Assembly: GCA_963756875.1 (NCBI GenBank)
Contig: CAVWPA010000003.1
Location: 1,600,001 to 1,664,000, forward strand
Source of the DNA: an uncultured Verrucomicrobiae bacterium
Lineage (GTDB): Bacteria > Verrucomicrobiota > Verrucomicrobiia > Chthoniobacterales > UBA10450
Length of the DNA stretch: 64,000 nt
Direction: 5' to 3'
The position numbers and the translations under genes were made by a program. The first letter of the stretch is position 1; the number at the start of each line of letters is the position of its first letter. Below are positions 1-64,000 of the stretch, one piece after another. Under the pieces are notes generated by a model. The model worked only from the letters and a program-made list of their open reading frames with translations. It was not told where the DNA came from and did not search any database.

Positions 1-10
1 AAATATATAT

Positions 11-892
11 ATGACCAAAGTAGTTTTAGTTTTCACATGCTGCATCGCGATGGCATCGGCGGTGTTTGCAGATCGGGATCAGCACAAAAAAAAGAATAAG
101 GACCAGGGACAAGGCCAGGGGCAGGTTCAGGGGCAGGGCCAGGGAAAAGGCCAGGGAAAAGGCCAGGGGCAAAAATTCAAGGGCCGGGGCCAGGGCCAGA
201 AGTTCAAGGGCCAGGGCCAGGGTCAGGGACAGAAGTTCAAAGGCCAGGGCCAGGGACTAAAGTTCAAGGGCCAGGGTCAGGGAAAAAAGGGAGCTAACGC
301 CCAGCACGTCGGGAAGCAGAAGGTTTACAAGTCGCAGAACTTTAAGACGGGCCTGCCGGCTGCCCAGAAGAACAAGCAGAAGTTTCAGGCAAACAAGAAG
401 GTTTACAAAGCGAAACACTTCAATCTGGCAAACAAGGTGAACCACAATATTCCCAGAGTGAAATTCGCGAAGAACTTTCACATCCAGGGCAGCCAGAACT
501 GGCAGGGCCAGAAGTATGTGGTGTTCCGGAACTATCGGCCCATGTGGCATGATCAGCTTTGGTGGACAGGCCATCACAACCGGATCGTTTTCACGTTTGG
601 CGGCTGGTATTACTGGAACTCAGGTTACTGGTATCCGGCGTGGGGATATGATCCCGGTGCCGTCTATTATTATGATGGACCGATCTACGCTTCCAATCCG
701 TCGATGGATCCCGGTCAGGTAGTCGCCAACGTCCAGTCGGCGCTGCAAGAGCAGGGCTATTACCAGGGAGACGTGGATGGAATTCTTGGGCCGCAGACAC
801 GCGCGGCCCTTGCCGACTATCAACAAAACAACGGGCTTGAGCCTACTGCGGCGGTTGATGAACCGACACTCGATTCGTTGGGCATGGGCTAA
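11..892 (+). CDS. Secreted protein with Gly/Gln/Lys low-complexity N-terminus, aromatic-rich middle and C-terminal peptidoglycan-binding domain
   Basis: Signal peptide; (GQ)n and QKFKG repeats; C-terminal VQSALQEQGYYQGDVDGILGPQTRAALADYQ is typical of PG_binding_1. Confidence 0.8.
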   Translation: MTKVVLVFTCCIAMASAVFADRDQHKKKNKDQGQGQGQVQGQGQGKGQGKGQGQKFKGRGQGQKFKGQGQGQGQKFKGQGQGLKFKGQGQGKKGANAQHVGKQKVYKSQNFKTGLPAAQKNKQKFQANKKVYKAKHFNLANKVNHNIPRVKFAKNFHIQGSQNWQGQKYVVFRNYRPMWHDQLWWTGHHNRIVFTFGGWYYWNSGYWYPAWGYDPGAVYYYDGPIYASNPSMDPGQVVANVQSALQEQGYYQGDVDGILGPQTRAALADYQQNNGLEPTAAVDEPTLDSLGMG

Positions 893-910
893 TGAACTTG
901 TGATTGTGCG

Positions 911-945
911 AAAGCCGCCCCGAAAGCCTTCGGGGCGGCTTTTTT
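911..945 (+). terminator. Rho-independent terminator
   Basis: Stem aaagccgccccgaa / ttcggggcggcttt followed by a T-run just after the stop at 892. Confidence 0.85.
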
Positions 946-1001
946 GTACGGAGATGTTTCTTTGGGACAAATCTTGCGCGATCCCGATCTTGGCGGAGTA
1001 A

Positions 1002-1670
1002 TTGTTCGTGCAACCGCAATTAGCCGGGCGTGACCTGTTTCAGTCCTTCCGGATGGGCGCGCGACGAATCGAAGTTTTGCGCGGCATCTCGATGGATGTC
1101 GCGCATGGCGAGAGCGTTTTCATTTGCGGGGCGTCCGGCGCCGGAAAGACGACGCTGCTTTACACGCTTGCCGGCTTGGAAGCGCCCCAATCGGGCACGG
1201 TGGAATTCGAGGGCCGAAATCTTTACAAAGGAAGCTCCGGTTCGCAGGCCCGCTTTCGCAACGAGAAGATGGGCTTTGTATTCCAGGGATATTTTTTGCT
1301 GCCAGAGCTTACGGCGCTGGAAAATGTTTCGCTCCCGGGAATGATCGGCCGGAAGTCGAGAATTGAGAATGCTCAAGAGAGCCTGCGTTTGGTGGGATTG
1401 GCGGACCGGATGCAGCATTTGCCCGCGGAGTTGTCCGGCGGCGAGCAACAACGCGTCGCGATTGCCCGCGCGCTGACAAACGATCCGGAAATTATTTTTG
1501 CCGACGAACCGACCGGAAATCTCGATTCAAAAACCGGAGATGCGATTATCGATCTTTTGTTGGACCTCGCGCGGGATCGCAAAAAAACGTTGCTGGTGGT
1601 GACGCACGACACGCGTCTGGCGGCGCGAGGCGACCGGCAGTTGCATATTGCGGACGGCGACTTCGTTTGA
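1002..1670 (+). CDS. ABC transporter ATP-binding protein, LolD/MacB-like
   Basis: Walker A GASGAGKT, LSGGEQQRVAIARAL, ADEPTGNLD, VVTHD. Confidence 0.9.
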   Translation: MFVQPQLAGRDLFQSFRMGARRIEVLRGISMDVAHGESVFICGASGAGKTTLLYTLAGLEAPQSGTVEFEGRNLYKGSSGSQARFRNEKMGFVFQGYFLLPELTALENVSLPGMIGRKSRIENAQESLRLVGLADRMQHLPAELSGGEQQRVAIARALTNDPEIIFADEPTGNLDSKTGDAIIDLLLDLARDRKKTLLVVTHDTRLAARGDRQLHIADGDFV

Positions 1671-1757
1671 ACCGATCCTCCTGCGAAAGCCTGGGGGCCG
1701 CCATTTCTTTTTGTCGCTTGAATTGCGCGGGAAACACCGGAGATTTTTCATGTGCCT

Positions 1758-2729
1758 ATGAAAACTGCAACTGCGGACATTGACGAAATGGTGGCGGACG
1801 AATCCAAAACGCGTGATGCAGAGAAGCGCTCACGCGCATCTTCCCCGGCGAAGGAAGCGAAAATCTATATCGACGGGAAATTCTATTCGGAAAAGGAGGC
1901 GAAGATTTCCGTTTACGACCACGGGCTGCTTTATGGCGACGGGATTTTCGAGGGCATTCGCTTTTATAACGGTCGCGTTTTTCGCTTTGAGGAACATATC
2001 GAGCGGCTTTGGGATTCGGCGCGATCGATCTGCCTCGAGATTCCAATGTCGCCCCGTGAAATGAGCGAGGCGGTGCTGGAGACGATCCGGCAGAACGATT
2101 TGCGCGATGGTTACATTCGACTGCTCGTGACTCGCGGGGTCGGCAACCTCGGTTTAAACCCGGCGCAATGTAAACGGCCGAGCGTCATCATCATTGTCGC
2201 GAAAATCGCGCTTTATCCGGAATCGGTTTACCGGAACGGGCTTACAGTGGTCACGTGCGCAACGCGGCGGACGAGCCCCAGTGCGCTGAATCCGGCGGTA
2301 AAATCGCTCAACTATTTGAACAACGTGATGGCGCGAATCGAAGCGAACCTGGCAGGCGCGGATGAAGCGCTGATGCTGAATGAAGCAGGCAACGTGGCGG
2401 AATGCACCGCCGATAATCTTTTCATCATCAAGCACGGCCAGATTTTCACGCCGCCCATTTCGGCCGGCGCCCTGCGCGGGATCACGCGGTCGATCATCCT
2501 TGAAATTGCGGCGGAGCTTGGGATTAAGGCGACTGAAGGCGACATCACACGGCACGATGTTTTCATTGCGGACGAATGTTTTCTCACGGGGACGGCGGCG
2601 GAGGTGATTCCAGTGGTCAAAGCCGACGGACGTCCGATTGGAAATGGAAAACCCGGCCCGATCAGCACGCAGATGATCGCGCGTTTTCGGGAAATGACTC
2701 GTGAGACGGGCACACCGATTTATTCGTAA
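1758..2729 (+). CDS. ilvE: Branched-chain amino acid aminotransferase
   Basis: YGDGIFEGIR, KSLNYLNN (PLP lysine), FLTGTAAEVIPV. Confidence 0.93.
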   Translation: MKTATADIDEMVADESKTRDAEKRSRASSPAKEAKIYIDGKFYSEKEAKISVYDHGLLYGDGIFEGIRFYNGRVFRFEEHIERLWDSARSICLEIPMSPREMSEAVLETIRQNDLRDGYIRLLVTRGVGNLGLNPAQCKRPSVIIIVAKIALYPESVYRNGLTVVTCATRRTSPSALNPAVKSLNYLNNVMARIEANLAGADEALMLNEAGNVAECTADNLFIIKHGQIFTPPISAGALRGITRSIILEIAAELGIKATEGDITRHDVFIADECFLTGTAAEVIPVVKADGRPIGNGKPGPISTQMIARFREMTRETGTPIYS

Positions 2730-2815
2730 AGGAAGCGGCAACAATTCGGCGCAGAAGGTGCTCGACAAAGAGCAAAGTCTGAATGTTTTGAGGCAATTCG
2801 AAGTCTAATTTAGAG

Positions 2816-3313
2816 ATGCTGTGCGACGTTTGTAAGTGCAATGATGCGACGGTTTTCCTGACCCAGATTGTGGAGGGCAAGATGCAGAAGGTGAATCTCT
2901 GCGACGCTTGCTCGAAAGAAAAAGGGGTGCAGGATCCGACGGGGTTTGCCCTGGCCGACCTGCTGCTCGGTATCGGCGCTGCTGAAGAAATCGAAAAGGG
3001 CGCGCCGATGCAAAAGTGCCCGGTCTGTGGCTTTACGCAGGCAGATTTCAAGAAAACCGGCCGGCTCGGATGCAGCAGCTGCTACGCTACCTTCGCGGAG
3101 GGACTCAATGGTTTGCTCAAGGCAATGCATAAAGGTACCGAGCACGTTGGCAAAGTGCCGATACGCGCGCGGCGCGCCGTCGAGCTAAACGATCGCATGC
3201 GCAGCCTGAACGAGAATCTACAAAAGGCGGTTGCGGAGGAAAATTACGAGACGGCCGCGTCGTTGCGAGACCAGATCAAGCAACTGGAAAGCGAGCTGGC
3301 TGCTTCGCCATGA
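2816..3313 (+). CDS. mcsA: McsA activator of protein arginine kinase (CxxC pairs plus UVR motif)
   Basis: Four CxxC motifs, GRLGC, C-terminal ENYETAASLRDQIK; directly upstream of mcsB-clpC. Confidence 0.9.
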   Translation: MLCDVCKCNDATVFLTQIVEGKMQKVNLCDACSKEKGVQDPTGFALADLLLGIGAAEEIEKGAPMQKCPVCGFTQADFKKTGRLGCSSCYATFAEGLNGLLKAMHKGTEHVGKVPIRARRAVELNDRMRSLNENLQKAVAEENYETAASLRDQIKQLESELAASP

Positions 3314-4426
3314 AATTTTCAAACGTCACTTCCAATGCCGGCGAGTGGCTTCGCGGCGAAGGGCCGCATCACCAGATTGTGATCAGTAGCCGGGTGCGGC
3401 TCGCGCGGAATCTGCGTAATCGCGCTTTTCCGGGCTGGGCGAAAAAGGCCGAGCGCACTGCGATTCTGGAGCTGATCAAGGCTCGCGTGGAGGGTCTTCC
3501 CGAGATGCAAGACGCGTTTTCAGAAGTGTTACAGGAACTTTCCCCGCTGGAAAAACAAGTCCTTGTTGAACGGCATCTCATCAGCCGGGAACACGCGGCC
3601 AAAGGTGGAGGCAGTGCCGTGGTGATGAATCGACGCCAGACATTGAGCCTGATGATTAACGAGGAAGATCATCTTCGCATGCAGGCGATCCGCTCCGGGT
3701 TACAGTTGAAGCAGGCCTTTAAACTCGTGGACAAGATCGACACGGCCCTGGAGAACCAGCTGGAATTCGCCTACGATCCGCGGCTTGGATATTTGACCGC
3801 ATGCCCCACAAACGTGGGCACGGGAATGCGCGCTTCCGCCATGTTGCATTTGCCCGGCCTTGTCCTGAGCGAACTGATCAATCAAGTGATCCAGGCGGTG
3901 AGCAAGATCGGCCTCGCGGTTCGCGGCCTTTACGGTGAAGGGACCGAAGCCATGGGCAATCTTTTCCAGATCTCCAATCAAACCACGCTTGGCGACAAAG
4001 AGGAGGACATCATCAACCGGCTTACCAAAGTGGTTGAGACAATCATCGGCAAGGAACATGACGCCCGCCAGGTTTTGATCCAGAAGAAGTCGAGCACGCT
4101 TTCGGACCAGATCGGGCGCGCCTATGGCGTATTGACCTTTGCGCACGCCATGACTTCAAAAGAGGCGCTCAATTTGCTTTCGATCATCAAGCTCGGCGTC
4201 GATTTGGGCGCATTTCCGGAAGACCGGCGTCTGCCTATCGATGAACTGTTCATCGATACGCAGCCTGCGCATCTGCAGAAAAGCTCGCAGCAAAAATTAA
4301 ACGCCGAGGAGCGCGATCATCTTCGCGCCCAAATTATCCGCGAGCGTTTGAAACTCTTCCCTAAACCTGATATTGGTAGACTGGTGACGGAGTCGGGGAA
4401 CGGCTCGACTGCGAAGCCATCGAATA

Positions 4427-4434
<8 letters not shown>
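3310..4434 (+). CDS. mcsB: Protein arginine kinase
   Basis: SSRVRLARN, NEEDHLR, LTACPTNVGTG guanido-kinase motifs. Confidence 0.93.
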
Positions 4435-6895
<2,461 letters not shown>

Positions 6896-6914
6896 ACGTC
6901 GCCGGAAATCGGAA

Positions 6915-7823
6915 TCAGGCGCGCGGATGCGCCTGAGTGTAGGCTTTCTTCAGGCGCTCGACCGTGACATGCGTGTAAATCTGCGTCGTCGATAAACTGG
7001 CATGGCCGAGCAGGGCCTGCACGCTGCGCAAATCGGCGCCACGGTCGAGCATGTGCGTCGCAAAACTGTGCCTCAACTTGTGAGGACTGATCGAGATCGG
7101 AATCGATGTGTGCCGCAAGTATCGCTTCAAAATGAGCCAGATTGAGCGTGTTGAGATCCGTTTTCGGCGGCTACTAATGAACAGCGGTCCCGCATGGACG
7201 TTCGCGGCTGCGCGGTAGCGCTGGATCGCGTCCAGCGCCGGCGCGCCCACCGGGCAAACGCGCTCTTTTCGGCCCTTGCCAAAAACCCGGACCGACTCCG
7301 TGTAAAGATCGACATCGGCTACATCGAGGGCCGTCAGTTCGCTCAATCGCAGACCGCTCGAGTAAAAGAGCTCCATGATTGCGACGTCTCGCAACGGCAT
7401 CCAAACCGGAGCGGCGCGATTTTTCGGGACCTTCAGCGGAGCAGCCAGCAACTCTTCGATCTGCTGACGAGTGAGGACGAGTGGAAGTTTTTTGCCGGTC
7501 TTCGGCAATTGCACCTCGCGAACCGGATCGTGCCGAAGTTTTTTCCGCTCCATAAGGAATCGGTAAAAACTGCGCAGCGCGGAGAATTGCAATCGAACGT
7601 ACGATCTCGCCTGCTCCCGCTTCATGAGCGCAAACAGATAATTGCGGAAATCGTCCGGCCTGCATTTTTTCCACGGTGTTTTGTTTTGCGCGCGAAAGGC
7701 TGCCAGGGATTCGCGATAGGCTTTCAGCGTGCGCGGCGAGGCGTTCTTTTCGACGGCGAGATGACGCAGGAACTCTTCGGCCAACGGATCGCGATCCGCC
7801 GACGTTCGAGTAGTCCGTGTCAT
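6915..7823 (-). CDS. xerC: Tyrosine recombinase XerC/XerD family
   Basis: SGLRLSE, GKGRKER, HKLRHSFATH, LLGHASLSTTQIYTH; start placed at the ATG at 7823 because the upstream ORF extension runs through a repeat. Confidence 0.85.
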   Translation of the reverse strand: MTRTTRTSADRDPLAEEFLRHLAVEKNASPRTLKAYRESLAAFRAQNKTPWKKCRPDDFRNYLFALMKREQARSYVRLQFSALRSFYRFLMERKKLRHDPVREVQLPKTGKKLPLVLTRQQIEELLAAPLKVPKNRAAPVWMPLRDVAIMELFYSSGLRLSELTALDVADVDLYTESVRVFGKGRKERVCPVGAPALDAIQRYRAAANVHAGPLFISSRRKRISTRSIWLILKRYLRHTSIPISISPHKLRHSFATHMLDRGADLRSVQALLGHASLSTTQIYTHVTVERLKKAYTQAHPRA

Positions 7824-7825
7824 CG

Positions 7826-7957
7826 AAAATGACGAAGCACCAATGACGAAGGAAGAAGGAATCTCGAAATCCGAATGAGGAAGTGACCCCGATAATGTGG
7901 GCACGCGGCTGGAATTCGTGCTTCAAACTTCGTCATTGATTTGTCATTCGTCATTCC
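7826..7957. repeat. Imperfect inverted arrays of short tandem repeats (AATGACGA-type / TCGTCATT-type)
   Basis: aatgacgaagcaccaatgacgaa...tccgaatgagg versus cttcgtcattgatttgtcattcgtcattcct. Confidence 0.6.
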
Positions 7958-7959
7958 TC

Positions 7960-8454
7960 TCACTCCGGCTTCTCGATGGTAAATCGCGTCTGCGCTGCGT
8001 TGGCGGTTCCGCTGATCTGGCTCTTGAAAATCGGCGGTGGATTGGTTGAGAGCAATTCGTAGCCCTTCAACACGAATTCCGGGTAGATGGTATTACTGGC
8101 CGGCTCGTAGACCTTGTCGCCGCTAAAGTGGCCATAAAGTTTGTATTCGTAGTTGTTGTCGGCGCCGAATTTCAGTTCCGCGCGGTCCGGGGCCAGTTTG
8201 TGTTGCTCATTCAACATGACCAGGACGGCGGAGCTCCATGGCTGACCGGGGCGCCGCACGTAGCCCCAAAATTTGAAATCGGGTTTGTAATAACGCCGGC
8301 CGATAAAGTAATCGCCGGGAGGCTCGGCCGCGATCCGTTGCGCCATTTGGTTTCTGGCCTGCTGAATCCCTTGCGGAACGGTCTCGCAGCTTGCCAGGAA
8401 AAAGAGACCGGTCGCTATTTCGACCGCCAAAAAGAACCGAATAACCCGTTTCAT
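7960..8454 (-). CDS. Hypothetical lipoprotein
   Basis: Lipobox-like LASC after a hydrophobic segment; 164-aa ORF. Confidence 0.7.
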   Translation of the reverse strand: MKRVIRFFLAVEIATGLFFLASCETVPQGIQQARNQMAQRIAAEPPGDYFIGRRYYKPDFKFWGYVRRPGQPWSSAVLVMLNEQHKLAPDRAELKFGADNNYEYKLYGHFSGDKVYEPASNTIYPEFVLKGYELLSTNPPPIFKSQISGTANAAQTRFTIEKPE

Positions 8455-8616
8455 TTTAAAATTGATAATCCCAAGGATCGACTTCTACTCAGGTCTACGT
8501 TCCGTGCAACAATGAGACAGAGCAAGTTCGAGCGCTAAAACGCGTCCCGCTCCTGGTTATGAGATGCATTCTAAGGCGTTGCATCGTTGCATCGAGTTCG
8601 TAAAGTCCCGCCAACA

Positions 8617-8880
8617 ATGATCGAATTGGAAGTTTACGCGGCGGGGCTGCGCGATCTGAATAAAATCCTGGAACTGGACCACCAGCTCGAGGCCATTGCG
8701 GGGCTTCGCTACAAGGTCGACCGCAATCATGATCTCGTTTATCTGGAGGTTGACGAGCCCACTATCACCCTGCGCGAAATTCGGGCCATCTTTCGCAAGC
8801 TGAACCTCGATCCGCGTTTCATCGGCGCCGTTCCCTCTGAGCTGCGTCCGAAAACAAAAACGCAGCCGCTAAGCGTCTGA
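8617..8880 (+). CDS. Small hypothetical protein, possibly HMA-like fold without CxxC
   Basis: ORF from the ATG at 8617; alternating strand/helix pattern. Confidence 0.55.
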   Translation: MIELEVYAAGLRDLNKILELDHQLEAIAGLRYKVDRNHDLVYLEVDEPTITLREIRAIFRKLNLDPRFIGAVPSELRPKTKTQPLSV

Positions 8881-8976
8881 AGGGAGGACGCGCCATTTTC
8901 GAAAGGGAAAGTGTGATGCGCGATTGGTGAATCGTTGCGGGATTGCTCGCCGTCCGGACACCAATCACCCGAACGA

Positions 8977-9774
8977 ATGATCGTCCGATTGTTCAACTGG
9001 CTGGGGGGAGGGATCCTGTCTGTCTTTCAGTACCTGGGCGAGGTCGTTCTGCTCGCGGCCGACACATTCCGTTCTCTGTTTACGCGCAAACTGCGCTGGA
9101 AATTGTTTCTGACTCAGGTCGTCGAGATTGGATTGCTTTCCCAGGTCGTGGTTGCCATCACCGGTTGCTTTACCGGTGCGGTTTTTGCCGCGCAAAGTTA
9201 TTTCCAATTCAACAAGCTCGGAATGGGATCGGCGGTTGGCGCGCTTGTTTCAGTTTCGCTTTTCCGCGAACTCGGTCCGGTGCTGACCGGACTGATGGTG
9301 ACCGGTCGCGTGGGCGCGGCGATGTCTGCCGAGATCGGCACCATGAAAGTGACCGAGCAAATCGATGCGCTTCGTGCGCTTGCCGTTTATCCGGTTGATT
9401 ATCTGGTCGTGCCGCGCGCGCTGGCCATGATGGTGTCGATGCCGTTGCTGGTGACGGAATGCATCGGTTTCGGAATTGCGGCCGGATATTTCGTCGCGGT
9501 CCATGTTCTTGGGATCAACGGAACCTATTATGTGGCGAACATGGTCCGCTGGACGCACTCGCGGGACATTATCATGGGGCTGAGCAAAGCGGTTTGCTTC
9601 GGGGTGCTCATCGTCTTCATCAGTTGCCACAAAGGCCTTACCGCGCGCGAAGGCGCGGTCGGCGTCGGACGGGCTACTACAGAGGCAGTGGTGAATGGTT
9701 CGTTGGCCATTCTCATTTTCAATTTTTTCATGACCATGTTTCTTAATATTGTTTACCCGGCCGGTTACCAATGA
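8977..9774 (+). CDS. mlaE: MlaE-family ABC permease
   Basis: RELGPVLTGLMVTGRVGAAMSAEIGTMKVTEQIDAL, GAVGVGRATT. Confidence 0.92.
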   Translation: MIVRLFNWLGGGILSVFQYLGEVVLLAADTFRSLFTRKLRWKLFLTQVVEIGLLSQVVVAITGCFTGAVFAAQSYFQFNKLGMGSAVGALVSVSLFRELGPVLTGLMVTGRVGAAMSAEIGTMKVTEQIDALRALAVYPVDYLVVPRALAMMVSMPLLVTECIGFGIAAGYFVAVHVLGINGTYYVANMVRWTHSRDIIMGLSKAVCFGVLIVFISCHKGLTAREGAVGVGRATTEAVVNGSLAILIFNFFMTMFLNIVYPAGYQ

Positions 9775-9805
9775 GCGGGAAAATCGAACAACGAAATAAC
9801 GGGAT

Positions 9806-10615
9806 ATGATCGAAACTCCAAGAACTGAGGCGGAGTCTCCCCCGGCGAGCAACGGCTCTTCGGCCATGATCGCCGTGCGCCGCCTGATCAAGAAAATTGG
9901 CGGCCAGGAAGTCTTGCGGGCGATCGATCTGGACGTCGCGGTGGGCGAGACCCTTGCGATTATCGGCCGGAGCGGAGGCGGCAAAACTGTGCTGCTCAAA
10001 CACTTGATCGGATTGATGCGGCCGGATGCCGGCGAGATTCGGATCGACGGGCAGGATATCATTGGGCTGAGCGAGCGGGAACTGGCGCCGATCCGTGAAA
10101 AAGTCGGTATCCTTTTCCAGGGGGCGGCGTTGTTCGATTCAATGACCGTGGAGGAAAACATTGCCTTCCCGTTGCGAGAGGCCGGCGAACGCGACCCAAA
10201 CATCATCCGGGAAAAAGTGCGTCAGATGCTCGAAGTGATGGAATTGGAAGGACAGGAGGAAAAAATGCCGGTGAATTTGAGCGGCGGAATGAAGAAGCGG
10301 GTCGGTCTGGCTCGCGCCATTGTTCGGCGCCCATCCTGTATTCTTTACGACGAACCGACTTCGGGGCTCGATCCAGTCGTTTCGGATTCCATCAATCGGT
10401 TGATGCGCCGCCTGCAGCAGCGCTTCGGCGTTACCAGCGTCGTTGTAACACACGACATGAAAAGTGCGTTTCACGTGGCCGATCGCATCGCCTATCTGCA
10501 CGAGGGCCGGATCTATTTCCACGGGACACCGGTCGAACTGCGCGAGTCGCCCGATTCTGTGCTCCAGGATTTCCTGCTAGGCCGTTCCGAGGAACAGTTG
10601 AGAGTTGGGAGCTGA
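9806..10615 (+). CDS. mlaF: MlaF/Mkl-family ABC ATPase
   Basis: GRSGGGKT, LSGGMKKRVGLARA, YDEPTSGLDP; lies between mlaE and mlaD. Confidence 0.9.
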   Translation: MIETPRTEAESPPASNGSSAMIAVRRLIKKIGGQEVLRAIDLDVAVGETLAIIGRSGGGKTVLLKHLIGLMRPDAGEIRIDGQDIIGLSERELAPIREKVGILFQGAALFDSMTVEENIAFPLREAGERDPNIIREKVRQMLEVMELEGQEEKMPVNLSGGMKKRVGLARAIVRRPSCILYDEPTSGLDPVVSDSINRLMRRLQQRFGVTSVVVTHDMKSAFHVADRIAYLHEGRIYFHGTPVELRESPDSVLQDFLLGRSEEQLRVGS

Positions 10616-10634
10616 CAGTTGACAGTGAGAATCA

Positions 10635-11525
10635 ATGAACCGGCACGAGCGAGGTTTGGAATTTAAAGTCGGCATCTTCGTCTTTGTCGGACTGGCAATC
10701 CTGGCTGCTCTCGTCGTCGAATTCAGCAGGCTGGGCGAAGGCTTCAAGACCTATTATCAGATTACTGTCCAGTTTACCGATGCCAGCGGACTGCTGAAGG
10801 GTTCGGATGTGTTGCTGGCAGGCGCCAAGATTGGTCACGTGTCCGGCGGACCGCACCTGGTGCGCGAAGGTCAGGGCGTAGCGGTGCCCCTGCGTATTTA
10901 TGATTACGTGAAAGTTCCAAAAGACAGCAAGTTTGCGGTGGGAAGTTCCGGCCTGCTCGGCGACCGGTTTGTTAGCGTCACGATGCCGCCCGGGGAACCG
11001 AAGGCGTTTCTGCCTCACGACGCTTACGTGAAGGGCACCCGTGAAACTGGCATTAGCGATCTTACTAAGAAGGGAGGCAATCTCGTCGACGATCTTCGCG
11101 GGACGGTGCAAAAGGTGGATACGACCGTGACGCGGTTGAACGACGACGTTCTTTCGTCCGCAAACACGGAAAATCTGAAACTAAGCATGGAACATTTGAA
11201 CCAGGCCACCGGCGCCCTGGCCGAATCGTCGAAGAAACTGGACAGTGTAATTGGGAAAGCCGATTCCACGATGGATTCCGCAAAGAAAGCGGCGGACGAT
11301 CTGCAGGACGCGATTACCGAGGCGAAAAAGACGATTGAAACCGTCACTCAGGGGAAAGGGGCGCTAGCTGCCCTGCTGACCGACCAGAAGCTGGCGAACG
11401 ATCTTCGGGCTCTAATAAGTAACCTGCGAGCACACGGTGTGCTTTTCTATCGGGATAAGGCACCTGAAAATGCTATGAAACAGCCTGGAAAACCCGCACG
11501 CCAGCCCCGGGGGCGATCTCGATGA
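10635..11525 (+). CDS. mlaD: MCE/MlaD-domain protein with helical extension
   Basis: N-terminal TM, GLLKGSDVLLAGAKIGHV, GLLGDRFV. Confidence 0.88.
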   Translation: MNRHERGLEFKVGIFVFVGLAILAALVVEFSRLGEGFKTYYQITVQFTDASGLLKGSDVLLAGAKIGHVSGGPHLVREGQGVAVPLRIYDYVKVPKDSKFAVGSSGLLGDRFVSVTMPPGEPKAFLPHDAYVKGTRETGISDLTKKGGNLVDDLRGTVQKVDTTVTRLNDDVLSSANTENLKLSMEHLNQATGALAESSKKLDSVIGKADSTMDSAKKAADDLQDAITEAKKTIETVTQGKGALAALLTDQKLANDLRALISNLRAHGVLFYRDKAPENAMKQPGKPARQPRGRSR

Positions 11526-12565
11526 CACCGCAATTGACCGTTAATTTACTGCGTACGCTGTTTGTCACGTTTACTGCGACGGTCGGCGCCCTCATTTCGG
11601 GAGAACTGGAGGGCACCCCCTGGCCCGGGGTCGTGCTCGGCCTGCTTCTGGGCCTGATTGTGGTTTTGATCGACCGGTTGCTCAAAGGATTTTCGCTGCG
11701 CCTGTTTTCATCGGCGACTTTTGGGCTTTTGCTTGGACTGATTTTCGCCAATCTGCTGCTGGCTTCGGATGTCCTGCATTATCAGCCGGAGACCGCGCAA
11801 TGGGTGGTTCGGCTTATCGTTTACTGCACGTTTGCTTATCTCGGCATGATGCTGGCGATGCGGAGCAGCCGTGACGAATTCTCGCTGATCATTCCGTATG
11901 TGCGCTTCGCCCGGGAAACGACGCAACATGAACCGCTGGTCCTCGATACCAGCGTCATTATCGACGGCCGGATCGCCGAACTTTGCGCAACCGGTTTTCT
12001 CAGCCAGTCGCTGATTGTGCCGCGATTTATCCTCGGCGAACTGCAAACCCTGGCCGATTCGCGTGATCCGATCAAACGCGAGCGCGGTCGTCGGGGTCTT
12101 GAGATGCTGAACGGTCTCCAGCGTTCACGCGATGTAGAGTTGACGATCCACGAAAGCACAAGCGAGGAAGGCGCTGAAGTGGGTGCGGACGCGCGTCTGG
12201 TGCGTACAGCCAAGGTGTTACAAGCGCGGCTGTTGACGAACGACCATGCGCTTTCGCAGGTAGCACGGCTGCAACAGGTGCCGGTCCTGAATTTGAGCGA
12301 CCTTACACGCGCGCTGCGGCCGTCGGTGGTCGCCGGCGACGAGCTCGAACTGGCGTTGGTAAAGGAGGGCCGCGAACAACATCAGGCGGTCGGGTACCTC
12401 GCAGACGGCACAATGATCGTCGTGAACCATGCGCGGCCTCATGTCGGCAAGACAGTCAAGGTTGCCGTCGCGAGCGCTTTGCAAACCGGCGCCGGCCGGC
12501 TCATTTTCGCCGAGCTCAAAGGCGAACCTTTCGCCCGGCCCGTTCTCGCGCGGCAGTCAGCCTGA
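11522..12565 (+). CDS. Membrane PIN/TRAM-domain protein (YacL-like)
   Basis: Four TMs, LDTSVIIDGRI, RGRRGL, GYLADGTMIVV, LQTGAGRLIFA. Confidence 0.9.
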   Translation: MTPQLTVNLLRTLFVTFTATVGALISGELEGTPWPGVVLGLLLGLIVVLIDRLLKGFSLRLFSSATFGLLLGLIFANLLLASDVLHYQPETAQWVVRLIVYCTFAYLGMMLAMRSSRDEFSLIIPYVRFARETTQHEPLVLDTSVIIDGRIAELCATGFLSQSLIVPRFILGELQTLADSRDPIKRERGRRGLEMLNGLQRSRDVELTIHESTSEEGAEVGADARLVRTAKVLQARLLTNDHALSQVARLQQVPVLNLSDLTRALRPSVVAGDELELALVKEGREQHQAVGYLADGTMIVVNHARPHVGKTVKVAVASALQTGAGRLIFAELKGEPFARPVLARQSA

Positions 12566-12606
12566 TTCCGGAACCACGCGCGTTCCGCCTTCCGCCGGGC
12601 GAGTCG

Positions 12607-13206
12607 CTACTTTGGATGCGATTCCGGCTTGTTATCAGATTCATTCTGCTCGCCGCTTCGCTGCATGTGCATCGTCCACAACGCCGACCAGCTTTTTCCT
12701 TCGTCTTTCGAGATGGCCAATTCCCAGTCCACCGAATCGCCGGAAATATTGGAGAACGTAATTCGGCCCATCCGTTCCCCTTTCGGCGTCTGCCATGTCC
12801 TGAAAAATTCGCCGCGTCCTTTCTCGAAGCTGCCTGAATAAGGAGTTCCAAAGTACGGCCTGCCCGTGTCCATCCAGTGAATGTACCATTTCTGCGTTTG
12901 AGGGTCGTAGGCGCGCACACTGAGTCCCTTCATCGGCTCGGGCTTCTGCATCCCTTCCCAGAAAAACTGAACTTCTCCCTGCCAATGCTCGATCAGAGCG
13001 GATCCATTCAATGTTTTTGAGACCGAGGTCTTTGCTTCCAACTCGAGCCACGTCCCGTCTTTCTGAAGAATCTTTTGCTGGATATTCCAGTCGCCAACCC
13101 AGAAATCGAAAGCGCGCGCCGCTGCCACCACAGGCGAATTCGTGGATTGGGCCAGACAGGCTGCGGCGACCATCGCGAGAATGAAAGTGAAAGCAGGTTT
13201 CTTCAT
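12607..13206 (-). CDS. Secreted hypothetical protein (DUF1579-like)
   Basis: Signal peptide; FDFWVGDW, RAYDP..KW.IHW, S.DEGKSW motifs. Confidence 0.65.
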   Translation of the reverse strand: MKKPAFTFILAMVAAACLAQSTNSPVVAAARAFDFWVGDWNIQQKILQKDGTWLELEAKTSVSKTLNGSALIEHWQGEVQFFWEGMQKPEPMKGLSVRAYDPQTQKWYIHWMDTGRPYFGTPYSGSFEKGRGEFFRTWQTPKGERMGRITFSNISGDSVDWELAISKDEGKSWSALWTMHMQRSGEQNESDNKPESHPK

Positions 13207-13263
13207 GAAAATGCTTGATGACGAAAGAGAGAACGCTTGCCGGATTTTAAGAGACTGCGTCGG

Positions 13264-13533
13264 TTAACTTAAATTAAGCAAGGATGATCGCATCTGTTGC
13301 TCGGTTAGCCCTTCGATGCGGATCGCCTTCGTTCGCGATTTGTGGCCGTGTTCGATCGCGATATCGCTCTCGGGAACGTCCAATCGTTCGCTCAGAAAGG
13401 CGCGTAAGGCGGCGTTGGCTTTGCCGTCGACCGGCCGTGCGCGCAGCTTGATCTTGATCGCTGCGCCATATTCACCGACCACCTCGTCGGCTTTCGCATT
13501 TGGAACGATGTGAAACCGCAGCGTGGCCATCAA
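13264..13533 (-). CDS. DUF167/YggU family protein
   Basis: VPNAK, PVDGKANAAL..FL, GHKSRTK. Confidence 0.88.
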   Translation of the reverse strand: MMATLRFHIVPNAKADEVVGEYGAAIKIKLRARPVDGKANAALRAFLSERLDVPESDIAIEHGHKSRTKAIRIEGLTEQQMRSSLLNLS

Positions 13534-13538
13534 TCAAC

Positions 13539-13596
13539 TGTAGCGGCGGTCTGCGACCGTCGCATCACACAAACGCTCCACAGGAGCGTGGCTACA
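13539..13596. repeat. GTAG-type REP doublet with two different arm types
   Basis: tGTAGcggcggtctgcgaccgtcg ... acgctccacaggagcgtggCTACa. Confidence 0.75.
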
Positions 13597-13622
13597 GCAT
13601 TCGTAAAGCGGTCCGTACGTGC

Positions 13623-15284
13623 CTAGCGCAGTTTCTTTTTTGAGAGCCGGAAAACATCGTTTTGCAGCTCGCCACCGATGGTGGTGTTGCGGCGAATGAT
13701 GTCGCTCAACGTTTGATGCTCGAGCATGTTCACCAGAGGATGTGGCAGATAAATCTGGTACCAAAAGCGGTCTCCGTCGCGCAGGCGTTCGAACTGCTCT
13801 TTCAGGATGGTGTACGTGGTTTCGCTCACCATCATGCCGGGCTTATGTTTTTCGGCGAGCGCGCCGATCCAGATGTCGATGTCGTTAGGCGACGCGTACG
13901 CGGCAGCCAGTTTGGCCTGGATTACGGGATCGGGATTCATCTGCGCGAAGGTTGCGTAAGGCGGCAACCCGTAATCCATGCGCACCTGGTTGTACCGTGG
14001 CAATCCGTGGTCGCGGCCGCGTTGAATATTCAGCGCAGCCAGGTCAAAACCGCCTGCACCCGGCGGGCCGAAGAGAAAATTCCGCACCGGATCGACCACG
14101 TAGGCATCCACCTCCTGCGGCCGCTGTTTGGCGAGCCCGCGCAAATACGGTTCGATGCCAATGCTGCTGATCTGGGTTGGATTAAAAAAGGCATCGGCCA
14201 GGCTGATGTCTCCGATCGAGCGGTTATGCCGGTCCAACCTGAGCAATTGCGGCGAAAGCAGCGTGTGGCCAACGCGGTAGGCAGCGGTTGAAAAGGCATT
14301 CGCTATGCCGGCGTTCACCTGTGGCCGATAACCGCGGTACGGCGCGAGCGCTTTCTTTCCCAACAATAACGGCAAAAAGTCCCGATAGGTAATGATCTGT
14401 ATTTCGGCGCCGACCATGGCGCGCGCCCGGAAGTAAATGCCGTCGTCGTCCAGATACGGTTGCGCGGCACGGAAAACGCGGGCCCAGAAATTGTGCTCGC
14501 GCATAAAGAGCGTCTGCATCGCAGTAAGACCGAGCTGCTCGTTGGCGCGGAAATCGCCGGCCAGAAAATAACTCGCTTCGCTGGTGGGAAGATTAGGAAA
14601 ACCATCGACGTTATATGGCAATAGATTGCCCGGGCTTGTCTTTAGCTCGCCACTGCCATCGAGCCGTCGCAGCTCGCGCGCGCGCGCCTCGTCGGATCCG
14701 TAAACCTGCGAGCCGTCGATGTAGGCGGTATCGATGTTCATTTGCTCGCGCACGTTGTTCACCATTTCATAGAGCGAGCGGTCGAGTTCGATGAACTGTG
14801 TCCCCGTCTTGGTCGGATCGAAGTACGTGTCCCCATCCGGCACCGGAATATTGAATTGCTCGACCGGATCGATGCTCGGCGTCAGGCCAATGTCGTGATC
14901 GACGAATTGACCCCATTGCCAGAGAAAATCAGTGACATTTTGCGCGTTCGGAATGGGATGGTCCTGCGCCGCCACCAGATTGCTGATCTCTCTCGCGCTC
15001 TTTTGATCTGCGCCTGGCGGCACGCTACAGCCGTCGGCATAGGCGTTCGTGGTGGTGCGGAGAAGTGTGGTATTGGCTTCGCCCCACGTGGGATTGATCA
15101 CATTATTGCCATAGGCATCGGTGGAACGAAATTGGTATGGGAAAGCGGCGGGAAAGAGTGGAACCGGCGCAGGCTTTTTCCGGGCTATCGTGGCCGCCTT
15201 CATTTTCGGTTCGAACGGCCCCGCCGAAGCGTGAGCGCAGATAAAGACGACGGGCAACAAGCAAAGTAGGGCCTTGTTCTTCAT
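13623..15284 (-). CDS. Secreted heme peroxidase, peroxidase-cyclooxygenase (animal-type) superfamily
   Basis: WGQFVDHD (distal His), GDFRANEQ (distal Arg), AYRVGH (proximal His), NIQRGRDHGL; signal peptide from MKNKALL. Confidence 0.92.
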   Translation of the reverse strand: MKNKALLCLLPVVFICAHASAGPFEPKMKAATIARKKPAPVPLFPAAFPYQFRSTDAYGNNVINPTWGEANTTLLRTTTNAYADGCSVPPGADQKSAREISNLVAAQDHPIPNAQNVTDFLWQWGQFVDHDIGLTPSIDPVEQFNIPVPDGDTYFDPTKTGTQFIELDRSLYEMVNNVREQMNIDTAYIDGSQVYGSDEARARELRRLDGSGELKTSPGNLLPYNVDGFPNLPTSEASYFLAGDFRANEQLGLTAMQTLFMREHNFWARVFRAAQPYLDDDGIYFRARAMVGAEIQIITYRDFLPLLLGKKALAPYRGYRPQVNAGIANAFSTAAYRVGHTLLSPQLLRLDRHNRSIGDISLADAFFNPTQISSIGIEPYLRGLAKQRPQEVDAYVVDPVRNFLFGPPGAGGFDLAALNIQRGRDHGLPRYNQVRMDYGLPPYATFAQMNPDPVIQAKLAAAYASPNDIDIWIGALAEKHKPGMMVSETTYTILKEQFERLRDGDRFWYQIYLPHPLVNMLEHQTLSDIIRRNTTIGGELQNDVFRLSKKKLR

Positions 15285-15373
15285 AAACGGTCTAAAAGCA
15301 GCAAGGATCATTCACAGCAGCGGGAAAATGTCACGTTTTTCTTGAATCCAAAGCCGCGCGAAAACGCATCTCA

Positions 15374-16264
15374 TTGGAAAGAAATGGAAGAAAATCAGCG
15401 AGCGAGGTTAGCTTGAAACGGCGATTCATGGCGTTTGGCCTTGGGGTGTTGACGCTTCTTCTCGTCGGCGCCGTTACTTTTCTCACCTCCGGCGATATTC
15501 GGCTCATCTATGCCATCGGCACAGTTCTTCTTTTATGTCTTGCCATCTGGCTCGGCGCGTCTGGCAAACCGGACTGGTTTGCCGCCATGTTGCTTTACCT
15601 GCCGCTACTCGCAGGATTCGGTGTTCTTCTGTTGCCGAAGCTTCCCGCGTTGTGGCCGATCTTGTTGCTCTGGGCCGTCGCAGTGGTGATCGGCCTGGTC
15701 TTTATCAGGGCAACACGCGCACGCCACGGACTGCCGGTTACTGGCATGATGATCGTGCTCATCGCCGCTTCTCTCTGGTATTGCATTTCTTATGTACCGA
15801 AGCTGCTGGCGCGTGAACTGAACCATTTCGGCAACGTTACCGCTCCGGCATTTACGCTCCAGCCCATCAGCAACGGGTCCGTTCCTGTTACATCGGAGCG
15901 CGGCAAGATTCTTGTCATCGATTTCTTCGCAACCTGGTGTCCCCCATGCAAGGCCGAGCTGCCGGAATTGGAAGCAATCCGCGACGAACTGAAAACGGAT
16001 GCCGATATTCAGTTTGTTCTGGTTGACACCAACGCGGGCGGTGACACGCCGGAGCGGTTTCGTTCGTTCGCGCAAAGCCGACACGTCACCCTGCCGCTCG
16101 CTTTCGATCCGGATGGAAAAGCGCGCGCCAGTTTCGGGATGACCGGATTTCCGTCGCTCGTTGTCATCGACAGGACTGGCCGGGTCCGTCTCACTCGCGA
16201 GGGATACAATCCCGCCGAAGCCAATTTCCGACGGGACTTCGTTCGGTTTCTGAAAACGCTATAG
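15374..16264 (+). CDS. Membrane-anchored TlpA/ResA-like thiol-disulfide oxidoreductase
   Basis: About five TMs then DFFATWCPPCKAELP and FPSLVVID; start codon uncertain. Confidence 0.85.
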   Translation: MERNGRKSASEVSLKRRFMAFGLGVLTLLLVGAVTFLTSGDIRLIYAIGTVLLLCLAIWLGASGKPDWFAAMLLYLPLLAGFGVLLLPKLPALWPILLLWAVAVVIGLVFIRATRARHGLPVTGMMIVLIAASLWYCISYVPKLLARELNHFGNVTAPAFTLQPISNGSVPVTSERGKILVIDFFATWCPPCKAELPELEAIRDELKTDADIQFVLVDTNAGGDTPERFRSFAQSRHVTLPLAFDPDGKARASFGMTGFPSLVVIDRTGRVRLTREGYNPAEANFRRDFVRFLKTL

Positions 16265-16305
16265 CAATTGAGCCGCTACAGGCGGAAAGCACGCGGGTTT
16301 CTCGT

Positions 16306-16365
16306 TGTAGGGCGGGCGCATCGCCTGCCAATTCCGGCGCCGGCAAGCGGAGCGCTTGCCCTACA
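16306..16365. repeat. GTAG REP doublet of the family that flanks RAYT2
   Basis: tgtagggcgggcgcatcgcctgcc ... ggcaagcggagcgcttgccctaca; the right arm is identical to 41407-41430. Confidence 0.85.
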
Positions 16366-16383
16366 ATAGGCGGCAAATCGCCG

Positions 16384-17358
16384 CTAAAGACCGACGGCAT
16401 TGCGCACGCGCTTCATCACCTGATCGGCGATTTTGTTGGCCCGCTCGGCGCCTCGGGTGAGCACATTGTCGATATACGATTTGTCGGCCAGGATCTCTGC
16501 GCGACGTTTGCGCATTGGCGCGAAATATTCCCAGAGCTTTTCGAAAAGTTCCTTTTTGAAATCGCCGTAACCGGTTCCGCCTTTCTGGAACTTTTCTCGC
16601 ATGTCGGCGATTTCGTCCTTTGAAGCAAGGAGCGAGTAAAGATGGAAGATCGTCGATTTGGCGGGGTCTTTCGGTGCCTCCACCGGACTGGAATCGGTCA
16701 CGATGCTCATCACGCGTTTTCGTGTTTCCTTTTCATCGCCGAAGATGTCGATGTTATTGCCGTAGCTCTTGCTCATCTTCTGGCCGTCGATTCCCGGAAC
16801 GACTTCGGTCTGAGGGTTGATGCGCGGCTCGGGCAACTTGAGCAAAGGGGTGGGGGAATTAGCCCCGTACTTTTCATTCATCTTCACCGCCAGATCGCGC
16901 GTAATTTCGATGTGCTGCTTCTGGTCCTTGCCGACCGGGACCACGTCGCTGTCGTAAATGAAAATATCCGCCGCCATCAAAACGGGATAACTGAACAAAC
17001 CCACAGTCGGAGCCAGACCGCGCGCCAGCTTGTCTTTGTAGGAATGTGCGCGTTCGAGCAATCCCATCGGCGCTACGGTCGATAGAATCCATGCGAGTTC
17101 CGTGACCTCCGGGACATCCGATTGCCGAAAAAGCGCGCAACGCTCCGGGTCGAGTCCGCACGCCAGAAAATCGAGCGCCACTCCTCTTGAGTTTTCGCGG
17201 AGCACTTTTGGATCGCGCACGCTGGTGAGCGCGTGATATTCGGCGATGAAATAGAACGCTTCTCCCTCAGCCTGCAAGGCAATGGCCGGCTGCATCATGC
17301 CGAAGTAATTGCCGATGTGCAGCACGCCGCTGGGTTGAATGCCGGATAAGATGCGCAT
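16384..17358 (-). CDS. trpS: Tryptophanyl-tRNA synthetase
   Basis: SGIQPSG.LHIGNY, VPVGKDQKQH, KMSKS. Confidence 0.96.
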   Translation of the reverse strand: MRILSGIQPSGVLHIGNYFGMMQPAIALQAEGEAFYFIAEYHALTSVRDPKVLRENSRGVALDFLACGLDPERCALFRQSDVPEVTELAWILSTVAPMGLLERAHSYKDKLARGLAPTVGLFSYPVLMAADIFIYDSDVVPVGKDQKQHIEITRDLAVKMNEKYGANSPTPLLKLPEPRINPQTEVVPGIDGQKMSKSYGNNIDIFGDEKETRKRVMSIVTDSSPVEAPKDPAKSTIFHLYSLLASKDEIADMREKFQKGGTGYGDFKKELFEKLWEYFAPMRKRRAEILADKSYIDNVLTRGAERANKIADQVMKRVRNAVGL

Positions 17359-17370
17359 GGGTTTGTTGTT

Positions 17371-17440
17371 TGTAGCGGCGGTCTATGACCGTCGCATTAT
17401 TTTGTCTAAATTCGAGCGACGGTCATAGACCGCCGCTACA
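17371..17440. repeat. GTAG REP doublet with a perfect 25-bp inverted repeat
   Basis: tgtagcggcggtctatgaccgtcgc (17371-17395) / gcgacggtcatagaccgccgctaca (17416-17440). Confidence 0.9.
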
Positions 17441-17503
17441 GATGCAATGAAAAACGTATCTTTCTTGCTCGCAATTTGCTTGTTAACCGCTAGATAAATC
17501 ACA

Positions 17504-18469
17504 ATGCCAGCCCGAGGAAAGAATCCTGTTTCAGTAGTGACCGGCGGCGCCGGCTTTCTGGGATCGCATTTGACCGATCGACTGCTGGCGGAAGGGCATC
17601 GCGTCATTGCCATTGATAATTTGATTACGGGCAACACCGCGAACATTGGCCACCTGGCAGGCAACGAGGACTTCCGTTTCATCAAGCATAACGTCTCGAA
17701 TTTCATTTTTCTGCCGGAAAACAAAATCGATTACGTCTTCCATTTCGCGTCGCCGGCCAGTCCAATCGATTACCTGGAACTGCCCATCCCCACGTTGAAA
17801 GTCGGCGCGCTCGGCACGCATAACTCCCTTGGCCTGGCCAAGGACAAAAAGGCGACATTCATTCTGGCGTCGACGTCGGAATGCTACGGCGACCCGCAGG
17901 TGCATCCGCAAAAGGAGGATTACTGGGGCAACGTCAACCCCATCGGGCCGCGCGGCGTTTACGATGAAGCCAAGCGTTTCGCCGAAGCGATGACCATGGC
18001 GTATCACCGCTATCATAAAGTCGACACGAGAATCGTCCGCATCTTCAATACGTACGGTCCGCGGATGCGTTTGCATGACGGGCGCGTCGTGCCCGCATTT
18101 ATTGGGCAAGCGCTAAGCGGTCAGCCGCTCACGATTTTCGGCGACGGCAGCCAAACCCGTTCGTTCTGTTACGTCTCCGATCTGATCGACGGGATTTTCA
18201 AGCTCGCCATGAGCGATTTTCACGAGCCGGTCAACATCGGCAATCCGCGCGAGATGACGATCAAGCAGTTCGCTGAAGAAATCATCCGCTTCACCGGAAC
18301 GAAATCGGCGATTGAATACAAACCGCTTCCGGTTGACGATCCGAAAGTGCGTCAGCCCGATATCACACGAGCAAAGAAAGTGCTCGGCTGGGAACCCCGC
18401 GTCGATTTCGACGAAGGAATCAAAAAGACGATCGAGTATTTTCGGCAATCGCTGGCTTCTTCGCGTTGA
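17504..18469 (+). CDS. UDP-glucuronate decarboxylase-like NAD-dependent epimerase/dehydratase
   Basis: [39 protein letters not shown]. Confidence 0.9.
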
Positions 18470-18519
18470 GGGTAGCGCACGCTTCCAGCGTGCCGTTCGC
18501 GGGCATCCTGCCGCGAACT
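18470..18519. repeat. Single arm of a double-hairpin REP-like element
   Basis: gggtagcgcacgcttccagcgtgc-cgttcgcgggcatcctgccgcgaac has the same architecture as the family A arms. Confidence 0.6.
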
Positions 18520-18606
18520 CTTCTACCTGCTATCTTGTGCGGGCCGCAGGGGAGCGTCCAACCTTACGCTTGACGAACAGCCGTTTTTCTCGCAAAAGCT
18601 ATCGAC

Positions 18607-19353
18607 ATGAAAACTTTTACACGTCTGGCGCTTGGAGTCGTTCTGGGTGGTCTTTCGATGATTACCTCGTACGCCGGGCCCGAGCCGATGGCCAAGGAAG
18701 TGGCGCCGCTACCGCCGCCTCCCGGTTGTGACTGGGCCGGCTTTTATCTCGGTCTGTACGGCGGCGGCGAATTTGGCCACAGCGAAGACAAAGATCTCGA
18801 CAATTATAACTTCCCGGACAGGCCGTGGGGATACAGCGAGTCGAGTTTCGTAGGCGGCGAGCAGGCCGGCTACAATTTCCAGTTTGGCCGGCTGGTTCTC
18901 GGGCCGGAAGTCGATGTCGGTTACATGGACCTCAGCGGGAGCAAACTCGAGCCGGGGTTTCCGTATGACACCGTCGGCAAGAGTAACAGCGACGTTTATA
19001 CGACGTTCCGAGGACGCGTCGGCTTTGCTCTCGATTGCTGGCTCTTCTACGCGACCGGCGGCGGGATCGGCGTGAACTATCGCACCAGAGTGGTCGATGA
19101 CAGCCGTACGCAGGCAGGGCCGGACTCCATCTATGCGTCAAGGCAGGACTTTGACTTCGGTTATACGGCGGGTGGCGGTGTGGAGCGCATGTTCAACTTC
19201 TGGGGCCGGCGCTGGTCGTTCAAGGTGGAGTACCTCTATTTCGATCTCGGCAGCCAAACCTTCAGCGGGTTGAGTGCCAACGACGGCGTATACAACTGGC
19301 GCGGTGAAACGACCGGTCACATTGTGCGCGGGGGATTGAATTTCCATTTTTAA
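18607..19353 (+). CDS. Outer-membrane beta-barrel protein (Omp25/RopB-like)
   Basis: Signal peptide, WAGFYLG, RGRVGFA, YATGG, KVEYLYFDLG, C-terminal NFHF. Confidence 0.85.
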   Translation: MKTFTRLALGVVLGGLSMITSYAGPEPMAKEVAPLPPPPGCDWAGFYLGLYGGGEFGHSEDKDLDNYNFPDRPWGYSESSFVGGEQAGYNFQFGRLVLGPEVDVGYMDLSGSKLEPGFPYDTVGKSNSDVYTTFRGRVGFALDCWLFYATGGGIGVNYRTRVVDDSRTQAGPDSIYASRQDFDFGYTAGGGVERMFNFWGRRWSFKVEYLYFDLGSQTFSGLSANDGVYNWRGETTGHIVRGGLNFHF

Positions 19354-19367
19354 TCGAGGATTGAAAG

Positions 19368-20975
19368 GTGAGGATGAAAACAATGAAAATACTCAGTGCC
19401 TGGTTGCCATTCACAACTGTCTTTGTGCTGTGCGCGGCGATGCCGTGTGTGAGCTTTGCTAAACAAAAACCGCCTCCCGCGAGTGCGACCGGCGCAACCG
19501 GTCCGACGGGGGCCACGGGTCCAACTGGGGCGACCGGAGCGACCGGAGCTACTGGAGCGAGTGCAGAAGAACCCGTGTTGGTGAATGAAAACGTTGCGGA
19601 TGGAGGAGCAGGCGCGCTCGGGAGTATTCCTGCTGGCACCTCCGACTCTAACTATGGCAGTGCGAACACAGCCATGGGCGCCAGAGCGCTTTTGGGCCTT
19701 ACCACCGGGAACGATAACTCGGCCTTTGGCCACGACAGTCTGTTATATAATAACAACGATGGTAACTGCGCATTTGGCGTTCAAGCGATGCGGAGCAACC
19801 TGGGCTCCAATAACGTAGCGATCGGTGTTAACGCGCTGTCCGGTCCCGTGGAAGGTAACAGTTACGGTGATTCCAACACCGCGTTAGGCGATGAGGCACT
19901 CTATAACAACAATGGCGGCAATCAGAACACGGCCGTTGGCGAGGGCGCGTTGCATACTAACTCAACCGGCAACAACAACGCCGCCGTTGGTTTTGAAGCA
20001 CTCTATAGCAACACAACCGGAAGCGACAACACGGCCAGCGGTTGGCAGGCGCTCAATAATAACACCACCGCGTCCGATAACACGGCTTCCGGTTGGGCGG
20101 CGCTTAACGCCAACACAACCGGCTCCCAGAACACGGCTCACGGTGGTGGCGCGCTTGAAAGCAACACAACCGGCTCCCACAACACGGCCGTTGGTTTCCA
20201 AGCGCTCAGTCTAAGCACAACCGCCAGCGATAACACGGCCCTTGGTTGGAATGCACTCAGTACGAATACGACTGGAGCCGGCAACACGGCCACTGGTTAT
20301 CAGGCGCTCGTTAGCAACACGACCGCCAGCGATAACACGGCCACTGGTTGGAATACACTCACTACGAACACGACCGGGGCCAACAACACGGCCACTGGTT
20401 ATCAGGCGCTCGGTAGCAACACAACCGGCGGCAGCAACACAGCCATTGGTTATGTGGCGCTCGCTAACAACGCAACCGGCAGCTCCAATGTGGCCTCCGG
20501 CTCCTTCGCGCTCAGTAATAACACCAGTGGGAGCTCGAACATCGCCCTGGGCGCTAGTGCCGGCTCCCAACTTACCACGGGAGACAACAACATCGATATC
20601 GGCAACTTGGGTGTTGCTGCCGAGGCCGATACCATTCGAATCGGCGACACGCAGAGCGCGACCTTCGTCGCCGGTATCAATGGCTTTGATGCGTCCGCCG
20701 GAGCTCCTGTGTACATTCTGCCGAGCGGCCAGTTAGGCACAGGATCCCAGTCGGTCGGGCTGAATAATCGGCAACAGAACGCGAAAAACATCGCCGAGCT
20801 CAAGTCCATGATCACAAAACAGGAAGCGACCATCGCGCAATTGAAGTCTGCGCTGGCAAAGCAACAAAAAGAGTTTGTTGCGCGTCTGAAAGAGCAGGAC
20901 AAAAAAATCCAGCGCGTCAACGATCGGATTGAATTAACCAGACCGGCGCCCCGCACTGTCGAAAATAGCCGGTAA
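19368..20975 (+). CDS. Secreted fibre/adhesin-like protein: short collagen GXT segment, NTAxG 14-aa repeats, C-terminal coiled coil
   Basis: Signal peptide, (GAT/GPT)n, repeated NTAxGxxALxxNTT, heptad C-terminus. Confidence 0.8.
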   Translation: MRMKTMKILSAWLPFTTVFVLCAAMPCVSFAKQKPPPASATGATGPTGATGPTGATGATGATGASAEEPVLVNENVADGGAGALGSIPAGTSDSNYGSANTAMGARALLGLTTGNDNSAFGHDSLLYNNNDGNCAFGVQAMRSNLGSNNVAIGVNALSGPVEGNSYGDSNTALGDEALYNNNGGNQNTAVGEGALHTNSTGNNNAAVGFEALYSNTTGSDNTASGWQALNNNTTASDNTASGWAALNANTTGSQNTAHGGGALESNTTGSHNTAVGFQALSLSTTASDNTALGWNALSTNTTGAGNTATGYQALVSNTTASDNTATGWNTLTTNTTGANNTATGYQALGSNTTGGSNTAIGYVALANNATGSSNVASGSFALSNNTSGSSNIALGASAGSQLTTGDNNIDIGNLGVAAEADTIRIGDTQSATFVAGINGFDASAGAPVYILPSGQLGTGSQSVGLNNRQQNAKNIAELKSMITKQEATIAQLKSALAKQQKEFVARLKEQDKKIQRVNDRIELTRPAPRTVENSR

Positions 20976-21142
20976 TTTGTTAGGCAATTTCGACAAAATA
21001 TCGTTTACAGGTATGCCTCGATGGGCCGCAGATTGAATTTCCACCTCTGATCAGGCCAGCTCTCCGATCCTTTGGGTTCACGCGCGGACACTGCGCAATA
21101 GACAGCCCGGCTCTGCAATGCTGCAACCATTGCAATCAGTCA

Positions 21143-22466
<1,324 letters not shown>

Positions 22467-22735
22467 CGCTTGTAGGGCCTGTTGAGATTGGCCGGTCATC
22501 CGCCTTCGCCAGCGACGGCGCGACAAGCAGACCGCCGCTACCAGGGAAATCACGCTTCGTTATGCTGTGCTTTCTCGGGCTTCTTTTTAGCCCGAAACAA
22601 ATTCATCTCGACTGAGCGGAAACAGTTGGTTAAAAGCTTTTGCGTCACAGATTGGAGAAGTCTTTACCGGTAATCTCCTATCCAGTGAACCGCGGTGATC
22701 AGAATTAAGCCGGCCGTTAAAGAGAAGGGAAAATC

Positions 22736-23675
22736 ATGGCTATGCATCAATCAATTCTGCCTGGAACGGCAGCAAACCTCTCCGCGAGACAATCGACTCG
22801 TCGGTCGTACCTGGTGCGCCGTTTCCTTTTCATCCCACTTTCCTTTCTCGCCCTCATTTGCTTTGCGCTTTCATCCACTGCGCAAGCAAGGCAGAAACCT
22901 CCTCCGGCCCGACAGGTCCGACAGGTCCGACAGGTCCAACAGGCGCGCCTGGACCGACGGGCGGGCCCACTGGTCCGGCGGGAACGACCGGGTCTGACAG
23001 GGGCGACTGGGGCGACCGGCGATGGGGTTAACAGGCCCGACAGGTCCGACGGGGGTGACGGAGCGACTGGTGCAACTGGTGCAACCGGAGCCATTGGTGC
23101 GACTGGTGTGACTGGTGCAACTGGAGCCTTTGGTGCGACTGGGGCGACCGGGCCGGAAGTGGCGTCCAGTTTTATTTATGTCTACAACGCCACGGTTGAA
23201 GTAGTCCCTAACGCAGGTGAGGTATCGTTCAGCAACAGTGGACCAGCGCTCGGAATCACGAACTCTAACTCCAATGCGTTCACAATCTCGACGGACGGGA
23301 TTTATCTGCTCGAGCTTCAGTTCGGCGTAACCCTCCGCGCCGGGGCCGATTGTGTTTCAAATAGTCGTCAACAGGTCCGTTTCCCGGTTCCCAGTATTCC
23401 AGCGACGTGCAGAACACGGTGGTCGATTTCAAATCCGGCTCTCTTGCCGTTTCTGCGCCGGATACGCACCCGGTCAACGGCATGGGCGCGGGTCAGCTGG
23501 CCGGAGACTTCATTACTTTGCAGAACGTAAGCCCTTCGATGAGCATCGTGACGCTGCCCGCCGATCAAACAGTCCGGTGAACGCTTCACTGCGCATGGAG
23601 CGAATCTGCACCGATTGGCGGGGCGACGGGCAACCGGGGTCCACCGGCGTCACCGGCTCTACCGGGCCCACGTAG
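22736..23675 (+). CDS. Collagen-like secreted protein, frameshifted (BclA-like layout)
   Basis: Signal + RQKPPPA; GPT/GAT triplets continue across frames; globular segment; ends GVTGSTGPT*; several frameshifts (pseudogene or read errors). Confidence 0.6.
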
Positions 23676-23689
23676 AAGGCTAAATCCGT

Positions 23690-23872
23690 TGTAGCGACGG
23701 TGCTCTGCCGCTCTGTTTTGCCGCGCCAACGCCCCGACCCGCCTTCGGTCGCTGCGGCGACATTCGGCGCGGCAGGCGGAGCGGGGCGGCTACAGCGTCA
23801 TGTTTCCTATGAGATGAATCTAGCCGCAGCCGACACTCCGAAAGAGTTCGCGAGCAGGCGGCTGCCTCTACA
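23690..23872. repeat. REP cluster (GTAG doublet with nested micro-element plus a further CTAC arm)
   Basis: tgtagcgacgg...gcggggcggctaca and gcagccg...cggctgcctctaca. Confidence 0.7.
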
Positions 23873-23917
23873 GCACAGAGATTGCATCCTCGCGCGATCT
23901 TGCGGCAGATTGGTTCG

Positions 23918-26026
23918 ATGTCTGAAGCCAGGGCGAAGATTCGGCGCAGAAAATCCATCGCGACTCTCGGCGGCGCGCTGCTGCTGGTTGCCCTCCTCGC
24001 GGCCTACTCAAACCACTTTTACAACGGCTTCCATTTCGACGACGCGCATACGATCGAGAACAACGCCGCGATTCGCGATCTGCGGAACATTCCGCTCTTC
24101 TTCCGCGACGCGACGACCTTTAGTTCGCTCCCGAGCAATCAATCGTATCGGCCACTTGTCTCCACGCTGCTGGCAATCGATTACTCGTTAGGTGCCAGTC
24201 CGGCTCGGACCAGCGGATTGCATCCGTTCTGGTTTCACTTTTCGATCTTCGCCCTCTTCGTCGTGCTCGTGCTCATGCTCGCGTTTGTCATCGAACGGTT
24301 TTTGGAAAACAAGACAAGTTCTGGAAACGATGAAGACGGAAAGCAAGTTCGCGCCGGCGGGACGCCGGCGCCAGACGCCCGGGACCCGCACACGGGCGGG
24401 CAGGCTGGGCGTGCTACCCGGAATTGGATGATCGCGCTCGCGGCGGCAGCGTGGTACGGATTGCATCCGGCAAACGCCGACACGATTAATTACATCATCG
24501 CGTCGTCGGAGGTCATCTCGACACTCGGCGTCGCCGCCTCGTTTGCCATGTACCTCGGATTCCCGCAGCTGCGCCGGTACTATATATATATACTGCCGGC
24601 GGCGGTCACAGTCCTGGCCAAGCCAGTTGCGGCGATTTTTCCGGTGTTGTTCGCTGCGTATTGCTTCTTATTCCCGCCTGGGGATGCGCGCCTGAGAGAG
24701 GCGGGTTGTAGCCACGGCCCTGCGGGCCGTCGACGCCTCACAGAGGCGTGGCTACAGGGGCGCCTCATCGAGATCATCCCGTCGTTCGTAATCTGCGCGG
24801 CAACGCTGCTGTTCGTTCAGCACATGACGCCGCGCACGTGGGTCGCCGGCGCCGCCGACGCCCGCAATTACCTGATCACGCAGCCCTATGTCGCGTTGCT
24901 CTATTTTAAGACCTTCTTCTGGCCGAGTAGCCTCTCCGCCGATTACGACCTCAACGCCTTTACGACCACGGACGATTCGCGCTTCTGGTTAGGCTTCGCT
25001 TTTGTAATTCTCTTTCTCGCCACTGCAATCATGGCAGTTCGCTTTAGGAAAACGCGCCTGATCGGGTTCGGTTTGCTTTGGTTTCTCATCGCGCTTTTGC
25101 CGACGTCACTCTTCCCACTGGCTGAAGTAATGAACGATCATCGCACATTTCTCCCCTACATCGGTCTCGTTATCGCCATGGCCGGCGCAGCTTCGTTGCT
25201 GGTGAATCGCCGGGTCGCATACAGTCTACCGGCAAAGATCGCGGCGGTCTGCGTGATCGTGCTGTTCCTATCGGTCAACGGCTACGCGACGTTTCAACGG
25301 AACGAGGTTTGGAAAACCGAGGGAACGCTCTGGCACGATGTTACGCTGAAGAGTCCGCGCAACGGCCGCGGCCTGATGAACTATGGCAACACGCTCATGG
25401 CAAAGGGCGATTTCGCGGGCGCGCTCGATTATTTTCATCGGGCACAAAAGCTCACCCCGCAGTATTCCGTGCTGTTGATCAATCTCGCTGTTGCGGAAGA
25501 CGCGACAAACCAGGACGCGCTTGCGGAGAAGGACTTCAAGGAAGCGCTTCGGCTGGATCCGGGAAATCCCGACAGCTACATTTATTATGCGCGTCATTTG
25601 ATCTCGCGTTCGCGTATTTCAGAGGCGCGCGCTCTTCTGCGCAAGGCATTGGAGCTCAGCCCGGCGGACCTCACCGCGCGCGAACTCTTCGCGCAGACGA
25701 ATGGTCTCGTAGCTGGCAAACCAGTGGCAGCAGAAACTCCGGAAGCCTATCTCGAACGCAGCCTCCAGCTTTATAACGAGGGACGTTTCGCCGAGTCGAT
25801 CGACGCCTGCCGGAAAGCGCTTGCGCTCCGGCCAGGCTACGCAGAAGCATGGAATAACATTGGCGCCGCTTATAATAAACTCCGCCGCTATAAAGAAGGG
25901 GCTGCCGCGTGTGAACAGGCCCTTCGTTTGAAGCCGGACTTCGACCTGGCGCGAAACAACCTGCAGTATGCGCGCCAGAGAATGAAGGAATCGTTGCCGC
26001 CCGCGAATGACCCGCCTTCGCCTTGA
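23918..26026 (+). CDS. TMTC-like GT-C membrane glycosyltransferase with C-terminal TPRs
   Basis: FHFDD, YRPL, HP...TINYI, P..LS.DY, DHR.FLP, RNEVW; TPR repeats; contains three palindromic in-frame insertions. Confidence 0.82.
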   Translation: MSEARAKIRRRKSIATLGGALLLVALLAAYSNHFYNGFHFDDAHTIENNAAIRDLRNIPLFFRDATTFSSLPSNQSYRPLVSTLLAIDYSLGASPARTSGLHPFWFHFSIFALFVVLVLMLAFVIERFLENKTSSGNDEDGKQVRAGGTPAPDARDPHTGGQAGRATRNWMIALAAAAWYGLHPANADTINYIIASSEVISTLGVAASFAMYLGFPQLRRYYIYILPAAVTVLAKPVAAIFPVLFAAYCFLFPPGDARLREAGCSHGPAGRRRLTEAWLQGRLIEIIPSFVICAATLLFVQHMTPRTWVAGAADARNYLITQPYVALLYFKTFFWPSSLSADYDLNAFTTTDDSRFWLGFAFVILFLATAIMAVRFRKTRLIGFGLLWFLIALLPTSLFPLAEVMNDHRTFLPYIGLVIAMAGAASLLVNRRVAYSLPAKIAAVCVIVLFLSVNGYATFQRNEVWKTEGTLWHDVTLKSPRNGRGLMNYGNTLMAKGDFAGALDYFHRAQKLTPQYSVLLINLAVAEDATNQDALAEKDFKEALRLDPGNPDSYIYYARHLISRSRISEARALLRKALELSPADLTARELFAQTNGLVAGKPVAAETPEAYLERSLQLYNEGRFAESIDACRKALALRPGYAEAWNNIGAAYNKLRRYKEGAAACEQALRLKPDFDLARNNLQYARQRMKESLPPANDPPSP

Positions 26027-26205
26027 CTGCGGCGTGGCAAGCGCGAATTAACGCGAATGGCTTCGAAATCTACCGAATGCGGAAATGTGTCTGTGCTTCG
26101 TTCGAAGATCGGTGTTTCTGCGTCAGGAACTGGTAGGCTCTAAGAGGAAGATTACGAAGAAGAAGAATATGATGAAGATGAGCAGGACTCCCGCGGCCGC
26201 AGCTT

Positions 26206-26363
26206 GGGGAGCGCACGCGCCTCGCGTGCCGCCTTTGGCGCCCTCGCCAAAGGCCCACAACAATGGATCTCCCCAAACGGGGTTCCTTCTTATCCCTCGT
26301 TCGAGCATAATGGGTCTTTCCGGCGAGGCGCCGGAAAGTGCACGCGAGGCGCGTGCGCTCCCC
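26206..26363. repeat. Family A (GGAG) REP doublet, non-autonomous
   Basis: Perfect 24-bp IR ggggagcgcacgcgcctcgcgtgc / gcacgcgaggcgcgtgcgctcccc with inner ggcgcc(c)tcgcc hairpins. Confidence 0.9.
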
Positions 26364-26527
26364 AATCGGGACGCGTCAACCCCGAAGGCCTCCGGGGCCG
26401 TCCTCCGGCAGGCAGGCTTTTCAACCTTGTAACGATTCAACCGTTCAGCGCCCACCGCCCACCGTGCGCTCTCGCCCTACAGAAAGATTTTGCTGGCGCT
26501 TGCAGGATTTCGGTTGTGAATTGGGGC

Positions 26528-27094
26528 ATGGTTAAGAGCGGGCTTCTGGCGGTTGTCGGGTCTCTCGGGTTTTGCCTGCCCCTTGCAGCGCAACAAACAG
26601 GTTCGTTGGCCCAGACGGAAAACGTTTCGTTGTATCTGTCTCAGCCGGCAATTTTCAAGACTGTGGACAGTTCAACACTGGTTCATGGCCTGCCAATGCT
26701 GAGTCTTCTGGACGGGCGCTGGTTACCCATTTCGACCGCAATGGGCCGGATGGGAATGGCGCAACTCGATGTTTTTCCGAATGCGTCCCTGCCGGTGGCT
26801 CCGAAGGCCAAAAAGACAAGCGCCTACGCAAGAAATCGGACAGACGGAAAGGATTTCGGAACGGATGGAGCGGATGGAAAGGATGCGCTCGGCGCGATCA
26901 CCTCTTCTTCGCGATCGAATCCGCTCTATTACAGCGGTGAAATTGGCTTCCTTTACGGCCACTCGACCGGCAAGTACGGCGGCGACGTCAAGCAAGGCTA
27001 TTTCATTGGTGAGGTCGGCGATGACAATGTTCAGATCACGGTTGGCGGGTCGTACGAGGACTCGAACTTCCAGTTTCCTCGGCGACGACGCTGA
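26528..27094 (+). CDS. Secreted hypothetical protein
   Basis: Signal peptide MVKSGLLAVVGSLGFCLPLAA; C-terminal amphipathic strands; the upstream ORF extension is REP-derived. Confidence 0.65.
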   Translation: MVKSGLLAVVGSLGFCLPLAAQQTGSLAQTENVSLYLSQPAIFKTVDSSTLVHGLPMLSLLDGRWLPISTAMGRMGMAQLDVFPNASLPVAPKAKKTSAYARNRTDGKDFGTDGADGKDALGAITSSSRSNPLYYSGEIGFLYGHSTGKYGGDVKQGYFIGEVGDDNVQITVGGSYEDSNFQFPRRRR

Positions 27095-27158
27095 TGATTT
27101 GCCTTTCAGGCACGTTAAAAGGGTTAAAAGGGTTACATCGTTAAAGCGTGGAGTCTTG

Positions 27159-27371
27159 ATGGCGAATGACACCAGGGCGGCGTTGGATCGAGTGGATTTG
27201 ACGGCCCAGAGTATCGTCGGGCATCCCGGTGAAACCGTAACGCGGGAAGAGGGTTCACCGAATGTCGTCTGTCCGGTGTGCGGGGCGGTGACGGTGCAGG
27301 AGAAGTGCAAGATCGTTTGCCGGAGCGACAAGTGTCGCGGACGCGTGGTGATGAACTGTTCGGAATTCTGA
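27159..27371 (+). CDS. Small Cys-rich zinc-ribbon-like protein
   Basis: GGAG RBS; CPVCG...CKIVC....C.......C. Confidence 0.65.
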   Translation: MANDTRAALDRVDLTAQSIVGHPGETVTREEGSPNVVCPVCGAVTVQEKCKIVCRSDKCRGRVVMNCSEF

Positions 27372-27393
27372 TGTCTTTCTGACGCGGGCATCT

Positions 27394-27548
27394 GGGGAGC
27401 GCACAGCTTGCCCGCCCGTGTGCGGGCGGCTCGCGTGCAATGCCAGTCCGGCTCGGACTTGCGGCGCCCTCGCCGCAATACTCCCCTATGAAAAAAGTTC
27501 GCGATGGCGGGGGCGCCATCGCCAGCACGCGAGGCGCGCGCGCTCCCC
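27394..27548. repeat. Family A REP doublet with two nested micro-insertions
   Basis: ggggagcgcac[...]gcggctcgcgtgc ... gcacgcgaggcgcgcgcgctcccc. Confidence 0.85.
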
Positions 27549-27731
27549 GAACGGATCGTGCGAGGCATGACGCCGACTTCCCATGGAAAACGCGTATCCC
27601 GCGCCCCAGAGGTCGGCGGCTACAGGAAGAAAAAATTTCAGCGTTTCCGCTGGAGTTTAGCCGGAGATTTATGGAATCCTTGCAACCGGCAGGTTTCACG
27701 GGTGATCCGTTGCAAGATTGATATTTGATTT

Positions 27732-28304
27732 ATGAAAGCAGGTTTCCGCTTTGTTTTATTTATCACGTTCCTGGTGCCGTCGGTCGCGCTTTCGCAAGGG
27801 CGCGCCAGCGAGTTTCAGATTACCAAGATCACGAAAAACCTGATTTCGACGCCGCAATATACGTACTCAGGGGCGGAGCAGTTTCAGGCCAACCAGCGCG
27901 ATCGTTGGCTGGAAGTGGAGGTGGAATTTGCGGCGGCGCCGGAATGGACCGACGAATTGACGTTTAAGTATTACATTCTGTTCAACGGCACTCTGCTGAC
28001 CGGCGAAGTGACCCATACCAACATCGCCGCCGGCCGCAACGATCGTTCGGTGATGTACGTTTCGCCGCGAACGCTGGCCCGCTTCAGTAACAATCACGCC
28101 ATCACGGCAAACATGTTTCAAAACGTCGCCGTGCAGATTGTGCAGCAGGGCGCGGTGAAGGACGAACTCAGCCTGGCGCGCGCGCCCGCGCAATGGTTTA
28201 CGACTATTGCGCAGGTCTCGGGATTCGTGCTTAACAAGAACGAAACGCCGTTTGCCCCGCTTTACTGGGACCGGTACGAGCAAATCAAAACGCCCGCGCG
28301 TTAG
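27732..28304 (+). CDS. Amuc_1102-like pilus-associated secreted protein
   Basis: Signal peptide, WLEVEVEF, LTGEVTH.NI, LNK.ETPFAPLYWDRY; first gene of the PilM-secretin operon. Confidence 0.72.
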   Translation: MKAGFRFVLFITFLVPSVALSQGRASEFQITKITKNLISTPQYTYSGAEQFQANQRDRWLEVEVEFAAAPEWTDELTFKYYILFNGTLLTGEVTHTNIAAGRNDRSVMYVSPRTLARFSNNHAITANMFQNVAVQIVQQGAVKDELSLARAPAQWFTTIAQVSGFVLNKNETPFAPLYWDRYEQIKTPAR

Positions 28305-28311
28305 CGCGAAG

Positions 28312-28445
28312 GTCCAAATTCCAACATCCAAGCTCCAAAGAATCTCCAAAGTGCCAATGACCAATAAAGGCCTGGTGGCTTTGTGCCAATTTGAAGCTTG
28401 GAGCTCGGAGCTTCATTGGATGTTGGGGCTTGGAGCTTGGAGCTT
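28312..28445. repeat. Inverted arrays of heptamer repeats (TCCAAGC / GCTTGGA)
   Basis: tccaaat-tccaaca-tccaagc-tccaaag... versus ttggagc-tcggagc...ttggagc-ttggagc. Confidence 0.75.
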
Positions 28446-28504
28446 CTAGCCATGGCTGCGCCAACCCGCATCATTTCTCTTAACCTCGGCTCGCAAACGC
28501 GAGT

Positions 28505-28566
28505 TGTAGTGGCAGGCGTGCCGCCTGCAAAACTTGCGGAACGCAGCCGGCACGGCTGCCTCTACA
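28505..28566. repeat. GTAG REP doublet (same family as the rho repeats)
   Basis: tgtagtggcaggcgtgccgcctgc ... gcagccggcacggctgcctctaca. Confidence 0.88.
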
Positions 28567-28589
28567 GTTTAATCGCGCAATTCTAGTTC

Positions 28590-30350
28590 ATGGCGACGCC
28601 AACCCGCATTATTTCTCTTAACCTCGGCTCGCAGACGCTGGGCATGGCGGAGTTTCGCGCGCAGTCTCATGGCGGCCTCGTTTTGCAGGCCTGCGTTCTG
28701 CGCGAACTGCTGATCGATCCCGCGGGTGAGGGGATGCGGCGTTCGCAGATTGCCCCGGCTGTGCGGGAGATGATGGACGAACTGCAAATCAAAAGCGGCA
28801 ACGTCAATTACGCCGTCGCCGGACAATCGGTCTTTGCACGCTTCGTCAAACTTCCCGCGGTGGAAGAGGAAAAGATCGAGAAGATCATCGCGTTTGAGGC
28901 GCAGCAGAATGTTCCCTTTCCCATCAACGAAGTCGTTTGGGACTATCAACTGGTCGGCGGCGGCACGGACGAGCAAATCCAGGTCGTGCTGGTGGCGATC
29001 AAGGCCGACTTGCTCGATGAGATCAACGGCGCGGTTGAAGACGCCGGATTGCGCACGTCGATTGTCGATGTCGCGACGATGGCTTTGTACAACGCGTTTC
29101 GTTACAACTACAGCGACCTGACCGGCTGCTCGTTGCTCGTCGATATCGGAGCGCGCACGACCAACCTGTTGTTTGTCGAGCCGGGAAAGATCTTCTCCCG
29201 AAGCGTGCCGATTGGCGGAAGCTCAATTACCTCGGCCATTGCCAGGGAATTCGACGAGCCATTCGCGGCCGCGGAATCCCGGAAAAAGCGGGATGGGTTT
29301 GTCAGCCTTGGCGGCGCGTATGCGGAGCCGTCCAATGCCGAAGTTGCGCGCGTATCGAAAATCATGCGCAGCACAATGACGCGGCTGCACGCGGAGCTGA
29401 TGCGCTCCATCAGCCATTATCGCGCGCAACAACAGGGTCAGGCGCCCGAGCGCGTATTTCTCTGCGGTGGAAGCGCGACGACGCCTTATATGCGCGAGTT
29501 TTTCCACGAGAAATTGCAGTTGCCGATCGAATTTTTCAATTCGTTGCGCAACGTGGCTGTTGCCGAGTCGGCGCCGGTGGAGGAGATCGGACGCTCGGCC
29601 CATTTGTTCGGGGAGCTCGTTGGGCTGGCCTTGCGGCAAGTAAGCGCTTGCCCGATGGAACTCAACCTGCGTCCGGCGAGCGTAATTCGCCGGCAGGAGC
29701 TTGAAAACCGGCGGCCGTTTTTCGTCGCGGCGGCCGCCTGCGTGCTTCTCGCTTTGCTTGGCTGGGCTGGATATTACTCGCGCGCGGCAGGCGTTGTCCG
29801 GCACAACACCGACGAACTTCAGGGAAGAGTGAATGCACCGATGCGCGCCTCCGAAATCAAGATCGACAAACTGCGCAGGGAAGCAAAATCGCTGGACAGT
29901 CTTGCCACACCGTTAAACGAAGCGATCAATTCCCGCTTTTTTTGGGCGGAAATTCTGGAAGATCTGAATGCGCGTCTTCCCAAGGAGGATATCTGGATCA
30001 CCGACCTGATCCCGATGTCGGGAGGAAAACCGATCGGCGTGGACGAAAAGGCGGTCCCGCAGTTTGCGCCGAGCCCTACGCCACAACCGGCAGGCGCGCG
30101 GAGACCGGCCGCCAAAAAGGCGGGTGCGCCGGAGATTGACGGACTTTTTGTGCGCGGCCTTTATCTGTTCAATCCGAAGCAACAGGAAGTGGTGGTCGAT
30201 TATTTCCGCAATCTGGTCGGCTCGCCGTTTTTCGATCTCGATCCGAACAATCAGTCGCGTTACATCAAGCCGAGCACGCCGAACAACACCGAGTGGGCGT
30301 ACCCGTATGAGCTGCGTTTGGATCTGAAAAAGCCAATCCCGTTGCCATGA
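28590..30350 (+). CDS. pilM: PilM-like actin-fold protein fused to a PilN-like region (Amuc_1101-like)
   Basis: FEAQQNVPFP, VDIGARTT, FLCGG, GLALR, then a TM and periplasmic domain. Confidence 0.88.
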   Translation: MATPTRIISLNLGSQTLGMAEFRAQSHGGLVLQACVLRELLIDPAGEGMRRSQIAPAVREMMDELQIKSGNVNYAVAGQSVFARFVKLPAVEEEKIEKIIAFEAQQNVPFPINEVVWDYQLVGGGTDEQIQVVLVAIKADLLDEINGAVEDAGLRTSIVDVATMALYNAFRYNYSDLTGCSLLVDIGARTTNLLFVEPGKIFSRSVPIGGSSITSAIAREFDEPFAAAESRKKRDGFVSLGGAYAEPSNAEVARVSKIMRSTMTRLHAELMRSISHYRAQQQGQAPERVFLCGGSATTPYMREFFHEKLQLPIEFFNSLRNVAVAESAPVEEIGRSAHLFGELVGLALRQVSACPMELNLRPASVIRRQELENRRPFFVAAAACVLLALLGWAGYYSRAAGVVRHNTDELQGRVNAPMRASEIKIDKLRREAKSLDSLATPLNEAINSRFFWAEILEDLNARLPKEDIWITDLIPMSGGKPIGVDEKAVPQFAPSPTPQPAGARRPAAKKAGAPEIDGLFVRGLYLFNPKQQEVVVDYFRNLVGSPFFDLDPNNQSRYIKPSTPNNTEWAYPYELRLDLKKPIPLP

Positions 30351-30444
30351 ACATTCATTTCGGTTCTCAAACCATCTCTTCCTGCGAAAAGGAAACGCTT
30401 TTCCATTCGGAGAACGATTCGAAGCGAAGCGAAGCCGCAAGTTC

Positions 30445-30589
30445 GGGGAGCGCACGCGCCTCGCGTGCTGTTTCCGGCGCCTCGCCGGAAACTTCAACGC
30501 AGCCGGTATACCCGGATCAAAGCAAAGTAACTCTACAATGGTATTCGCCGAGGGCGGCGAATACAGCACGCGAGGCGCGTGCGCTCCCC
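30445..30589. repeat. Family A REP doublet between pilM and the Amuc_1100-like gene
   Basis: Same 24-bp terminal IRs as 26206-26363. Confidence 0.9.
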
Positions 30590-30594
30590 AACCC

Positions 30595-31563
30595 ATGAAC
30601 TGGTTCCGTGAAAATCGCTGGCTTGGCACGTTTCTGATCGTGTTCGCGATCTGCACGCTGATCGCGATTTATTTTCTTTTCAGTTCCAAGAGTGCTTTTG
30701 AAGAGGCGTCCGCGCGCTTCAACGATGCGGCGGCGGAGCGGACCCGGCTGGAACATCTTAATCCATTTCCCAACGAGGCGAATTTTCGGCAGATGAAAAA
30801 GCACATCGAAAATTACGGGTTGGCGCTGAAGAAACTGAAGGAAGAGTTAAAAACGCAGGTGCTTCCGGTAACGCCGATGGCGCCGAACGAATTCCAATCG
30901 CATTTGCGCCAGGCAATGGCGTCGACGGCGGACAAGGCGCGCGCCAACCGGGTAAAGCTGCCGGAAAATTTTCAGCTTGGCTTCGATGAATTCACCACGG
31001 CCTTGCCCAATACAGCCGCGGCGCCGTCGCTCGGACAGGAGCTCGCTCAAATTGAAGTGCTCATGAATATCCTGATCGATGCACGAGTGGATGCGCTGAC
31101 TGCGTTCAAGCGGATGCCGTTGCCGGAAGAGAAGAATGCCGCGGCGGCGACGCCAACGCCCATTCCGCGCCGGAGAACTGCAGCTTCGGCGCCGATCGGG
31201 CCGAAGATGCTTGAGCAGGCAGTTGTCGATCTTACGTTTACGTCATCGCCTTCGGCGGCCAGGAAAGTTTTGAATCTGATCGCAAGCTCGAACCAGCAAT
31301 TCTACATCGTCCGTTTGTTGCACGTTCACAACGAGCAGGAAAAAGGACCACCGCGCGAGCAACCGGGCGCGGGGGGAGGAAGCAACGGCGCCGCCGAGAC
31401 CCGTTCGACAGACTCAGGGCAGGCTAATTCGGCCTCTACAGGGCCCGCAACCGGAACAGTTGCCGGGCCGAAGCCGACACCGAGCGCCGCCATCAAATTT
31501 ATCGTGGGCAACGAGCACATCGACGTGTCGGCAAGGATTGAGATTGCGGGGTTCGATTTTTGA
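30595..31563 (+). CDS. Amuc_1100-like pilus-associated protein (PilO position)
   Basis: N-terminal TM, coiled coil, FQLGFDEF...LP, C-terminal FIVGNEHIDV; synteny with pilM and the secretin. Confidence 0.75.
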   Translation: MNWFRENRWLGTFLIVFAICTLIAIYFLFSSKSAFEEASARFNDAAAERTRLEHLNPFPNEANFRQMKKHIENYGLALKKLKEELKTQVLPVTPMAPNEFQSHLRQAMASTADKARANRVKLPENFQLGFDEFTTALPNTAAAPSLGQELAQIEVLMNILIDARVDALTAFKRMPLPEEKNAAAATPTPIPRRRTAASAPIGPKMLEQAVVDLTFTSSPSAARKVLNLIASSNQQFYIVRLLHVHNEQEKGPPREQPGAGGGSNGAAETRSTDSGQANSASTGPATGTVAGPKPTPSAAIKFIVGNEHIDVSARIEIAGFDF

Positions 31564-31565
31564 GA

Positions 31566-32219
31566 ATGAAATTGGATGACAACGAACAGGCCTTGCGTGT
31601 CGGCAATGCGTGCGCCGCCGGATCGGGGAGCGCACGCGCCTCGCGTGCTCTTTCCGGCGCCTCGCCGGAAAGTTCCTGCGAAATTCATTATTCCAAGCGA
31701 AGACTTCCGCATTTTGAGCGGCCGTGGGCGAAGTATGCTGTCTGTTTTGCTACGTATCTCCGATCTCGGCTTTCAGTCGCAGAACGAGATCTTGTTTTGC
31801 AAAGCATTCTATACGGCTATCGGACAAATCAATACGAGCTGTATGCGGCATGTGTGATGCCCGATCATGTTCACCTGCTCTTTGAGCCACAAATAAAAAT
31901 GGAAGGCGAAAGTGGGCAGACTATTTTTTGGTCCTTAACCGAAATTCTGAAGGGTATCAAGTCCACGACCGCGCATCGGATCAACAAGGCCGCTGGGAAA
32001 ACCGGTCCGGTTTGGGAAAAGGAATCGTTTGATCGATTGATTCGATCAGAACCGGATTTACAGGAAAAATTTCGATACATTTGCAGAAATGCGTGGGACT
32101 CCGGGATTGTCGGACCTTCGGAAGATTATCCCTGGTTGTGGACACAAGATGGGTCTTCGACGAGGGCGTCGAAGACGGCACGCGAGGCGCGTGCGCTCCC
32201 CGATCCAGCAAGCGCGTAA
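31566..32219 (+). CDS. REP-associated tyrosine transposase (Y1/HUH), RAYT1
   Basis: RRLPHF, MPDHVH (HUH), WEKESFDRLIR, YICRN; enclosed by family A REP arms. Confidence 0.88.
   Translation: MKLDDNEQALRVGNACAAGSGSARASRALSGASPESSCEIHYSKRRLPHFERPWAKYAVCFATYLRSRLSVAERDLVLQSILYGYRTNQYELYAACVMPDHVHLLFEPQIKMEGESGQTIFWSLTEILKGIKSTTAHRINKAAGKTGPVWEKESFDRLIRSEPDLQEKFRYICRNAWDSGIVGPSEDYPWLWTQDGSSTRASKTAREARALPDPASA
31620..32206. mobile_element. Putative autonomous REP element: perfect 29-bp IRs enclosing the RAYT1 core
   Basis: ggatcggggagcgcacgcgcctcgcgtgc (31620-31648) / gcacgcgaggcgcgtgcgctccccgatcc (32178-32206). Confidence 0.75.
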
Positions 32220-32222
32220 CCT

Positions 32223-33185
32223 ATGGACTGGATCCGTATTCATTATGAGCGCGTCATTCTCGGCGCGGCGGCGGTCTTGTTGTTTTTTTGTGCGATCTCG
32301 ATCTGGCACAGTGCCGCCGGGTTCGGCGTGAATTTCTCCGTGCTGCCGGTCGGGCTTCCGCCGAGGAACGCCGCGCCACCGCCTGAAGCTCTCAAGCTCG
32401 CGGCGGCGGTGGAAAAGCTCAACCAACCGCCGCAATGGACCTTTGGCGGCAGGTCCGGGCTGTTCGTTCCGGAAAAGCATTTCATTGGGGCGAATGGTCT
32501 GCCAGCCACATTGAAGACAACGCAGGTCCATCCGCCGGTGCCTAACGAGTGGTTGGAGCAGTTCAACCTTCCCATCGCCGACTCGGACGTTCTCGATCAG
32601 GATCCCGATGGCGACGGGTTCACCAATCTCGATGAGTGGGAAGGCCACACCAACCCGATCGACAAAAATTCGCATCCCGATTACGTCGCCAAACTGAAAT
32701 TGAAGTCGTTCAGCCAGGAACCGTTTCGGCTGGTCTTCGATTCGTGGGTGAACGGGTCGAACGGTGCGACGTTCGGGATCAATACGATCGATTTGAAACA
32801 GCCGACGCAGTTTTTGAAGATCGGCGATACGATTGCGGGGACGAGATTCAAGATTGTTGGGTTCAAGGAGAAGTACGAGCCGAACCAGTACGGCACCGAT
32901 GTCGATGTCAGTGAATTGACTCTGCAACACGAAGAGACGGGAGAGAAGTTGACCTTGGTGAAGGAAAAAGTGGCGGTTTCGCCCGAATCGGTGGCGACCT
33001 TTGTTTATTCCTGGCCGGCGGGCGGAAAGGCGGAGCAGTTCCAGGTCAGAAAAGACCAGGAATTTTCATTGAAACCGCAGGAGGAAATCAAGTATAAGCT
33101 CGTGGACGTCCAGCCCACCAAGGCCGAGATCGTGAACACGCAGAAACCAAACCAGCGAATCGAAATCGGTTTGCTTACCCCTTAA
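32223..33185 (+). CDS. Amuc_1099-like pilus-system protein
   Basis: N-terminal TM; DPDGDGFTNLDEW Ca-binding-like motif; synteny. Confidence 0.72.
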   Translation: MDWIRIHYERVILGAAAVLLFFCAISIWHSAAGFGVNFSVLPVGLPPRNAAPPPEALKLAAAVEKLNQPPQWTFGGRSGLFVPEKHFIGANGLPATLKTTQVHPPVPNEWLEQFNLPIADSDVLDQDPDGDGFTNLDEWEGHTNPIDKNSHPDYVAKLKLKSFSQEPFRLVFDSWVNGSNGATFGINTIDLKQPTQFLKIGDTIAGTRFKIVGFKEKYEPNQYGTDVDVSELTLQHEETGEKLTLVKEKVAVSPESVATFVYSWPAGGKAEQFQVRKDQEFSLKPQEEIKYKLVDVQPTKAEIVNTQKPNQRIEIGLLTP

Positions 33186-33194
33186 CCGTTCTCC

Positions 33195-35950
33195 ATGACG
33201 AAGAATCCGCAGAAGTCCTCCGCGCGCAGAAACACGCTCATATATCCTGTAGCCACGCCCCTGTGGGGCGTCTGTTCGAGCGAGGGCGACGGCGCGCAGC
33301 GCCGTGGCTACAGCGTGCGCAATTGTGCGACGGTGATTACCGCGCTCGCCGCCGTTACTCTGTCAGTTGTTTCTGTGAGCTTCGCGCAAAATGTGGATCG
33401 TATCGAGACCAAGGAAGTTCAGCGGCGCGAAGCTGCGATCCCACAGGGCGCCGAAGCGCTGGCGGCGGGCCAGGTGGCGATGAAGGAAAGGAATTATGCC
33501 GTCGCGCACGAGCAATTTCGAACGGCGGTGGCGTTTTTGCCCGGAAACGGGCACGAAGACGCGGTGAACGGTTTTTGCGACAGCGGCGTCAAGCTGGCGG
33601 AGGAGAAAATTGCGGAAGGAAGATACGCCGAAGCGGAGTCAATCGTGCGTGATATTTTGGCCGATCGTTACAATCCCAATTGCAGGCCTGCGCTCGAGCT
33701 TCTCGCTCATTTGGAGACGCCCGGCTACTTCAATAAAACGATGGGGCCGAAGTTCATCGCCAAGGTTGAGGAGGTGAAACAGCTTCTGACCGATGCCGAA
33801 GGATATTACCAATCCGGCCGTTACGATTTGGCGTTCAAGAAATACGAGCAAGTGCTGGCGCTCGATCCGTACAACACGGCCGCCCGTCACGGCGAAGAAA
33901 AAATCGACAATACCAAATATCAGTACAACAAGGAGGCCTACAACGAAACACGGGCGCGCGAGCTTTGGAAGGTGGAGAAAGGCTGGGAAGAACCGGTCAA
34001 GCAATATGGGAAAAACGTCGGCCCGCTGGCGGAATCATTCCAAAGATCAAGCGCCGGCACGGCCCAGATCACGAACAAACTTAACTCGATCATCATTCCG
34101 CACATCGAGTTTCGGGACGCGAGCATTCGCGAAGCGATAGATTTTCTCCGTCAACAGGCGGCTGCCAATGACACGTCAACTGAGGGGAAAAAGGGAGTCG
34201 ATATCGTGCTGCGTTTGACGCCGATGGGTCAGGGTGCGGCGCCGGCCGCGGTTCAGCCAGCATCCCCCGCAATGGAAACTGCGCCGGCGGCGGGCGGCCC
34301 CGAAGGGGCTGCGGCCACTCCTATTCCCCTGGCGCCGGTCGTGGCGCCGTCCGTGGTTGCTGCTCCGCCGATTTCACCGGCGAACGCTCGAATCACGATC
34401 ACGTTAAACCAGATTCCACTGGGTGAAGCGCTGCGTTACATCGCCAGCCAGGCCGGGCTGAAGGTCAAAGTCGATCCGTACGCGGTTTCGATCATTCCAC
34501 TGAACGAGCAGAGTAACGATTTGGTCACGAAAGAATACCGGGTTCCGCCCGGTTTCATTACGACTACCGTGAACGCCGGGGCATCCATCATTGAATGCGC
34601 CGGCAACGCGCGTCGGTGCCGGAGGGGCCGGCACAGGCGCCGGAACCGTTGAATCCACCGGAGGCCAGCCGCTTGTGAATCGCGAGGGAGCCAAGGAGTT
34701 TCTGCAGAGCCAGGGCGTGCCATTTCCGCCGGGAGCCAGCGCCAATTTTCTTCCACAAAGCAGCCGCCTGATTGTCCGTAACACGGAGGACAACCTGGAG
34801 CTGGTCGATGCGCTGGTGGAACAGGCGAACGTCTCTGGGCCGAAGCAGGTCGAGATCGAATCAAAATTTATCGAGATCACACAGACCAATTTGAAGGAGC
34901 TCGGCATGGATTGGCTGCTTCAGCCATTCAATATACCGGTAACCTAATGTTTAGCGGCGGAACTTCTGGAAACGGGGTCCCTGTGAACCCGGTCGAATTT
35001 CCTTTCACAGTTGTCGAACGCAGCCGGCACTCGGATTCCCATCGGTCAGCAACCTGTAACTGCCGGCAATCGGAGCGGCAGACTTCGCCATTACGCAGGA
35101 TGCGATTGATTCGCTGCTCGCGGGGACGACGGGACAAAAGAATACCGCGCCCGGAATCTTTGGCCTCAGTGGGACTATCGGAAACGCTACATTCCAGGCT
35201 GTGCTGCGCGGATTAAACCAGAAAAAAGGCATAGACTTGCTTTCAGCGCCCAGCGTAACGACAAAAAGCGGTCAGCGTGCTGTTATTGAGATTGTCCGTG
35301 AGTTTCGTTATCCGACGCAGTTCCAACCACCGCAAATTCCGCAGACGGTTGGTAGCACCAACGGAGCCAGTCGGAGGGGCAGCATCGATTCCAGTCACAC
35401 CCACTACGCCGACGGCCTTCGAAACGAGGAATACGGGCGTTACACTGGAAGTCGAACCGGTGGTGGGACCGGACGGGACTACGATCGATCTTAATCTCGT
35501 TCCACAGGTGGTCGAATTCGAAGGCTTCATCAATTATGGCAGTCCGATTCTTGCCCCTGCATCATTTACGGTTAATCCGCTTGGGAACGTCTTTACCCAG
35601 CCTCGACTAATAACGCCGAATGTGATCAATCAGCCGATCTTCAGCTCGCGCAAGGTGACAACTAGTGTGAGCGTCTGGGATGGACAGACCGTCGTGCTTG
35701 GCGGTCTGATGCGCGAAGACGTACAAAAAATCGAGGACCGCACGCCGATTATCGGAGACATTCCGCTTTGTCGGTCGCCTTTTCCGCACAAATGCCGACC
35801 AGCACATCAAGACGCAACCTCGTGATTTTTGTGACCGCGCATCTGGTGAACCCAGCCGGTCAGCCGATTAATCAGCCCGGCGAAGAAGAAGAAGAACAGG
35901 AAGCGGTGACGCCTCCGATGTTGCCGGAACTGCCGGCGTACAAAAAGTAA
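33195..35950 (+). CDS. TPR-containing secretin (PilQ/GspD-like, Amuc_1098-like), several frameshifts
   Basis: QVEIESKFIE, LLSAPSVTTKSGQ, NTGVTLEVEP, DGQTVVLGGL, PIIGDIP, RNLVIFVT are spread over several frames between 34.6 and 35.8 kb. Confidence 0.85.
33248..33312. repeat. GTAG REP doublet within the 5' end of the secretin ORF
   Basis: tgtagccacgcccctgtggggcgt ... acggcgcgcagcgccgtggctaca. Confidence 0.8.
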
Positions 35951-35963
35951 GGGGAACTGTAAC

Positions 35964-36305
35964 ATGACAAAGGTATTTATTAGGCTAATTGCGGTTTGCG
36001 CTCTTTTAACCGTGTCGATGCCTCCGTTGGCGCAAGCCAGGGGCAGGAAGAAACGCACTCCAGCGCCGACGCCGCATGCGATCGTGATCGCAAGGATTGG
36101 CGCAAACTCCATTACGGTAACGGACGAAAACACGACAAAAACCGTGACGGTGACACAGTTCACCGAAATTACTGTCAACGGACGGCGTGCTACCTTCGCC
36201 GATCTCAAGCCGGGCATGGTTGTCAGTCTGACCCTTTCCAGTCCGACCCAGGCCAGCCGGATCACTGCTACGGACGCCCCTGCGGGCGGCAGCACGAAAA
36301 AATAG
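35964..36305 (+). CDS. Small secreted hypothetical protein
   Basis: Signal peptide; TEITVNG...DLKPGM.V motif. Confidence 0.65.
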   Translation: MTKVFIRLIAVCALLTVSMPPLAQARGRKKRTPAPTPHAIVIARIGANSITVTDENTTKTVTVTQFTEITVNGRRATFADLKPGMVVSLTLSSPTQASRITATDAPAGGSTKK

Positions 36306-36466
36306 AACTCCTTCTTCGATCTCATTCGCTGAGCTGGGCAATCTCAGTATGGGCGATGGCCTCGATTGTGCCGCCCTGAGGGGTATCTGTTGCCAATGGT
36401 CAGCGAAGTTTTTGCTGGAGCTGAAGATAGGCCCATGAATAATGACCGCCGAAGCATGGAGGCGTC

Positions 36467-37129
36467 ATGCAGGAACCCAGTGTAGCAATTTCTCTTCTAC
36501 TGGCGGCGTTCTTGTCGCCCGCCTCTTGCTCGAAGAACGCCAGACAGGCAGCTGAGCAGGCAAATCCGACACCGATGCCACCATTGGCTACACAAAGCCC
36601 AACACCTAGTCGAAATCCGAGATCAAGCTCGACTCCAGTGGCAACTCCATCAGAGCATCATCGTCTTGCTCCATCGGGCGTTTTGTATCTTATCCAGCGC
36701 GCTTCATTGACGACAAACTCGGGCGTGATTGGTTTTTCGCCAGGGACACGCGTGCGCTTAGTCGAAGACAAGGGCGAGACGATAGTTGTGACGGACGGCA
36801 CGGTGAAAATCGAGGTGCCCGCCGACATTTTGACCGACGATCCTGATATTGCGACGTTTGCGGCGAGGCAGGACGCGCAAGCGCAGCAGGCCCTGGCAAC
36901 GTATTTAGCAAACCAGGAGGCAATTGACCAAGCGGCGCGCGAAAAGCGAAACGAAACATTCGATCGGGAGCAGCATGAAGCAGCCGTAAGTCGGCAATCA
37001 GCCGCGGTTGCAGCCAAGGGAAGCAATCCTTTGAGTCGTGGGGCGTATCATCAAACCTACTCCTTATCCTTACTATTACCCACACCGGTGGATCTATTAT
37101 TCTCCGTCACCATGATTCGCGCGCTGTAA
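36467..37129 (+). CDS. Hypothetical lipoprotein
   Basis: Hydrophobic segment + ASC, Pro/Thr linker, SH3-like strands, coiled coil; the C-terminus may be frameshifted. Confidence 0.55.
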   Translation: MQEPSVAISLLLAAFLSPASCSKNARQAAEQANPTPMPPLATQSPTPSRNPRSSSTPVATPSEHHRLAPSGVLYLIQRASLTTNSGVIGFSPGTRVRLVEDKGETIVVTDGTVKIEVPADILTDDPDIATFAARQDAQAQQALATYLANQEAIDQAAREKRNETFDREQHEAAVSRQSAAVAAKGSNPLSRGAYHQTYSLSLLLPTPVDLLFSVTMIRAL

Positions 37130-37242
37130 CTACCCGATCCAAGCGAGCCGAGTCACTGCCACCGACGCACCCGCCGGGCGCGCGACAAAGAACTAGATCC
37201 GTCCTTCGCGTCACCTGGGCGTGCGATTTGGCGACGCCTGAT

Positions 37243-39962
37243 TCATTTGATTTTATAAACTACCGACACGATCGAACTGTCAGGAATGCCGGGTTTAACC
37301 GCTTTTGCTTTAACGGTTTTGGTTCCCTTCTGTTTGATCGTGAAGGGACCCGTGAACATGTTCGACGACGTTGTCGGATTCATTCCGTTCGTCGTGTAAT
37401 AAATCGTCGCGCCCGGAGTTCCCGTCGCAATGTTGATCGTCACTTTCTTTTTGTATGTTCCGGCTTTCGGCGCGATAACGGGAACCAATACCCCTGCGGG
37501 GTTGGCGGTATAGGTATAATCTTGCGGAGGATTATACCACGTGCCGCTTACCAGAGACCAAAGGCGAACGTAGAGTGTGCTACGATCCGTTGGCAGGTTC
37601 GAAACCGTCCAGGAATGGCCGCCGGTTTGACTGGAGCTGAAGATATCTGATGCGCCTGTGTTGTTGCCGACAAACAGCATGTACGCGGTGGCATTGCCGA
37701 CACTCCAGCTGAAGCTAACCGTCGCAGAATTTAGCGTCGATCCAGGGGCCGGGCTGCTGATCACACCGTAGGGAGTCGTGTATGTCGGCGGAGTAGCGGA
37801 AGGAAGAGGAGTCGGTGTCGGCGTTGGCGTAGGAGAGGGCGTTGGACTTGGAGTCGCAGATCCGACTGCGCAAAATTCTGTTGCCGGTTCTCGATTGGCC
37901 GTCCGGATTTATAATCGTTACGTCGTACGTGGTGTTTGCTGCGGCGGTCGTGTTTAGGTTGAGAGAAACCTGGGTTGGATTCTGATAGGTGATAGAGTTC
38001 ACAGTAACGCTGCCGCTCGCTCCGCCGGTTACCGAGGCAGCGATACGGTTCTGGAAGCCGGAGCCGGGATCGAAAAACCCTGACCCTGAAACAGAAATTC
38101 CTGTGATCGTGACATTCGCTGAAGGTTGACCGAGAGGCACGCTCGAGCTGGCTCCGCCGGGAGTTGCGGGTGGCGGCGCAAGGAGCTTTGCTACTCGGAC
38201 GGCGTAGTTGTCTGTCCCGTTACAATACTCCTGGATCGTCCAAATGGTCATGTCATCCGTGGGATCCAGGCTTGTAAATGAGTAATCCCCCCAGCGCCGA
38301 GCACCGCTGCTGCCTGGATCGCCGGCCGGATTGTATGATGAGCTGCTGGCAGAAAAGAGTGTTGGTAGCCCCGAGTAACTTGCCATGACCCCCATTGGGT
38401 CGCTAAACACGCGCCCATTAGTTGCCGCATCGATCCGGTAGGGACTGCCAGCGGTACGAAAGCCAAGCACAGCATGTCCCTGCCCGGATACCATGGCGGA
38501 AGGCATCCAATATTGCCGGGCATCCGAAAGATTCGCCGCGCTGTCAAAAACCGTACCCGATTCTGAACAACAGTGGGCTATCCCGACCCGACCGGCACAC
38601 TTAGTTCATACCAGCGAACTGCGTCTCGCCGCTGCGGATCGACACTCGATGACACACCTGAGCCGGACACCGCGATGGTGTGAGCGGTCCACAAGCGACC
38701 ATTCCGGATATGCGCGGCAAAAAGGCGGTCATCGATCGCGTCGAGCTGGCCGTTTGTGCCGCCCGTGTTTCCAAGATGGTTTACCGAAATCGGATACGCC
38801 GTGGAGTTAACTGTGATGGGGATATTTGCAGAGATTGACGGCGTGGTGCCTGGGTTGCTGACGCGCCGAAGAACCAATCTACCGAAAGCCATGTCGCTTG
38901 GGCCAATAACATACCCTTCGGTTGACGAGGGATCGAAATTATCTACTCCACGTGGGCTGTCCGGTCCCTCGCCTCCGGAAATTAGTCCACGAAACGCCGT
39001 TACGACAATCGGGCCCCCGTTTAAGATCGAACTCTTTCGGATGACGAATAGGGACGTGTTCACGAAGATACCGCTCGTGGTGAACATGTTCCCACCGATG
39101 TACAGCGCGTTGTTATCCACTCCTAATGAATCGTAGTCGAGCAATTCCCCGGTGTTCGCTCCGTCGACTGTATCTTGCTGGACGTAATACAGCGTCCAAA
39201 CCGTATCTCCGTTGACGGTTCCATTGCTCGCTGCATCCGATACAGCGATAAGAATTCGATTCGGAATATCGCCAATACTTGTCTCTGAAGTGCTAGGCAC
39301 ATCAATCATTGTTAAAATCCAACGATTGGTCAGGCGGTCGTACCGGATCTGCGGATCGGAAGTGAAATTTATGGCGGCTGACTTGCTCGGAGTCATCACG
39401 TTCGCAAAAAAATCATCAGGGCTAACATTTAGCACACCGTCCGCTGCACTCGTCGTTTTGTTGAAGCTCCGGAGCCTTCCATTCACGAACACAATGAACT
39501 GCGATGGACCAACGGCGCCCATCGAGTCATGGGAAACGCGCTAGTCTTGGCCGGCCCCGTCACTCCGTCGAAACTCGTGTCAACGGTTTGTGGCCATCGA
39601 GGGCCTGTGGCAACTTCCTCCTGTCCACGCCTCAACTGTTCTGTCTTTCCGTCCGGAGATTGTGACGCAAACTGTGCATTGGGATCTTGCGGGCGATTTT
39701 TACGCCCGGGAATTTCCAGTTCACGTTTCAAATAGAGATGCCGAGGCGCCGTGTGGGCGATTGATTCGACGATGATCTGCGCTGTCGTTCTCTGAATGCC
39801 GAGGTCGCCTATGAATGGGCGACCGATAACATCAGCACCAGAAACGGTTTTGGTTTCGGTTTGACCAAAAGCAAACCAACTGCCGGTTGAAATGGCGACA
39901 GCGCATGTCGCGACAGCAACAGATCTTTTCCAGTTACGCAGATGAGGACGAGCGTGATTCAT
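37243..39962 (-). CDS. Large secreted protein with a C-terminal Fn3-associated/chitobiase-C-like domain, split by frameshifts
   Basis: ORFs 39483-39962, 38578-39522, 37715-38506 and 37243-37764 read as one protein (signal peptide; DPQIRYD; RWGDYS...DP; P/T linker; TPGATIYYTTNG..PT). Confidence 0.65.
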
Positions 39963-40051
39963 TCGATGGAGGGATTAGGCCGAAAAGCGGGGAATGATCG
40001 CAGGAATATCTTTTCGCACAAGTCTTTTGTCGGTCGGGGATCGTTTAGGAA

Positions 40052-40630
40052 CTACCTCGCCGCTGGCGAGCTGTTCCTTGCGACCGTGCTCAGATCGCTA
40101 ATGCTGCCGTCCGCAAAGACGAGGAGATTCCCGTTGCCGTGGACATCGCCGACCTCCGCAAACCACGGCTGGCGTGGCCACCTGTGCGGGGTTATCGGCT
40201 TGTCATCGAAAGCGCTCGCGACGTAGTCGACCCGCACATTCTGCGGGTCTGACAGGTCCGGATTCCCCAGAAGATTCTGGATAGTTGGGCAAATCCATGT
40301 CTTTTGTGTCGGGCCAAAGGGAGCGAGCGCATTAATCCAGCGGCGCGCATAATCCTGCTCTCCAGAATCAGAATCCTCCTCGCCAATCTGCGGCCAGCTA
40401 CCGTTCTGCTGCACATAAAGATCCGCCGCCACGTACAGATTTCGCAGATTAGCCATGCATTGCACACGCTGTGCGCGCGCACGCAGCGTCGAGACGACAG
40501 GAAATAATAGCGTGGCCAGTATGCCGATAATGACGGCTACAATTAGAATCTCGAGTAACGTTACTCCTCTACCATTAGATTTTTCAAAGCGTCCCCCCCA
40601 AACACGCACGCCATTGAGCTTGGCTTTCAA
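40052..40630 (-). CDS. Prepilin-type N-terminal cleavage/methylation protein with H-X9-DG motif
   Basis: GVTLLEILIV..IIGILA, C.ANLR, HGNGNLLVFADG. Confidence 0.85.
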   Translation of the reverse strand: MKAKLNGVRVWGGRFEKSNGRGVTLLEILIVAVIIGILATLLFPVVSTLRARAQRVQCMANLRNLYVAADLYVQQNGSWPQIGEEDSDSGEQDYARRWINALAPFGPTQKTWICPTIQNLLGNPDLSDPQNVRVDYVASAFDDKPITPHRWPRQPWFAEVGDVHGNGNLLVFADGSISDLSTVARNSSPAAR

Positions 40631-41235
40631 GTAGTGCTGGAAGACTGCCGGAATCCGCGAACTTTATAGATGATCGGGCCACCGCTTTCTCCAGCAGGAT
40701 CAGGATCATGTCCATCGTTTCGAATATTTTTGTAAGTCAGGGAACCCCTACCAATAATCCTGCTTGTCCCAGATGAGCTCGATCGTGTTACGATGCTTGT
40801 CTTTCTGAACTTCCCGTTCGCCTCATAGTAGGATTGAATGGATTCGGAGCTTCCGGTGGAACTAGAACCTGAAGAGATAATTTGCTGGAATTGCGCATTA
40901 ATTACCCCGCTCAAGCGCCCACCATCAGGGTCAGCAGAAGCCTGAATCTGTCCGGAATAAAATATTCCGTTTCGAAACACAACGGCGTCGCCAATTCCGA
41001 GACCTGTTCGAGGAATTTTTAATGTGAAAAGGACAAGCGAGTCATCTGGAGGCAGCGTGACTGGTGGTGGGCCGGGGTCGACAACAACGACTAAGGGCAC
41101 AAGGACGCCGGCATATGTTCCGACAACCGCCACCTGTCCTCCGCCGGACCACGGGCCACCGCTGATGGCAAACGTTTGGGAGGCTGTGAAAACGAGACAC
41201 ATCAGGCAGCCGAGGAGGCTTTTCATGGCGTTCAC
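40627..41235 (-). CDS. Secreted hypothetical protein
   Basis: Signal peptide ending TFA; overlaps the start of the prepilin-like gene. Confidence 0.6.
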   Translation of the reverse strand: MNAMKSLLGCLMCLVFTASQTFAISGGPWSGGGQVAVVGTYAGVLVPLVVVVDPGPPPVTLPPDDSLVLFTLKIPRTGLGIGDAVVFRNGIFYSGQIQASADPDGGRLSGVINAQFQQIISSGSSSTGSSESIQSYYEANGKFRKTSIVTRSSSSGTSRIIGRGSLTYKNIRNDGHDPDPAGESGGPIIYKVRGFRQSSSTT

Positions 41236-41330
41236 TTAAGAAAAATGCTTTGCGCGCGTCAATCCAAAACTTCTGAATCTCGGATCACCGCGGCCGACGT
41301 GCCCGCCGGCGAAAAGCCAAAAAGTAATCG

Positions 41331-41519
41331 AGGGCGGGCGCATCGCCTGCCGTCTCTTGGTTCGGAAAATTGTAGGGCAACCGCATCGGTTGCCGGGGTT
41401 TTGGTTGGCAAGCGGAGCGCTTGCCCTACAACGGCAACGGTACGATTGGCAGTGGGGAAATTGCGTGGCGACCGCGTCGATTGCCGTTTTTTCGTTGTAG
41501 GGCAGGCGCGCCGCCTGCC
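41331..41519. repeat. Cluster of GTAG REPs upstream of RAYT2
   Basis: Arms at 41331, 41371-41430, 41462 (degenerate) and 41496-41519, all (gt)agggc-hairpin. Confidence 0.85.
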
Positions 41520-41530
41520 AATCTAAACAA

Positions 41531-41974
41531 ATGGGACATCCTCCCAGGATTCCTGTTTGGCTGCGCTGGGAACAATCGGTGATTTATTTCGTCACCATTT
41601 GTGTAGCGAATCGCAAACCCGTCCTCGCGAACGAAAACGCCTTCATCGCGTTCAAAAATGCTGTGGCAAAGCTGCATTATTGGACCGTCCTCGCCGCGAT
41701 CCTGATGCCGGATCATCTTCACGTCATCGCCGTGCCCACAGCAGATCGCGAGGCTAAAATCGGGAATTTCGCAGCCGGAATTAAGCGTTGGATGCGCCAG
41801 GAATTGAACGCCTCCTGGAAATGGCAACCGGGCTGTTTCGATCGCCTTTTGCGATCGAACGAATCGCTTCACGGTAAATGGTTGTATGTTGAAGAGAACC
41901 CGGTGCGCGCCGGTCTGGTGAAGCATTGGCAGGATTGGCCTTATCGTTACGAGTTTAACGATCCCAAATTGTAG
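41531..41974 (+). CDS. REP-associated tyrosine transposase (Y1/HUH), RAYT2
   Basis: YFVTIC, MPDHLH, WQPGCFDRLLR, YVEENPVRAGLV..WQDWPY; flanked by REPs. Confidence 0.92.
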   Translation: MGHPPRIPVWLRWEQSVIYFVTICVANRKPVLANENAFIAFKNAVAKLHYWTVLAAILMPDHLHVIAVPTADREAKIGNFAAGIKRWMRQELNASWKWQPGCFDRLLRSNESLHGKWLYVEENPVRAGLVKHWQDWPYRYEFNDPKL

Positions 41975-42034
41975 GGCAACCGCATCGGTTGCCGGGGTTT
42001 TGGTTGGCAAGCGGAGCGCTTGCCCTACAACGGC
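41966..42034. repeat. REP doublet, exact 69-bp direct repeat of 41367-41435
   Basis: aaattgtagggcaaccgcatcggttgcc...ggcaagcggagcgcttgccctacaacggc in both copies. Confidence 0.92.
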
Positions 42035-42104
42035 TGCGACGATTGCATCCGTGATTTGGTGCTTGAATCTTCCATGATGTTGGACCTTGGTGCTTTAAAT
42101 TAGA

Positions 42105-42704
42105 ATGCCTGCCATCGGAATCACGGGCGGAATTTCCACGGGCAAATCCACGTTTTGCCAGGTCCTGCGGGAGATGATGCCCACGGCGAAATTTTTCGAT
42201 GCCGATCAAGCGGCACACCAGCTGGTCGATCTTGACCCTCAGGTAAAAAAAGAAATCGCCTCCGAGTTCGGCGCGGAACTCTTTTCGCGCGAAGGGGACT
42301 TGAATCGGAGGGCGTTAGGGGCGATAATATTCCGAGACGCTGCCAAAAGACAGGCGCTCGAGCAAATTCTCCATCCGCGGATTCGCCGGCAATGGAGTGC
42401 CGAAGCGGAAACGCATCGCAAATCGCACGACTTTTTCTTCGCAGATATCCCACTTCTTTATGAAACCGGTGGCGAAACACTGTGCGACCGAGTGGCGGTG
42501 GTAGCTTGTTCGCCAGCCAATCAGGTCGCCAGGCTGCGTAAACGCCGCGCCGTGGAGCGGGAGACCGCCGAGGAAATGATCAAATCACAAATGCCGCTGG
42601 AACAAAAAATATCCCGTGCCGATCACGTCGTTTGGAACAACGGCGACCGGGGGCTGCTCAAACAACAGGTGGAGCTATTGATCGCGCTCTGGCGAAGGCA
42701 ATGA
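42105..42704 (+). CDS. coaE: Dephospho-CoA kinase
   Basis: IGITGGISTGKS, DAD, LEQILHPRI, DIPLLYE, SQM. Confidence 0.94.
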   Translation: MPAIGITGGISTGKSTFCQVLREMMPTAKFFDADQAAHQLVDLDPQVKKEIASEFGAELFSREGDLNRRALGAIIFRDAAKRQALEQILHPRIRRQWSAEAETHRKSHDFFFADIPLLYETGGETLCDRVAVVACSPANQVARLRKRRAVERETAEEMIKSQMPLEQKISRADHVVWNNGDRGLLKQQVELLIALWRRQ

Positions 42705-42728
42705 ATGTGCGCGCAGGCGAGAAACACT

Positions 42729-42780
42729 GGTAGAGCGCGCTCGCCGAGCGCGCCGGACGGCCCGGCGGTCCGTCCCTACC
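42729..42780. repeat. GTAG REP doublet in the rho leader
   Basis: ggtagagcgcgctcgccgagcgcg / ggacggcccggcggtccgtccctacc. Confidence 0.75.
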
Positions 42781-42792
42781 AAGAATTTTGAA

Positions 42793-44591
42793 ATGGACGA
42801 AAATATAAAAGATCAGGAATTCTCGGACGCTCCTGTGGAGCCAGAGAAAACGCGTGCGGATTCAAACAATGCAGCCGACACGGCTGCCGCTAAAGAAGAG
42901 GGGGCTGTAGAGGCAGGCGTGCCGCCTGCGGGGAAGACGAAAGGAAATGCAGCCGATACGGCTGCCGCTAAAGAAGAGGGGACTGTAGAGGCAGGCGTGT
43001 CGCCTGCGGGGAAGACGAAAGGAAATGCAGCCGACACGGCTGCCGCTACAGAAGAGGGGGCTGTAGAGGCAGGCGTGTCGCCTGCGGGGAAGACGAAAGG
43101 AATGCAGCCGACACGGCTGCCGCTACAGAAGAGGGGACTGTAGAGGCAGGCGTGTCGCCTGCGGATACTGGTTCCCCGAAGGCTTTCGGTGGCATTAGAG
43201 AAAAGGATGCAGCAGAGGCGACGGAGCCAACTGTAGAGGCAGGCGTGTCGCCTGCAGGGAAAACCGAACGCAACGCAGCCGGCACGGCTGCCACTACAGA
43301 AGAAGGGGAGGAGCAACCGCGTGAAATGGCGCGCGCACTGGATCTGAACGAGTTGCAGGCGCTTTCGCCCAAGGCTCTTGATTCGGTGACGCGTGAGTTT
43401 GGTCTGCACCTTTTTCCCACACGCTCGCGTCATCATCGCATCCTCGATCTCGCACGCGCGGCATTGGGCCGCGGTTCGATCGTCACCGCCGAGGGTTTTC
43501 TCGATCAGGCCGACGATTCTTCCGTTGGTTTTTTGCGCTGGCCGAAATTGAATTTTCTGCCGGTGCCAGAGGATGTTTGCGTCCCGCGCGCCGTGATCCA
43601 GCGATTTCATTTGCGGCCGGCGCAGCGCGTTGCCGGCACACTTCGCCTCCCGCGCGATCGCGAGAAAGGTCTTGTTCTGGATGAAGTCACCACGATTGAA
43701 GGCCAGCCGGCGGAGCAATGGACGGAGCCGGCGGACTTCGAAAAACTGACGCCGCAATTTCCGCAGGGACGCATCATGCTGGAAAATACCAAGACGGGCT
43801 CGATCAGCGCGCGCGCGGTCGATCTTCTTGCGCCGCTGGGGCGCGGCCAGCGCGGCTTGATCGTGGCGCCGCCGCGCGTTGGCAAAACGATTTTGCTAAA
43901 GGAAATCGCCAAGGCGATTCGAGTGAATCATCCGGACATCATTCTGATTCTGCTTTTGGTGGACGAGCGCCCGGAAGAAGTGACCGATCTCGAGCGCGAG
44001 GTCGATTGCGAGATTTACCATTCCAATTTCGATGAAAGCGTGCAGCGGCACGTGCAGGTGGCGGAGCTGGTGCTGGAACGCGCCAAGCGCCTGGTGGAAA
44101 TGAAACGCGATGTGGTCATTCTGCTTGATAGCCTCACGCGGTTGTCGCGCGGTTACAATAATCTGCAACCGAGCAAGGGGCGCATCATGTCGGGCGGAGT
44201 GGAAGCCAAGGCGTTGATTAAGCCGAAGAAATTTTTTGGCTCGGCGCGCAATGTCGAAGAAGGCGGCAGCCTGACCATCCTTGCGACGGCGCTTATCGAA
44301 ACCGGCAGTCGCATGGACCAGTTGATCTTCGAGGAATTTAAAGGCACGGGGAACATGGAGTTGCATCTCGACCGCGCGCTGCAGGAGAAACGGTTGTATC
44401 CGGCGATCCACCCTTTGCAATCGGCGACGCGCCGCGAGGACCTGCTTTATCACCCCGAGGAATGGGAACGCGTCCAGTTGTTGCGCAAAGGGATGGCGGC
44501 GCTGCCGCCAATCGAAGCGATGGAGAAATTGATCGAGAATCTCGAAGTCACGAAAACGAACGCGGAGCTGTTGTTGAGCGGTTTGAAATGA
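42793..44591 (+). CDS. rho: Transcription termination factor Rho with repeat-derived N-terminal extension (1-nt frameshift near 43100)
   Basis: [58 protein letters not shown]; adding one A joins 42793-43143 to the core. Confidence 0.92.
42868..43299. repeat. Tandem 78-bp REP-doublet array (about five units) inside rho
   Basis: Units start at 42868, 42946, 43024 and 43101: aatgcagccgacacggctgccgcta(a/c)a-gaagagggg-ctgtagaggcaggcgtgtcgcctgc. Confidence 0.92.
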
Positions 44592-44594
44592 GAG

Positions 44595-44726
44595 CAAAAG
44601 CTCCAAGCACCAAGTTCCAAGCACCAGAGAAGTACCAATCCTCAATCTCCAAAAGCTGGATGCGTGTTCATTTGAGGATTGGAGCTTGGAATTTCACTGG
44701 ATGTTGGTGCCTGGGATTTGGAGCTT
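44595..44726. repeat. Inverted heptamer arrays, same family as 28312-28445
   Basis: aagctccaagcaccaagttccaagcacca... / ...ttggagcttggaatttcactggatgttggtgcctgggatttggagctt. Confidence 0.75.
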
Positions 44727-44733
44727 CCGCCGC

Positions 44734-45795
44734 GTGATCACTTCAGCGTGCCAACTTGCGGATTTGATTGCGCAGATCACGCCGTGTGATCGTGTTGCGG
44801 TCGATACCGAAGCGGACAGCCTTCACAGTTATCGGGAAAAGCTTTGCCTGCTGCAGATCAGCCTGCCGGCGGCGGGGTCAGGCGTCGATTTTATTGTCGA
44901 TCCGTTGTCGGAAGTCGATCTTGCGCCTCTTGCCCGGCTGCTGGCGGAAAGGGAGATTGTGTTGCACGGCGCGGATTACGATCTCCGATTGTTGCGGCGA
45001 GGCCTCAACTTTGTCGCGAAACGAATCTTCGACACTGTTATTGCGGCCCGTTTAATTGGGATCCGGCAGTTCAGCCTGGCTGCACTGGTCGAGCGTTATT
45101 TTGACGTCAAACTTGCCAAGGGCTCCCAGAAAGCGAATTGGGCGCAGCGTCCGTTGCCTGCGCGGATGGAAGAATACGCCCGCAACGACACGCATTATTT
45201 GTTGCCACTGGCCGATCGTTTGGTAAGCGAACTGGATCGGCTCGAGCGGCTGGAATGGTTTCGTCAATCATGTCAGCGCGCAATCGAGCAAGCTGCGGTA
45301 GATCGCGTGCGAGATGTCGACGAAGCGTGGCGCATTTCTGGGGCGGGCGCGTTGCGCGGACGGGCGGGAGCGGTGTTGCGGGCGCTTTGGAACTGGCGCG
45401 AAAAAGAGGCGGAAGCCGCAGACCGTCCATCCTTTCACGTTTTGCACAACCGCGAATTGTTGAGCTCGGCTGAAAAATTCGCGGACAGCGAAGTGCCCGA
45501 CTACAAACATTTTTCGTTTCGTCGCCGGCAGGCATTCCGCGAAGCGGGCGAACAGGCGCTCAGTTTGCCGGAAGAAGAGTGGCCGGTTTGGCGAAAGGCT
45601 TCGAGAAAACGATCGAGCCCGGCGATTGGGCGACGCGTCGAAGAGTTGAGGCACCATCGGGAGCGCGTGGCAAAGCAGCTTGATCTGGAACCGAGTTTTA
45701 TTGCTCCGAAGGCTGCGCTGGAAGCGGTTGCGGCGGATGAAACGCCCGCCGGCGATCTACTGGTGCCGTGGCAGCGGCAACTGCTTGGGGTTTAG
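44734..45795 (+). CDS. rnd: Ribonuclease D-like 3'-5' exonuclease with HRDC domain
   Basis: AVDTEADS, LHGADYDL, FDT, YARNDTHYL, WRE..A..ADRP. Confidence 0.88.
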   Translation: MITSACQLADLIAQITPCDRVAVDTEADSLHSYREKLCLLQISLPAAGSGVDFIVDPLSEVDLAPLARLLAEREIVLHGADYDLRLLRRGLNFVAKRIFDTVIAARLIGIRQFSLAALVERYFDVKLAKGSQKANWAQRPLPARMEEYARNDTHYLLPLADRLVSELDRLERLEWFRQSCQRAIEQAAVDRVRDVDEAWRISGAGALRGRAGAVLRALWNWREKEAEAADRPSFHVLHNRELLSSAEKFADSEVPDYKHFSFRRRQAFREAGEQALSLPEEEWPVWRKASRKRSSPAIGRRVEELRHHRERVAKQLDLEPSFIAPKAALEAVAADETPAGDLLVPWQRQLLGV

Positions 45796-45804
45796 AGGCG
45801 GATT

Positions 45805-45949
45805 GGCTTTGTTGAAAACCTGTTTCGAGGCATTGTGTAGCCACCGGCCTATGGCCGGTCTTTTCCGGGAAGTTGCGCTCGCAGAGGACGGCCCCGCAGG
45901 GCCGTGGCTACAAAGAACGCGCTTTTGATCGTAGCTTTTCAACAGAGCC
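45805..45949. mobile_element. MITE with TGTTGAAAA terminal IRs and 9-bp TSD, carrying a REP doublet
   Basis: ggctttgttgaaaa / ttttcaacagagcc; TSD aggcggatt at 45796-45804 and 45950-45958; internal tgtagccac...gtggctaca. Confidence 0.85.
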
Positions 45950-46179
45950 AGGCGGATTCTACAGAAGGAGGGCCGCGGCTCCGCAGCTGCGCGGCTATCA
46001 AATAAGCGAGATCGTACGGCGGCCGGCTCGATTCCCTGCCTCCTGACAGGATGAAAGCGCTTGACTGGAGGGGCGCGCAGCCGCCATAACTGGCGGTCTC
46101 GGATGGTTTCCCTGAAGGGTCTATGAGCATTAAGATTCGAGCCGTTTTGGCGGCATCCGGCGGATAAGAATGGAGTAAT

Positions 46180-49100
46180 ATGAATCGCAAACTCACAAGC
46201 CATGTCTCATGGAGTGCCATAATGTGCGCGTGCGCGATCGCAGCGCCTGCGCTGACATCGGTTGAAGGAGCGGCGTTGAAAGCAGCGCACGTCTCACGAG
46301 TGATTCAGGATGTAAAACTGCTCGCTCCTTCTGCGGCGCCCCGCCCCGCCGCGATCGACGATCCGGTGAAAGAAGGAACGGCTGTGCGGACCGGCATCCA
46401 GTCGCGCGCGGAGCTCACTTTCGCAGACCTGACCATCACGCGGCTTGGCGAAAACACGGTCTTCAATTTTGGAGCGAACGCCCGTGAGTTGGACCTGGCT
46501 ACTGGGTCGGTGCTTGTTCAGGTGCCATCAAAAGCACCGCCGGCCCGAATTACAACAGCGGCAGTGACGGCTGCCATCAGTGGTGGGACCGCCATGTTTG
46601 CGACAGGTCCTCCGATAAAATTCATGGTTTTGGAAGGAACCGGAACTTTTTATCCGAAAGGTCATCCGGAAGAAGCCATCACTCTGCACGGGGGAGAAAT
46701 GATGATGTTCACTCCTGACGGTCACATGGTTGGGCCGATGACATTCGATGTGAAAAAGGTCATGGAAACGTCGCACTTGATTATCGATTTTCCCGACCTC
46801 CCAAACCTGCCGTTGATTTTGGACGTGATGAATGGGCAAACATCAATTTCGATCGCGGGTCCGAGTCCCGCGCCCCAAAAGGACATCGTCGATCTGGTTG
46901 ATCAAACCAACAACGCGTCGTCATCGCCGCCGCCCGGGCCTCCACCATCGGGCACACCGGGCAAATTTGGGCCGCCATCGACGATTGGGTCACCGGTTCC
47001 GTATGTCATTACTTCGGGAACGCAGATTCAAACCGATCCGGTGATTACCACAAACGGCGTGACCAATTACGGGACGATTTATCAAGGCTCGGGGATCGAT
47101 GGTCCGTTTTCAGCCTGGGCGTTTGGTTCGACATCATCTTTTGACACGACCAGCGGATTCGATGGCCAGATCACCCATTCGGGCGCGGTCTTCAAGTTCG
47201 CCTCGCTTTCTCTGGCGGGCGATCCGATGATCGACACAACGAGCGGCGAAACGGGCCTTGGCCTGATCGGTGTGAACAGCGTCATTTCCGGTTCCGGCGG
47301 GATGCTGACCTTTCCCGGGATCGAGGGGTTGCTGATTGCAACAGAAGCCGGGTCGATCAATCTCGGATCGGGAATTTCGTTTAATGGCCCGACCGATTTG
47401 AATTTCTACGCACGCGGCTCCACCAGCGATCTCACGCTGGGCTCGGATGCGACGTCGTCGGGCAACATTCGCCTTTATGCCGGACGCGATATCCAGGTCA
47501 ACAGCGCCATAAGCACTCCGACTTTCACTGCATTTTCCGGCGGCGATTTCTTCGCCAACGCATCGGGGACGAACATCATGGCCGACAACATCGACGTCGA
47601 ATCTCTTTCGAACATCACCATCGATGCATCCAAGGTTCCCGATCCGGTGAGCGTGGGCGGCGCGATTATTTTCAACGCGGCGGACACGGTGAACCTCGCT
47701 CTATACGGCGGCGGCAATTTCGGGTGGGACTCGCTCAATATTCAGGGCACGACAGTGAACCTTACGAATCCGGCGCCGACGACGTTCAATTTCTCGAACT
47801 CCAGCAGCGTGACGGTGACCGCCGGCACAGGTGGGATTAACGCGTCGAACATCGAGTTTTTTGGAGACAATCTTACGCTCGATTCTACTGCAAACATCGA
47901 CATTTACTCCGCGACGACGCCGTTGGACATGAATAACAATCCGGCGATCTCCGGCTCGATCACCGCGAACGGGAATATCGATGCTGCGGGAGAGATTGAT
48001 ACCGGGATATTGCACGCGGACGGCAACATCACCGGTGGTGGCGCGCTGAAGGCGGGAGACATCAGCGCCAACGGCAACATCATGGCGGACAGCGACATTT
48101 TCGCCTACGGCGGCTCGATCACGGCGGATGGAGATATCATTTCGACCAGCGGCAGCATTGAGCTTCAGCAAAACCCGCCCGGCACGTTCGGTAACATTAC
48201 TGCCGGTGGAGATATTAGCGCGGCCGGCGGAATATTTACACCGGGCGACCCGGTGATAGTGATGGCGGACGGGTCGATCACAGCTCCGGGTGTGATTACC
48301 GGTACGCTTCAGGCCGGGACCGATATCACAATCGACAATTCGGGCGGCGGTTTTGGCTTCGGCATCGTGGCCAACCATGTCAGCGCCGGCGGCACGCTTT
48401 ACCTGATCAATTCGCCCACGATCTCACCCAACAACGGCGGCTCGGGCGGGAATGACGGAGAGACGCTCGACGACTTCAGCATGACGGTGGGATCGATTTC
48501 CAGCACGGGACCGACTTTTGCCGTCCTTTCGTCCAACGGCGGCGATGCGGATTCGAACTTTGTTGATTCGAATCCGGGCAACGGCGGCAATATCACGCTC
48601 ATGATTACGGCCGGCGGCCTCAACGTTGGCGAACCGCTCACCTATGGTGTGATCAGTTTGACGGATCTCGAGTCGATTCAGGCAAACGGAGGGGCCTACA
48701 ATGCGAGCGGTCCGTTCGGCGGTGGTAACGGCGGCACGATCAACATTACCGCTGCCGGCGACGTGACGATCGATTCTACGCAAGATGGTTCGCCGACAAT
48801 CTTCGCCAGCTCTGGCATTGTTTCCGACGATACGACTCAGTTCGCGGGTAATGGCGGCACGGTGAACATTACTTCCACCGGCGGCGCGGTCGCGGTCGAG
48901 GGCTCGATCGAGGTATCTTCAGAAGATTCTGCTCATCGACCCGAAGACCCGTTTGGAAGAGAAAGCGCCAGCGGCGGAACGATTGACCTGCAAAGCAACC
49001 TTACTACTGGCATCGGTATTACCGTGGGAGCGAATGGCTCACTGCTCTCCTACCTGAGTTTGGACGCCCTTAATGCGGATGGCGCGCCTGGCTCGATTAC

Positions 49101-51480
49101 ACTCTCCACCATGGGAGCCGACATCGTCGTGAACGGCACGGTGCGCGCTGATTTTGGCACAATTACCATCGATCAAGATGATCCGGTGGCGGCGACTCCC
49201 ACGATCACGCTCGACGGCGCCACATTGCAGGGAGCCAGGCTCAATATTAATGGAAGCGGCGATCTCACCATAGGGCCGAACTACAGCACCGCGATCAATG
49301 TTTACAGCGACAGCACGTGGAATGTGTCGCATGACATTACGATTAATGCTGCGAATACGAGCTTTGCGTATGCTTTCACGCTGAATGCCACGGCGGGCAA
49401 CGCGATTAATTTCACTGGCGGAAGTTCTGGCTCCCCTGCGACGCTCACGTTGCCGCTCTCAGGCGACACGACTTTCCAAGCCGGGACCGGAGGTATCAAC
49501 GCGCAATACGTCGATATCCAATTTGCTGGCGCGGCATTGAATCTTGTGTCGGGCGGCGACATTACCGCGAATTCCATCGCTTTTACTGATTACTATGCTC
49601 GTGGAAGCGTGAACGCCGTGGGCGCGCTGACGGTCACCAACGATCTCAACAGTGGCGATGTTAGCGCGGCAAGCATCGATGCCGGAGGCGACTCTTTAAC
49701 GGGTTCGCTAACGAGTAGTAGCACGATCAATATTGGTGGAAGAATGGGCTCCTTCGGCACGGTGACGGCGAATGGCGCCATAACCGCGGGCACGGTGGCT
49801 GTGCCGACGATTGTCGATCCCAACGGCGTTCTCACCGTCGGAAGTGGCGGTATTAAACCATTTGTCTTTAGCACCGATCCGAGTTTCCCCGCGCAGGGTG
49901 CTAAGGCACCGCATGTTTTCACTGTGGATTCGATTGTTTCGCCTAACGGAATTGATCTTAGTGGCAATCAATTTGGCGGTATCGACGGCTACTCTTCGGG
50001 CGGGATACTCACTTTGAACGTGAACTCAGCGACTTTCGATCCATCAAGCGGGATTGGCATTGTGAACTTTAACGGCGCAGACGCCGGCGCGACCGATTTC
50101 AGCGGAAATGTGTTTACAACAGTTGGTGGAGATGGCGGAACTTTCATTGCGAATGCCGCCGGGGATATCACAGTTACTTCGGATTCGCCCATTACGGCGA
50201 CGACAGGGGAGATCGACCCGAATCTTTCCAATGCAACCGACTCGGGGGCGGGCGGGACGGTCGAACTGAACTCTACAAACGGGACGGTGTCGGTCGATTC
50301 GAGCATCCAGGTTTCTTCAGCAGAGCCGACATCGACAGTTGCGCCGTTCCGATCGAGCTCAAGTGGCGGCAACATCAGCCTCACCAGCGGCAAGACATCC
50401 GGCGTTGCCATCAACCTCACGAGTTCCGCACAACTGCTCGCTCTGTTGAGCAACACGGCCGCCCTCAGTTCGGGAGGCAACATTACAATCGTGGCGACCA
50501 ATGCTGCAAACAACGGCACGAGCACGAGCAGCATCGACATCGACAACACGTACGGCCAGATCAGAGCCGATCGCGGCACGGTCGAGATTCGTCACGATGG
50601 CGATGGCGGCCTGATCAATCTCACCAACTCGAATATCAGCGCCGACATCGTAAAGATCGGCGCGCTTGGAAATGATGGAACGCTGACAATCGGCGGCGGC
50701 ACGATTTCGGCCGATTCGATGTTGAAGCTTTATGCGGGCAGCAGCAATGGTTCCATCGATTTTGTTTCGGACGTCACGCTGAACAGCTCAAGCACGGCGG
50801 CAATTATCGCTGCGAACACGGTAACCATTGAAAACGGCGTGACCGTCACAATCGTCGGACTGGCTGCAATGGTTTACACGAACAATGCCAATTATGCCCC
50901 GCTGGATGCGTTGGGAAATCCAGAAGGCGGAACCAACCTGACCAGTACGGGTCGATTCGGCGGCTCCGGCGCAATTACCAACTCTCTCCCAGCGCCGCTG
51001 TTTGATGATCCTCCTGGAAACTTGCCTATTACCCGCACCGCGAGTGCACCTGCCAATGCTCAGAATGTTTCCAGTGCGAAGGTCACATCATCGGGCGTTC
51101 GTGGTGGAGCTGGCGGGACCGGGCGATTGCAACCCGAAGGCCCCATTAGGCGGAGTGGAAGAAGTGGCGATCTTGTGGCCACCAACGCGAAGAGCGCGGG
51201 CACCGCGATCAATGTTGCCAACTCGGGACAGTTGCTTTCCATGCTCGACGAGGCTGCTCCCGGTCCTGGCGGCAAAATTACGATTGCGCCTTCAAAGAGC
51301 ACCAGGAATGGAGGGAATTCCGCTCGCAGCGGGGTCAGTCGTCGCGTGACGGCCGATGGCAACGCGGCGGACGCCCGGCGCATGCGCGATCGGCGGGTGA
51401 TTCAACCAACCACCAACACTTTCAGCGGCGCGGGGGACAATAACGCGCGGCGCCTCGCCAGCGCACCCGGACTCCATTAG
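46180..51480 (+). CDS. Large secreted protein: FecR-like N-domain plus long Gly/Thr/Asn-rich beta-helix-like region
   Basis: Signal peptide; VRTG..SRAELTF.D.TITRLGENT FecR motif; repetitive GxxITI strands. Confidence 0.82.
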   Translation: MNRKLTSHVSWSAIMCACAIAAPALTSVEGAALKAAHVSRVIQDVKLLAPSAAPRPAAIDDPVKEGTAVRTGIQSRAELTFADLTITRLGENTVFNFGANARELDLATGSVLVQVPSKAPPARITTAAVTAAISGGTAMFATGPPIKFMVLEGTGTFYPKGHPEEAITLHGGEMMMFTPDGHMVGPMTFDVKKVMETSHLIIDFPDLPNLPLILDVMNGQTSISIAGPSPAPQKDIVDLVDQTNNASSSPPPGPPPSGTPGKFGPPSTIGSPVPYVITSGTQIQTDPVITTNGVTNYGTIYQGSGIDGPFSAWAFGSTSSFDTTSGFDGQITHSGAVFKFASLSLAGDPMIDTTSGETGLGLIGVNSVISGSGGMLTFPGIEGLLIATEAGSINLGSGISFNGPTDLNFYARGSTSDLTLGSDATSSGNIRLYAGRDIQVNSAISTPTFTAFSGGDFFANASGTNIMADNIDVESLSNITIDASKVPDPVSVGGAIIFNAADTVNLALYGGGNFGWDSLNIQGTTVNLTNPAPTTFNFSNSSSVTVTAGTGGINASNIEFFGDNLTLDSTANIDIYSATTPLDMNNNPAISGSITANGNIDAAGEIDTGILHADGNITGGGALKAGDISANGNIMADSDIFAYGGSITADGDIISTSGSIELQQNPPGTFGNITAGGDISAAGGIFTPGDPVIVMADGSITAPGVITGTLQAGTDITIDNSGGGFGFGIVANHVSAGGTLYLINSPTISPNNGGSGGNDGETLDDFSMTVGSISSTGPTFAVLSSNGGDADSNFVDSNPGNGGNITLMITAGGLNVGEPLTYGVISLTDLESIQANGGAYNASGPFGGGNGGTINITAAGDVTIDSTQDGSPTIFASSGIVSDDTTQFAGNGGTVNITSTGGAVAVEGSIEVSSEDSAHRPEDPFGRESASGGTIDLQSNLTTGIGITVGANGSLLSYLSLDALNADGAPGSITLSTMGADIVVNGTVRADFGTITIDQDDPVAATPTITLDGATLQGARLNINGSGDLTIGPNYSTAINVYSDSTWNVSHDITINAANTSFAYAFTLNATAGNAINFTGGSSGSPATLTLPLSGDTTFQAGTGGINAQYVDIQFAGAALNLVSGGDITANSIAFTDYYARGSVNAVGALTVTNDLNSGDVSAASIDAGGDSLTGSLTSSSTINIGGRMGSFGTVTANGAITAGTVAVPTIVDPNGVLTVGSGGIKPFVFSTDPSFPAQGAKAPHVFTVDSIVSPNGIDLSGNQFGGIDGYSSGGILTLNVNSATFDPSSGIGIVNFNGADAGATDFSGNVFTTVGGDGGTFIANAAGDITVTSDSPITATTGEIDPNLSNATDSGAGGTVELNSTNGTVSVDSSIQVSSAEPTSTVAPFRSSSSGGNISLTSGKTSGVAINLTSSAQLLALLSNTAALSSGGNITIVATNAANNGTSTSSIDIDNTYGQIRADRGTVEIRHDGDGGLINLTNSNISADIVKIGALGNDGTLTIGGGTISADSMLKLYAGSSNGSIDFVSDVTLNSSSTAAIIAANTVTIENGVTVTIVGLAAMVYTNNANYAPLDALGNPEGGTNLTSTGRFGGSGAITNSLPAPLFDDPPGNLPITRTASAPANAQNVSSAKVTSSGVRGGAGGTGRLQPEGPIRRSGRSGDLVATNAKSAGTAINVANSGQLLSMLDEAAPGPGGKITIAPSKSTRNGGNSARSGVSRRVTADGNAADARRMRDRRVIQPTTNTFSGAGDNNARRLASAPGLH

Positions 51481-51643
51481 CTTCATTCTGCAAACCAGGC
51501 TCCATTGGGGCGCGCCTTGCGAGCCCAAACTCGGCGCAGGATGGCCACATCTGGCGGCTGAACGTTGTAAAAGCTTGACCTGCCCAAGGCAAGGCCTCAA
51601 AAACGGCGCTTGGAACGCCCTGGGATAGGGGTCTCAGGCAATT

Positions 51644-52525
51644 ATGAGTCGCAACCTTCATCTTGTCGTCCTGGTATCGCTCGCCGCGCTGCCTGCGAGC
51701 AGGTTGAACGCCGCTTCGTCCGTAGAAGCCCGTGTCACGCAAATTTCCAAAACCGTGCAGTTGCTGGCTCCGAAAACCGCCGCGCGTTCAGCATCTCTGA
51801 GCGACAATGTGAGAGAGGGAACCACCGTTCGGACGGTAGGCGACTCGAGCGTTGAGCTAACCTTTTTCGACGGAACGATTGTGCGGCTCGCGGCCAATAC
51901 CGCTTTTAGTTTTGAACGCGGCACACACGATTTGAATCTGGGCGCGGGCGCGGTGTTGGTTCAGGCCTCGGAAGGAGCGAGAGGTGCCAGGATTCACGCC
52001 GGCGACGCCGCAGCTGCAATTACAGGGACAACCGTCATGTGCGAGTATCACGCCGGGGTTTGTAAATTTCTGGTTCTTGAGGGCACTGGCCGATTCTATC
52101 GCCCGGGACATCTCGGCGATTCGGTCCTGGTTAGGCCCGGGCAAATGGTGATCGGCAAACCGAGCGATCCAGTGAGCGATCCGGTAGACTTCGATATCGG
52201 CCGGTTCGTAAGAACCAGCCGGTTGATTATTAATCATCGGCCGCTGCCCAGCGAGCAGTTGATCGCGGCCGAAACTCGGAAACAACAGCGCGAGAAATCC
52301 AAAAAGACTTTGATCGACACTAACCTGGTGATTTTCGGAGGCGGAACTCTGGTGTCGATTACAAAACCCACGCAGACGAATGGTGCTGGTGCGAAGCCGG
52401 GACCGAACGGAATTCCGGCCTCGACCGATCTCGGAAGCGTCCAAACGCCGCCTTCCTTATCGAATCCGGCATCAAATCCGAGTGGATTGAATGCGGTTGA
52501 TCAGGCAGCAGATAGCCGGCGGTAG
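51644..52525 (+). CDS. Secreted FecR-domain-only protein
   Basis: VRTVGDSSVELTFFDGTIVRLAANT, AAITGT. Confidence 0.82.
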   Translation: MSRNLHLVVLVSLAALPASRLNAASSVEARVTQISKTVQLLAPKTAARSASLSDNVREGTTVRTVGDSSVELTFFDGTIVRLAANTAFSFERGTHDLNLGAGAVLVQASEGARGARIHAGDAAAAITGTTVMCEYHAGVCKFLVLEGTGRFYRPGHLGDSVLVRPGQMVIGKPSDPVSDPVDFDIGRFVRTSRLIINHRPLPSEQLIAAETRKQQREKSKKTLIDTNLVIFGGGTLVSITKPTQTNGAGAKPGPNGIPASTDLGSVQTPPSLSNPASNPSGLNAVDQAADSRR

Positions 52526-52528
52526 AAT

Positions 52529-54562
52529 ATGAAATATCCTGGAACGAATGCCTTGACCGCTCTGTCCGTGGTTCTTGCTTTTCCGGCTATGGCGCCCACC
52601 GCGAGCGCCGTTCAATTTAGGGCTGCGCGCGTGACGCAAATAATCAAGGACGTGAAACTGCTTCCCAGGCAGACGAGGCCGCGGGCAGCGTCTGTGAACG
52701 ACGAAGTGAGCGCCGGCACTGCCGTGCGCACCGGAGTGGATTCCCGCACGGAGCTGACCTTCACCGATCTGACCATTACGCGCCTTGGCGCGAACACGAT
52801 TTTCAGCTTTAACGAAGGAACTCGCCGCATCGATCTTGGCGGCGGGGCCGTGCTCGTGCAGGTCCCGCGGGGTGAGGCTGAAATGAAGATCAGCACCGCG
52901 GCTGTTACAGCCGGCATTAGCGGCGGCACGGCTCTCTTCGAGTGGAACAAGGGGTTTCCGGCAAAACTGCTCCTCCTTGAAGGTATCGGCCGCTTTTATC
53001 CCACAGGCCACCCCGATCAAGCCGTAATCGTTCATGGCGGAGAAATGGTGATGATGACCATAAACGGGCAAATCACCCGGGCGACAAAATTCAATGCGGC
53101 CCTGGTTTATAAGACGGCGAAGCTGATCACGAGTTTTCCCAAGCTTCCGAACGCCGATTTGATCATGGCGGTGATCGACCAACAGCAGGCCGAAATGTCC
53201 GAAGGGCCTTCGAACCCGCCCCCGAGCAATCCCATTGATACGACCGACCAGGCGATCGTGGCAAATCCGGCATTGGCAGGGTCGACGAAATTCGGGCCGC
53301 CTTCGGCGATCAAATCGCCGAACCCGTACCTCATCACAAGTGGTACGATGATTAATACCGATCCCATGATTACTACGAATGGCGTAACCAATCTCGGGAA
53401 AATTTATCGCGGCGCCTCTTTAGACGGTCCGTTAGCCACCTGGCTTGGCAGCACACCATCGGCCTTCGACAGCGTCAAATTTTTTGACAGTACCAACGGC
53501 GGGTTTAATCCTAGTGGTAACTCCCTTCCACTCCCGGGTTTCCTGTTCGCGGGGCTGCAACTGGATGGAGACCCGGCGGTTTCCAACTCCAGCGGCTACC
53601 CACTTCTAGGGCTTGTCAGCCAAAATGGGATCACGTCTTCTCCATCGGGGACCGTTTTTACGTTCGGCGGCATGCAGCAAGTCGCTCTAGTTACTCTCAA
53701 TGGCTCGATCGATCTGTCCGGGATCAGCTTCGCCAATTTCGGCCAGCTTTATATCTATGCTCGCGGCACGGGCTCAAATCTCACGCTGGCCGCGCCAATT
53801 TCCATTGATAAAGTTCAGCTCAGGGCAGAAGGAGATATCCAGCTAAACTCTTCTGTCACGACGTTCGGCACCGTTCATGACAAACGCGGATTTAAGGCCC
53901 TGGCGGGCAACAATCTTGTAGTCGGCTCGACCGTCACCACGAACGGCGGGGGGATCACTCTCCAGTCTCTGGGCGGCATAACCGTCAGCAATAGCGGCCA
54001 ACTTTTGTCCTTGCTCGATGCCATGGGAAACGGTGGTCAAGTCGTGATCATCGCCAGCGGCAGCGACACGCCCATCAACGTCAGCGGAACGATTCAGGCT
54101 GATCAGGGCGAGGTGGATATCCGTCAGACCGGCGTCGCGGGGCAAACGACTCTGAACAATGCGATGATCCACGGCGACGTTGTTAAAATATCGGCGCTTG
54201 GCGCGAACGGAGTGCTCAACATCGGCAGCGGTAACATGATTAACGCCGATTCGGTGATTAAACTCTACGCCCCGGGAAGCAACGGCACTCTCAACTTTAT
54301 GTCGAGCGTGACACTGAGCAGCCCGTCGAATATTCTTGCCGCCAACAGGATCACTATCGCCCCAACCGCTGTTGTTACGATCAACAGTGCGAGCAAGGCT
54401 GACATTTACACGAATATGCCGGACTACAATTTCATGCCTCAGCCCGGTTACAACGGCCCCCCTCCCAATGCGTCCAACGGCAGCTTCGACGGCGTGGGCG
54501 CGAACGATCCGCAACCGCTCGCAAATGCGCCGCCGCTCGGTGGTCCGGGGATGGGGCCATGA
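52529..54562 (+). CDS. Secreted FecR-domain protein with short beta-helix-like region
   Basis: VRTGVDSRTELTFTDLTITRLGANT; C-terminal module shared with its paralogues. Confidence 0.82.
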   Translation: MKYPGTNALTALSVVLAFPAMAPTASAVQFRAARVTQIIKDVKLLPRQTRPRAASVNDEVSAGTAVRTGVDSRTELTFTDLTITRLGANTIFSFNEGTRRIDLGGGAVLVQVPRGEAEMKISTAAVTAGISGGTALFEWNKGFPAKLLLLEGIGRFYPTGHPDQAVIVHGGEMVMMTINGQITRATKFNAALVYKTAKLITSFPKLPNADLIMAVIDQQQAEMSEGPSNPPPSNPIDTTDQAIVANPALAGSTKFGPPSAIKSPNPYLITSGTMINTDPMITTNGVTNLGKIYRGASLDGPLATWLGSTPSAFDSVKFFDSTNGGFNPSGNSLPLPGFLFAGLQLDGDPAVSNSSGYPLLGLVSQNGITSSPSGTVFTFGGMQQVALVTLNGSIDLSGISFANFGQLYIYARGTGSNLTLAAPISIDKVQLRAEGDIQLNSSVTTFGTVHDKRGFKALAGNNLVVGSTVTTNGGGITLQSLGGITVSNSGQLLSLLDAMGNGGQVVIIASGSDTPINVSGTIQADQGEVDIRQTGVAGQTTLNNAMIHGDVVKISALGANGVLNIGSGNMINADSVIKLYAPGSNGTLNFMSSVTLSSPSNILAANRITIAPTAVVTINSASKADIYTNMPDYNFMPQPGYNGPPPNASNGSFDGVGANDPQPLANAPPLGGPGMGP

Positions 54563-54595
54563 ACTTATTCTGGAAATGAAGCGAACATTCCCTTT

Positions 54596-55567
54596 ATGAT
54601 ATTAGACGTGACGCATCGGCCCCACTTTCATCGGAAGGCGTTTTTAACGGCTTTGTGCCTGCTGCTTTCTTTCACCCTGGCAAAATCCAGCTTGGCGCAG
54701 ACTGTTCAGGCGGACCAGGCCGAATTGGCGCGCAGCCAGACGGCGCTTGCTCCAAATGTTTCACCGAGTGGCATTGTGAACGGCCGTGCCGTATCGAGCC
54801 CTAACGATTCCGACCTCGGCGAGCAGCAGATTCTCAAGCGGGTGGAGGAGTATGAGCCTTTCACGGCATCAGTCGCGGTGCCGATTTATTACACCTCCAA
54901 TGTGGCGTTGACGAATAGCGGCGAGCGTAGCGATCTCATTACCGCGCCAGTGGGTTCTGTAGTCTACCAGCCGCGCATCACCAAGACGCTCTACGGGCTC
55001 GTCGATGTAAGGCAGCAATTGTTTTACTACAATCAGTATCCCGCGTTCGATTTTGGGAGCATGGATGTCGAAGCGGGTCTGATTTATTTGCTGCCGCAGT
55101 TTCACAACCTCATCTTGCGCGCCGAGTACGACTTCAATCGTCTGACTTCGTCCGACCGCGTGTTGGATGAATTTTACCAGAATCATTCCGTTATCGTGAA
55201 CGCCGAGGTCCCATTCCGCATATCTCGGGCGGCGCAAGTCTCGTTAGGCGGCGATGCCAACATCAGCGTGGCAGCGGATCATCAGGCGCCAAGAAGAAAC
55301 GATTACGACGGTTACGCCAGTTGCTCGGTGTTGCTCACCCGCTCGCTTTCCATTGGTGGCGCCGCTCGCGTGGTTGTGCGTAACTATCACCAGAATAATC
55401 GCACGGACGTAAGCGAAATCGTTTCGGCGACTGCCAGTCTGCGACTGACAAACTGGTGGACTGTGAGCGCGATCGGCACTTTTGCGCGCAGCGATTCAAA
55501 TCACGATGTCTTCGATTACAGCGTGGTGAATGCGGGCGGCGCACTCGCGTTGACAGCGAAGTTCTAG
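54596..55567 (+). CDS. Outer-membrane beta-barrel protein of unknown family
   Basis: Signal peptide, YYTSNV, alternating aromatic strands, terminal LALTAKF. Confidence 0.72.
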   Translation: MILDVTHRPHFHRKAFLTALCLLLSFTLAKSSLAQTVQADQAELARSQTALAPNVSPSGIVNGRAVSSPNDSDLGEQQILKRVEEYEPFTASVAVPIYYTSNVALTNSGERSDLITAPVGSVVYQPRITKTLYGLVDVRQQLFYYNQYPAFDFGSMDVEAGLIYLLPQFHNLILRAEYDFNRLTSSDRVLDEFYQNHSVIVNAEVPFRISRAAQVSLGGDANISVAADHQAPRRNDYDGYASCSVLLTRSLSIGGAARVVVRNYHQNNRTDVSEIVSATASLRLTNWWTVSAIGTFARSDSNHDVFDYSVVNAGGALALTAKF

Positions 55568-55572
55568 CCGAT

Positions 55573-58500
55573 ATGCGGCGGGCACGTGGTCATCATACCC
55601 AGACCGGTTTTGCATTGTCGTGCGGGGTGTGGCTGTTGTTGTCCCTGATTGTGCCTGCTTCATCGGCAATGGCCGCGGGGCTGAAACAGGCGACTGTCAC
55701 GCGAATTATTCAAGACGTGCAATTGCTTCCGAGCGAGGCATCGCCCAGGCCGGCAGTCGTAAACGACATTGTGCGTCAGAAAACGGCGGTGCGAACCGGC
55801 GCGGACTCCCGCACTGAGCTTACATTTACCGACCGGACACTCACGCGACTCGGAGCAAATACGCTTTTTAGCTTCAACGAGGGCACGCGCAGCATCGATC
55901 TCGGGGGCGGCGCTATGCTTTTAAGCGTGCCGAAAGGCGCCGCCACGACAAGGATCATGACCGCCGGGGTAAGCGCTGGAATCAGCGGAGGCACGGCATT
56001 GGGCGAGTATCATCGCGATGCGTACAGCAAGTTTATCGTTCTGGAAGGCGTTGCGCGGATCTACCTGAGACATCGCCTGGGTGAATCGCTGCTTCTTCAT
56101 GCCGGGCAGATGATTATTCTGAAGCCGGATGCGAAGCATCTGCCTGACCCGGTGGATATCGATCTGGGCCGGTTGATGAAAACATGTCTGCTCATTGTGG
56201 GGTTTCCGCCGTTGCACAACGAACCGTTGATCGCGGACGCAATTCAGCAGCAGAACCAGGAGAAAGCCAAAGGAACGCTTTACGACACCAACATGGTCAT
56301 CGTCGGCAATGGGACACTGGTTTCATTGGTCGATCCGACGTTTCTCGATCTCCTCGACCAGGCAATCAATAATGGGCCCGGCCCGGGCGGCGGCGGTGTG
56401 GTGATTCCGGAATTTGGTCCGCTCAATACAATTACCTCGCCGAATCCATACGTCATCACATCCGGCACGAAAATCAGAACCGCGCCGACGATTACCACCG
56501 GAGGCATCACTCAGGGTGGGAAAATTTATCGTGGAAATATGATCGATGGGTTCGCCTCCGACTACTTCTTCGGATCGAGCTCCAACTTTGACTTCGCGAG
56601 TGAATTCAATGGAGTCGGGGAAGGCGCAAACGGCGATCTCCCGATGGCAACGTTCAGATTTACGTCGCTGCAAATCACAGGGAATCCGACGATCAAAGTG
56701 CCGAGTGGCGGCGCGACCAATCTTACTTTGATCAGCGAAGGCAATATCACATCGGGTGCGCCCGGTGGGACACTCACGCTCAATGGCATGAATGCGGTCT
56801 TACTTGCCACGCAGAACGGATCCATCAATCTGGGACCGCAGCTGACCTTCTCGAATTTTAACTTCCTGTCGCTCTACGCCCGCGGCGCGGGTTCGAACGT
56901 GACGATCGCCTCGCCTGTTTTGAATCTGTCAGGCGTATCGTTGACCGCGGAAGGTTCTGTCACAGTAAACGGCAATGAGACTGTGCAGAGCTTTCAGGCT
57001 TTTACCGGTGTTGATTTTCTCGGCGGTACCGGGCATGTCATTGCCGCCAGCGACATTGGCATCATGACAGGCAACAATCTCGATTTCACGACCGCGAATT
57101 TCGCAGTGACTACAGGCACACCGAGCGTCTTCTTGCTAGCTACTGGAAATGCGAATCTCGATATTCGAAACGATCAAAGCATATTTGCAAATGCCAGTTT
57201 CATTTTCGTCGATGGCGTCGCCGAGAACTATACCGCCGATGCGGGCGGAACGACGTTGATGTTTAATCCTACGGCGCAGGTGCAGTTCTTTGCTGAAGCA
57301 GGTGGTATTCAGGCTCTGGAAACCACGTTTCTTCAAACCAGCAACATGATGCAGTTTACCTCCACCGGTGACATCGATGTTAACTCGATCGTCGGTGCCG
57401 ATATCATTCGTTCCACCGCCGGCAGCATCCACAGCTCGGAGCCGTTGTCAGCCAATACGATCGCGGCCGCAGCAGCCATCACTTCTGCAGCCGACCTGAC
57501 CGCTGTTAACTCCATCACGGCAGGGACGATAATCAGCGTCACAGATAATTTGATTTCGCCGAGCGTTCAGGCCGGCGGGAACATCACTGCGGGCCTCGTC
57601 GAAGTTCAAAACATTAATCCCAACAACGCTCTACCGAGCAATACGACCCTGACAGCCGGGGGCGGCGGTATCATTCCGTTTCCCGGAGCGGGCGGTTCGG
57701 GTTTACAGCACACTTTCAATCTGACGACCATTGTCTCGCCACAAGGAATCGATTTTACTGGAAGCCATTTCGGGCCTGGGGCCAACGGCGGCGTGCTGAC
57801 GATTAATGCGCAAACGCAGGACTTTTCCTCGGCGGGTATCAACGGCGCGAACTTCAATGGCGCGGACGCGCCGACCATCGCGAACCCGGCCGGCAGCGGC
57901 GGCAGCCTGACAGTAAACACGGCCAACGCTCTTACGGTGAATGGCGTTGATATCACCGCTACCACGGGGATCATCGATACCAATAGCACGCCCTCTGGCG
58001 CGGGAGGGAGCGTCAGCTTGAATTCACAGAGCGGACAGGTGAGCCTCACCAATACTCGTATTCAGGTCTCATCCAGCGACCCGATGGGAACAGCGAACCG
58101 CCGTTCCAGTGGAAATGGCGGCAATATCAACATCTCCAGCGCCGCCACAACCGGCACGGCCATTCTCATCGACAATAGCGCGCAATTGTTGTCCCTGCTC
58201 GAAAATACCGCGCCGGGTCCGTCCGGATTGATCACGATTTCCGCCAGCGGCGCGAACAGTAGCATTCAAGCCGGTGGACAGATTGAAGCGGACAGCGGCA
58301 GTCCCACCACTGCTGCGCACGGCATCGACATTCGTCACACGGGCGCCGCCGGCCAGATCACCCTGACGAACGTGAACGCACACGCCGACATCATTAAGGT
58401 GGCGGCGCTGGGCAACAACGGCACGCTCACCATTAGTGGCGGAATGTTGAGTGCCGACACAACCTTAAAACTTTATGCGCCCGGCAGTAACGGGCAGATT

Positions 58501-58764
58501 GTTTTTGTGGCTGATTGCACGATCGCAGGAGGTAATGCCAATATCCTCGCTGCAAACAGTGTGACGATAAACACTGGCGTTACCGTCACGACGCAGGGAC
58601 ACGCCGCCGATGTGTATGTCAACCAGACTAGCGGCATCCCAAACGCCAATTACACTGGTTTCGGCGGAAACGCCTCGACAACCGGTACCTTTGCCGGGCT
58701 TGGCGCCACCAATCCGCAAATGCTTAGCGCGGCGCCGGTCCTTGGGCCACCAGGCGGTCCATGA
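55573..58764 (+). CDS. Secreted FecR-domain protein with beta-helix-like region
   Basis: VRTGADSRTELTFTDRTLTRLGANT; shared C-terminal module; start placed at the ATG at 55573. Confidence 0.82.
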   Translation: MRRARGHHTQTGFALSCGVWLLLSLIVPASSAMAAGLKQATVTRIIQDVQLLPSEASPRPAVVNDIVRQKTAVRTGADSRTELTFTDRTLTRLGANTLFSFNEGTRSIDLGGGAMLLSVPKGAATTRIMTAGVSAGISGGTALGEYHRDAYSKFIVLEGVARIYLRHRLGESLLLHAGQMIILKPDAKHLPDPVDIDLGRLMKTCLLIVGFPPLHNEPLIADAIQQQNQEKAKGTLYDTNMVIVGNGTLVSLVDPTFLDLLDQAINNGPGPGGGGVVIPEFGPLNTITSPNPYVITSGTKIRTAPTITTGGITQGGKIYRGNMIDGFASDYFFGSSSNFDFASEFNGVGEGANGDLPMATFRFTSLQITGNPTIKVPSGGATNLTLISEGNITSGAPGGTLTLNGMNAVLLATQNGSINLGPQLTFSNFNFLSLYARGAGSNVTIASPVLNLSGVSLTAEGSVTVNGNETVQSFQAFTGVDFLGGTGHVIAASDIGIMTGNNLDFTTANFAVTTGTPSVFLLATGNANLDIRNDQSIFANASFIFVDGVAENYTADAGGTTLMFNPTAQVQFFAEAGGIQALETTFLQTSNMMQFTSTGDIDVNSIVGADIIRSTAGSIHSSEPLSANTIAAAAAITSAADLTAVNSITAGTIISVTDNLISPSVQAGGNITAGLVEVQNINPNNALPSNTTLTAGGGGIIPFPGAGGSGLQHTFNLTTIVSPQGIDFTGSHFGPGANGGVLTINAQTQDFSSAGINGANFNGADAPTIANPAGSGGSLTVNTANALTVNGVDITATTGIIDTNSTPSGAGGSVSLNSQSGQVSLTNTRIQVSSSDPMGTANRRSSGNGGNINISSAATTGTAILIDNSAQLLSLLENTAPGPSGLITISASGANSSIQAGGQIEADSGSPTTAAHGIDIRHTGAAGQITLTNVNAHADIIKVAALGNNGTLTISGGMLSADTTLKLYAPGSNGQIVFVADCTIAGGNANILAANSVTINTGVTVTTQGHAADVYVNQTSGIPNANYTGFGGNASTTGTFAGLGATNPQMLSAAPVLGPPGGP

Positions 58765-58796
58765 ATCGAGTATCGTATCGACAAGAAATAATTATC

Positions 58797-59597
58797 ATGA
58801 AGAAACTGCTTTCACATCGAATAACTCCCATCGCGATTGCGTTCGCCTTTGCTGCTGCGATTTCGGTCGCCACTTTTGTTTTTGCGGCGGAAAAAAAAGA
58901 AGCCCGCGTCACAGAGGTAATCCGCGAAGTGCGCTTGCTTACGCCACGCGGCGGACCGCGCCCGGCTGCCGTGAATGAGAGCCTCCACGAGGGAACCGCC
59001 GTGCGCACCGGCAGGGATTCCCGCGCCGAGCTCACTTTTTCCGATCAAACCCTTGCCCGCCTTGGCGAGAACACTATTTTCAGTTTGGCAGGGGGATCCC
59101 GAACTTACAATCTGGGTGGCGGAGCTATCCTGATGTCCGCGCCGAACGGTACCGGCGCCGTCAGAATTGCTTCCCCGGTGGCGACGGCCGCCGTAACAGG
59201 TTTTACGGTCATGTTTGAGGAGCACAAAAATGGCTGGAGCAAATTCATCGTTTTACATGGACAAGGCAGAGTCTCGTTCAAAGGAATTCCAGGCCGCCCT
59301 TGCCGGTTGCACACCGGCCAGATGATCGTCTGGCCTCCGCATCCCGTCAGATGTCCGGACGTGCTGAATATCGATCTCTCGAAATTGTTGCGGGGAAACC
59401 TGGTCAAAGGCTTTAGGCGGCCGTTACCGGAGCTTGCTCTTATTTTTGGCCGATATACAAAACCAGCAGACTTCGCCGCCGCCGGGTGGTTTTGTCGATC
59501 CGACAAATCAGGATGCGCTCGATCTGAACGCCAACGTGATTCCACCATCTCCGCCGCCGAGACCGCCGCATGGGGAGTGAGGCCCCCTAGGGAGTAG
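58797..59597 (+). CDS. Secreted FecR-domain-only protein (probable 1-nt frameshift near 59445)
   Basis: VRTGRDSRAELTFSDQTLARLGENT; an alternative frame gives a paralogue-like tail ADIQNQQ...DPTNQDALD ending at 59580. Confidence 0.78.
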   Translation: MKKLLSHRITPIAIAFAFAAAISVATFVFAAEKKEARVTEVIREVRLLTPRGGPRPAAVNESLHEGTAVRTGRDSRAELTFSDQTLARLGENTIFSLAGGSRTYNLGGGAILMSAPNGTGAVRIASPVATAAVTGFTVMFEEHKNGWSKFIVLHGQGRVSFKGIPGRPCRLHTGQMIVWPPHPVRCPDVLNIDLSKLLRGNLVKGFRRPLPELALIFGRYTKPADFAAAGWFCRSDKSGCARSERQRDSTISAAETAAWGVRPPRE

Positions 59598-59651
59598 TAG
59601 CTCTTTGGATACCAGCGACTCTGCGCTGCGGCGGCGTTTCGGCCCCCCGAG

Positions 59652-60560
59652 TTATCGCCGATGCCTGTCTTCGAGATATCCCGCACCCAGCGCGATTCCT
59701 GCCAGCAAGAGCGACGCCGCTGTCGCCAAGGGAACGGGATCGAAAGGCGCGGGCGGAAGATCGACAATTCCATTTTCATCCGTGCGCGCCGGCCTTCGCG
59801 CGTAACGGCCTCGTCGTGGCGGACGAATTGTTTCTGAGAAGAACTGCATTCTGTCCGGCAAATTCGAGTCGGTAATCGGTATCCCGTGTCCGCAGCCGGC
59901 CACATTCGGCCGCAAATTTGCCAGCTCTTTAACGGAGGACCGCGCCAATTCCCAGTCGGTGGTGAACGGTCGGGGTGGTGGAGACAATCGCTGCCTTCCG
60001 GTAACCAGCGCGCTCCAGGAATCCATGTTTACGGTGGTAAAAGCGTCGCCGGCGAGAAGGACGCGGTCCGAGCTTCGAAACAATACGATGTGCCCGGGAG
60101 AATGACCGGGCGTGGCAAGCCATTGCCAGTTGCTTGTTCCCGGGACCTTACCGGCTTGCAACTCGCGAACGCGGCCGGTCAGATTGCGGGGCTGCGCCAC
60201 AAAAAACCGCGAAAGAAACGCGAGCGCGCCGCCAACTGTTGGATCGGCCGGCGGATAAGGCGCCTTCCCGGTCAGGAACGGCATTTCCAGGCGATGCGCA
60301 TAAATCGGCACATCCCATGTTTCGGACAGCGTCAACGCTGAACCGGCGTGGTCCATGTGCCCGTGTGTCAGAACGATCGCCTCCGGTCTCGAGCCGGTGC
60401 CGAAGCGGGCCTCGGCTGCTCCCAGGATTTCTTTTGCCGAGCCTGGCAGCGCAGCGTCGAGCAGTACCCATTTTCCTCCGGGGCGCCCAATGAAATAGAC
60501 ATTAGCAAAGCTTACTGGCAGCCAGCCGACATCAGGCGCGATCCGGGTAATGGGTTTCAT
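59652..60560 (-). CDS. MBL-fold metallo-hydrolase
   Basis: THGHMDHAG, TPGHSPGH, LAGDA, GHG. Confidence 0.9.
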   Translation of the reverse strand: MKPITRIAPDVGWLPVSFANVYFIGRPGGKWVLLDAALPGSAKEILGAAEARFGTGSRPEAIVLTHGHMDHAGSALTLSETWDVPIYAHRLEMPFLTGKAPYPPADPTVGGALAFLSRFFVAQPRNLTGRVRELQAGKVPGTSNWQWLATPGHSPGHIVLFRSSDRVLLAGDAFTTVNMDSWSALVTGRQRLSPPPRPFTTDWELARSSVKELANLRPNVAGCGHGIPITDSNLPDRMQFFSETIRPPRRGRYARRPARTDENGIVDLPPAPFDPVPLATAASLLLAGIALGAGYLEDRHRR

Positions 60561-60619
60561 GATTTTGAGAGGCAGTGATCGCTTTCTGCAATCATTAGAT
60601 CTCTAAATCGCCAGTTTTT

Positions 60620-61300
60620 TCAGGGAATGGTTAAACTCTGCCCCACTTTCAGGTCATCGGGATCATCGATGCTTTTGCGGTTGGCGTCGAGGATCTCTTT
60701 CCAGTGCGCGGACGACTTATAGAACTTCCTCGAAATCGACGCGAGCGTGTCTCCCCGTTTTACGACGTAAGTCCGGCCAGGCTTCTTTTTGGTTTTTCCA
60801 GAATGGGAATGTCCTCCGGGCGATTTTTCGGCGGCGGCGTTGTGAGCTTTTGACCACCGCTCTTCGAGCTGTTTGCGGAGATTCAGATTCTCGTTCCGTA
60901 AACGTGTGGCTTCCGCCCGCGTCAGGACCGAATCGCCGGACGAACTGGTAGCCAGCGCGAGCTCGTCGCGTTTTACGAATCCTTTAACTTCGCCGGCGCG
61001 TTTGCCATTTGGATTGAGCGTCAGATACCGCTTGAAGTGGTGAAGTGCATCGAGGGGATCGTTCATCTTGTCGTCGTAGATCAAGGCGAGCTTATAATGG
61101 ATGTCCGCCGAATCCGGTGTTCCGTCGAGCGCCGCCTCGTAAAGATTGATCGCCCATAGAAAATCGCCCTGTGCTGATTTCGCGTCCGCTTCCTTGACCA
61201 GCTGGGTGTTGCGCGGCGTGATCATTCGATCGCAGCCGGCGAGCCAAAACAGCGACAGGATCGGCAGCCAAAAGCAGAACTTGTCAACGCACCTCAACAT
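60620..61300 (-). CDS. Lipoprotein with TPR and C-terminal LysM domain
   Basis: LAGC lipobox; TPR helices; YVVKRGDTLASIS...LKVGQSLTIP. Confidence 0.88.
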   Translation of the reverse strand: MLRCVDKFCFWLPILSLFWLAGCDRMITPRNTQLVKEADAKSAQGDFLWAINLYEAALDGTPDSADIHYKLALIYDDKMNDPLDALHHFKRYLTLNPNGKRAGEVKGFVKRDELALATSSSGDSVLTRAEATRLRNENLNLRKQLEERWSKAHNAAAEKSPGGHSHSGKTKKKPGRTYVVKRGDTLASISRKFYKSSAHWKEILDANRKSIDDPDDLKVGQSLTIP

Positions 61301-61349
61301 CGCAGTGATTGTTTTAACAACGCCGGCCCATTTGAAAAAGGCGAAACAT

Positions 61350-61757
61350 TAGAAGCCGTCTCATAAATAGGGATGGCCGCGTGGCTGTTGTTTTTTGGTT
61401 TGAACAAGGCGCGACGAGGAAGGATATCCGAATGGATCTGCGACCGAGGAGCAACGCAGCTCAAGCCGAAAAGCGACGCCACCCAAGGGGCAAGAGCACT
61501 TTAGGGTGCCTGGCGACGTTGCTCGCTCCTTACAGACCGCAACGGGTATGCTCGTCGCTTGCGCCCTGCCAGACGCCCTAAATTGCTCTTGCGAGGCCAA
61601 CCCATATTTACGAGATGGCTTAGCACTGTTGAAAAGCTTAGCCGGAGCGGGATTCCTGTGGTGGCAGCCGTGCCGGCTGCGTTACGTTTTGCAGGCGACA
61701 CGCCTGCCTCTACAGAGTTACGATAAGAGGCTTTTCAACAGAGCTAGATGGCTTCTA
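61350..61757. mobile_element. MITE with 20-bp terminal IRs, right end interrupted by a second MITE
   Basis: tagaagccgtctcataaata (61350-61369) versus the reconstituted tatttacgagatggcttcta; long internal imperfect IR. Confidence 0.78.
61622..61745. mobile_element. TGTTGAAAA-type MITE with 9-bp TSD, carrying a REP doublet
   Basis: agcactgttgaaaag / cttttcaacagagct; TSD agatggctt at 61613-61621 and 61746-61754. Confidence 0.85.
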
Positions 61758-61835
61758 GGAGATCGCCGCCCCGATTATCGCCCTGGCAAACCGACTTTCT
61801 GTATGATGACTGTGAGCAGCAGTCTGAAATAGATA

Positions 61836-61928
61836 TGCGGGGCGTACGCGCCGCCTGCCGCGCCATAGCGAAGCGGCGGCGGGTCGGCGCCCATTAATAT
61901 TTGGGAGACGACGGCGTGTGTCCCTCCA
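61836..61928. repeat. GGAG-type REP doublet (family C) with nested micro-element
   Basis: Ends gcgccca..aatattt?gggagacgacggcgtgtgtccctcca like 63111-63193. Confidence 0.7.
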
Positions 61929-61931
61929 ACT

Positions 61932-63077
61932 CTAGTATTTTTGCACTGTCGGATCGATTTCGTCGGTCCATGCGTCGATTCCGCCGGTGAGATTGAAAAC
62001 GTTGGTGAATCCGGCGCGCCGCAACAATTCGACTGCTCGCGCGCTGCGCATCCCGGTGTGGCAGTGAAGGATCGTTTGAGCGTTCCGCTCAATTTCGTCC
62101 AAACGGCTGCTCAATTCTCCCAACGGGATCAGGCTCGAGCCATCGATCCGGGCGATTTCGTATTCGAACGGTTCGCGCACATCAACCAACTGGATCTTTT
62201 CCTGCGCGTCGAATTTCCGCTTTAATTCCTGCACGGAAATCGCAGGCACTTCTGCAGTTGCCTGGCAAAACTGTTCGTAGTCGATGGGCGACGTGATTGT
62301 TGGGTTTTCGCCGCAAACGGGACATTGGGGATCGCGACGCACATTGAATTCGCGAAACTTCATTTTTAATGCGTCGAAGTTCAGGAACCGTCCGACCAGT
62401 GGTTCACCGATTCCCAAAACGAGTTTGATCGCTTCGATTGCCTGGACCAGTCCGATAATTCCCGGCAGCACGCCGAGTACGCCGGCTTGCGCACAATTCG
62501 GAACGCTCTCCGGCGGCGGCGGATCGGGAAACAAGCAGCGGTAACAGGGGCCTCCAAGGTGTGGCGCGAACACAGTGCTTTGGCCGTCAAACCGAAACAC
62601 CGCCCCGTAAATGTTCGGTTTGCGCTCAAAAACGCACACATCGTTCGATAAGTAACGCGTCGGAAAATTGTCCGAGCCGTCCACTACCACGTCGTAATTG
62701 GCGACGAGGCTGGAGGCGTTCCTTGCCGAGAACTGGCAATCGTGCAGCTCGATTTCAACGTTCGGGTTCGTGTCGTGCAACCGGTCGCGCGCCGAGTCCA
62801 GTTTTTTCCGGCCAACATCTTTTGTTCCGTGCAGAATCTGGCGCTGCAAATTCGAGGAATCGACGTTATCAAAATCGACGATTCCAATCGTGCCGACACC
62901 GGCGGCGGCGAGATACAACGCCGCAGGCGAGCCCAGGCCTCCGGCGCCGATGCACAGGACCCGCGCGGCCTTCAGACGTCGCTGTCCCTCCATGCCCACT
63001 TCAGGCATGATCAGGTGGCGCGAGTAACGGATTCGTTCCTCCTGGCTCAGAGATTCCGTGTCGGGACGATTGCGCAT
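61932..63077 (-). CDS. moeB: MoeB/ThiF adenylyltransferase fused to rhodanese (MoeZ-type)
   Basis: RYSRH, GAGGLGS, SNLQRQ, PCYRC, DVREP.E, HCHTGMRS. Confidence 0.93.
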   Translation of the reverse strand: MRNRPDTESLSQEERIRYSRHLIMPEVGMEGQRRLKAARVLCIGAGGLGSPAALYLAAAGVGTIGIVDFDNVDSSNLQRQILHGTKDVGRKKLDSARDRLHDTNPNVEIELHDCQFSARNASSLVANYDVVVDGSDNFPTRYLSNDVCVFERKPNIYGAVFRFDGQSTVFAPHLGGPCYRCLFPDPPPPESVPNCAQAGVLGVLPGIIGLVQAIEAIKLVLGIGEPLVGRFLNFDALKMKFREFNVRRDPQCPVCGENPTITSPIDYEQFCQATAEVPAISVQELKRKFDAQEKIQLVDVREPFEYEIARIDGSSLIPLGELSSRLDEIERNAQTILHCHTGMRSARAVELLRRAGFTNVFNLTGGIDAWTDEIDPTVQKY

Positions 63078-63110
63078 ATAATCAATAGTTTAGCACGCCT
63101 TTGAAGCGTT

Positions 63111-63193
63111 TGGAGGGCGTCCGCGCAGCTTGCCCTGAGCCCGCCGAACGGGGCGCCCACAAATATTGGGACACGACGGCGCGTGTCCCTCCA
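63111..63193. repeat. GGAG-type REP doublet (family C) with nested micro-element
   Basis: tggagggcgtc...gcgccca / tgggacacgacggcgcgtgtccctcca. Confidence 0.78.
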
Positions 63194-63196
63194 GGA

Positions 63197-63586
63197 TTAT
63201 TTTGACTTCACCAGGCCCCAGTTCATTCCAATGATGCGGTTGTTGTCGAACGGTTTCAACGATTTCGGAAACAGAAGATAGCTTGCACGTTTGCGTTCCT
63301 TGAATCCAACAATGCCAAACTCTGTTCCGGCCTCGCTCTTCTGGACTGTCATCACGCGATTTTTTTTGATCTGCGATTGCAATTGCCGATCCTGGGCCGG
63401 TTTTTGCCACAGCGTATAGACTTCAGGTTTGCCGCATTTCTCTACGACTTGAGTAAAGCGCGCTGTTTTCACCGTTAAAAGTCTCACGTTGTAGTTAACC
63501 GGCCTGCGGCCGGGTTGGACCGCGCACAACGCGGTGGCTGCAGCCGCAAAAAAAGTCCGCCAGAGAACTACGGCAAGGAGGATCAA
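63197..63586 (-). CDS. Hypothetical basic protein
   Basis: ORF with a plausible globular part from TARFTQVV; the true start is probably downstream of 63586. Confidence 0.5.
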   Translation of the reverse strand: MILLAVVLWRTFFAAAATALCAVQPGRRPVNYNVRLLTVKTARFTQVVEKCGKPEVYTLWQKPAQDRQLQSQIKKNRVMTVQKSEAGTEFGIVGFKERKRASYLLFPKSLKPFDNNRIIGMNWGLVKSK

Positions 63587-63798
63587 ACTACCGTTGCTGC
63601 ATTCCTGCCCTGGCGGGGTTCGTCAGTCCTCAATCCATAGCCCCTGACGGAGGCGAAAAGTTCATCGCAAGATGGGCGTTGTGCAATTGAAATGAGGAAT
63701 TAAGAGAAGCCGCTGCTCCAGCCTGTGGAAAATTTCGCTTCTGTAGCGCCAGGATCTGCGCATTGTCCGCGTTGACACGTCACCTCACTTCTGATTGC

Positions 63799-64000
63799 AT
63801 GGCCGTCGTGAAATGGCTGGCTGTTCTATTGCTGATGGCCTTTGTGGTCGTTACGAATTCGTGCACGACACTTGTAAACCGGCGTGACCTTTATAGTCCC
63901 GAGCCGGCACCGAACTCGCGCGAAACAATGCAACGAATGGCGGGAAACGGGCCCGCGGCGGCAACAACGACGACGACAACCACCACCATAACGGCGCCAA
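63799..64000 (+). CDS. Partial lipoprotein, runs off the window
   Basis: MAVVKWLAVLLLMAFVVVTNSC then a Thr-rich stretch; no stop before 64000. Confidence 0.6.
   Translation, partial: MAVVKWLAVLLLMAFVVVTNSCTTLVNRRDLYSPEPAPNSRETMQRMAGNGPAAATTTTTTTTITAP

Follow-up and report, generated by a model that had tools for sequence, protein, structure and literature searches.

Repeats and genes of the window

The 64-kb stretch of verrucomicrobial DNA analysed here, hereafter the window, carries copies of very small elements, named alpha, beta and gamma, several of which lie in REP hairpins, together with a gene encoding a REP-associated tyrosine transposase (RAYT) (Table 1). All six sequences pointed out by the initial annotation were found, strands included, as was the intact REP arm at 17416-17440, and the similarity of 24385-24405 to 27406-27426 (20/21 positions identical) was borne out. 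Their grouping in one family was not: three of the six belong to alpha, two represent a borderline short form, and the last, E6, is unassigned, the family model R2 described below having failed to match it. The nesting in REP hairpins that had been claimed is real at 22.5 kb (REP type A), 23.7 kb (GTAG REP) and 61.9 kb (GCGCC-GTC-GGCGC hairpin) and holds at 27.4 kb in a GGGGAGC-type element, while it is less clean at 24.4 kb.

Table 1. Elements, host repeats and RAYT gene of the window (E values from model R2 unless another source is given)
Feature	Position	Strand	Remarks
REP type A, empty	13540..13562	+	
REP type A, further empty copy	17372-17394	+	
REP type A, further empty copy	17417-17439	-	
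REP type A host of E1	22490..22541	-	GTAGCGGCGGTCT / ATGACCGGCC; 3' arm partly decayed
Alpha E1	22500..22528	-	29 nt, GCTTGTC...GAAGGCGG; in REP type A loop; E 1.9e-6
GTAG REP host of E2	23730..23793	-	GTAGCCGCCCCG...CGGGGCG
Alpha E2	23739..23777	-	39 nt; longer apical stem, GTCGC-CGCA-GCGAC; E 2.5e-5; nested fold
GTAG hairpin host of E3	24375-24417		cannot be cleanly restored to a canonical REP; nesting less clean
Beta E3	24385..24405	-	21 nt, short alpha-like form; E 0.089
Alpha E8	26012..26042	-	31 nt; E 8.7e-8; not nested; newly found copy
GGGGAGC-type host of E4	27394-27486		E4 in first hairpin; compared with empty GGGGAGCGCACGCGCCTCGCGTGC copies
Beta E4	27406..27429	+	GCTTG-CC-CGCC-CGTGTGCG-GGCG-G; E 0.22
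Gamma E7	31400..31424	-	25 nt; E 7.8; newly found copy
RAYT gene	31566..32219	+	Pfam Y1_Tnp 2.1e-7
GCGCC-GTC-GGCGC host of E5	61848-61890		E5 at its 5' arm/loop junction
Alpha E5	61853..61882	+	30 nt; E 6.5e-4; fold z -2.94
GGAGGG...CCCTCC doublet host of E6	63112-63192		E6 in left hairpin
Gamma E6	63128..63152	+	25 nt; no match up to E 10; fold z -0.02

One alpha copy, E8, provides the final codons and the stop of a TPR gene (23882-26026; translation DPPSP, then stop), a PPSP C-terminal end being found in 2 of 120 homologues of the gene product. The RAYT displays the motifs HVH and RYICRNA and matches NCBIfam REP_Tyr_transpos at 1.7e-19, its 70.1 bits falling short of the cut-off, which is 80. 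The repeats that flank its gene are inverted GGGGAGCGCACGCGCCTCGCGTGC and second-hairpin repeats (31617-31672 and 32150-32209), not alpha. The absence of any evident mobilising gene, noted initially, thus needs amendment as to the RAYT itself, although nothing found links it to alpha. Searching 1.17 Mb of related loci with this protein (tblastn) yielded one weak homologue (L030), flanked by an unrelated repeat, and no transposase linked to alpha was found in the 1.23 Mb searched.

Structure and distribution of alpha

Alpha is an imperfect hairpin of 29-33 nt with the consensus RCYTGYC(N)CGCC-GNA-GC-loop-GC-GAA-GGCGG. A 5-nt tail, RCYTG, makes up its 5' end and is followed by an outer stem of 6 bp, YC-N-CGCC / GGCG-GR, in which one base is bulged, then by a 3x3 internal loop (GNA/GAA) and an inner stem of 2 bp bearing a small apical loop. 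In alignment A1 (15 rows), 92.5% of the cells are paired, a figure that drops to 36-52% if the partner columns are slid, and the closing pair covaries (C-G, 10 rows; U-A, 4 rows). The closing pair is C-G in 12, U-A in 6 and G-C in 2 of the 25 rows of the loci-only alignment A4, pair counts that are biased since 10-11 of these rows came from a search whose model already incorporated this structure. Predicted DNA folding energy, more than 2 sd better than that of shuffles in only 1 of 10 regions, is not unusual and does not count here as support; for the REP A host of E1 the predicted fold is an alternative pairing (z -1.48).

The comparison set comprised 121 loci, all from genomes other than that of the window, to which the window was matched by its SRP RNA only. 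In 1.19 Mb, model R1 gave 24 matches at E<=0.05, including 11 from outside its building set. Model R2, built from other genomes only with the window rows excluded, recovers four alpha copies in the 64-kb window (E 8.7e-8 to 6.5e-4). The family is dispersed in Candidatus Udaeobacter-like Verrucomicrobia. Rfam models do not match the elements, whether the window is scanned at gathering score or 22400-27600 at E<=1, and no consistent T-run follows the hairpin. Two copies, L047:3650 and L047:7052, lie upstream of paralogous genes, each followed by T-rich sequence.

The GCYTGYC and CGGR ends from which the elements were first recognised are shared, and this is explained by the conserved hairpin, whose ends base-pair and covary (A1 and A4). 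As a generic motif GCYTGYC is weak when taken alone (65 occurrences for 42.5 +/- 6.3 expected), about one third of its occurrences being 3' arms of GTAG REP types C and D. The search originally suggested, GCYTGYC-N10-30-CGGR, gives 22 matches in the window for 10.2 +/- 3.1 in 200 shuffles and lacks the specificity by which a family could be defined. Chance does not account for the close resemblance of copies within a subfamily, nor for their match to the family in other genomes.

Filled and empty REPs

In REP type A, E1 is cleanly inserted between GGTCT and ATGACC relative to 16 empty copies, and alpha fills this junction (GGTCT^ATGACC) in 2 of 18 copies. The REP B junctions GGGCCT^GTGGCCC and CCTCT^GCGAGG are filled in one of nine and one of five copies, respectively, the empty REP A and REP B copies being paralogous, while orthologous empty DNA comes from the ArgRS gene (see below). 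In these three REP types, the insertion point of alpha directly follows the CT of the junction between 5' arm and loop (CT^RY), with no duplication. Another type, GTAGCCGCSCCG...CGGSGCG, is filled in both of its copies, which belong to two genomes (the host of E2 and L074:16888) and show compensatory changes in the host stem; its empty form was not seen among the loci compared. Insertion at a short specific target without target duplication, as known for IS200/IS605 elements, is observed with exact CT^RY junctions in four REP hosts when the three above are taken together with that in ArgRS. Nested copies are always on the GTAG-bearing strand of the host REP. As judged by comparison of filled and empty copies, which show both boundaries to the base, alpha is a discrete presence/absence unit devoid of target duplication.

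Over 26 alpha copies, the base at -1 is a pyrimidine in 21, that at +1 a purine in 24 and that at +2 a pyrimidine in 22, which amounts to a YY^RY bias; CT directly precedes only 8 of them. Six of these eight lie in REP loops, which hold 0.7% of the CTRY sites (P 4e-12). Hairpin loops are strongly over-used as alpha sites. CT is present at the arm/loop junction of 197 of 332 canonical REPs. In one case (L076:3657) the element lies within another alpha. Position 6 of alpha, a Y, pairs with the base that directly follows the insert on its 3' side. A screen for hairpins with 6-bp stems returned mostly chance matches and was replaced by stricter screens.

Alpha within genes

Of the 26 alpha copies, about two thirds are located away from REPs, many of them in frame within genes; the initial description of the elements as parasites of REPs is thus not specifically true of them. 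Many of the gene copies add 10-11 codons in frame to a conserved gene, as is typical of Rickettsia palindromic elements. Pfam domains were detected in 9 of the 10 host ORFs examined, and at least nine different genes carry alpha. Within coding regions, five copies are on the same strand as the gene and six on the opposite one, in differing frames.

The gene encoding ArgRS contains an intragenic REP doublet, whose loop carries a 30-nt alpha in L048 and is empty in L071, L027 and L013. Among 108 full-length ArgRS proteins, a 10-aa insert is present in 45 and absent from 61, the other 2 differing, and the filled query shares 99% identity with one protein that is empty. The ArgRS tree requires 12 changes between filled and empty, at least 5 of which are forced by well-supported branches. 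The peptides of filled proteins follow phylogeny; one clade, for example, has PPSQSYGEAG where another has PPSPGSGAAS. This mix of filled and empty genes could reflect allelic recombination between strains or hairpin-mediated deletion rather than excision. In a Rieske oxygenase, an insert of 10-12 aa is found in 81 of 109 proteins and a single residue occupies the site in 13; length forms of 11, 7 and 15-16 aa occur there.

Empty alleles therefore exist among paralogous REPs, in orthologous ArgRS DNA and in the protein-level ArgRS and Rieske sets, the orthologous comparisons concerning sites other than those of E1, E2 and E5 in the window, and the clean filled and empty REPs support the view of the initial annotation that the elements are a distinct class of very small units, present as discrete inserts in REP loops.

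Beta and gamma elements

The 21-nt beta elements are probably short derivatives of alpha devoid of its apical part, and the pair, whose pattern has 2 matches for 0.01 expected, is a borderline short form of alpha. The gamma copies E7 and E6 are identical at 21 of 25 positions, all differences being C/T, and their pattern has 2 matches for 0.00 expected. They are related to each other, but their membership of alpha is not supported by R2. E7 lies within a 72-nt in-frame insertion (about 31363-31434) of an Amuc_1100-family gene, which corresponds to a 24-aa gap relative to the L019 homologue. Neither beta nor gamma has a match, with up to 3 mismatches, in the 121 loci of other genomes, and no empty copy of the GGAGGG...CCCTCC doublets was found outside the two filled ones of the window.

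Relationships with known elements

Like the REPs associated with RAYT/TnpA-REP enzymes (REPtrons) and as expected of GTAG REPs, alpha is a dispersed, G+C-rich stem-loop in the range of 20-40 nt, with an unpaired 5' tail and irregular stems. TnpA-REP cleaves at CT located 5' or 3' of REPs, GTAG being guide-like (PMC8266576), and alpha in REPs follows CT, on the GTAG strand of its host. Unlike REPs, alpha has no terminal GTAG/CGTC tag (GTAG is internal, in 16 of the 25 rows of A4), it occurs inside REP loops and no alpha-flanked RAYT was found in the loci searched. Intragenic REPs are known in another verrucomicrobium, Opitutus terrae (PMC3733652). GTAG REPs inserted within small palindromes, e.g. 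CCGSSCC(n3,4)GGSSCGG in Thermomicrobium roseum, have been described, and REPs also serve as targets of insertion sequences (PMC3733652). In those cases, the REP is the insert or a full insertion sequence invades it, whereas here a 30-nt hairpin is inserted and the REP loop is the target. No account of hairpins nested in REP loops was found in the literature, and the word 'nested' occurs 0 times in PMC3733652 and PMC3116915. The REPINs of Pseudomonas are inverted REP doublets proposed to be mobile units, whose excision was observed while singlet excision was not found (PMC3116915). They are non-autonomous, as alpha is proposed to be, and their presumed mobiliser is a single-copy RAYT acting in trans (PMC3116915). 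Unlike these doublets of ~100 nt, alpha is one hairpin of ~30 nt, found as single copies and not as inverted pairs.

IS200/IS605 elements have a minimum length of about 100 nt and depend on a different hairpin at each end. Alpha does not carry two distinct end hairpins. The IS200/IS605 elements move by 'peel and paste' on single strands; they insert, without duplication, on the 3' side of a short specific target and excise precisely, and their enzymes, like RAYTs, act on folded single-strand substrates (PMC8266576). Their cleavage sites are set by pairing with a guide located 5' of the hairpin foot (PMC8266576), of which the pairing of Y6 of alpha with the base beside the insert is reminiscent. 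They differ from alpha, which has one hairpin and whose pairing base is 3' of the insert, not 5'. For alpha, the simple model of cleavage at two CT sites does not fit, because the 3' end of alpha, GGCGG, is no CT site.

Rickettsia palindromic elements (RPEs) are several times longer than alpha and occur in another phylum, and to our knowledge none has been reported within the loops of other repeats. These palindromic repeats lie in frame in genes that are still functional (PMC3733652), and alpha also occurs in frame in protein-coding genes.

How could alpha spread?

One element is found at many unrelated sites, and therefore alpha must have been copied to new places; its movement and the enzyme concerned are what we infer. 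The explanation that we favour, while holding it to be only somewhat probable, is that alpha is a non-autonomous REP-like single-stranded DNA element, moved in trans by a Y1 HUH enzyme with a preference for REP loops. An enzyme of the RAYT or IS200/IS605 kind would cut and join alpha in trans, and REP loops would be favoured because the CT^RY target is exposed there as single-stranded DNA. The pairing of Y6 with the +1 base would mean either that the target is chosen through pairing or that the pair is repaired after insertion. Against this explanation stand the failure to find an alpha-linked transposase in the loci searched, the small share of copies that follow CT (8/26), the 3' end of alpha, which is no CT site, and the Pseudomonas precedent, where doublets but not singlets were seen to excise. 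A bolder proposal, which we regard as possible but tentative, is that alpha is by itself a complete transposable unit of ~30 nt, consisting of a single hairpin and a 5-nt tail, moved as single-stranded DNA by a Y1 HUH enzyme, with a target defined by loop structure and by the pairing of position 6, and leaving no scar on exit.

Alternatively, alpha could be gained and lost without any dedicated enzyme, replication slippage or template switching across the hairpin accounting for loss and homologous (allelic) recombination or gene conversion for spread, with conservation through use by a host protein or process. This is rather unlikely in our opinion. In its favour, no linked transposase was found in the searched loci, the Rieske site has the several length forms expected from hairpin-mediated deletions or replacements, the agreement of filled ArgRS peptides with phylogeny suggests an old insert that was repeatedly lost, and CT precedes so few of the copies (8/26). 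It fits poorly with the wide range of unrelated places where alpha occurs, among them three REP types, another alpha and nine or more genes, and with base-exact boundaries in four independent REP hosts, where a flanking repeat of at most 1 nt is available to guide slippage. Ordinary homologous recombination needs more than REP arms of 7-10 bp offer, and such arms are unsuited to it. Nested forms could also be long-loop REP subfamilies that multiply as a whole, the inner part never moving alone, as the GTAGCCGCSCCG...CGGSGCG host (filled in 2/2 copies from two genomes, with compensatory changes in its stem) and the GGAGGG...CCCTCC doublets, for which no empty copy was found, would suggest. The REPs of ArgRS orthologues, some of which have the 30-nt insert while others lack it, the roughly two thirds of alpha copies that no REP surrounds and the presence of the same insert in three REP families render this improbable, and for the REP A and REP B hosts it is already contradicted.

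The covariation of alpha includes G-U pairs, and the two L047 copies precede paralogous genes with T-rich sequence next to them, as might be expected if alpha acted as a structured RNA (terminator, stabiliser or regulatory hairpin) and not at the DNA level. Such a role is quite improbable given the two orientations (5 same strand, 6 opposite) and differing frames of the copies in coding regions, the lack of Rfam matches over the window at gathering score and over 22400-27600 at E<=1, and the inconsistency of the T-run. That there is no family at all, the shared motif being a by-product of G+C-rich composition and REP stems, might be argued from the ~10 matches to the generic motif expected by chance, from the fact that REP types C and D have GCYTGCC as their 3' arm and from the failure of the family model to recognise gamma. 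The E values of 1e-4 to 1e-8 obtained with a model from other genomes, the covariation and the exact 30-nt indels between orthologues make it extremely improbable; it is refuted for alpha but may apply to the membership of the gamma pair.

Significance of alpha

How single REP-like hairpins spread is unsettled, although REPs are abundant. Alpha associates a ~30-nt hairpin, whose presence or absence is base-exact at one site in near-identical genes, with a defined CT^RY loop target and therefore provides a concrete substrate-and-target pair for RAYT or Y1 enzymes. This element of a soil Verrucomicrobium would be among the smallest candidate mobile DNA units, and confirmation of its movement would reset the lower size limit of mobile DNA. 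If it is a complete unit of ~30 nt, it would be the smallest mobile DNA known and could colonise REPs, other alpha copies and, in frame, genes. ArgRS, encoded by an essential gene in a highly abundant group of soil bacteria, tolerates layered insertions, a REP doublet and alpha within it. Alpha inserts are a source of variation in peptide linkers, as well as a pitfall for gene calling and for the alignment of metagenome-assembled genomes.

REPs of the window

The window, whose G+C content is 0.54-0.59, is rich in REPs made of GTAG, 2-3 nt and a stem of 7-8 bp capped by a loop of 3 nt (35 GTAG hairpins by script, 28 under a stricter rule). Their stems belong to types A (GTAGCGGCGGTCT), B (GTAGCCACG), C (GTAGGGCARSCG) and D (GTAG-N-GGCAGSCGTG), and the commonest type is also found in Candidatus Udaeobacter and Chthoniobacterales MAGs. 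A non-GTAG family, the GGGGAGC family, carries GGGGAGCGCACGCGCCTCGCGTGC followed by a second hairpin. Five tandem units composed of type D doublets overlap the rho ORF at its 5' end, which makes it conceivable that part of the Rho N-terminal extension is encoded by REP sequence. The window also encodes pilus-like proteins of the Amuc_1100, Amuc_1099 and Amuc_1102 families, and together with its commonest REP type these point to a Udaeobacter-like soil verrucomicrobium as its source.

REPs, REPINs, REP-associated tyrosine transposases (RAYTs) and the intragenic REPs of Opitutus terrae are already described, as are in-frame Rickettsia palindromic elements, REPs used as insertion sequence targets and REPs within other small palindromes (PMC3733652). 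A limited literature search found neither a ~30-nt hairpin nested in REP loops nor anything on REPs in Udaeobacter.

Features of the window and of related loci (loci named L; all other positions are those of the window)
Feature	Position	Strand	R2 E-value	Remarks
E8, alpha	26.0 kb		8.7e-8	final codons and stop of TPR gene
E1, alpha	22.5 kb		1.9e-6	in REP A
E2, alpha	23.7 kb		2.5e-5	in GTAGCCGCSCCG type REP
E5, alpha	61.9 kb		6.5e-4	in another hairpin
Weak alpha-like match	21313-21338	-	0.013	N-terminal part of collagen-repeat ORF 21228-22466
E3, beta	24.4 kb		0.089	
E4, beta	27.4 kb		0.22	
E7, gamma	31400-31424	-	7.8	
E6, gamma	63.1 kb			
In-frame insertion, Amuc_1100 family	about 31363-31434			ORF 30538-31563; GTAG hairpin and gamma element
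RAYT gene, apparently intact	31566-32219	+		between Amuc_1100-family and Amuc_1099-family pilus-like genes
Inverted repeats flanking RAYT	31617-31672, 32150-32209			GGGGAGCGCACGCGCCTCGCGTGC and second hairpin; ORF runs through both
RAYT-less GGGGAGC inverted pairs	26206-26363, 30445-30591, 27394-27548			about 100-150 nt, REPIN- or MITE-like
Small hairpin GTCCGGCTCGGAC	27441-27453; L077 near 15927			between first and second hairpins of GGGGAGC-type element
Tandem type D doublets	42868-43272			five 78-nt units; overlap ORF 42793-43143 and rho ORF (43152-44591)
Collagen-like Gly-X-Y and 51-nt repeats	19400-23200			in genes
Bacterial small SRP RNA	63555-63649	-		
Alpha with tail-less partial units	L073:1842-1897, L039:2472-2545			one or two tandem CGCCGTAA-N-GAAGGCGGR units
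Long-loop GTAG REPs	L011:~13524, L067:~14983	-		CAGCGTTGCAGGCGGGCC in common
Alpha within alpha	L076:3657			in apical loop
Rieske oxygenase site	L022:3732-3766			

A family of nested hairpins

The initial annotation reported six micro-elements inside REP hairpins. Each sequence is present at its position, and the fine-scale likeness among the elements is beyond chance; the observation is confirmed, and its interpretation is upheld in part. The elements at 24.4 and 27.4 kb are identical at 20/21 positions (0.01 matches expected by chance), the 63.1 kb element has an overlooked second copy, E7 (0.00 expected), and GCYTGYCRCGCC...GAAGGCGGR is common to E1, E2 and a further copy, E8. As for the common ends that had been proposed, GCYTGYC-N10-30-CGGR does exceed expectation (22 occurrences vs 10.2 +/- 3.1) but is weak as a generic descriptor; GCYTGYC itself occurs 65 times (42.5 expected) and also forms the 3' arm in REPs of types C and D.

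The consensus of the main family, alpha (29-33 nt), drawn from 15 aligned copies, is GCCTGCC-N-CGCC-GTA-GC-loop-GC-GAA-GGCG-GG-T. In this alignment, 92.5% of the cells of the hairpin are paired vs 36-52% with partners slid, and the closing pair, which joins the second Y of GCYTGYC to the R of CGGR, covaries (C-G in 10 rows, U-A in 4). In a further alignment, which takes all of its 25 copies from genomes other than the window's, this pair is C-G in 12 rows, U-A in 6, G-C in 2, U-G in 1 and unpaired in 4, counts biased toward the structure since 10-11 of these rows had been found with the first covariance model, R1. Predicted DNA folding gives no independent support; E5 alone exceeds its shuffles by over 2 sd.

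Relatives were collected by scanning genome contigs with the REP B pattern and 10-kb flanks, which gave 121 loci (1.17 Mb), nearly all from Udaeobacter-like MAGs and none from the window's own genome. Alpha is present in these loci; beta (E3, E4) and gamma (E6, E7) were not found in them. At E<=0.05, R1 matched 24 sequences in 1.19 Mb, of which 11 were outside its training set; at this threshold a second batch of 45 sources added nothing beyond the last two training rows. A second model, R2, built from the 25-copy alignment, was applied to the window in an unfiltered search (E-values in the table); E6 is missing from its 29 matches up to E 10. Because of these E-values, the six elements do not form one family: three (E1, E2, E5) are alpha, two (E3, E4) are borderline and one (E6) is unsupported. 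Beta (GCYTG-CC-CGCC-CGTGTGCG-GGCG-G) displays the tail and outer stem of alpha with a different and shorter top. The weak match at 21 kb could be a decayed alpha copy or chance.

Two related genomes display a similar arrangement of alpha followed by partial units, and the long REP loops sharing CAGCGTTGCAGGCGGGCC may represent another family of nested inserts.

Insertion at the arm/loop junction

All copies of the host REP prefixes were listed, which allowed filled REPs (with alpha) to be compared with empty ones. In REP A and both REP B types, alpha lies on the GTAG strand, exactly 3' of CT at the 5' arm/loop junction, with host bases neither duplicated nor lost.

REPs with and without alpha
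REP	Rows	Filled	5' flank	3' flank
A	18	2 (E1, L013)	GGTCT	ATGACC
B, GGGCC type	9	1 (L048)	GGGCCT	GTGGCCC
B, GCCT type	5	1 (L074)	CCTCT	GCG(A>T)GG
GTAGCCGCSCCG type	2	2 (E2, L074)	empty form not seen	

E1 sets unambiguous boundaries, alpha being (G/A)CYTG...GGCG(G/T), 29-30 nt, and therefore the purine that pairs with alpha position 6 is a host base. In 4/4 cases, this host purine pairs with position 6: T6 has A as its partner in TAT loops, and C6 has G in TGT or TGC loops.

The flanks of 26 alpha copies (the 24 R1 matches and 2 from the second batch) give a YY^RY pattern (-2: C 11, T 8; -1: T 13, C 8; +1: G 18, A 6; +2: T 16, C 6), with CT preceding 8/26. The loops of 332 canonical REPs are mostly TGT (150), TGC (58) or TAT (15), and CT occurs at the arm/loop junction in 197 of them. 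These REP loops contain just 0.7% of CTRY sites, compared with 6 of the 8 alpha copies that follow CT (P 4e-12), and a per-position count, with 6/26 copies in REP loops, gives P 1e-18; the choice of loci for REP B raised REP density, and the test is based on the observed density.

Alpha outside REPs and within genes

Alpha is not specifically a parasite of REPs, as had been proposed: ~7-8 of the 26 copies are nested in GTAG-type REP loops, but most lie outside REPs, many of them in genes. One of the 26 (E5) is in another hairpin, one alpha carries a second alpha in its apical loop, and the remaining copies are solitary. ORFs of at least 100 aa are overlapped by 16 of the 31 listed matches, and 9 of the 10 such ORFs scanned contain Pfam domains (ArgRS, Rieske oxygenase, Kdo transferase, acyltransferase-heptosyltransferase fusion, DUF255, amidase, subtilase, TENA, ketoacyl synthase). 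Alpha is read on the same strand in 5 cases and on the opposite strand in 6, in differing frames, encoding peptides such as PPSPGYGEAS, TRLRSEATARQA and LPATPKLSEGDS.

The filled-vs-empty comparison called for by the initial annotation finds empty orthologs in relatives, at sites other than those of the window. In the L048 gene for arginyl-tRNA synthetase (ArgRS), an alpha-filled REP B separates the catalytic domain from the DALR domain. Four loci hold this gene, each with the intragenic REP doublet; the 30-nt alpha lies between GGCCT and GTGGCC in L048 and is absent from L071, L027 and L013. Among 18 aligned proteins, the indel is exactly 10 residues, TGH[PPSPGYGEAS]RPVAT, and one of the empty proteins shares 99% identity with the filled query. 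A protein search (120 homologues plus the query, minus 13 of <570 aa) gave 108 full-length rows, with the 10-residue insert in 45, no insert in 61 and another state in 2. On a tree that leaves out the indel columns, at least 12 state changes are needed, at least 5 being forced by well-supported branches; shuffled labels need about 35.

The Rieske oxygenase site varies in length and is therefore polymorphic like that of ArgRS, with shorter forms: in the 109 of 120 homologues retained (11 of <360 aa removed), the alpha columns hold 10-12 residues in 81, one residue in 13, the 7-residue RHGGQAA in 8 and a different 15-16-residue insert, LTSILSQREKRNKLPA, in 4-5. With an 11-aa alpha, RHGGQAA, LTSILSQREKRNKLPA or nothing depending on the homologue, this site looks like an insertion hot spot. 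Homologues of the TPR gene that ends in E8 have a C-terminal PPSP in 2/120 cases. E7 lies within a stretch of 24 residues that the Amuc_1100-family protein has in excess of its L019 homologue (46% identity).

Possible mobilization in trans

The initial annotation saw no dedicated mobilizing gene in the window, which does carry a RAYT gene with HVH and RYICRNA motifs (NCBIfam 70.1 bits, under the cut-off of 80), flanked by the GGGGAGC family and not by alpha. The sole RAYT-like gene found in the related loci is bounded by yet another repeat. RAYT-less inverted pairs of the GGGGAGC repeat are clustered at 26-32 kb and also occur in Udaeobacter-like loci (L011, L062, L064, L067, L072, L077); GTCCGGCTCGGAC may be another nested micro-hairpin.

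Insertion by IS200/IS605-type enzymes leaves no duplication, and their excision is precise. TnpA-REP enzymes cut REPs offered as single strands at CT dinucleotides, GTAG being guide-like, and IS200/IS605 enzymes recognize where to cleave through base pairing with a guide sequence located 5' of the hairpin foot (PMC8266576). Alpha resembles these systems in its exact junctions after CT, its strand rule, its tail 5' of the hairpin foot and its bulged stem base. Against such a mechanism, neither the window's RAYT gene nor the RAYT-like gene is flanked by alpha, the 3' end of alpha is not a CT site, and excision of single REPs was not seen in Pseudomonas (PMC3116915); the pattern of filled and empty alleles could also result from recombination between strains or from hairpin-mediated deletion.

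The analysis is strongest on the family model, on the covariation between the two proposed ends, on the exact junctions at CT^RY and on the 30-nt indel among orthologs. From the four likenesses to TnpA-REP and IS200/IS605 systems, we infer that alpha would be mobilized in trans by an enzyme of this style, which would act on loops exposed as single strands.

Follow-up and report, generated by a model that had tools for sequence, protein, structure and literature searches.

A REP-derived tandem array at the 5' end of rho in an uncultured Verrucomicrobiae bacterium

The rho locus and its repeat array

The window analyzed in this study is a stretch of 64,000 nucleotides from the genome of an uncultured Verrucomicrobiae bacterium (contig CAVWPA010000003.1, positions 1,600,001 to 1,664,000). 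It carries the genes coaE and rho in this order on the same strand, and a series of palindromic repeats lies at the 5' end of rho (Table 1). The RNA-binding domain and the RecA-type ATPase domain are both present in the Rho body. A second Rho paralogue was found in all relatives; in this genome it has 448 aa and an Arg-rich N-terminus.

Table 1. Features of the coaE-rho region and free REP doublets in the window
Feature	Position	Strand	Remarks
Free REP doublet, same family	28506..28565	.	arm search
coaE (dephospho-CoA kinase), upstream of rho	42105..42704	+	PF01121 CoaE, E 3.6e-50
Second-family GTAG...CTAC palindrome	42730..42779	+	separates coaE stop from rho ATG here
Ancestral rho start and unique leader	42793..42867	+	25 residues; A/U-rich, unpaired context
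Tandem array	42868..43164	+	3.8 units x 78 bp (26 codons)
Missing-A site	43099..43104	+	GGAATG vs GGAAATG at other unit joins; frame -1
TAG ending the 116-aa ORF	43141..43143	+	TAG within the GTAG tag, plus arm of unit 4
Unique spacer, array to last doublet	43165..43231	+	67 nt; 23 residues in rho frame
Terminal REP doublet	43232..43298	+	plus arm, GK-containing spacer, minus arm; 22 residues in rho frame
Conserved Rho body, 421 aa	43326..44591	+	PF07497 (49 bits), PF00006 (81.8 bits)
Free REP doublet, same family	61658..61713	.	arm search

Tandem Repeats Finder gave the array a period of 78 bp with 96% matches and a score of 545. The units start at 42868, 42946, 43024 and 43101, and each is built, in order, of a minus-type arm GCAGCCGACACGGCTGCCGCTACA, an 11-nt purine-rich linker, a plus-type arm TGTAGAGGCAGGCGTGTCGCCTGC and a 19-nt spacer. 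Across 42871-43162 the arms alternate -,+,-,+ at spacings of 36 and 41-42 bp, which is the regularity of a BIME. The minus-type arms of units 1 and 2 finish CTAA, not CTAC. Unit 3 (43024-43100) is 77 bp long while the other complete units have 78 bp, because one A is missing where it joins unit 4. The ORF that begins at the ATG at 42793 consequently has 116 aa, and the rho frame itself is open from about 42972 to 44591. The addition of one base at unit 3 would yield 1800 nt, that is, 599 codons and a stop. In all of these points (unit starts, arm sequences, the two CTAA endings, the short third unit and the 599-aa ORF upon restoration of one A) the sequence agrees with the first-pass annotation of this DNA. 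The public annotation splits the locus into proteins of 116 aa and 479 aa.

The terminal doublet, 27 nt upstream of the ATG at 43326, is of the ancestral type, matching in position, orientation and frame the doublets of 30 of 79 relatives. Together with the array it brings the total at rho to about 5.5 doublets (about 130 codons) with nine arms. The RNA of the array folds at -149.1 kcal/mol (z = -9.17), and none of 200 shuffled sequences was as stable. Its sense strand holds 120 G and 69 C. The encoded extension is acidic and rich in Ala, Thr, Glu and Gly, a composition typical of disorder: two translated stretches have mean Kyte-Doolittle values of -0.73 and -0.77 and net charges of -9 and -10, and the residues L, I, M, F, W, Y and C make up only 3 of 102 and 2 of 75 positions.

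The palindrome between coaE and rho belongs to another family, whose 5' 14-mer has 53 copies genome-wide at up to 2 mismatches. Such a palindrome is absent from the coaE/rho junction of two relatives (L004 and L012), in which the coaE stop overlaps the rho ATG (...GAAAAATGGACGAAA...).

The REP family in the genome and in rho of relatives

The arms follow the consensus GTAG-N-GGCAG[GC]CG-TGN-CG[GC]CTGC, with a 7-bp stem, a 3-nt loop and an unpaired 5' GTAG tag, and are thus GTAG-type REPs. In the genome (2.69 Mb in 3 contigs) 74 copies match the exact expression and 118 are found at up to 3 mismatches, most of them paired as inverted doublets 33-50 bp apart and spread over the 3 contigs. Two of the free doublets lie within the window, where the first-pass annotation had already seen them. 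An IUPAC pattern of the REP matched 70 times in this genome and its reversed control not once. This contrast and the shuffled folds indicate that the array is REP-derived beyond chance, as the first reading had held. Of 24 other genera in the family, 13 have at least one match to the same pattern, as against none of 16 genomes from the order's other families. The alternation and spacing of its arms identify the array as a GTAG-type REP doublet (REPIN) amplified in tandem in the manner of a BIME.

Four of the five stand-alone Y1-transposase ORFs pass the NCBIfam model NF047646 for the REP-associated tyrosine transposase (RAYT). One of them, at 11963-12409 of the third contig (C3), clears the cut-off of 80 with 95.6 bits and lies between a group of 4 doublets and a group of 3, with arms at 11642-11957 and 12420-12649. 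These matches indicate that the REP family has a cognate RAYT transposase, with a putative role in its mobilization. In intergenic DNA these doublets form further tandem arrays, whose periods are 87, 82 and 83 bp on C3 and 80 bp on C2; among the arrays seen in the genome, the one in rho was recorded as alone in having a period divisible by three.

For comparison, relatives were drawn as two REP-blind samples, one with a single genome per genus and one with the 60 genomes of the family that ranked first in similarity of the Rho body. The pooled samples comprise 81 loci, of which 2 at contig ends were not judged. REP arms, called at up to 4 mismatches of 23, lie in the rho extension of 30 of the 79 remaining loci in 9 genera, which makes 10 genera of the family with that of the window. 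One of the 30 positive loci (L009) comes from the unpublished genome G014 and one of the negative loci (L017) from the unpublished G007. No arm is present in 49 loci, one arm in 19, two in 10 and seven in a single locus (L007), as compared with nine in the window. Outside L007 the arms are always read in one frame, as VEAGVSPA in the plus arm and AADTAATT in the minus arm. This distribution over 10 genera suggests a single old insertion.

Closer relatives are represented by metagenomic Rho sequences. P0001 and P0122 fall in the same 90%-identity cluster as the Rho of the window (P0001 shares 88% identity with it over 481 aligned residues), begin with the same 10 residues as the leader of the window, and read through 1.5 units and on into the body as a single ORF of 512 aa. 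In P0002 two units stand in an intact ORF. Copy number is therefore variable among close relatives, as the first-pass annotation had supposed. A larger count, 90 of 113 metagenomic Rho sequences with REP peptides, was set aside as biased, since such peptides were part of the query; without that bias the count is 30 of 79.

The location of the array with respect to the coding region can be judged from the same loci. In each of 41 related genomes, the alignment of Rho with the 421-aa body begins at residue 1-17 of the latter. Among the 78 loci with at least 300 nt of upstream sequence, 72 have, in the open frame of rho, a start of the form M-[D/E]-x that precedes the body by 18-107 codons (median 40), and the window carries the same start sequence, ATGGACGAAAA, at 42793. 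Position 42793 is therefore the ancestral rho start and the sequence that holds the array was ancestrally coding, in keeping with the earlier assignment of the array to the N-terminal extension of Rho. An upstream in-frame ATG is joined to the Rho body by an unbroken frame in 76 of 78 relatives, and where palindromes are present this frame passes through them.

The missing base in unit 3

The single-base gap in unit 3 can be read in two ways, between which we are evenly divided. Either the gap is an error of the assembly and Rho has 599 aa, or the frameshift is real, in which case a REP-encoded peptide of 116 aa would be made from 42793, a Rho of 421 aa would start from the ATG at 43326, and the array would serve as an upstream ORF and structured leader. 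The ATG at 43326 speaks for the latter, as the window is the only one of 79 loci with an ATG within -6 to +3 codons of the body start, and the nearest relatives (P0001) have Lys at the position of this Met. The second Rho paralogue could buffer a lowered expression, and the split into 116 aa and 479 aa in the public annotation is in line with a real frameshift. On the other hand, apart from the missing base both frames are open and the units keep their 78 bp. The ATG at 43326 also lies in paired, GC-rich RNA, 183 nt past the upstream stop, whereas that at 42793 lies in A/U-rich, unpaired RNA. The first-pass annotation, which had itself considered a real frameshift with a start at 43326, noted a GGAGG upstream of this ATG. 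We give this motif no weight and reject the argument because the genome shows no enrichment of Shine-Dalgarno motifs (SD-like 4-mers precede 11.6% of 1481 long ORFs, against a background of 9.6%), and such motifs thus do not appear to be used.

The quality of the assembly bears on both readings. When ORFs from 1.4 Mb of the closest long-contig genome (G017) were placed on this genome, 661 of them aligned over 191,504 residues and gave 31 candidate frame switches. Eleven were set aside since one open frame here spans both parts, so that the break may be in G017. The other 20 are breaks in this genome, with no single open frame across both parts, or 20 breaks per about 575 kb of aligned coding sequence. 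They strike SecA, an AcrB-type pump and, twice each, an aconitase-family gene and an isocitrate/isopropylmalate dehydrogenase-family gene. Where such genes are indispensable the breaks can only be assembly errors, and an assembly this prone to error weakens the case for a real frameshift. An earlier pass had found two further frame breaks near 35770-35810 in one gene of the window, which we take to be secretin-like. However, 17 of the 20 breaks are +1 insertions, and of the three that were scored as deletions one is a double insertion and two are ambiguous; an error of -1 would therefore be unusual for this assembly, in which nearly all demonstrable errors are +1 insertions.

The only other rho array, L007 (from G011), likewise has a 1-nt deletion, in a hairpin loop at a GCAGCCGATA-GGCTGCC site. 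No ATG, GTG or TTG was found in its open rho frame as far as the third codon after the first aligned residue, and with no alternative start its deletion is most simply an assembly error. Such arrays thus appear error-prone in assemblies, which counts against a real frameshift in the window. Short-read contigs break off at the same 5' spot of rho in at least three relatives. Since contigs end there and both long-read arrays have single-base gaps, the annotation of such loci is unreliable.

Several other explanations were examined at this site. In comparison with G017, the ATG at 43326 seemed to fall in a 3-codon insertion; this was rejected, because against P0001 it is a Lys-to-Met substitution at unchanged length. 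A programmed -1 frameshift was rejected since inspection by eye of 43086-43143 in the frame of 42793 (ACG AAA GGA ATG CAG ...) revealed no slippery heptamer of the form X XXY YYZ. Transcriptional slippage was rejected as well, the run of A being just 2-3 bases long. Two metagenome scans and one genome-collection scan for DNA of the same species gave no match.

Hairpin, peptide and the persistence of REPs in coding sequence

The relatives allow the hairpin to be compared with the peptide it encodes. Three classes of plus-arm stem were found among them: GGCAGGCG...CGCCTGC, which encodes G..P; GGCAGCCG...CGGCTGC, which encodes A..A; and GGCGCCCG...CGGGCGC, which encodes P..G. The minus-arm stem GCAGCCG/CGGCTGC alternates with GCGGCCG/CGGCCGC, GCGGCTG/CAGCCGC and GCCGCCG/CGGCGGC. 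All 28 cases have ACA as their last Thr codon, the one that closes CTACA. Over 19 plus-arm sequences 94.7% of the cells are paired, with 15 double-change cells in 3 pairs (0/500 shuffles), and over 27 minus-arm sequences 95.2% are paired, with 13 double-change cells in 2 pairs (0/500 shuffles); as the sequences are related, these shuffle tests are inflated. In slid registers 15-73% of the cells are paired. Five rows of the VEANASPA type, which have a loop insertion, were left out of the plus-arm alignment, and L009 was left out of both.

Pairing is thus kept while residues change, and it follows that the palindrome is conserved and not the peptide. Conservation of a peptide motif as the main constraint was rejected for the same reason, since the covarying stem positions change residues. 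We infer that the element has been retained as a nucleic-acid hairpin. The same stem classes are present in the genomic REP pool, and replacement from this pool would explain the covariation no less well than compensatory mutation in situ.

REPs are extragenic by definition. In this genome, doublets of the family also stand in frame in FtsK, a 1479-aa UvrA-like protein, a family-B DNA polymerase, MutS, the linker of a 2-oxoacid dehydrogenase E2 and a gamma-glutamyltranspeptidase (GGT). FtsK served as a control. At up to 4 mismatches, its doublet is found at the same loop in 5 of 21 loci of the family and in none of 8 outside it, with decayed relics in others; rho arms in the same genus-level sample number 4 of 21 at up to 5 mismatches. 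Since the FtsK doublet persists across genera too, long persistence of an in-frame REPIN is general in this lineage and rho is not special. Generic tolerance in loops and disordered tails probably accounts for most of the pattern.

We have good confidence in an explanation that joins these observations, in which a REPIN of the RAYT-served REP family came to lie in frame in the rho extension, was kept as a hairpin and tolerated as a passenger, and was amplified to the present array. A REP doublet would have inserted in frame into the coding extension at the 5' end of rho, an extension that starts at a conserved M-D/E-x codon. The insertion was presumably tolerated because the extension is of low complexity and disorder-like, and the element is most likely a passenger of this permissive coding segment. 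Its identity as a REP may have been kept by the general upkeep of REPs, through exchange with the genomic pool or under some general constraint on structure. Slippage during replication, from one 78-bp unit to a nearly identical one, could then have expanded the doublet to 5.5 copies here. With no start further downstream, the ORF would survive the amplification only of units whose length is 3n.

A selected function of the doublet as a cis-regulatory RNA element of the coaE-rho transcript has to be weighed against this passive persistence. The hairpins would pause or terminate transcription, in part dependent on Rho, and/or stabilize the coaE message, so that Rho dosage feeds back on itself and more copies give stronger attenuation. 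An effect of a hairpin array on rho expression had been the alternative offered in the first-pass annotation. The extreme stability of the array (z = -9.17) and the conservation of the hairpins by compensatory change, even where amino acids change, would fit such a role, and REP arrays of E. coli are described as partial Rho-dependent terminators that stabilize upstream mRNA (bioRxiv 10.64898/2026.03.23.713779). However, the FtsK doublet is equally persistent across genera in an unrelated gene, and the sense strand of the array is G-rich, the opposite of classic rut sites. Because of these two points we grade the regulatory role low and regard it as unlikely. A more specific proposal, that the REPIN kept in the first codons of rho in this family is a Rho-sensing attenuator, a mobile palindrome recruited as feedback element by the very factor that acts on such palindromes, with a copy number that tunes Rho dosage, seems to us improbable. 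If it were true, this genome would have been caught in turning a coding extension into an upstream ORF and leader, by array expansion, a frameshift and a new ATG gained through one Lys-to-Met substitution.

It is also conceivable that the REP-encoded peptide is itself the selected product, a length-variable, disordered and acidic tail that tunes Rho activity or condensation. The disorder-like hydropathy and charge of the extension agree with this, atypical Rho proteins with disordered extra regions are described as common in the PVC group (PMC11347177), and phase separation has been reported for Rho of Bacteroides thetaiotaomicron (PMC10284900). Although 76 of 78 relatives retain the frame, they would have to do so anyway, since relatives have no downstream start. 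The residues at covarying stem positions vary (G/A/P and P/A/G) while pairing stays, and 49 of 79 relatives have no recognizable arm. A selected peptide is thus quite improbable. The first-pass annotation had proposed that a mobile palindrome was exapted as a disordered domain of Rho; its REP origin, coding location and variable length stand, whereas exaptation of the peptide is disfavored by the stem changes that alter residues.

In-frame insertion of a mobile palindrome has a counterpart in the Rickettsia palindromic elements (RPE), which are tolerated in surface or terminal segments of proteins and typically occur as single insertions, not as the tandem array seen here. RPE, presumably of different sequence families from the REPs of rho, are likewise palindromic mobile repeats that lie in frame in conserved protein genes (cited in PMC3733652). 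GTAG-type REPs within genes were described by Di Nocera, De Gregorio and Rocco in 2013 as hairpins inside ORFs, often dimers that encode 20-30 residues; they were most numerous in the verrucomicrobium Opitutus terrae and enriched in genes of repair and replication such as uvrA (PMC3733652). The kinds of genes hit in the present genome (UvrA-like, MutS, polymerase B, FtsK) are similar to those in the part of that report considered here. Additional file 3 of PMC3733652 has no match for "rho" or "termination factor", and what goes beyond the set described in the part of the report considered is the amplification to 5.5 doublets, the orthology across genera with stem covariation, and the location close to a conserved start.

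The array also resembles extragenic systems. REP325 and other BIME/REP arrays of E. coli are regularly spaced, alternate in orientation and contain 1-12 units in variable copy number; they are described as exclusively extragenic (bioRxiv 10.64898/2026.03.23.713779, in the portion used here), whereas the array in rho lies within, or ancestrally within, the coding region of Rho itself. REPIN-RAYT systems comprise inverted REP doublets and a single-copy cognate RAYT flanked by REPs, and persist vertically for long periods (PMC2817692, PMC5581495 and PMC8049555, as far as these sources were used). Inverted doublets, a REP-flanked RAYT and long persistence are found here as well, but REPINs are described in those excerpts as extragenic, and here at least seven genes carry doublets in frame. 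As for Rho, its atypical forms in the PVC group have an N-terminal extra region of variable length and biased composition that is predicted to be disordered (PMC11347177). Palindromes receive no mention in the excerpted text of that survey, whereas part of the extra region is traceable here to a mobile repeat.

In-frame REPs and disordered Rho extensions are thus each already known, going by the consulted parts of PMC3733652 and PMC11347177. In the literature searched, which included the same parts of these two reports, we found no orthologous REPIN inside rho across genera, no stem covariation at the cost of the peptide in such a REPIN, and no BIME-like amplification of it inside the reading frame or only just taken out of it. 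Catalogues of in-frame REPs exist, yet such REPs have rarely been traced through evolution. In rho, a single orthologous REPIN is recognizable over at least 10 genera and has grown into an array in a long-read assembly. The locus provides a system for asking how selfish palindromes persist inside essential genes, how disordered protein tails originate, and whether REP hairpins may feed back on the expression of Rho.

Palindromes, small inserts and duplications at rho and other genes

A GTAG...CTAC palindrome of a second family lies immediately upstream of rho in the window. In relatives coaE and rho overlap; here they are kept apart by this palindrome, and a 14-mer of the family was found in 53 copies with at most two mismatches. 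Secondary small insertions were also observed in the plus-arm loop of the rho extension in relatives (metagenomic proteins P0001 and P0002; loci L004, L078, L101, L112 and L119). The inserts of P0001 and P0002 read SSDRVRPAAD or SPRRVRPLAD, and NASPARTV is present at five loci; in L004 this insert looks palindromic by eye. GRSPDRPGG- or GRSLDRPG-type peptides, which resemble translated members of a further palindrome family, are present in metagenomic protein P0010 and locus L111. Downstream of rho, in the window and in loci L001 and L002, lies another dispersed repeat with units of the GGAGCTTGGAGCTT / CCAAGCACCAAG type, which also recurs close to other genes.

Elsewhere in the window, two near-identical copies (about 49 nt) of a gene 5' end, reading ATGGC.GCGCCAACCCGCAT.ATTTCTCTTAACCTCGGCTCGCA.ACG, bracket a free REP doublet. 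It looks as if this gene start was duplicated along with the doublet. A similar case was seen in L007, where the rho start and a doublet are duplicated.

Rho variants and a Y1_Tnp match

The genome of the window (G000) carries another Rho-like gene, a counterpart of which was found in the relatives searched. Over residues 56-416 of the window's Rho, the protein shows about 50% identity, and an Arg-rich N-terminus (RRRRPRRRYPRRRYY) replaces the N-terminal helical part. In the metagenomic Rho P0006 (525 aa), some 42 additional residues (GPGFGGQPHQSRPRVESNDNGRRGW...) break the ATPase domain just behind the conserved EEVTDL segment.

An in-frame insert was also found in a long ORF of G000, which we take to be methionine synthase. 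This insert (about 190 aa) matches Y1_Tnp and has SARASRA-type segments at its borders. The window contains a homologue that stands alone.

Features in the window and elsewhere in G000 (contigs C2 and C3)
Feature	Position	Remark
Two copies of a gene 5' end	window 28452-28640	
Free REP doublet	window 28506-28565	between the two copies
Stand-alone homologue	window 31560-32219	NF047646, 70.1 bits (below cut-off of 80)
Second-family palindrome	window 42730-42779	between coaE and rho
Dispersed repeat	window 44595-44700	downstream of rho
ORF with Y1_Tnp insert	C2:23186-27799	1538 aa; outside window
Rho-like gene	C3:741745-743091	448 aa; outside window
Frame-break sites	window ~35767-35811; C2:62887; C3:1119194-1122299; C3:1489750; others	

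Contig ends and frame breaks

In three relatives (loci L069 of G261, L071 of G262 and L094 of G062), the short-read contigs stop in the rho 5' extension or a short way upstream of it, which may be a sign of unresolved repeat arrays at this place. In the conserved coding sequence of the G000 assembly, single-base frame breaks occur about once every 29 kb. Nearly all are +1 insertions, and the genes affected include SecA and an aconitase-family gene. The annotation of this genome will hold many false split genes.
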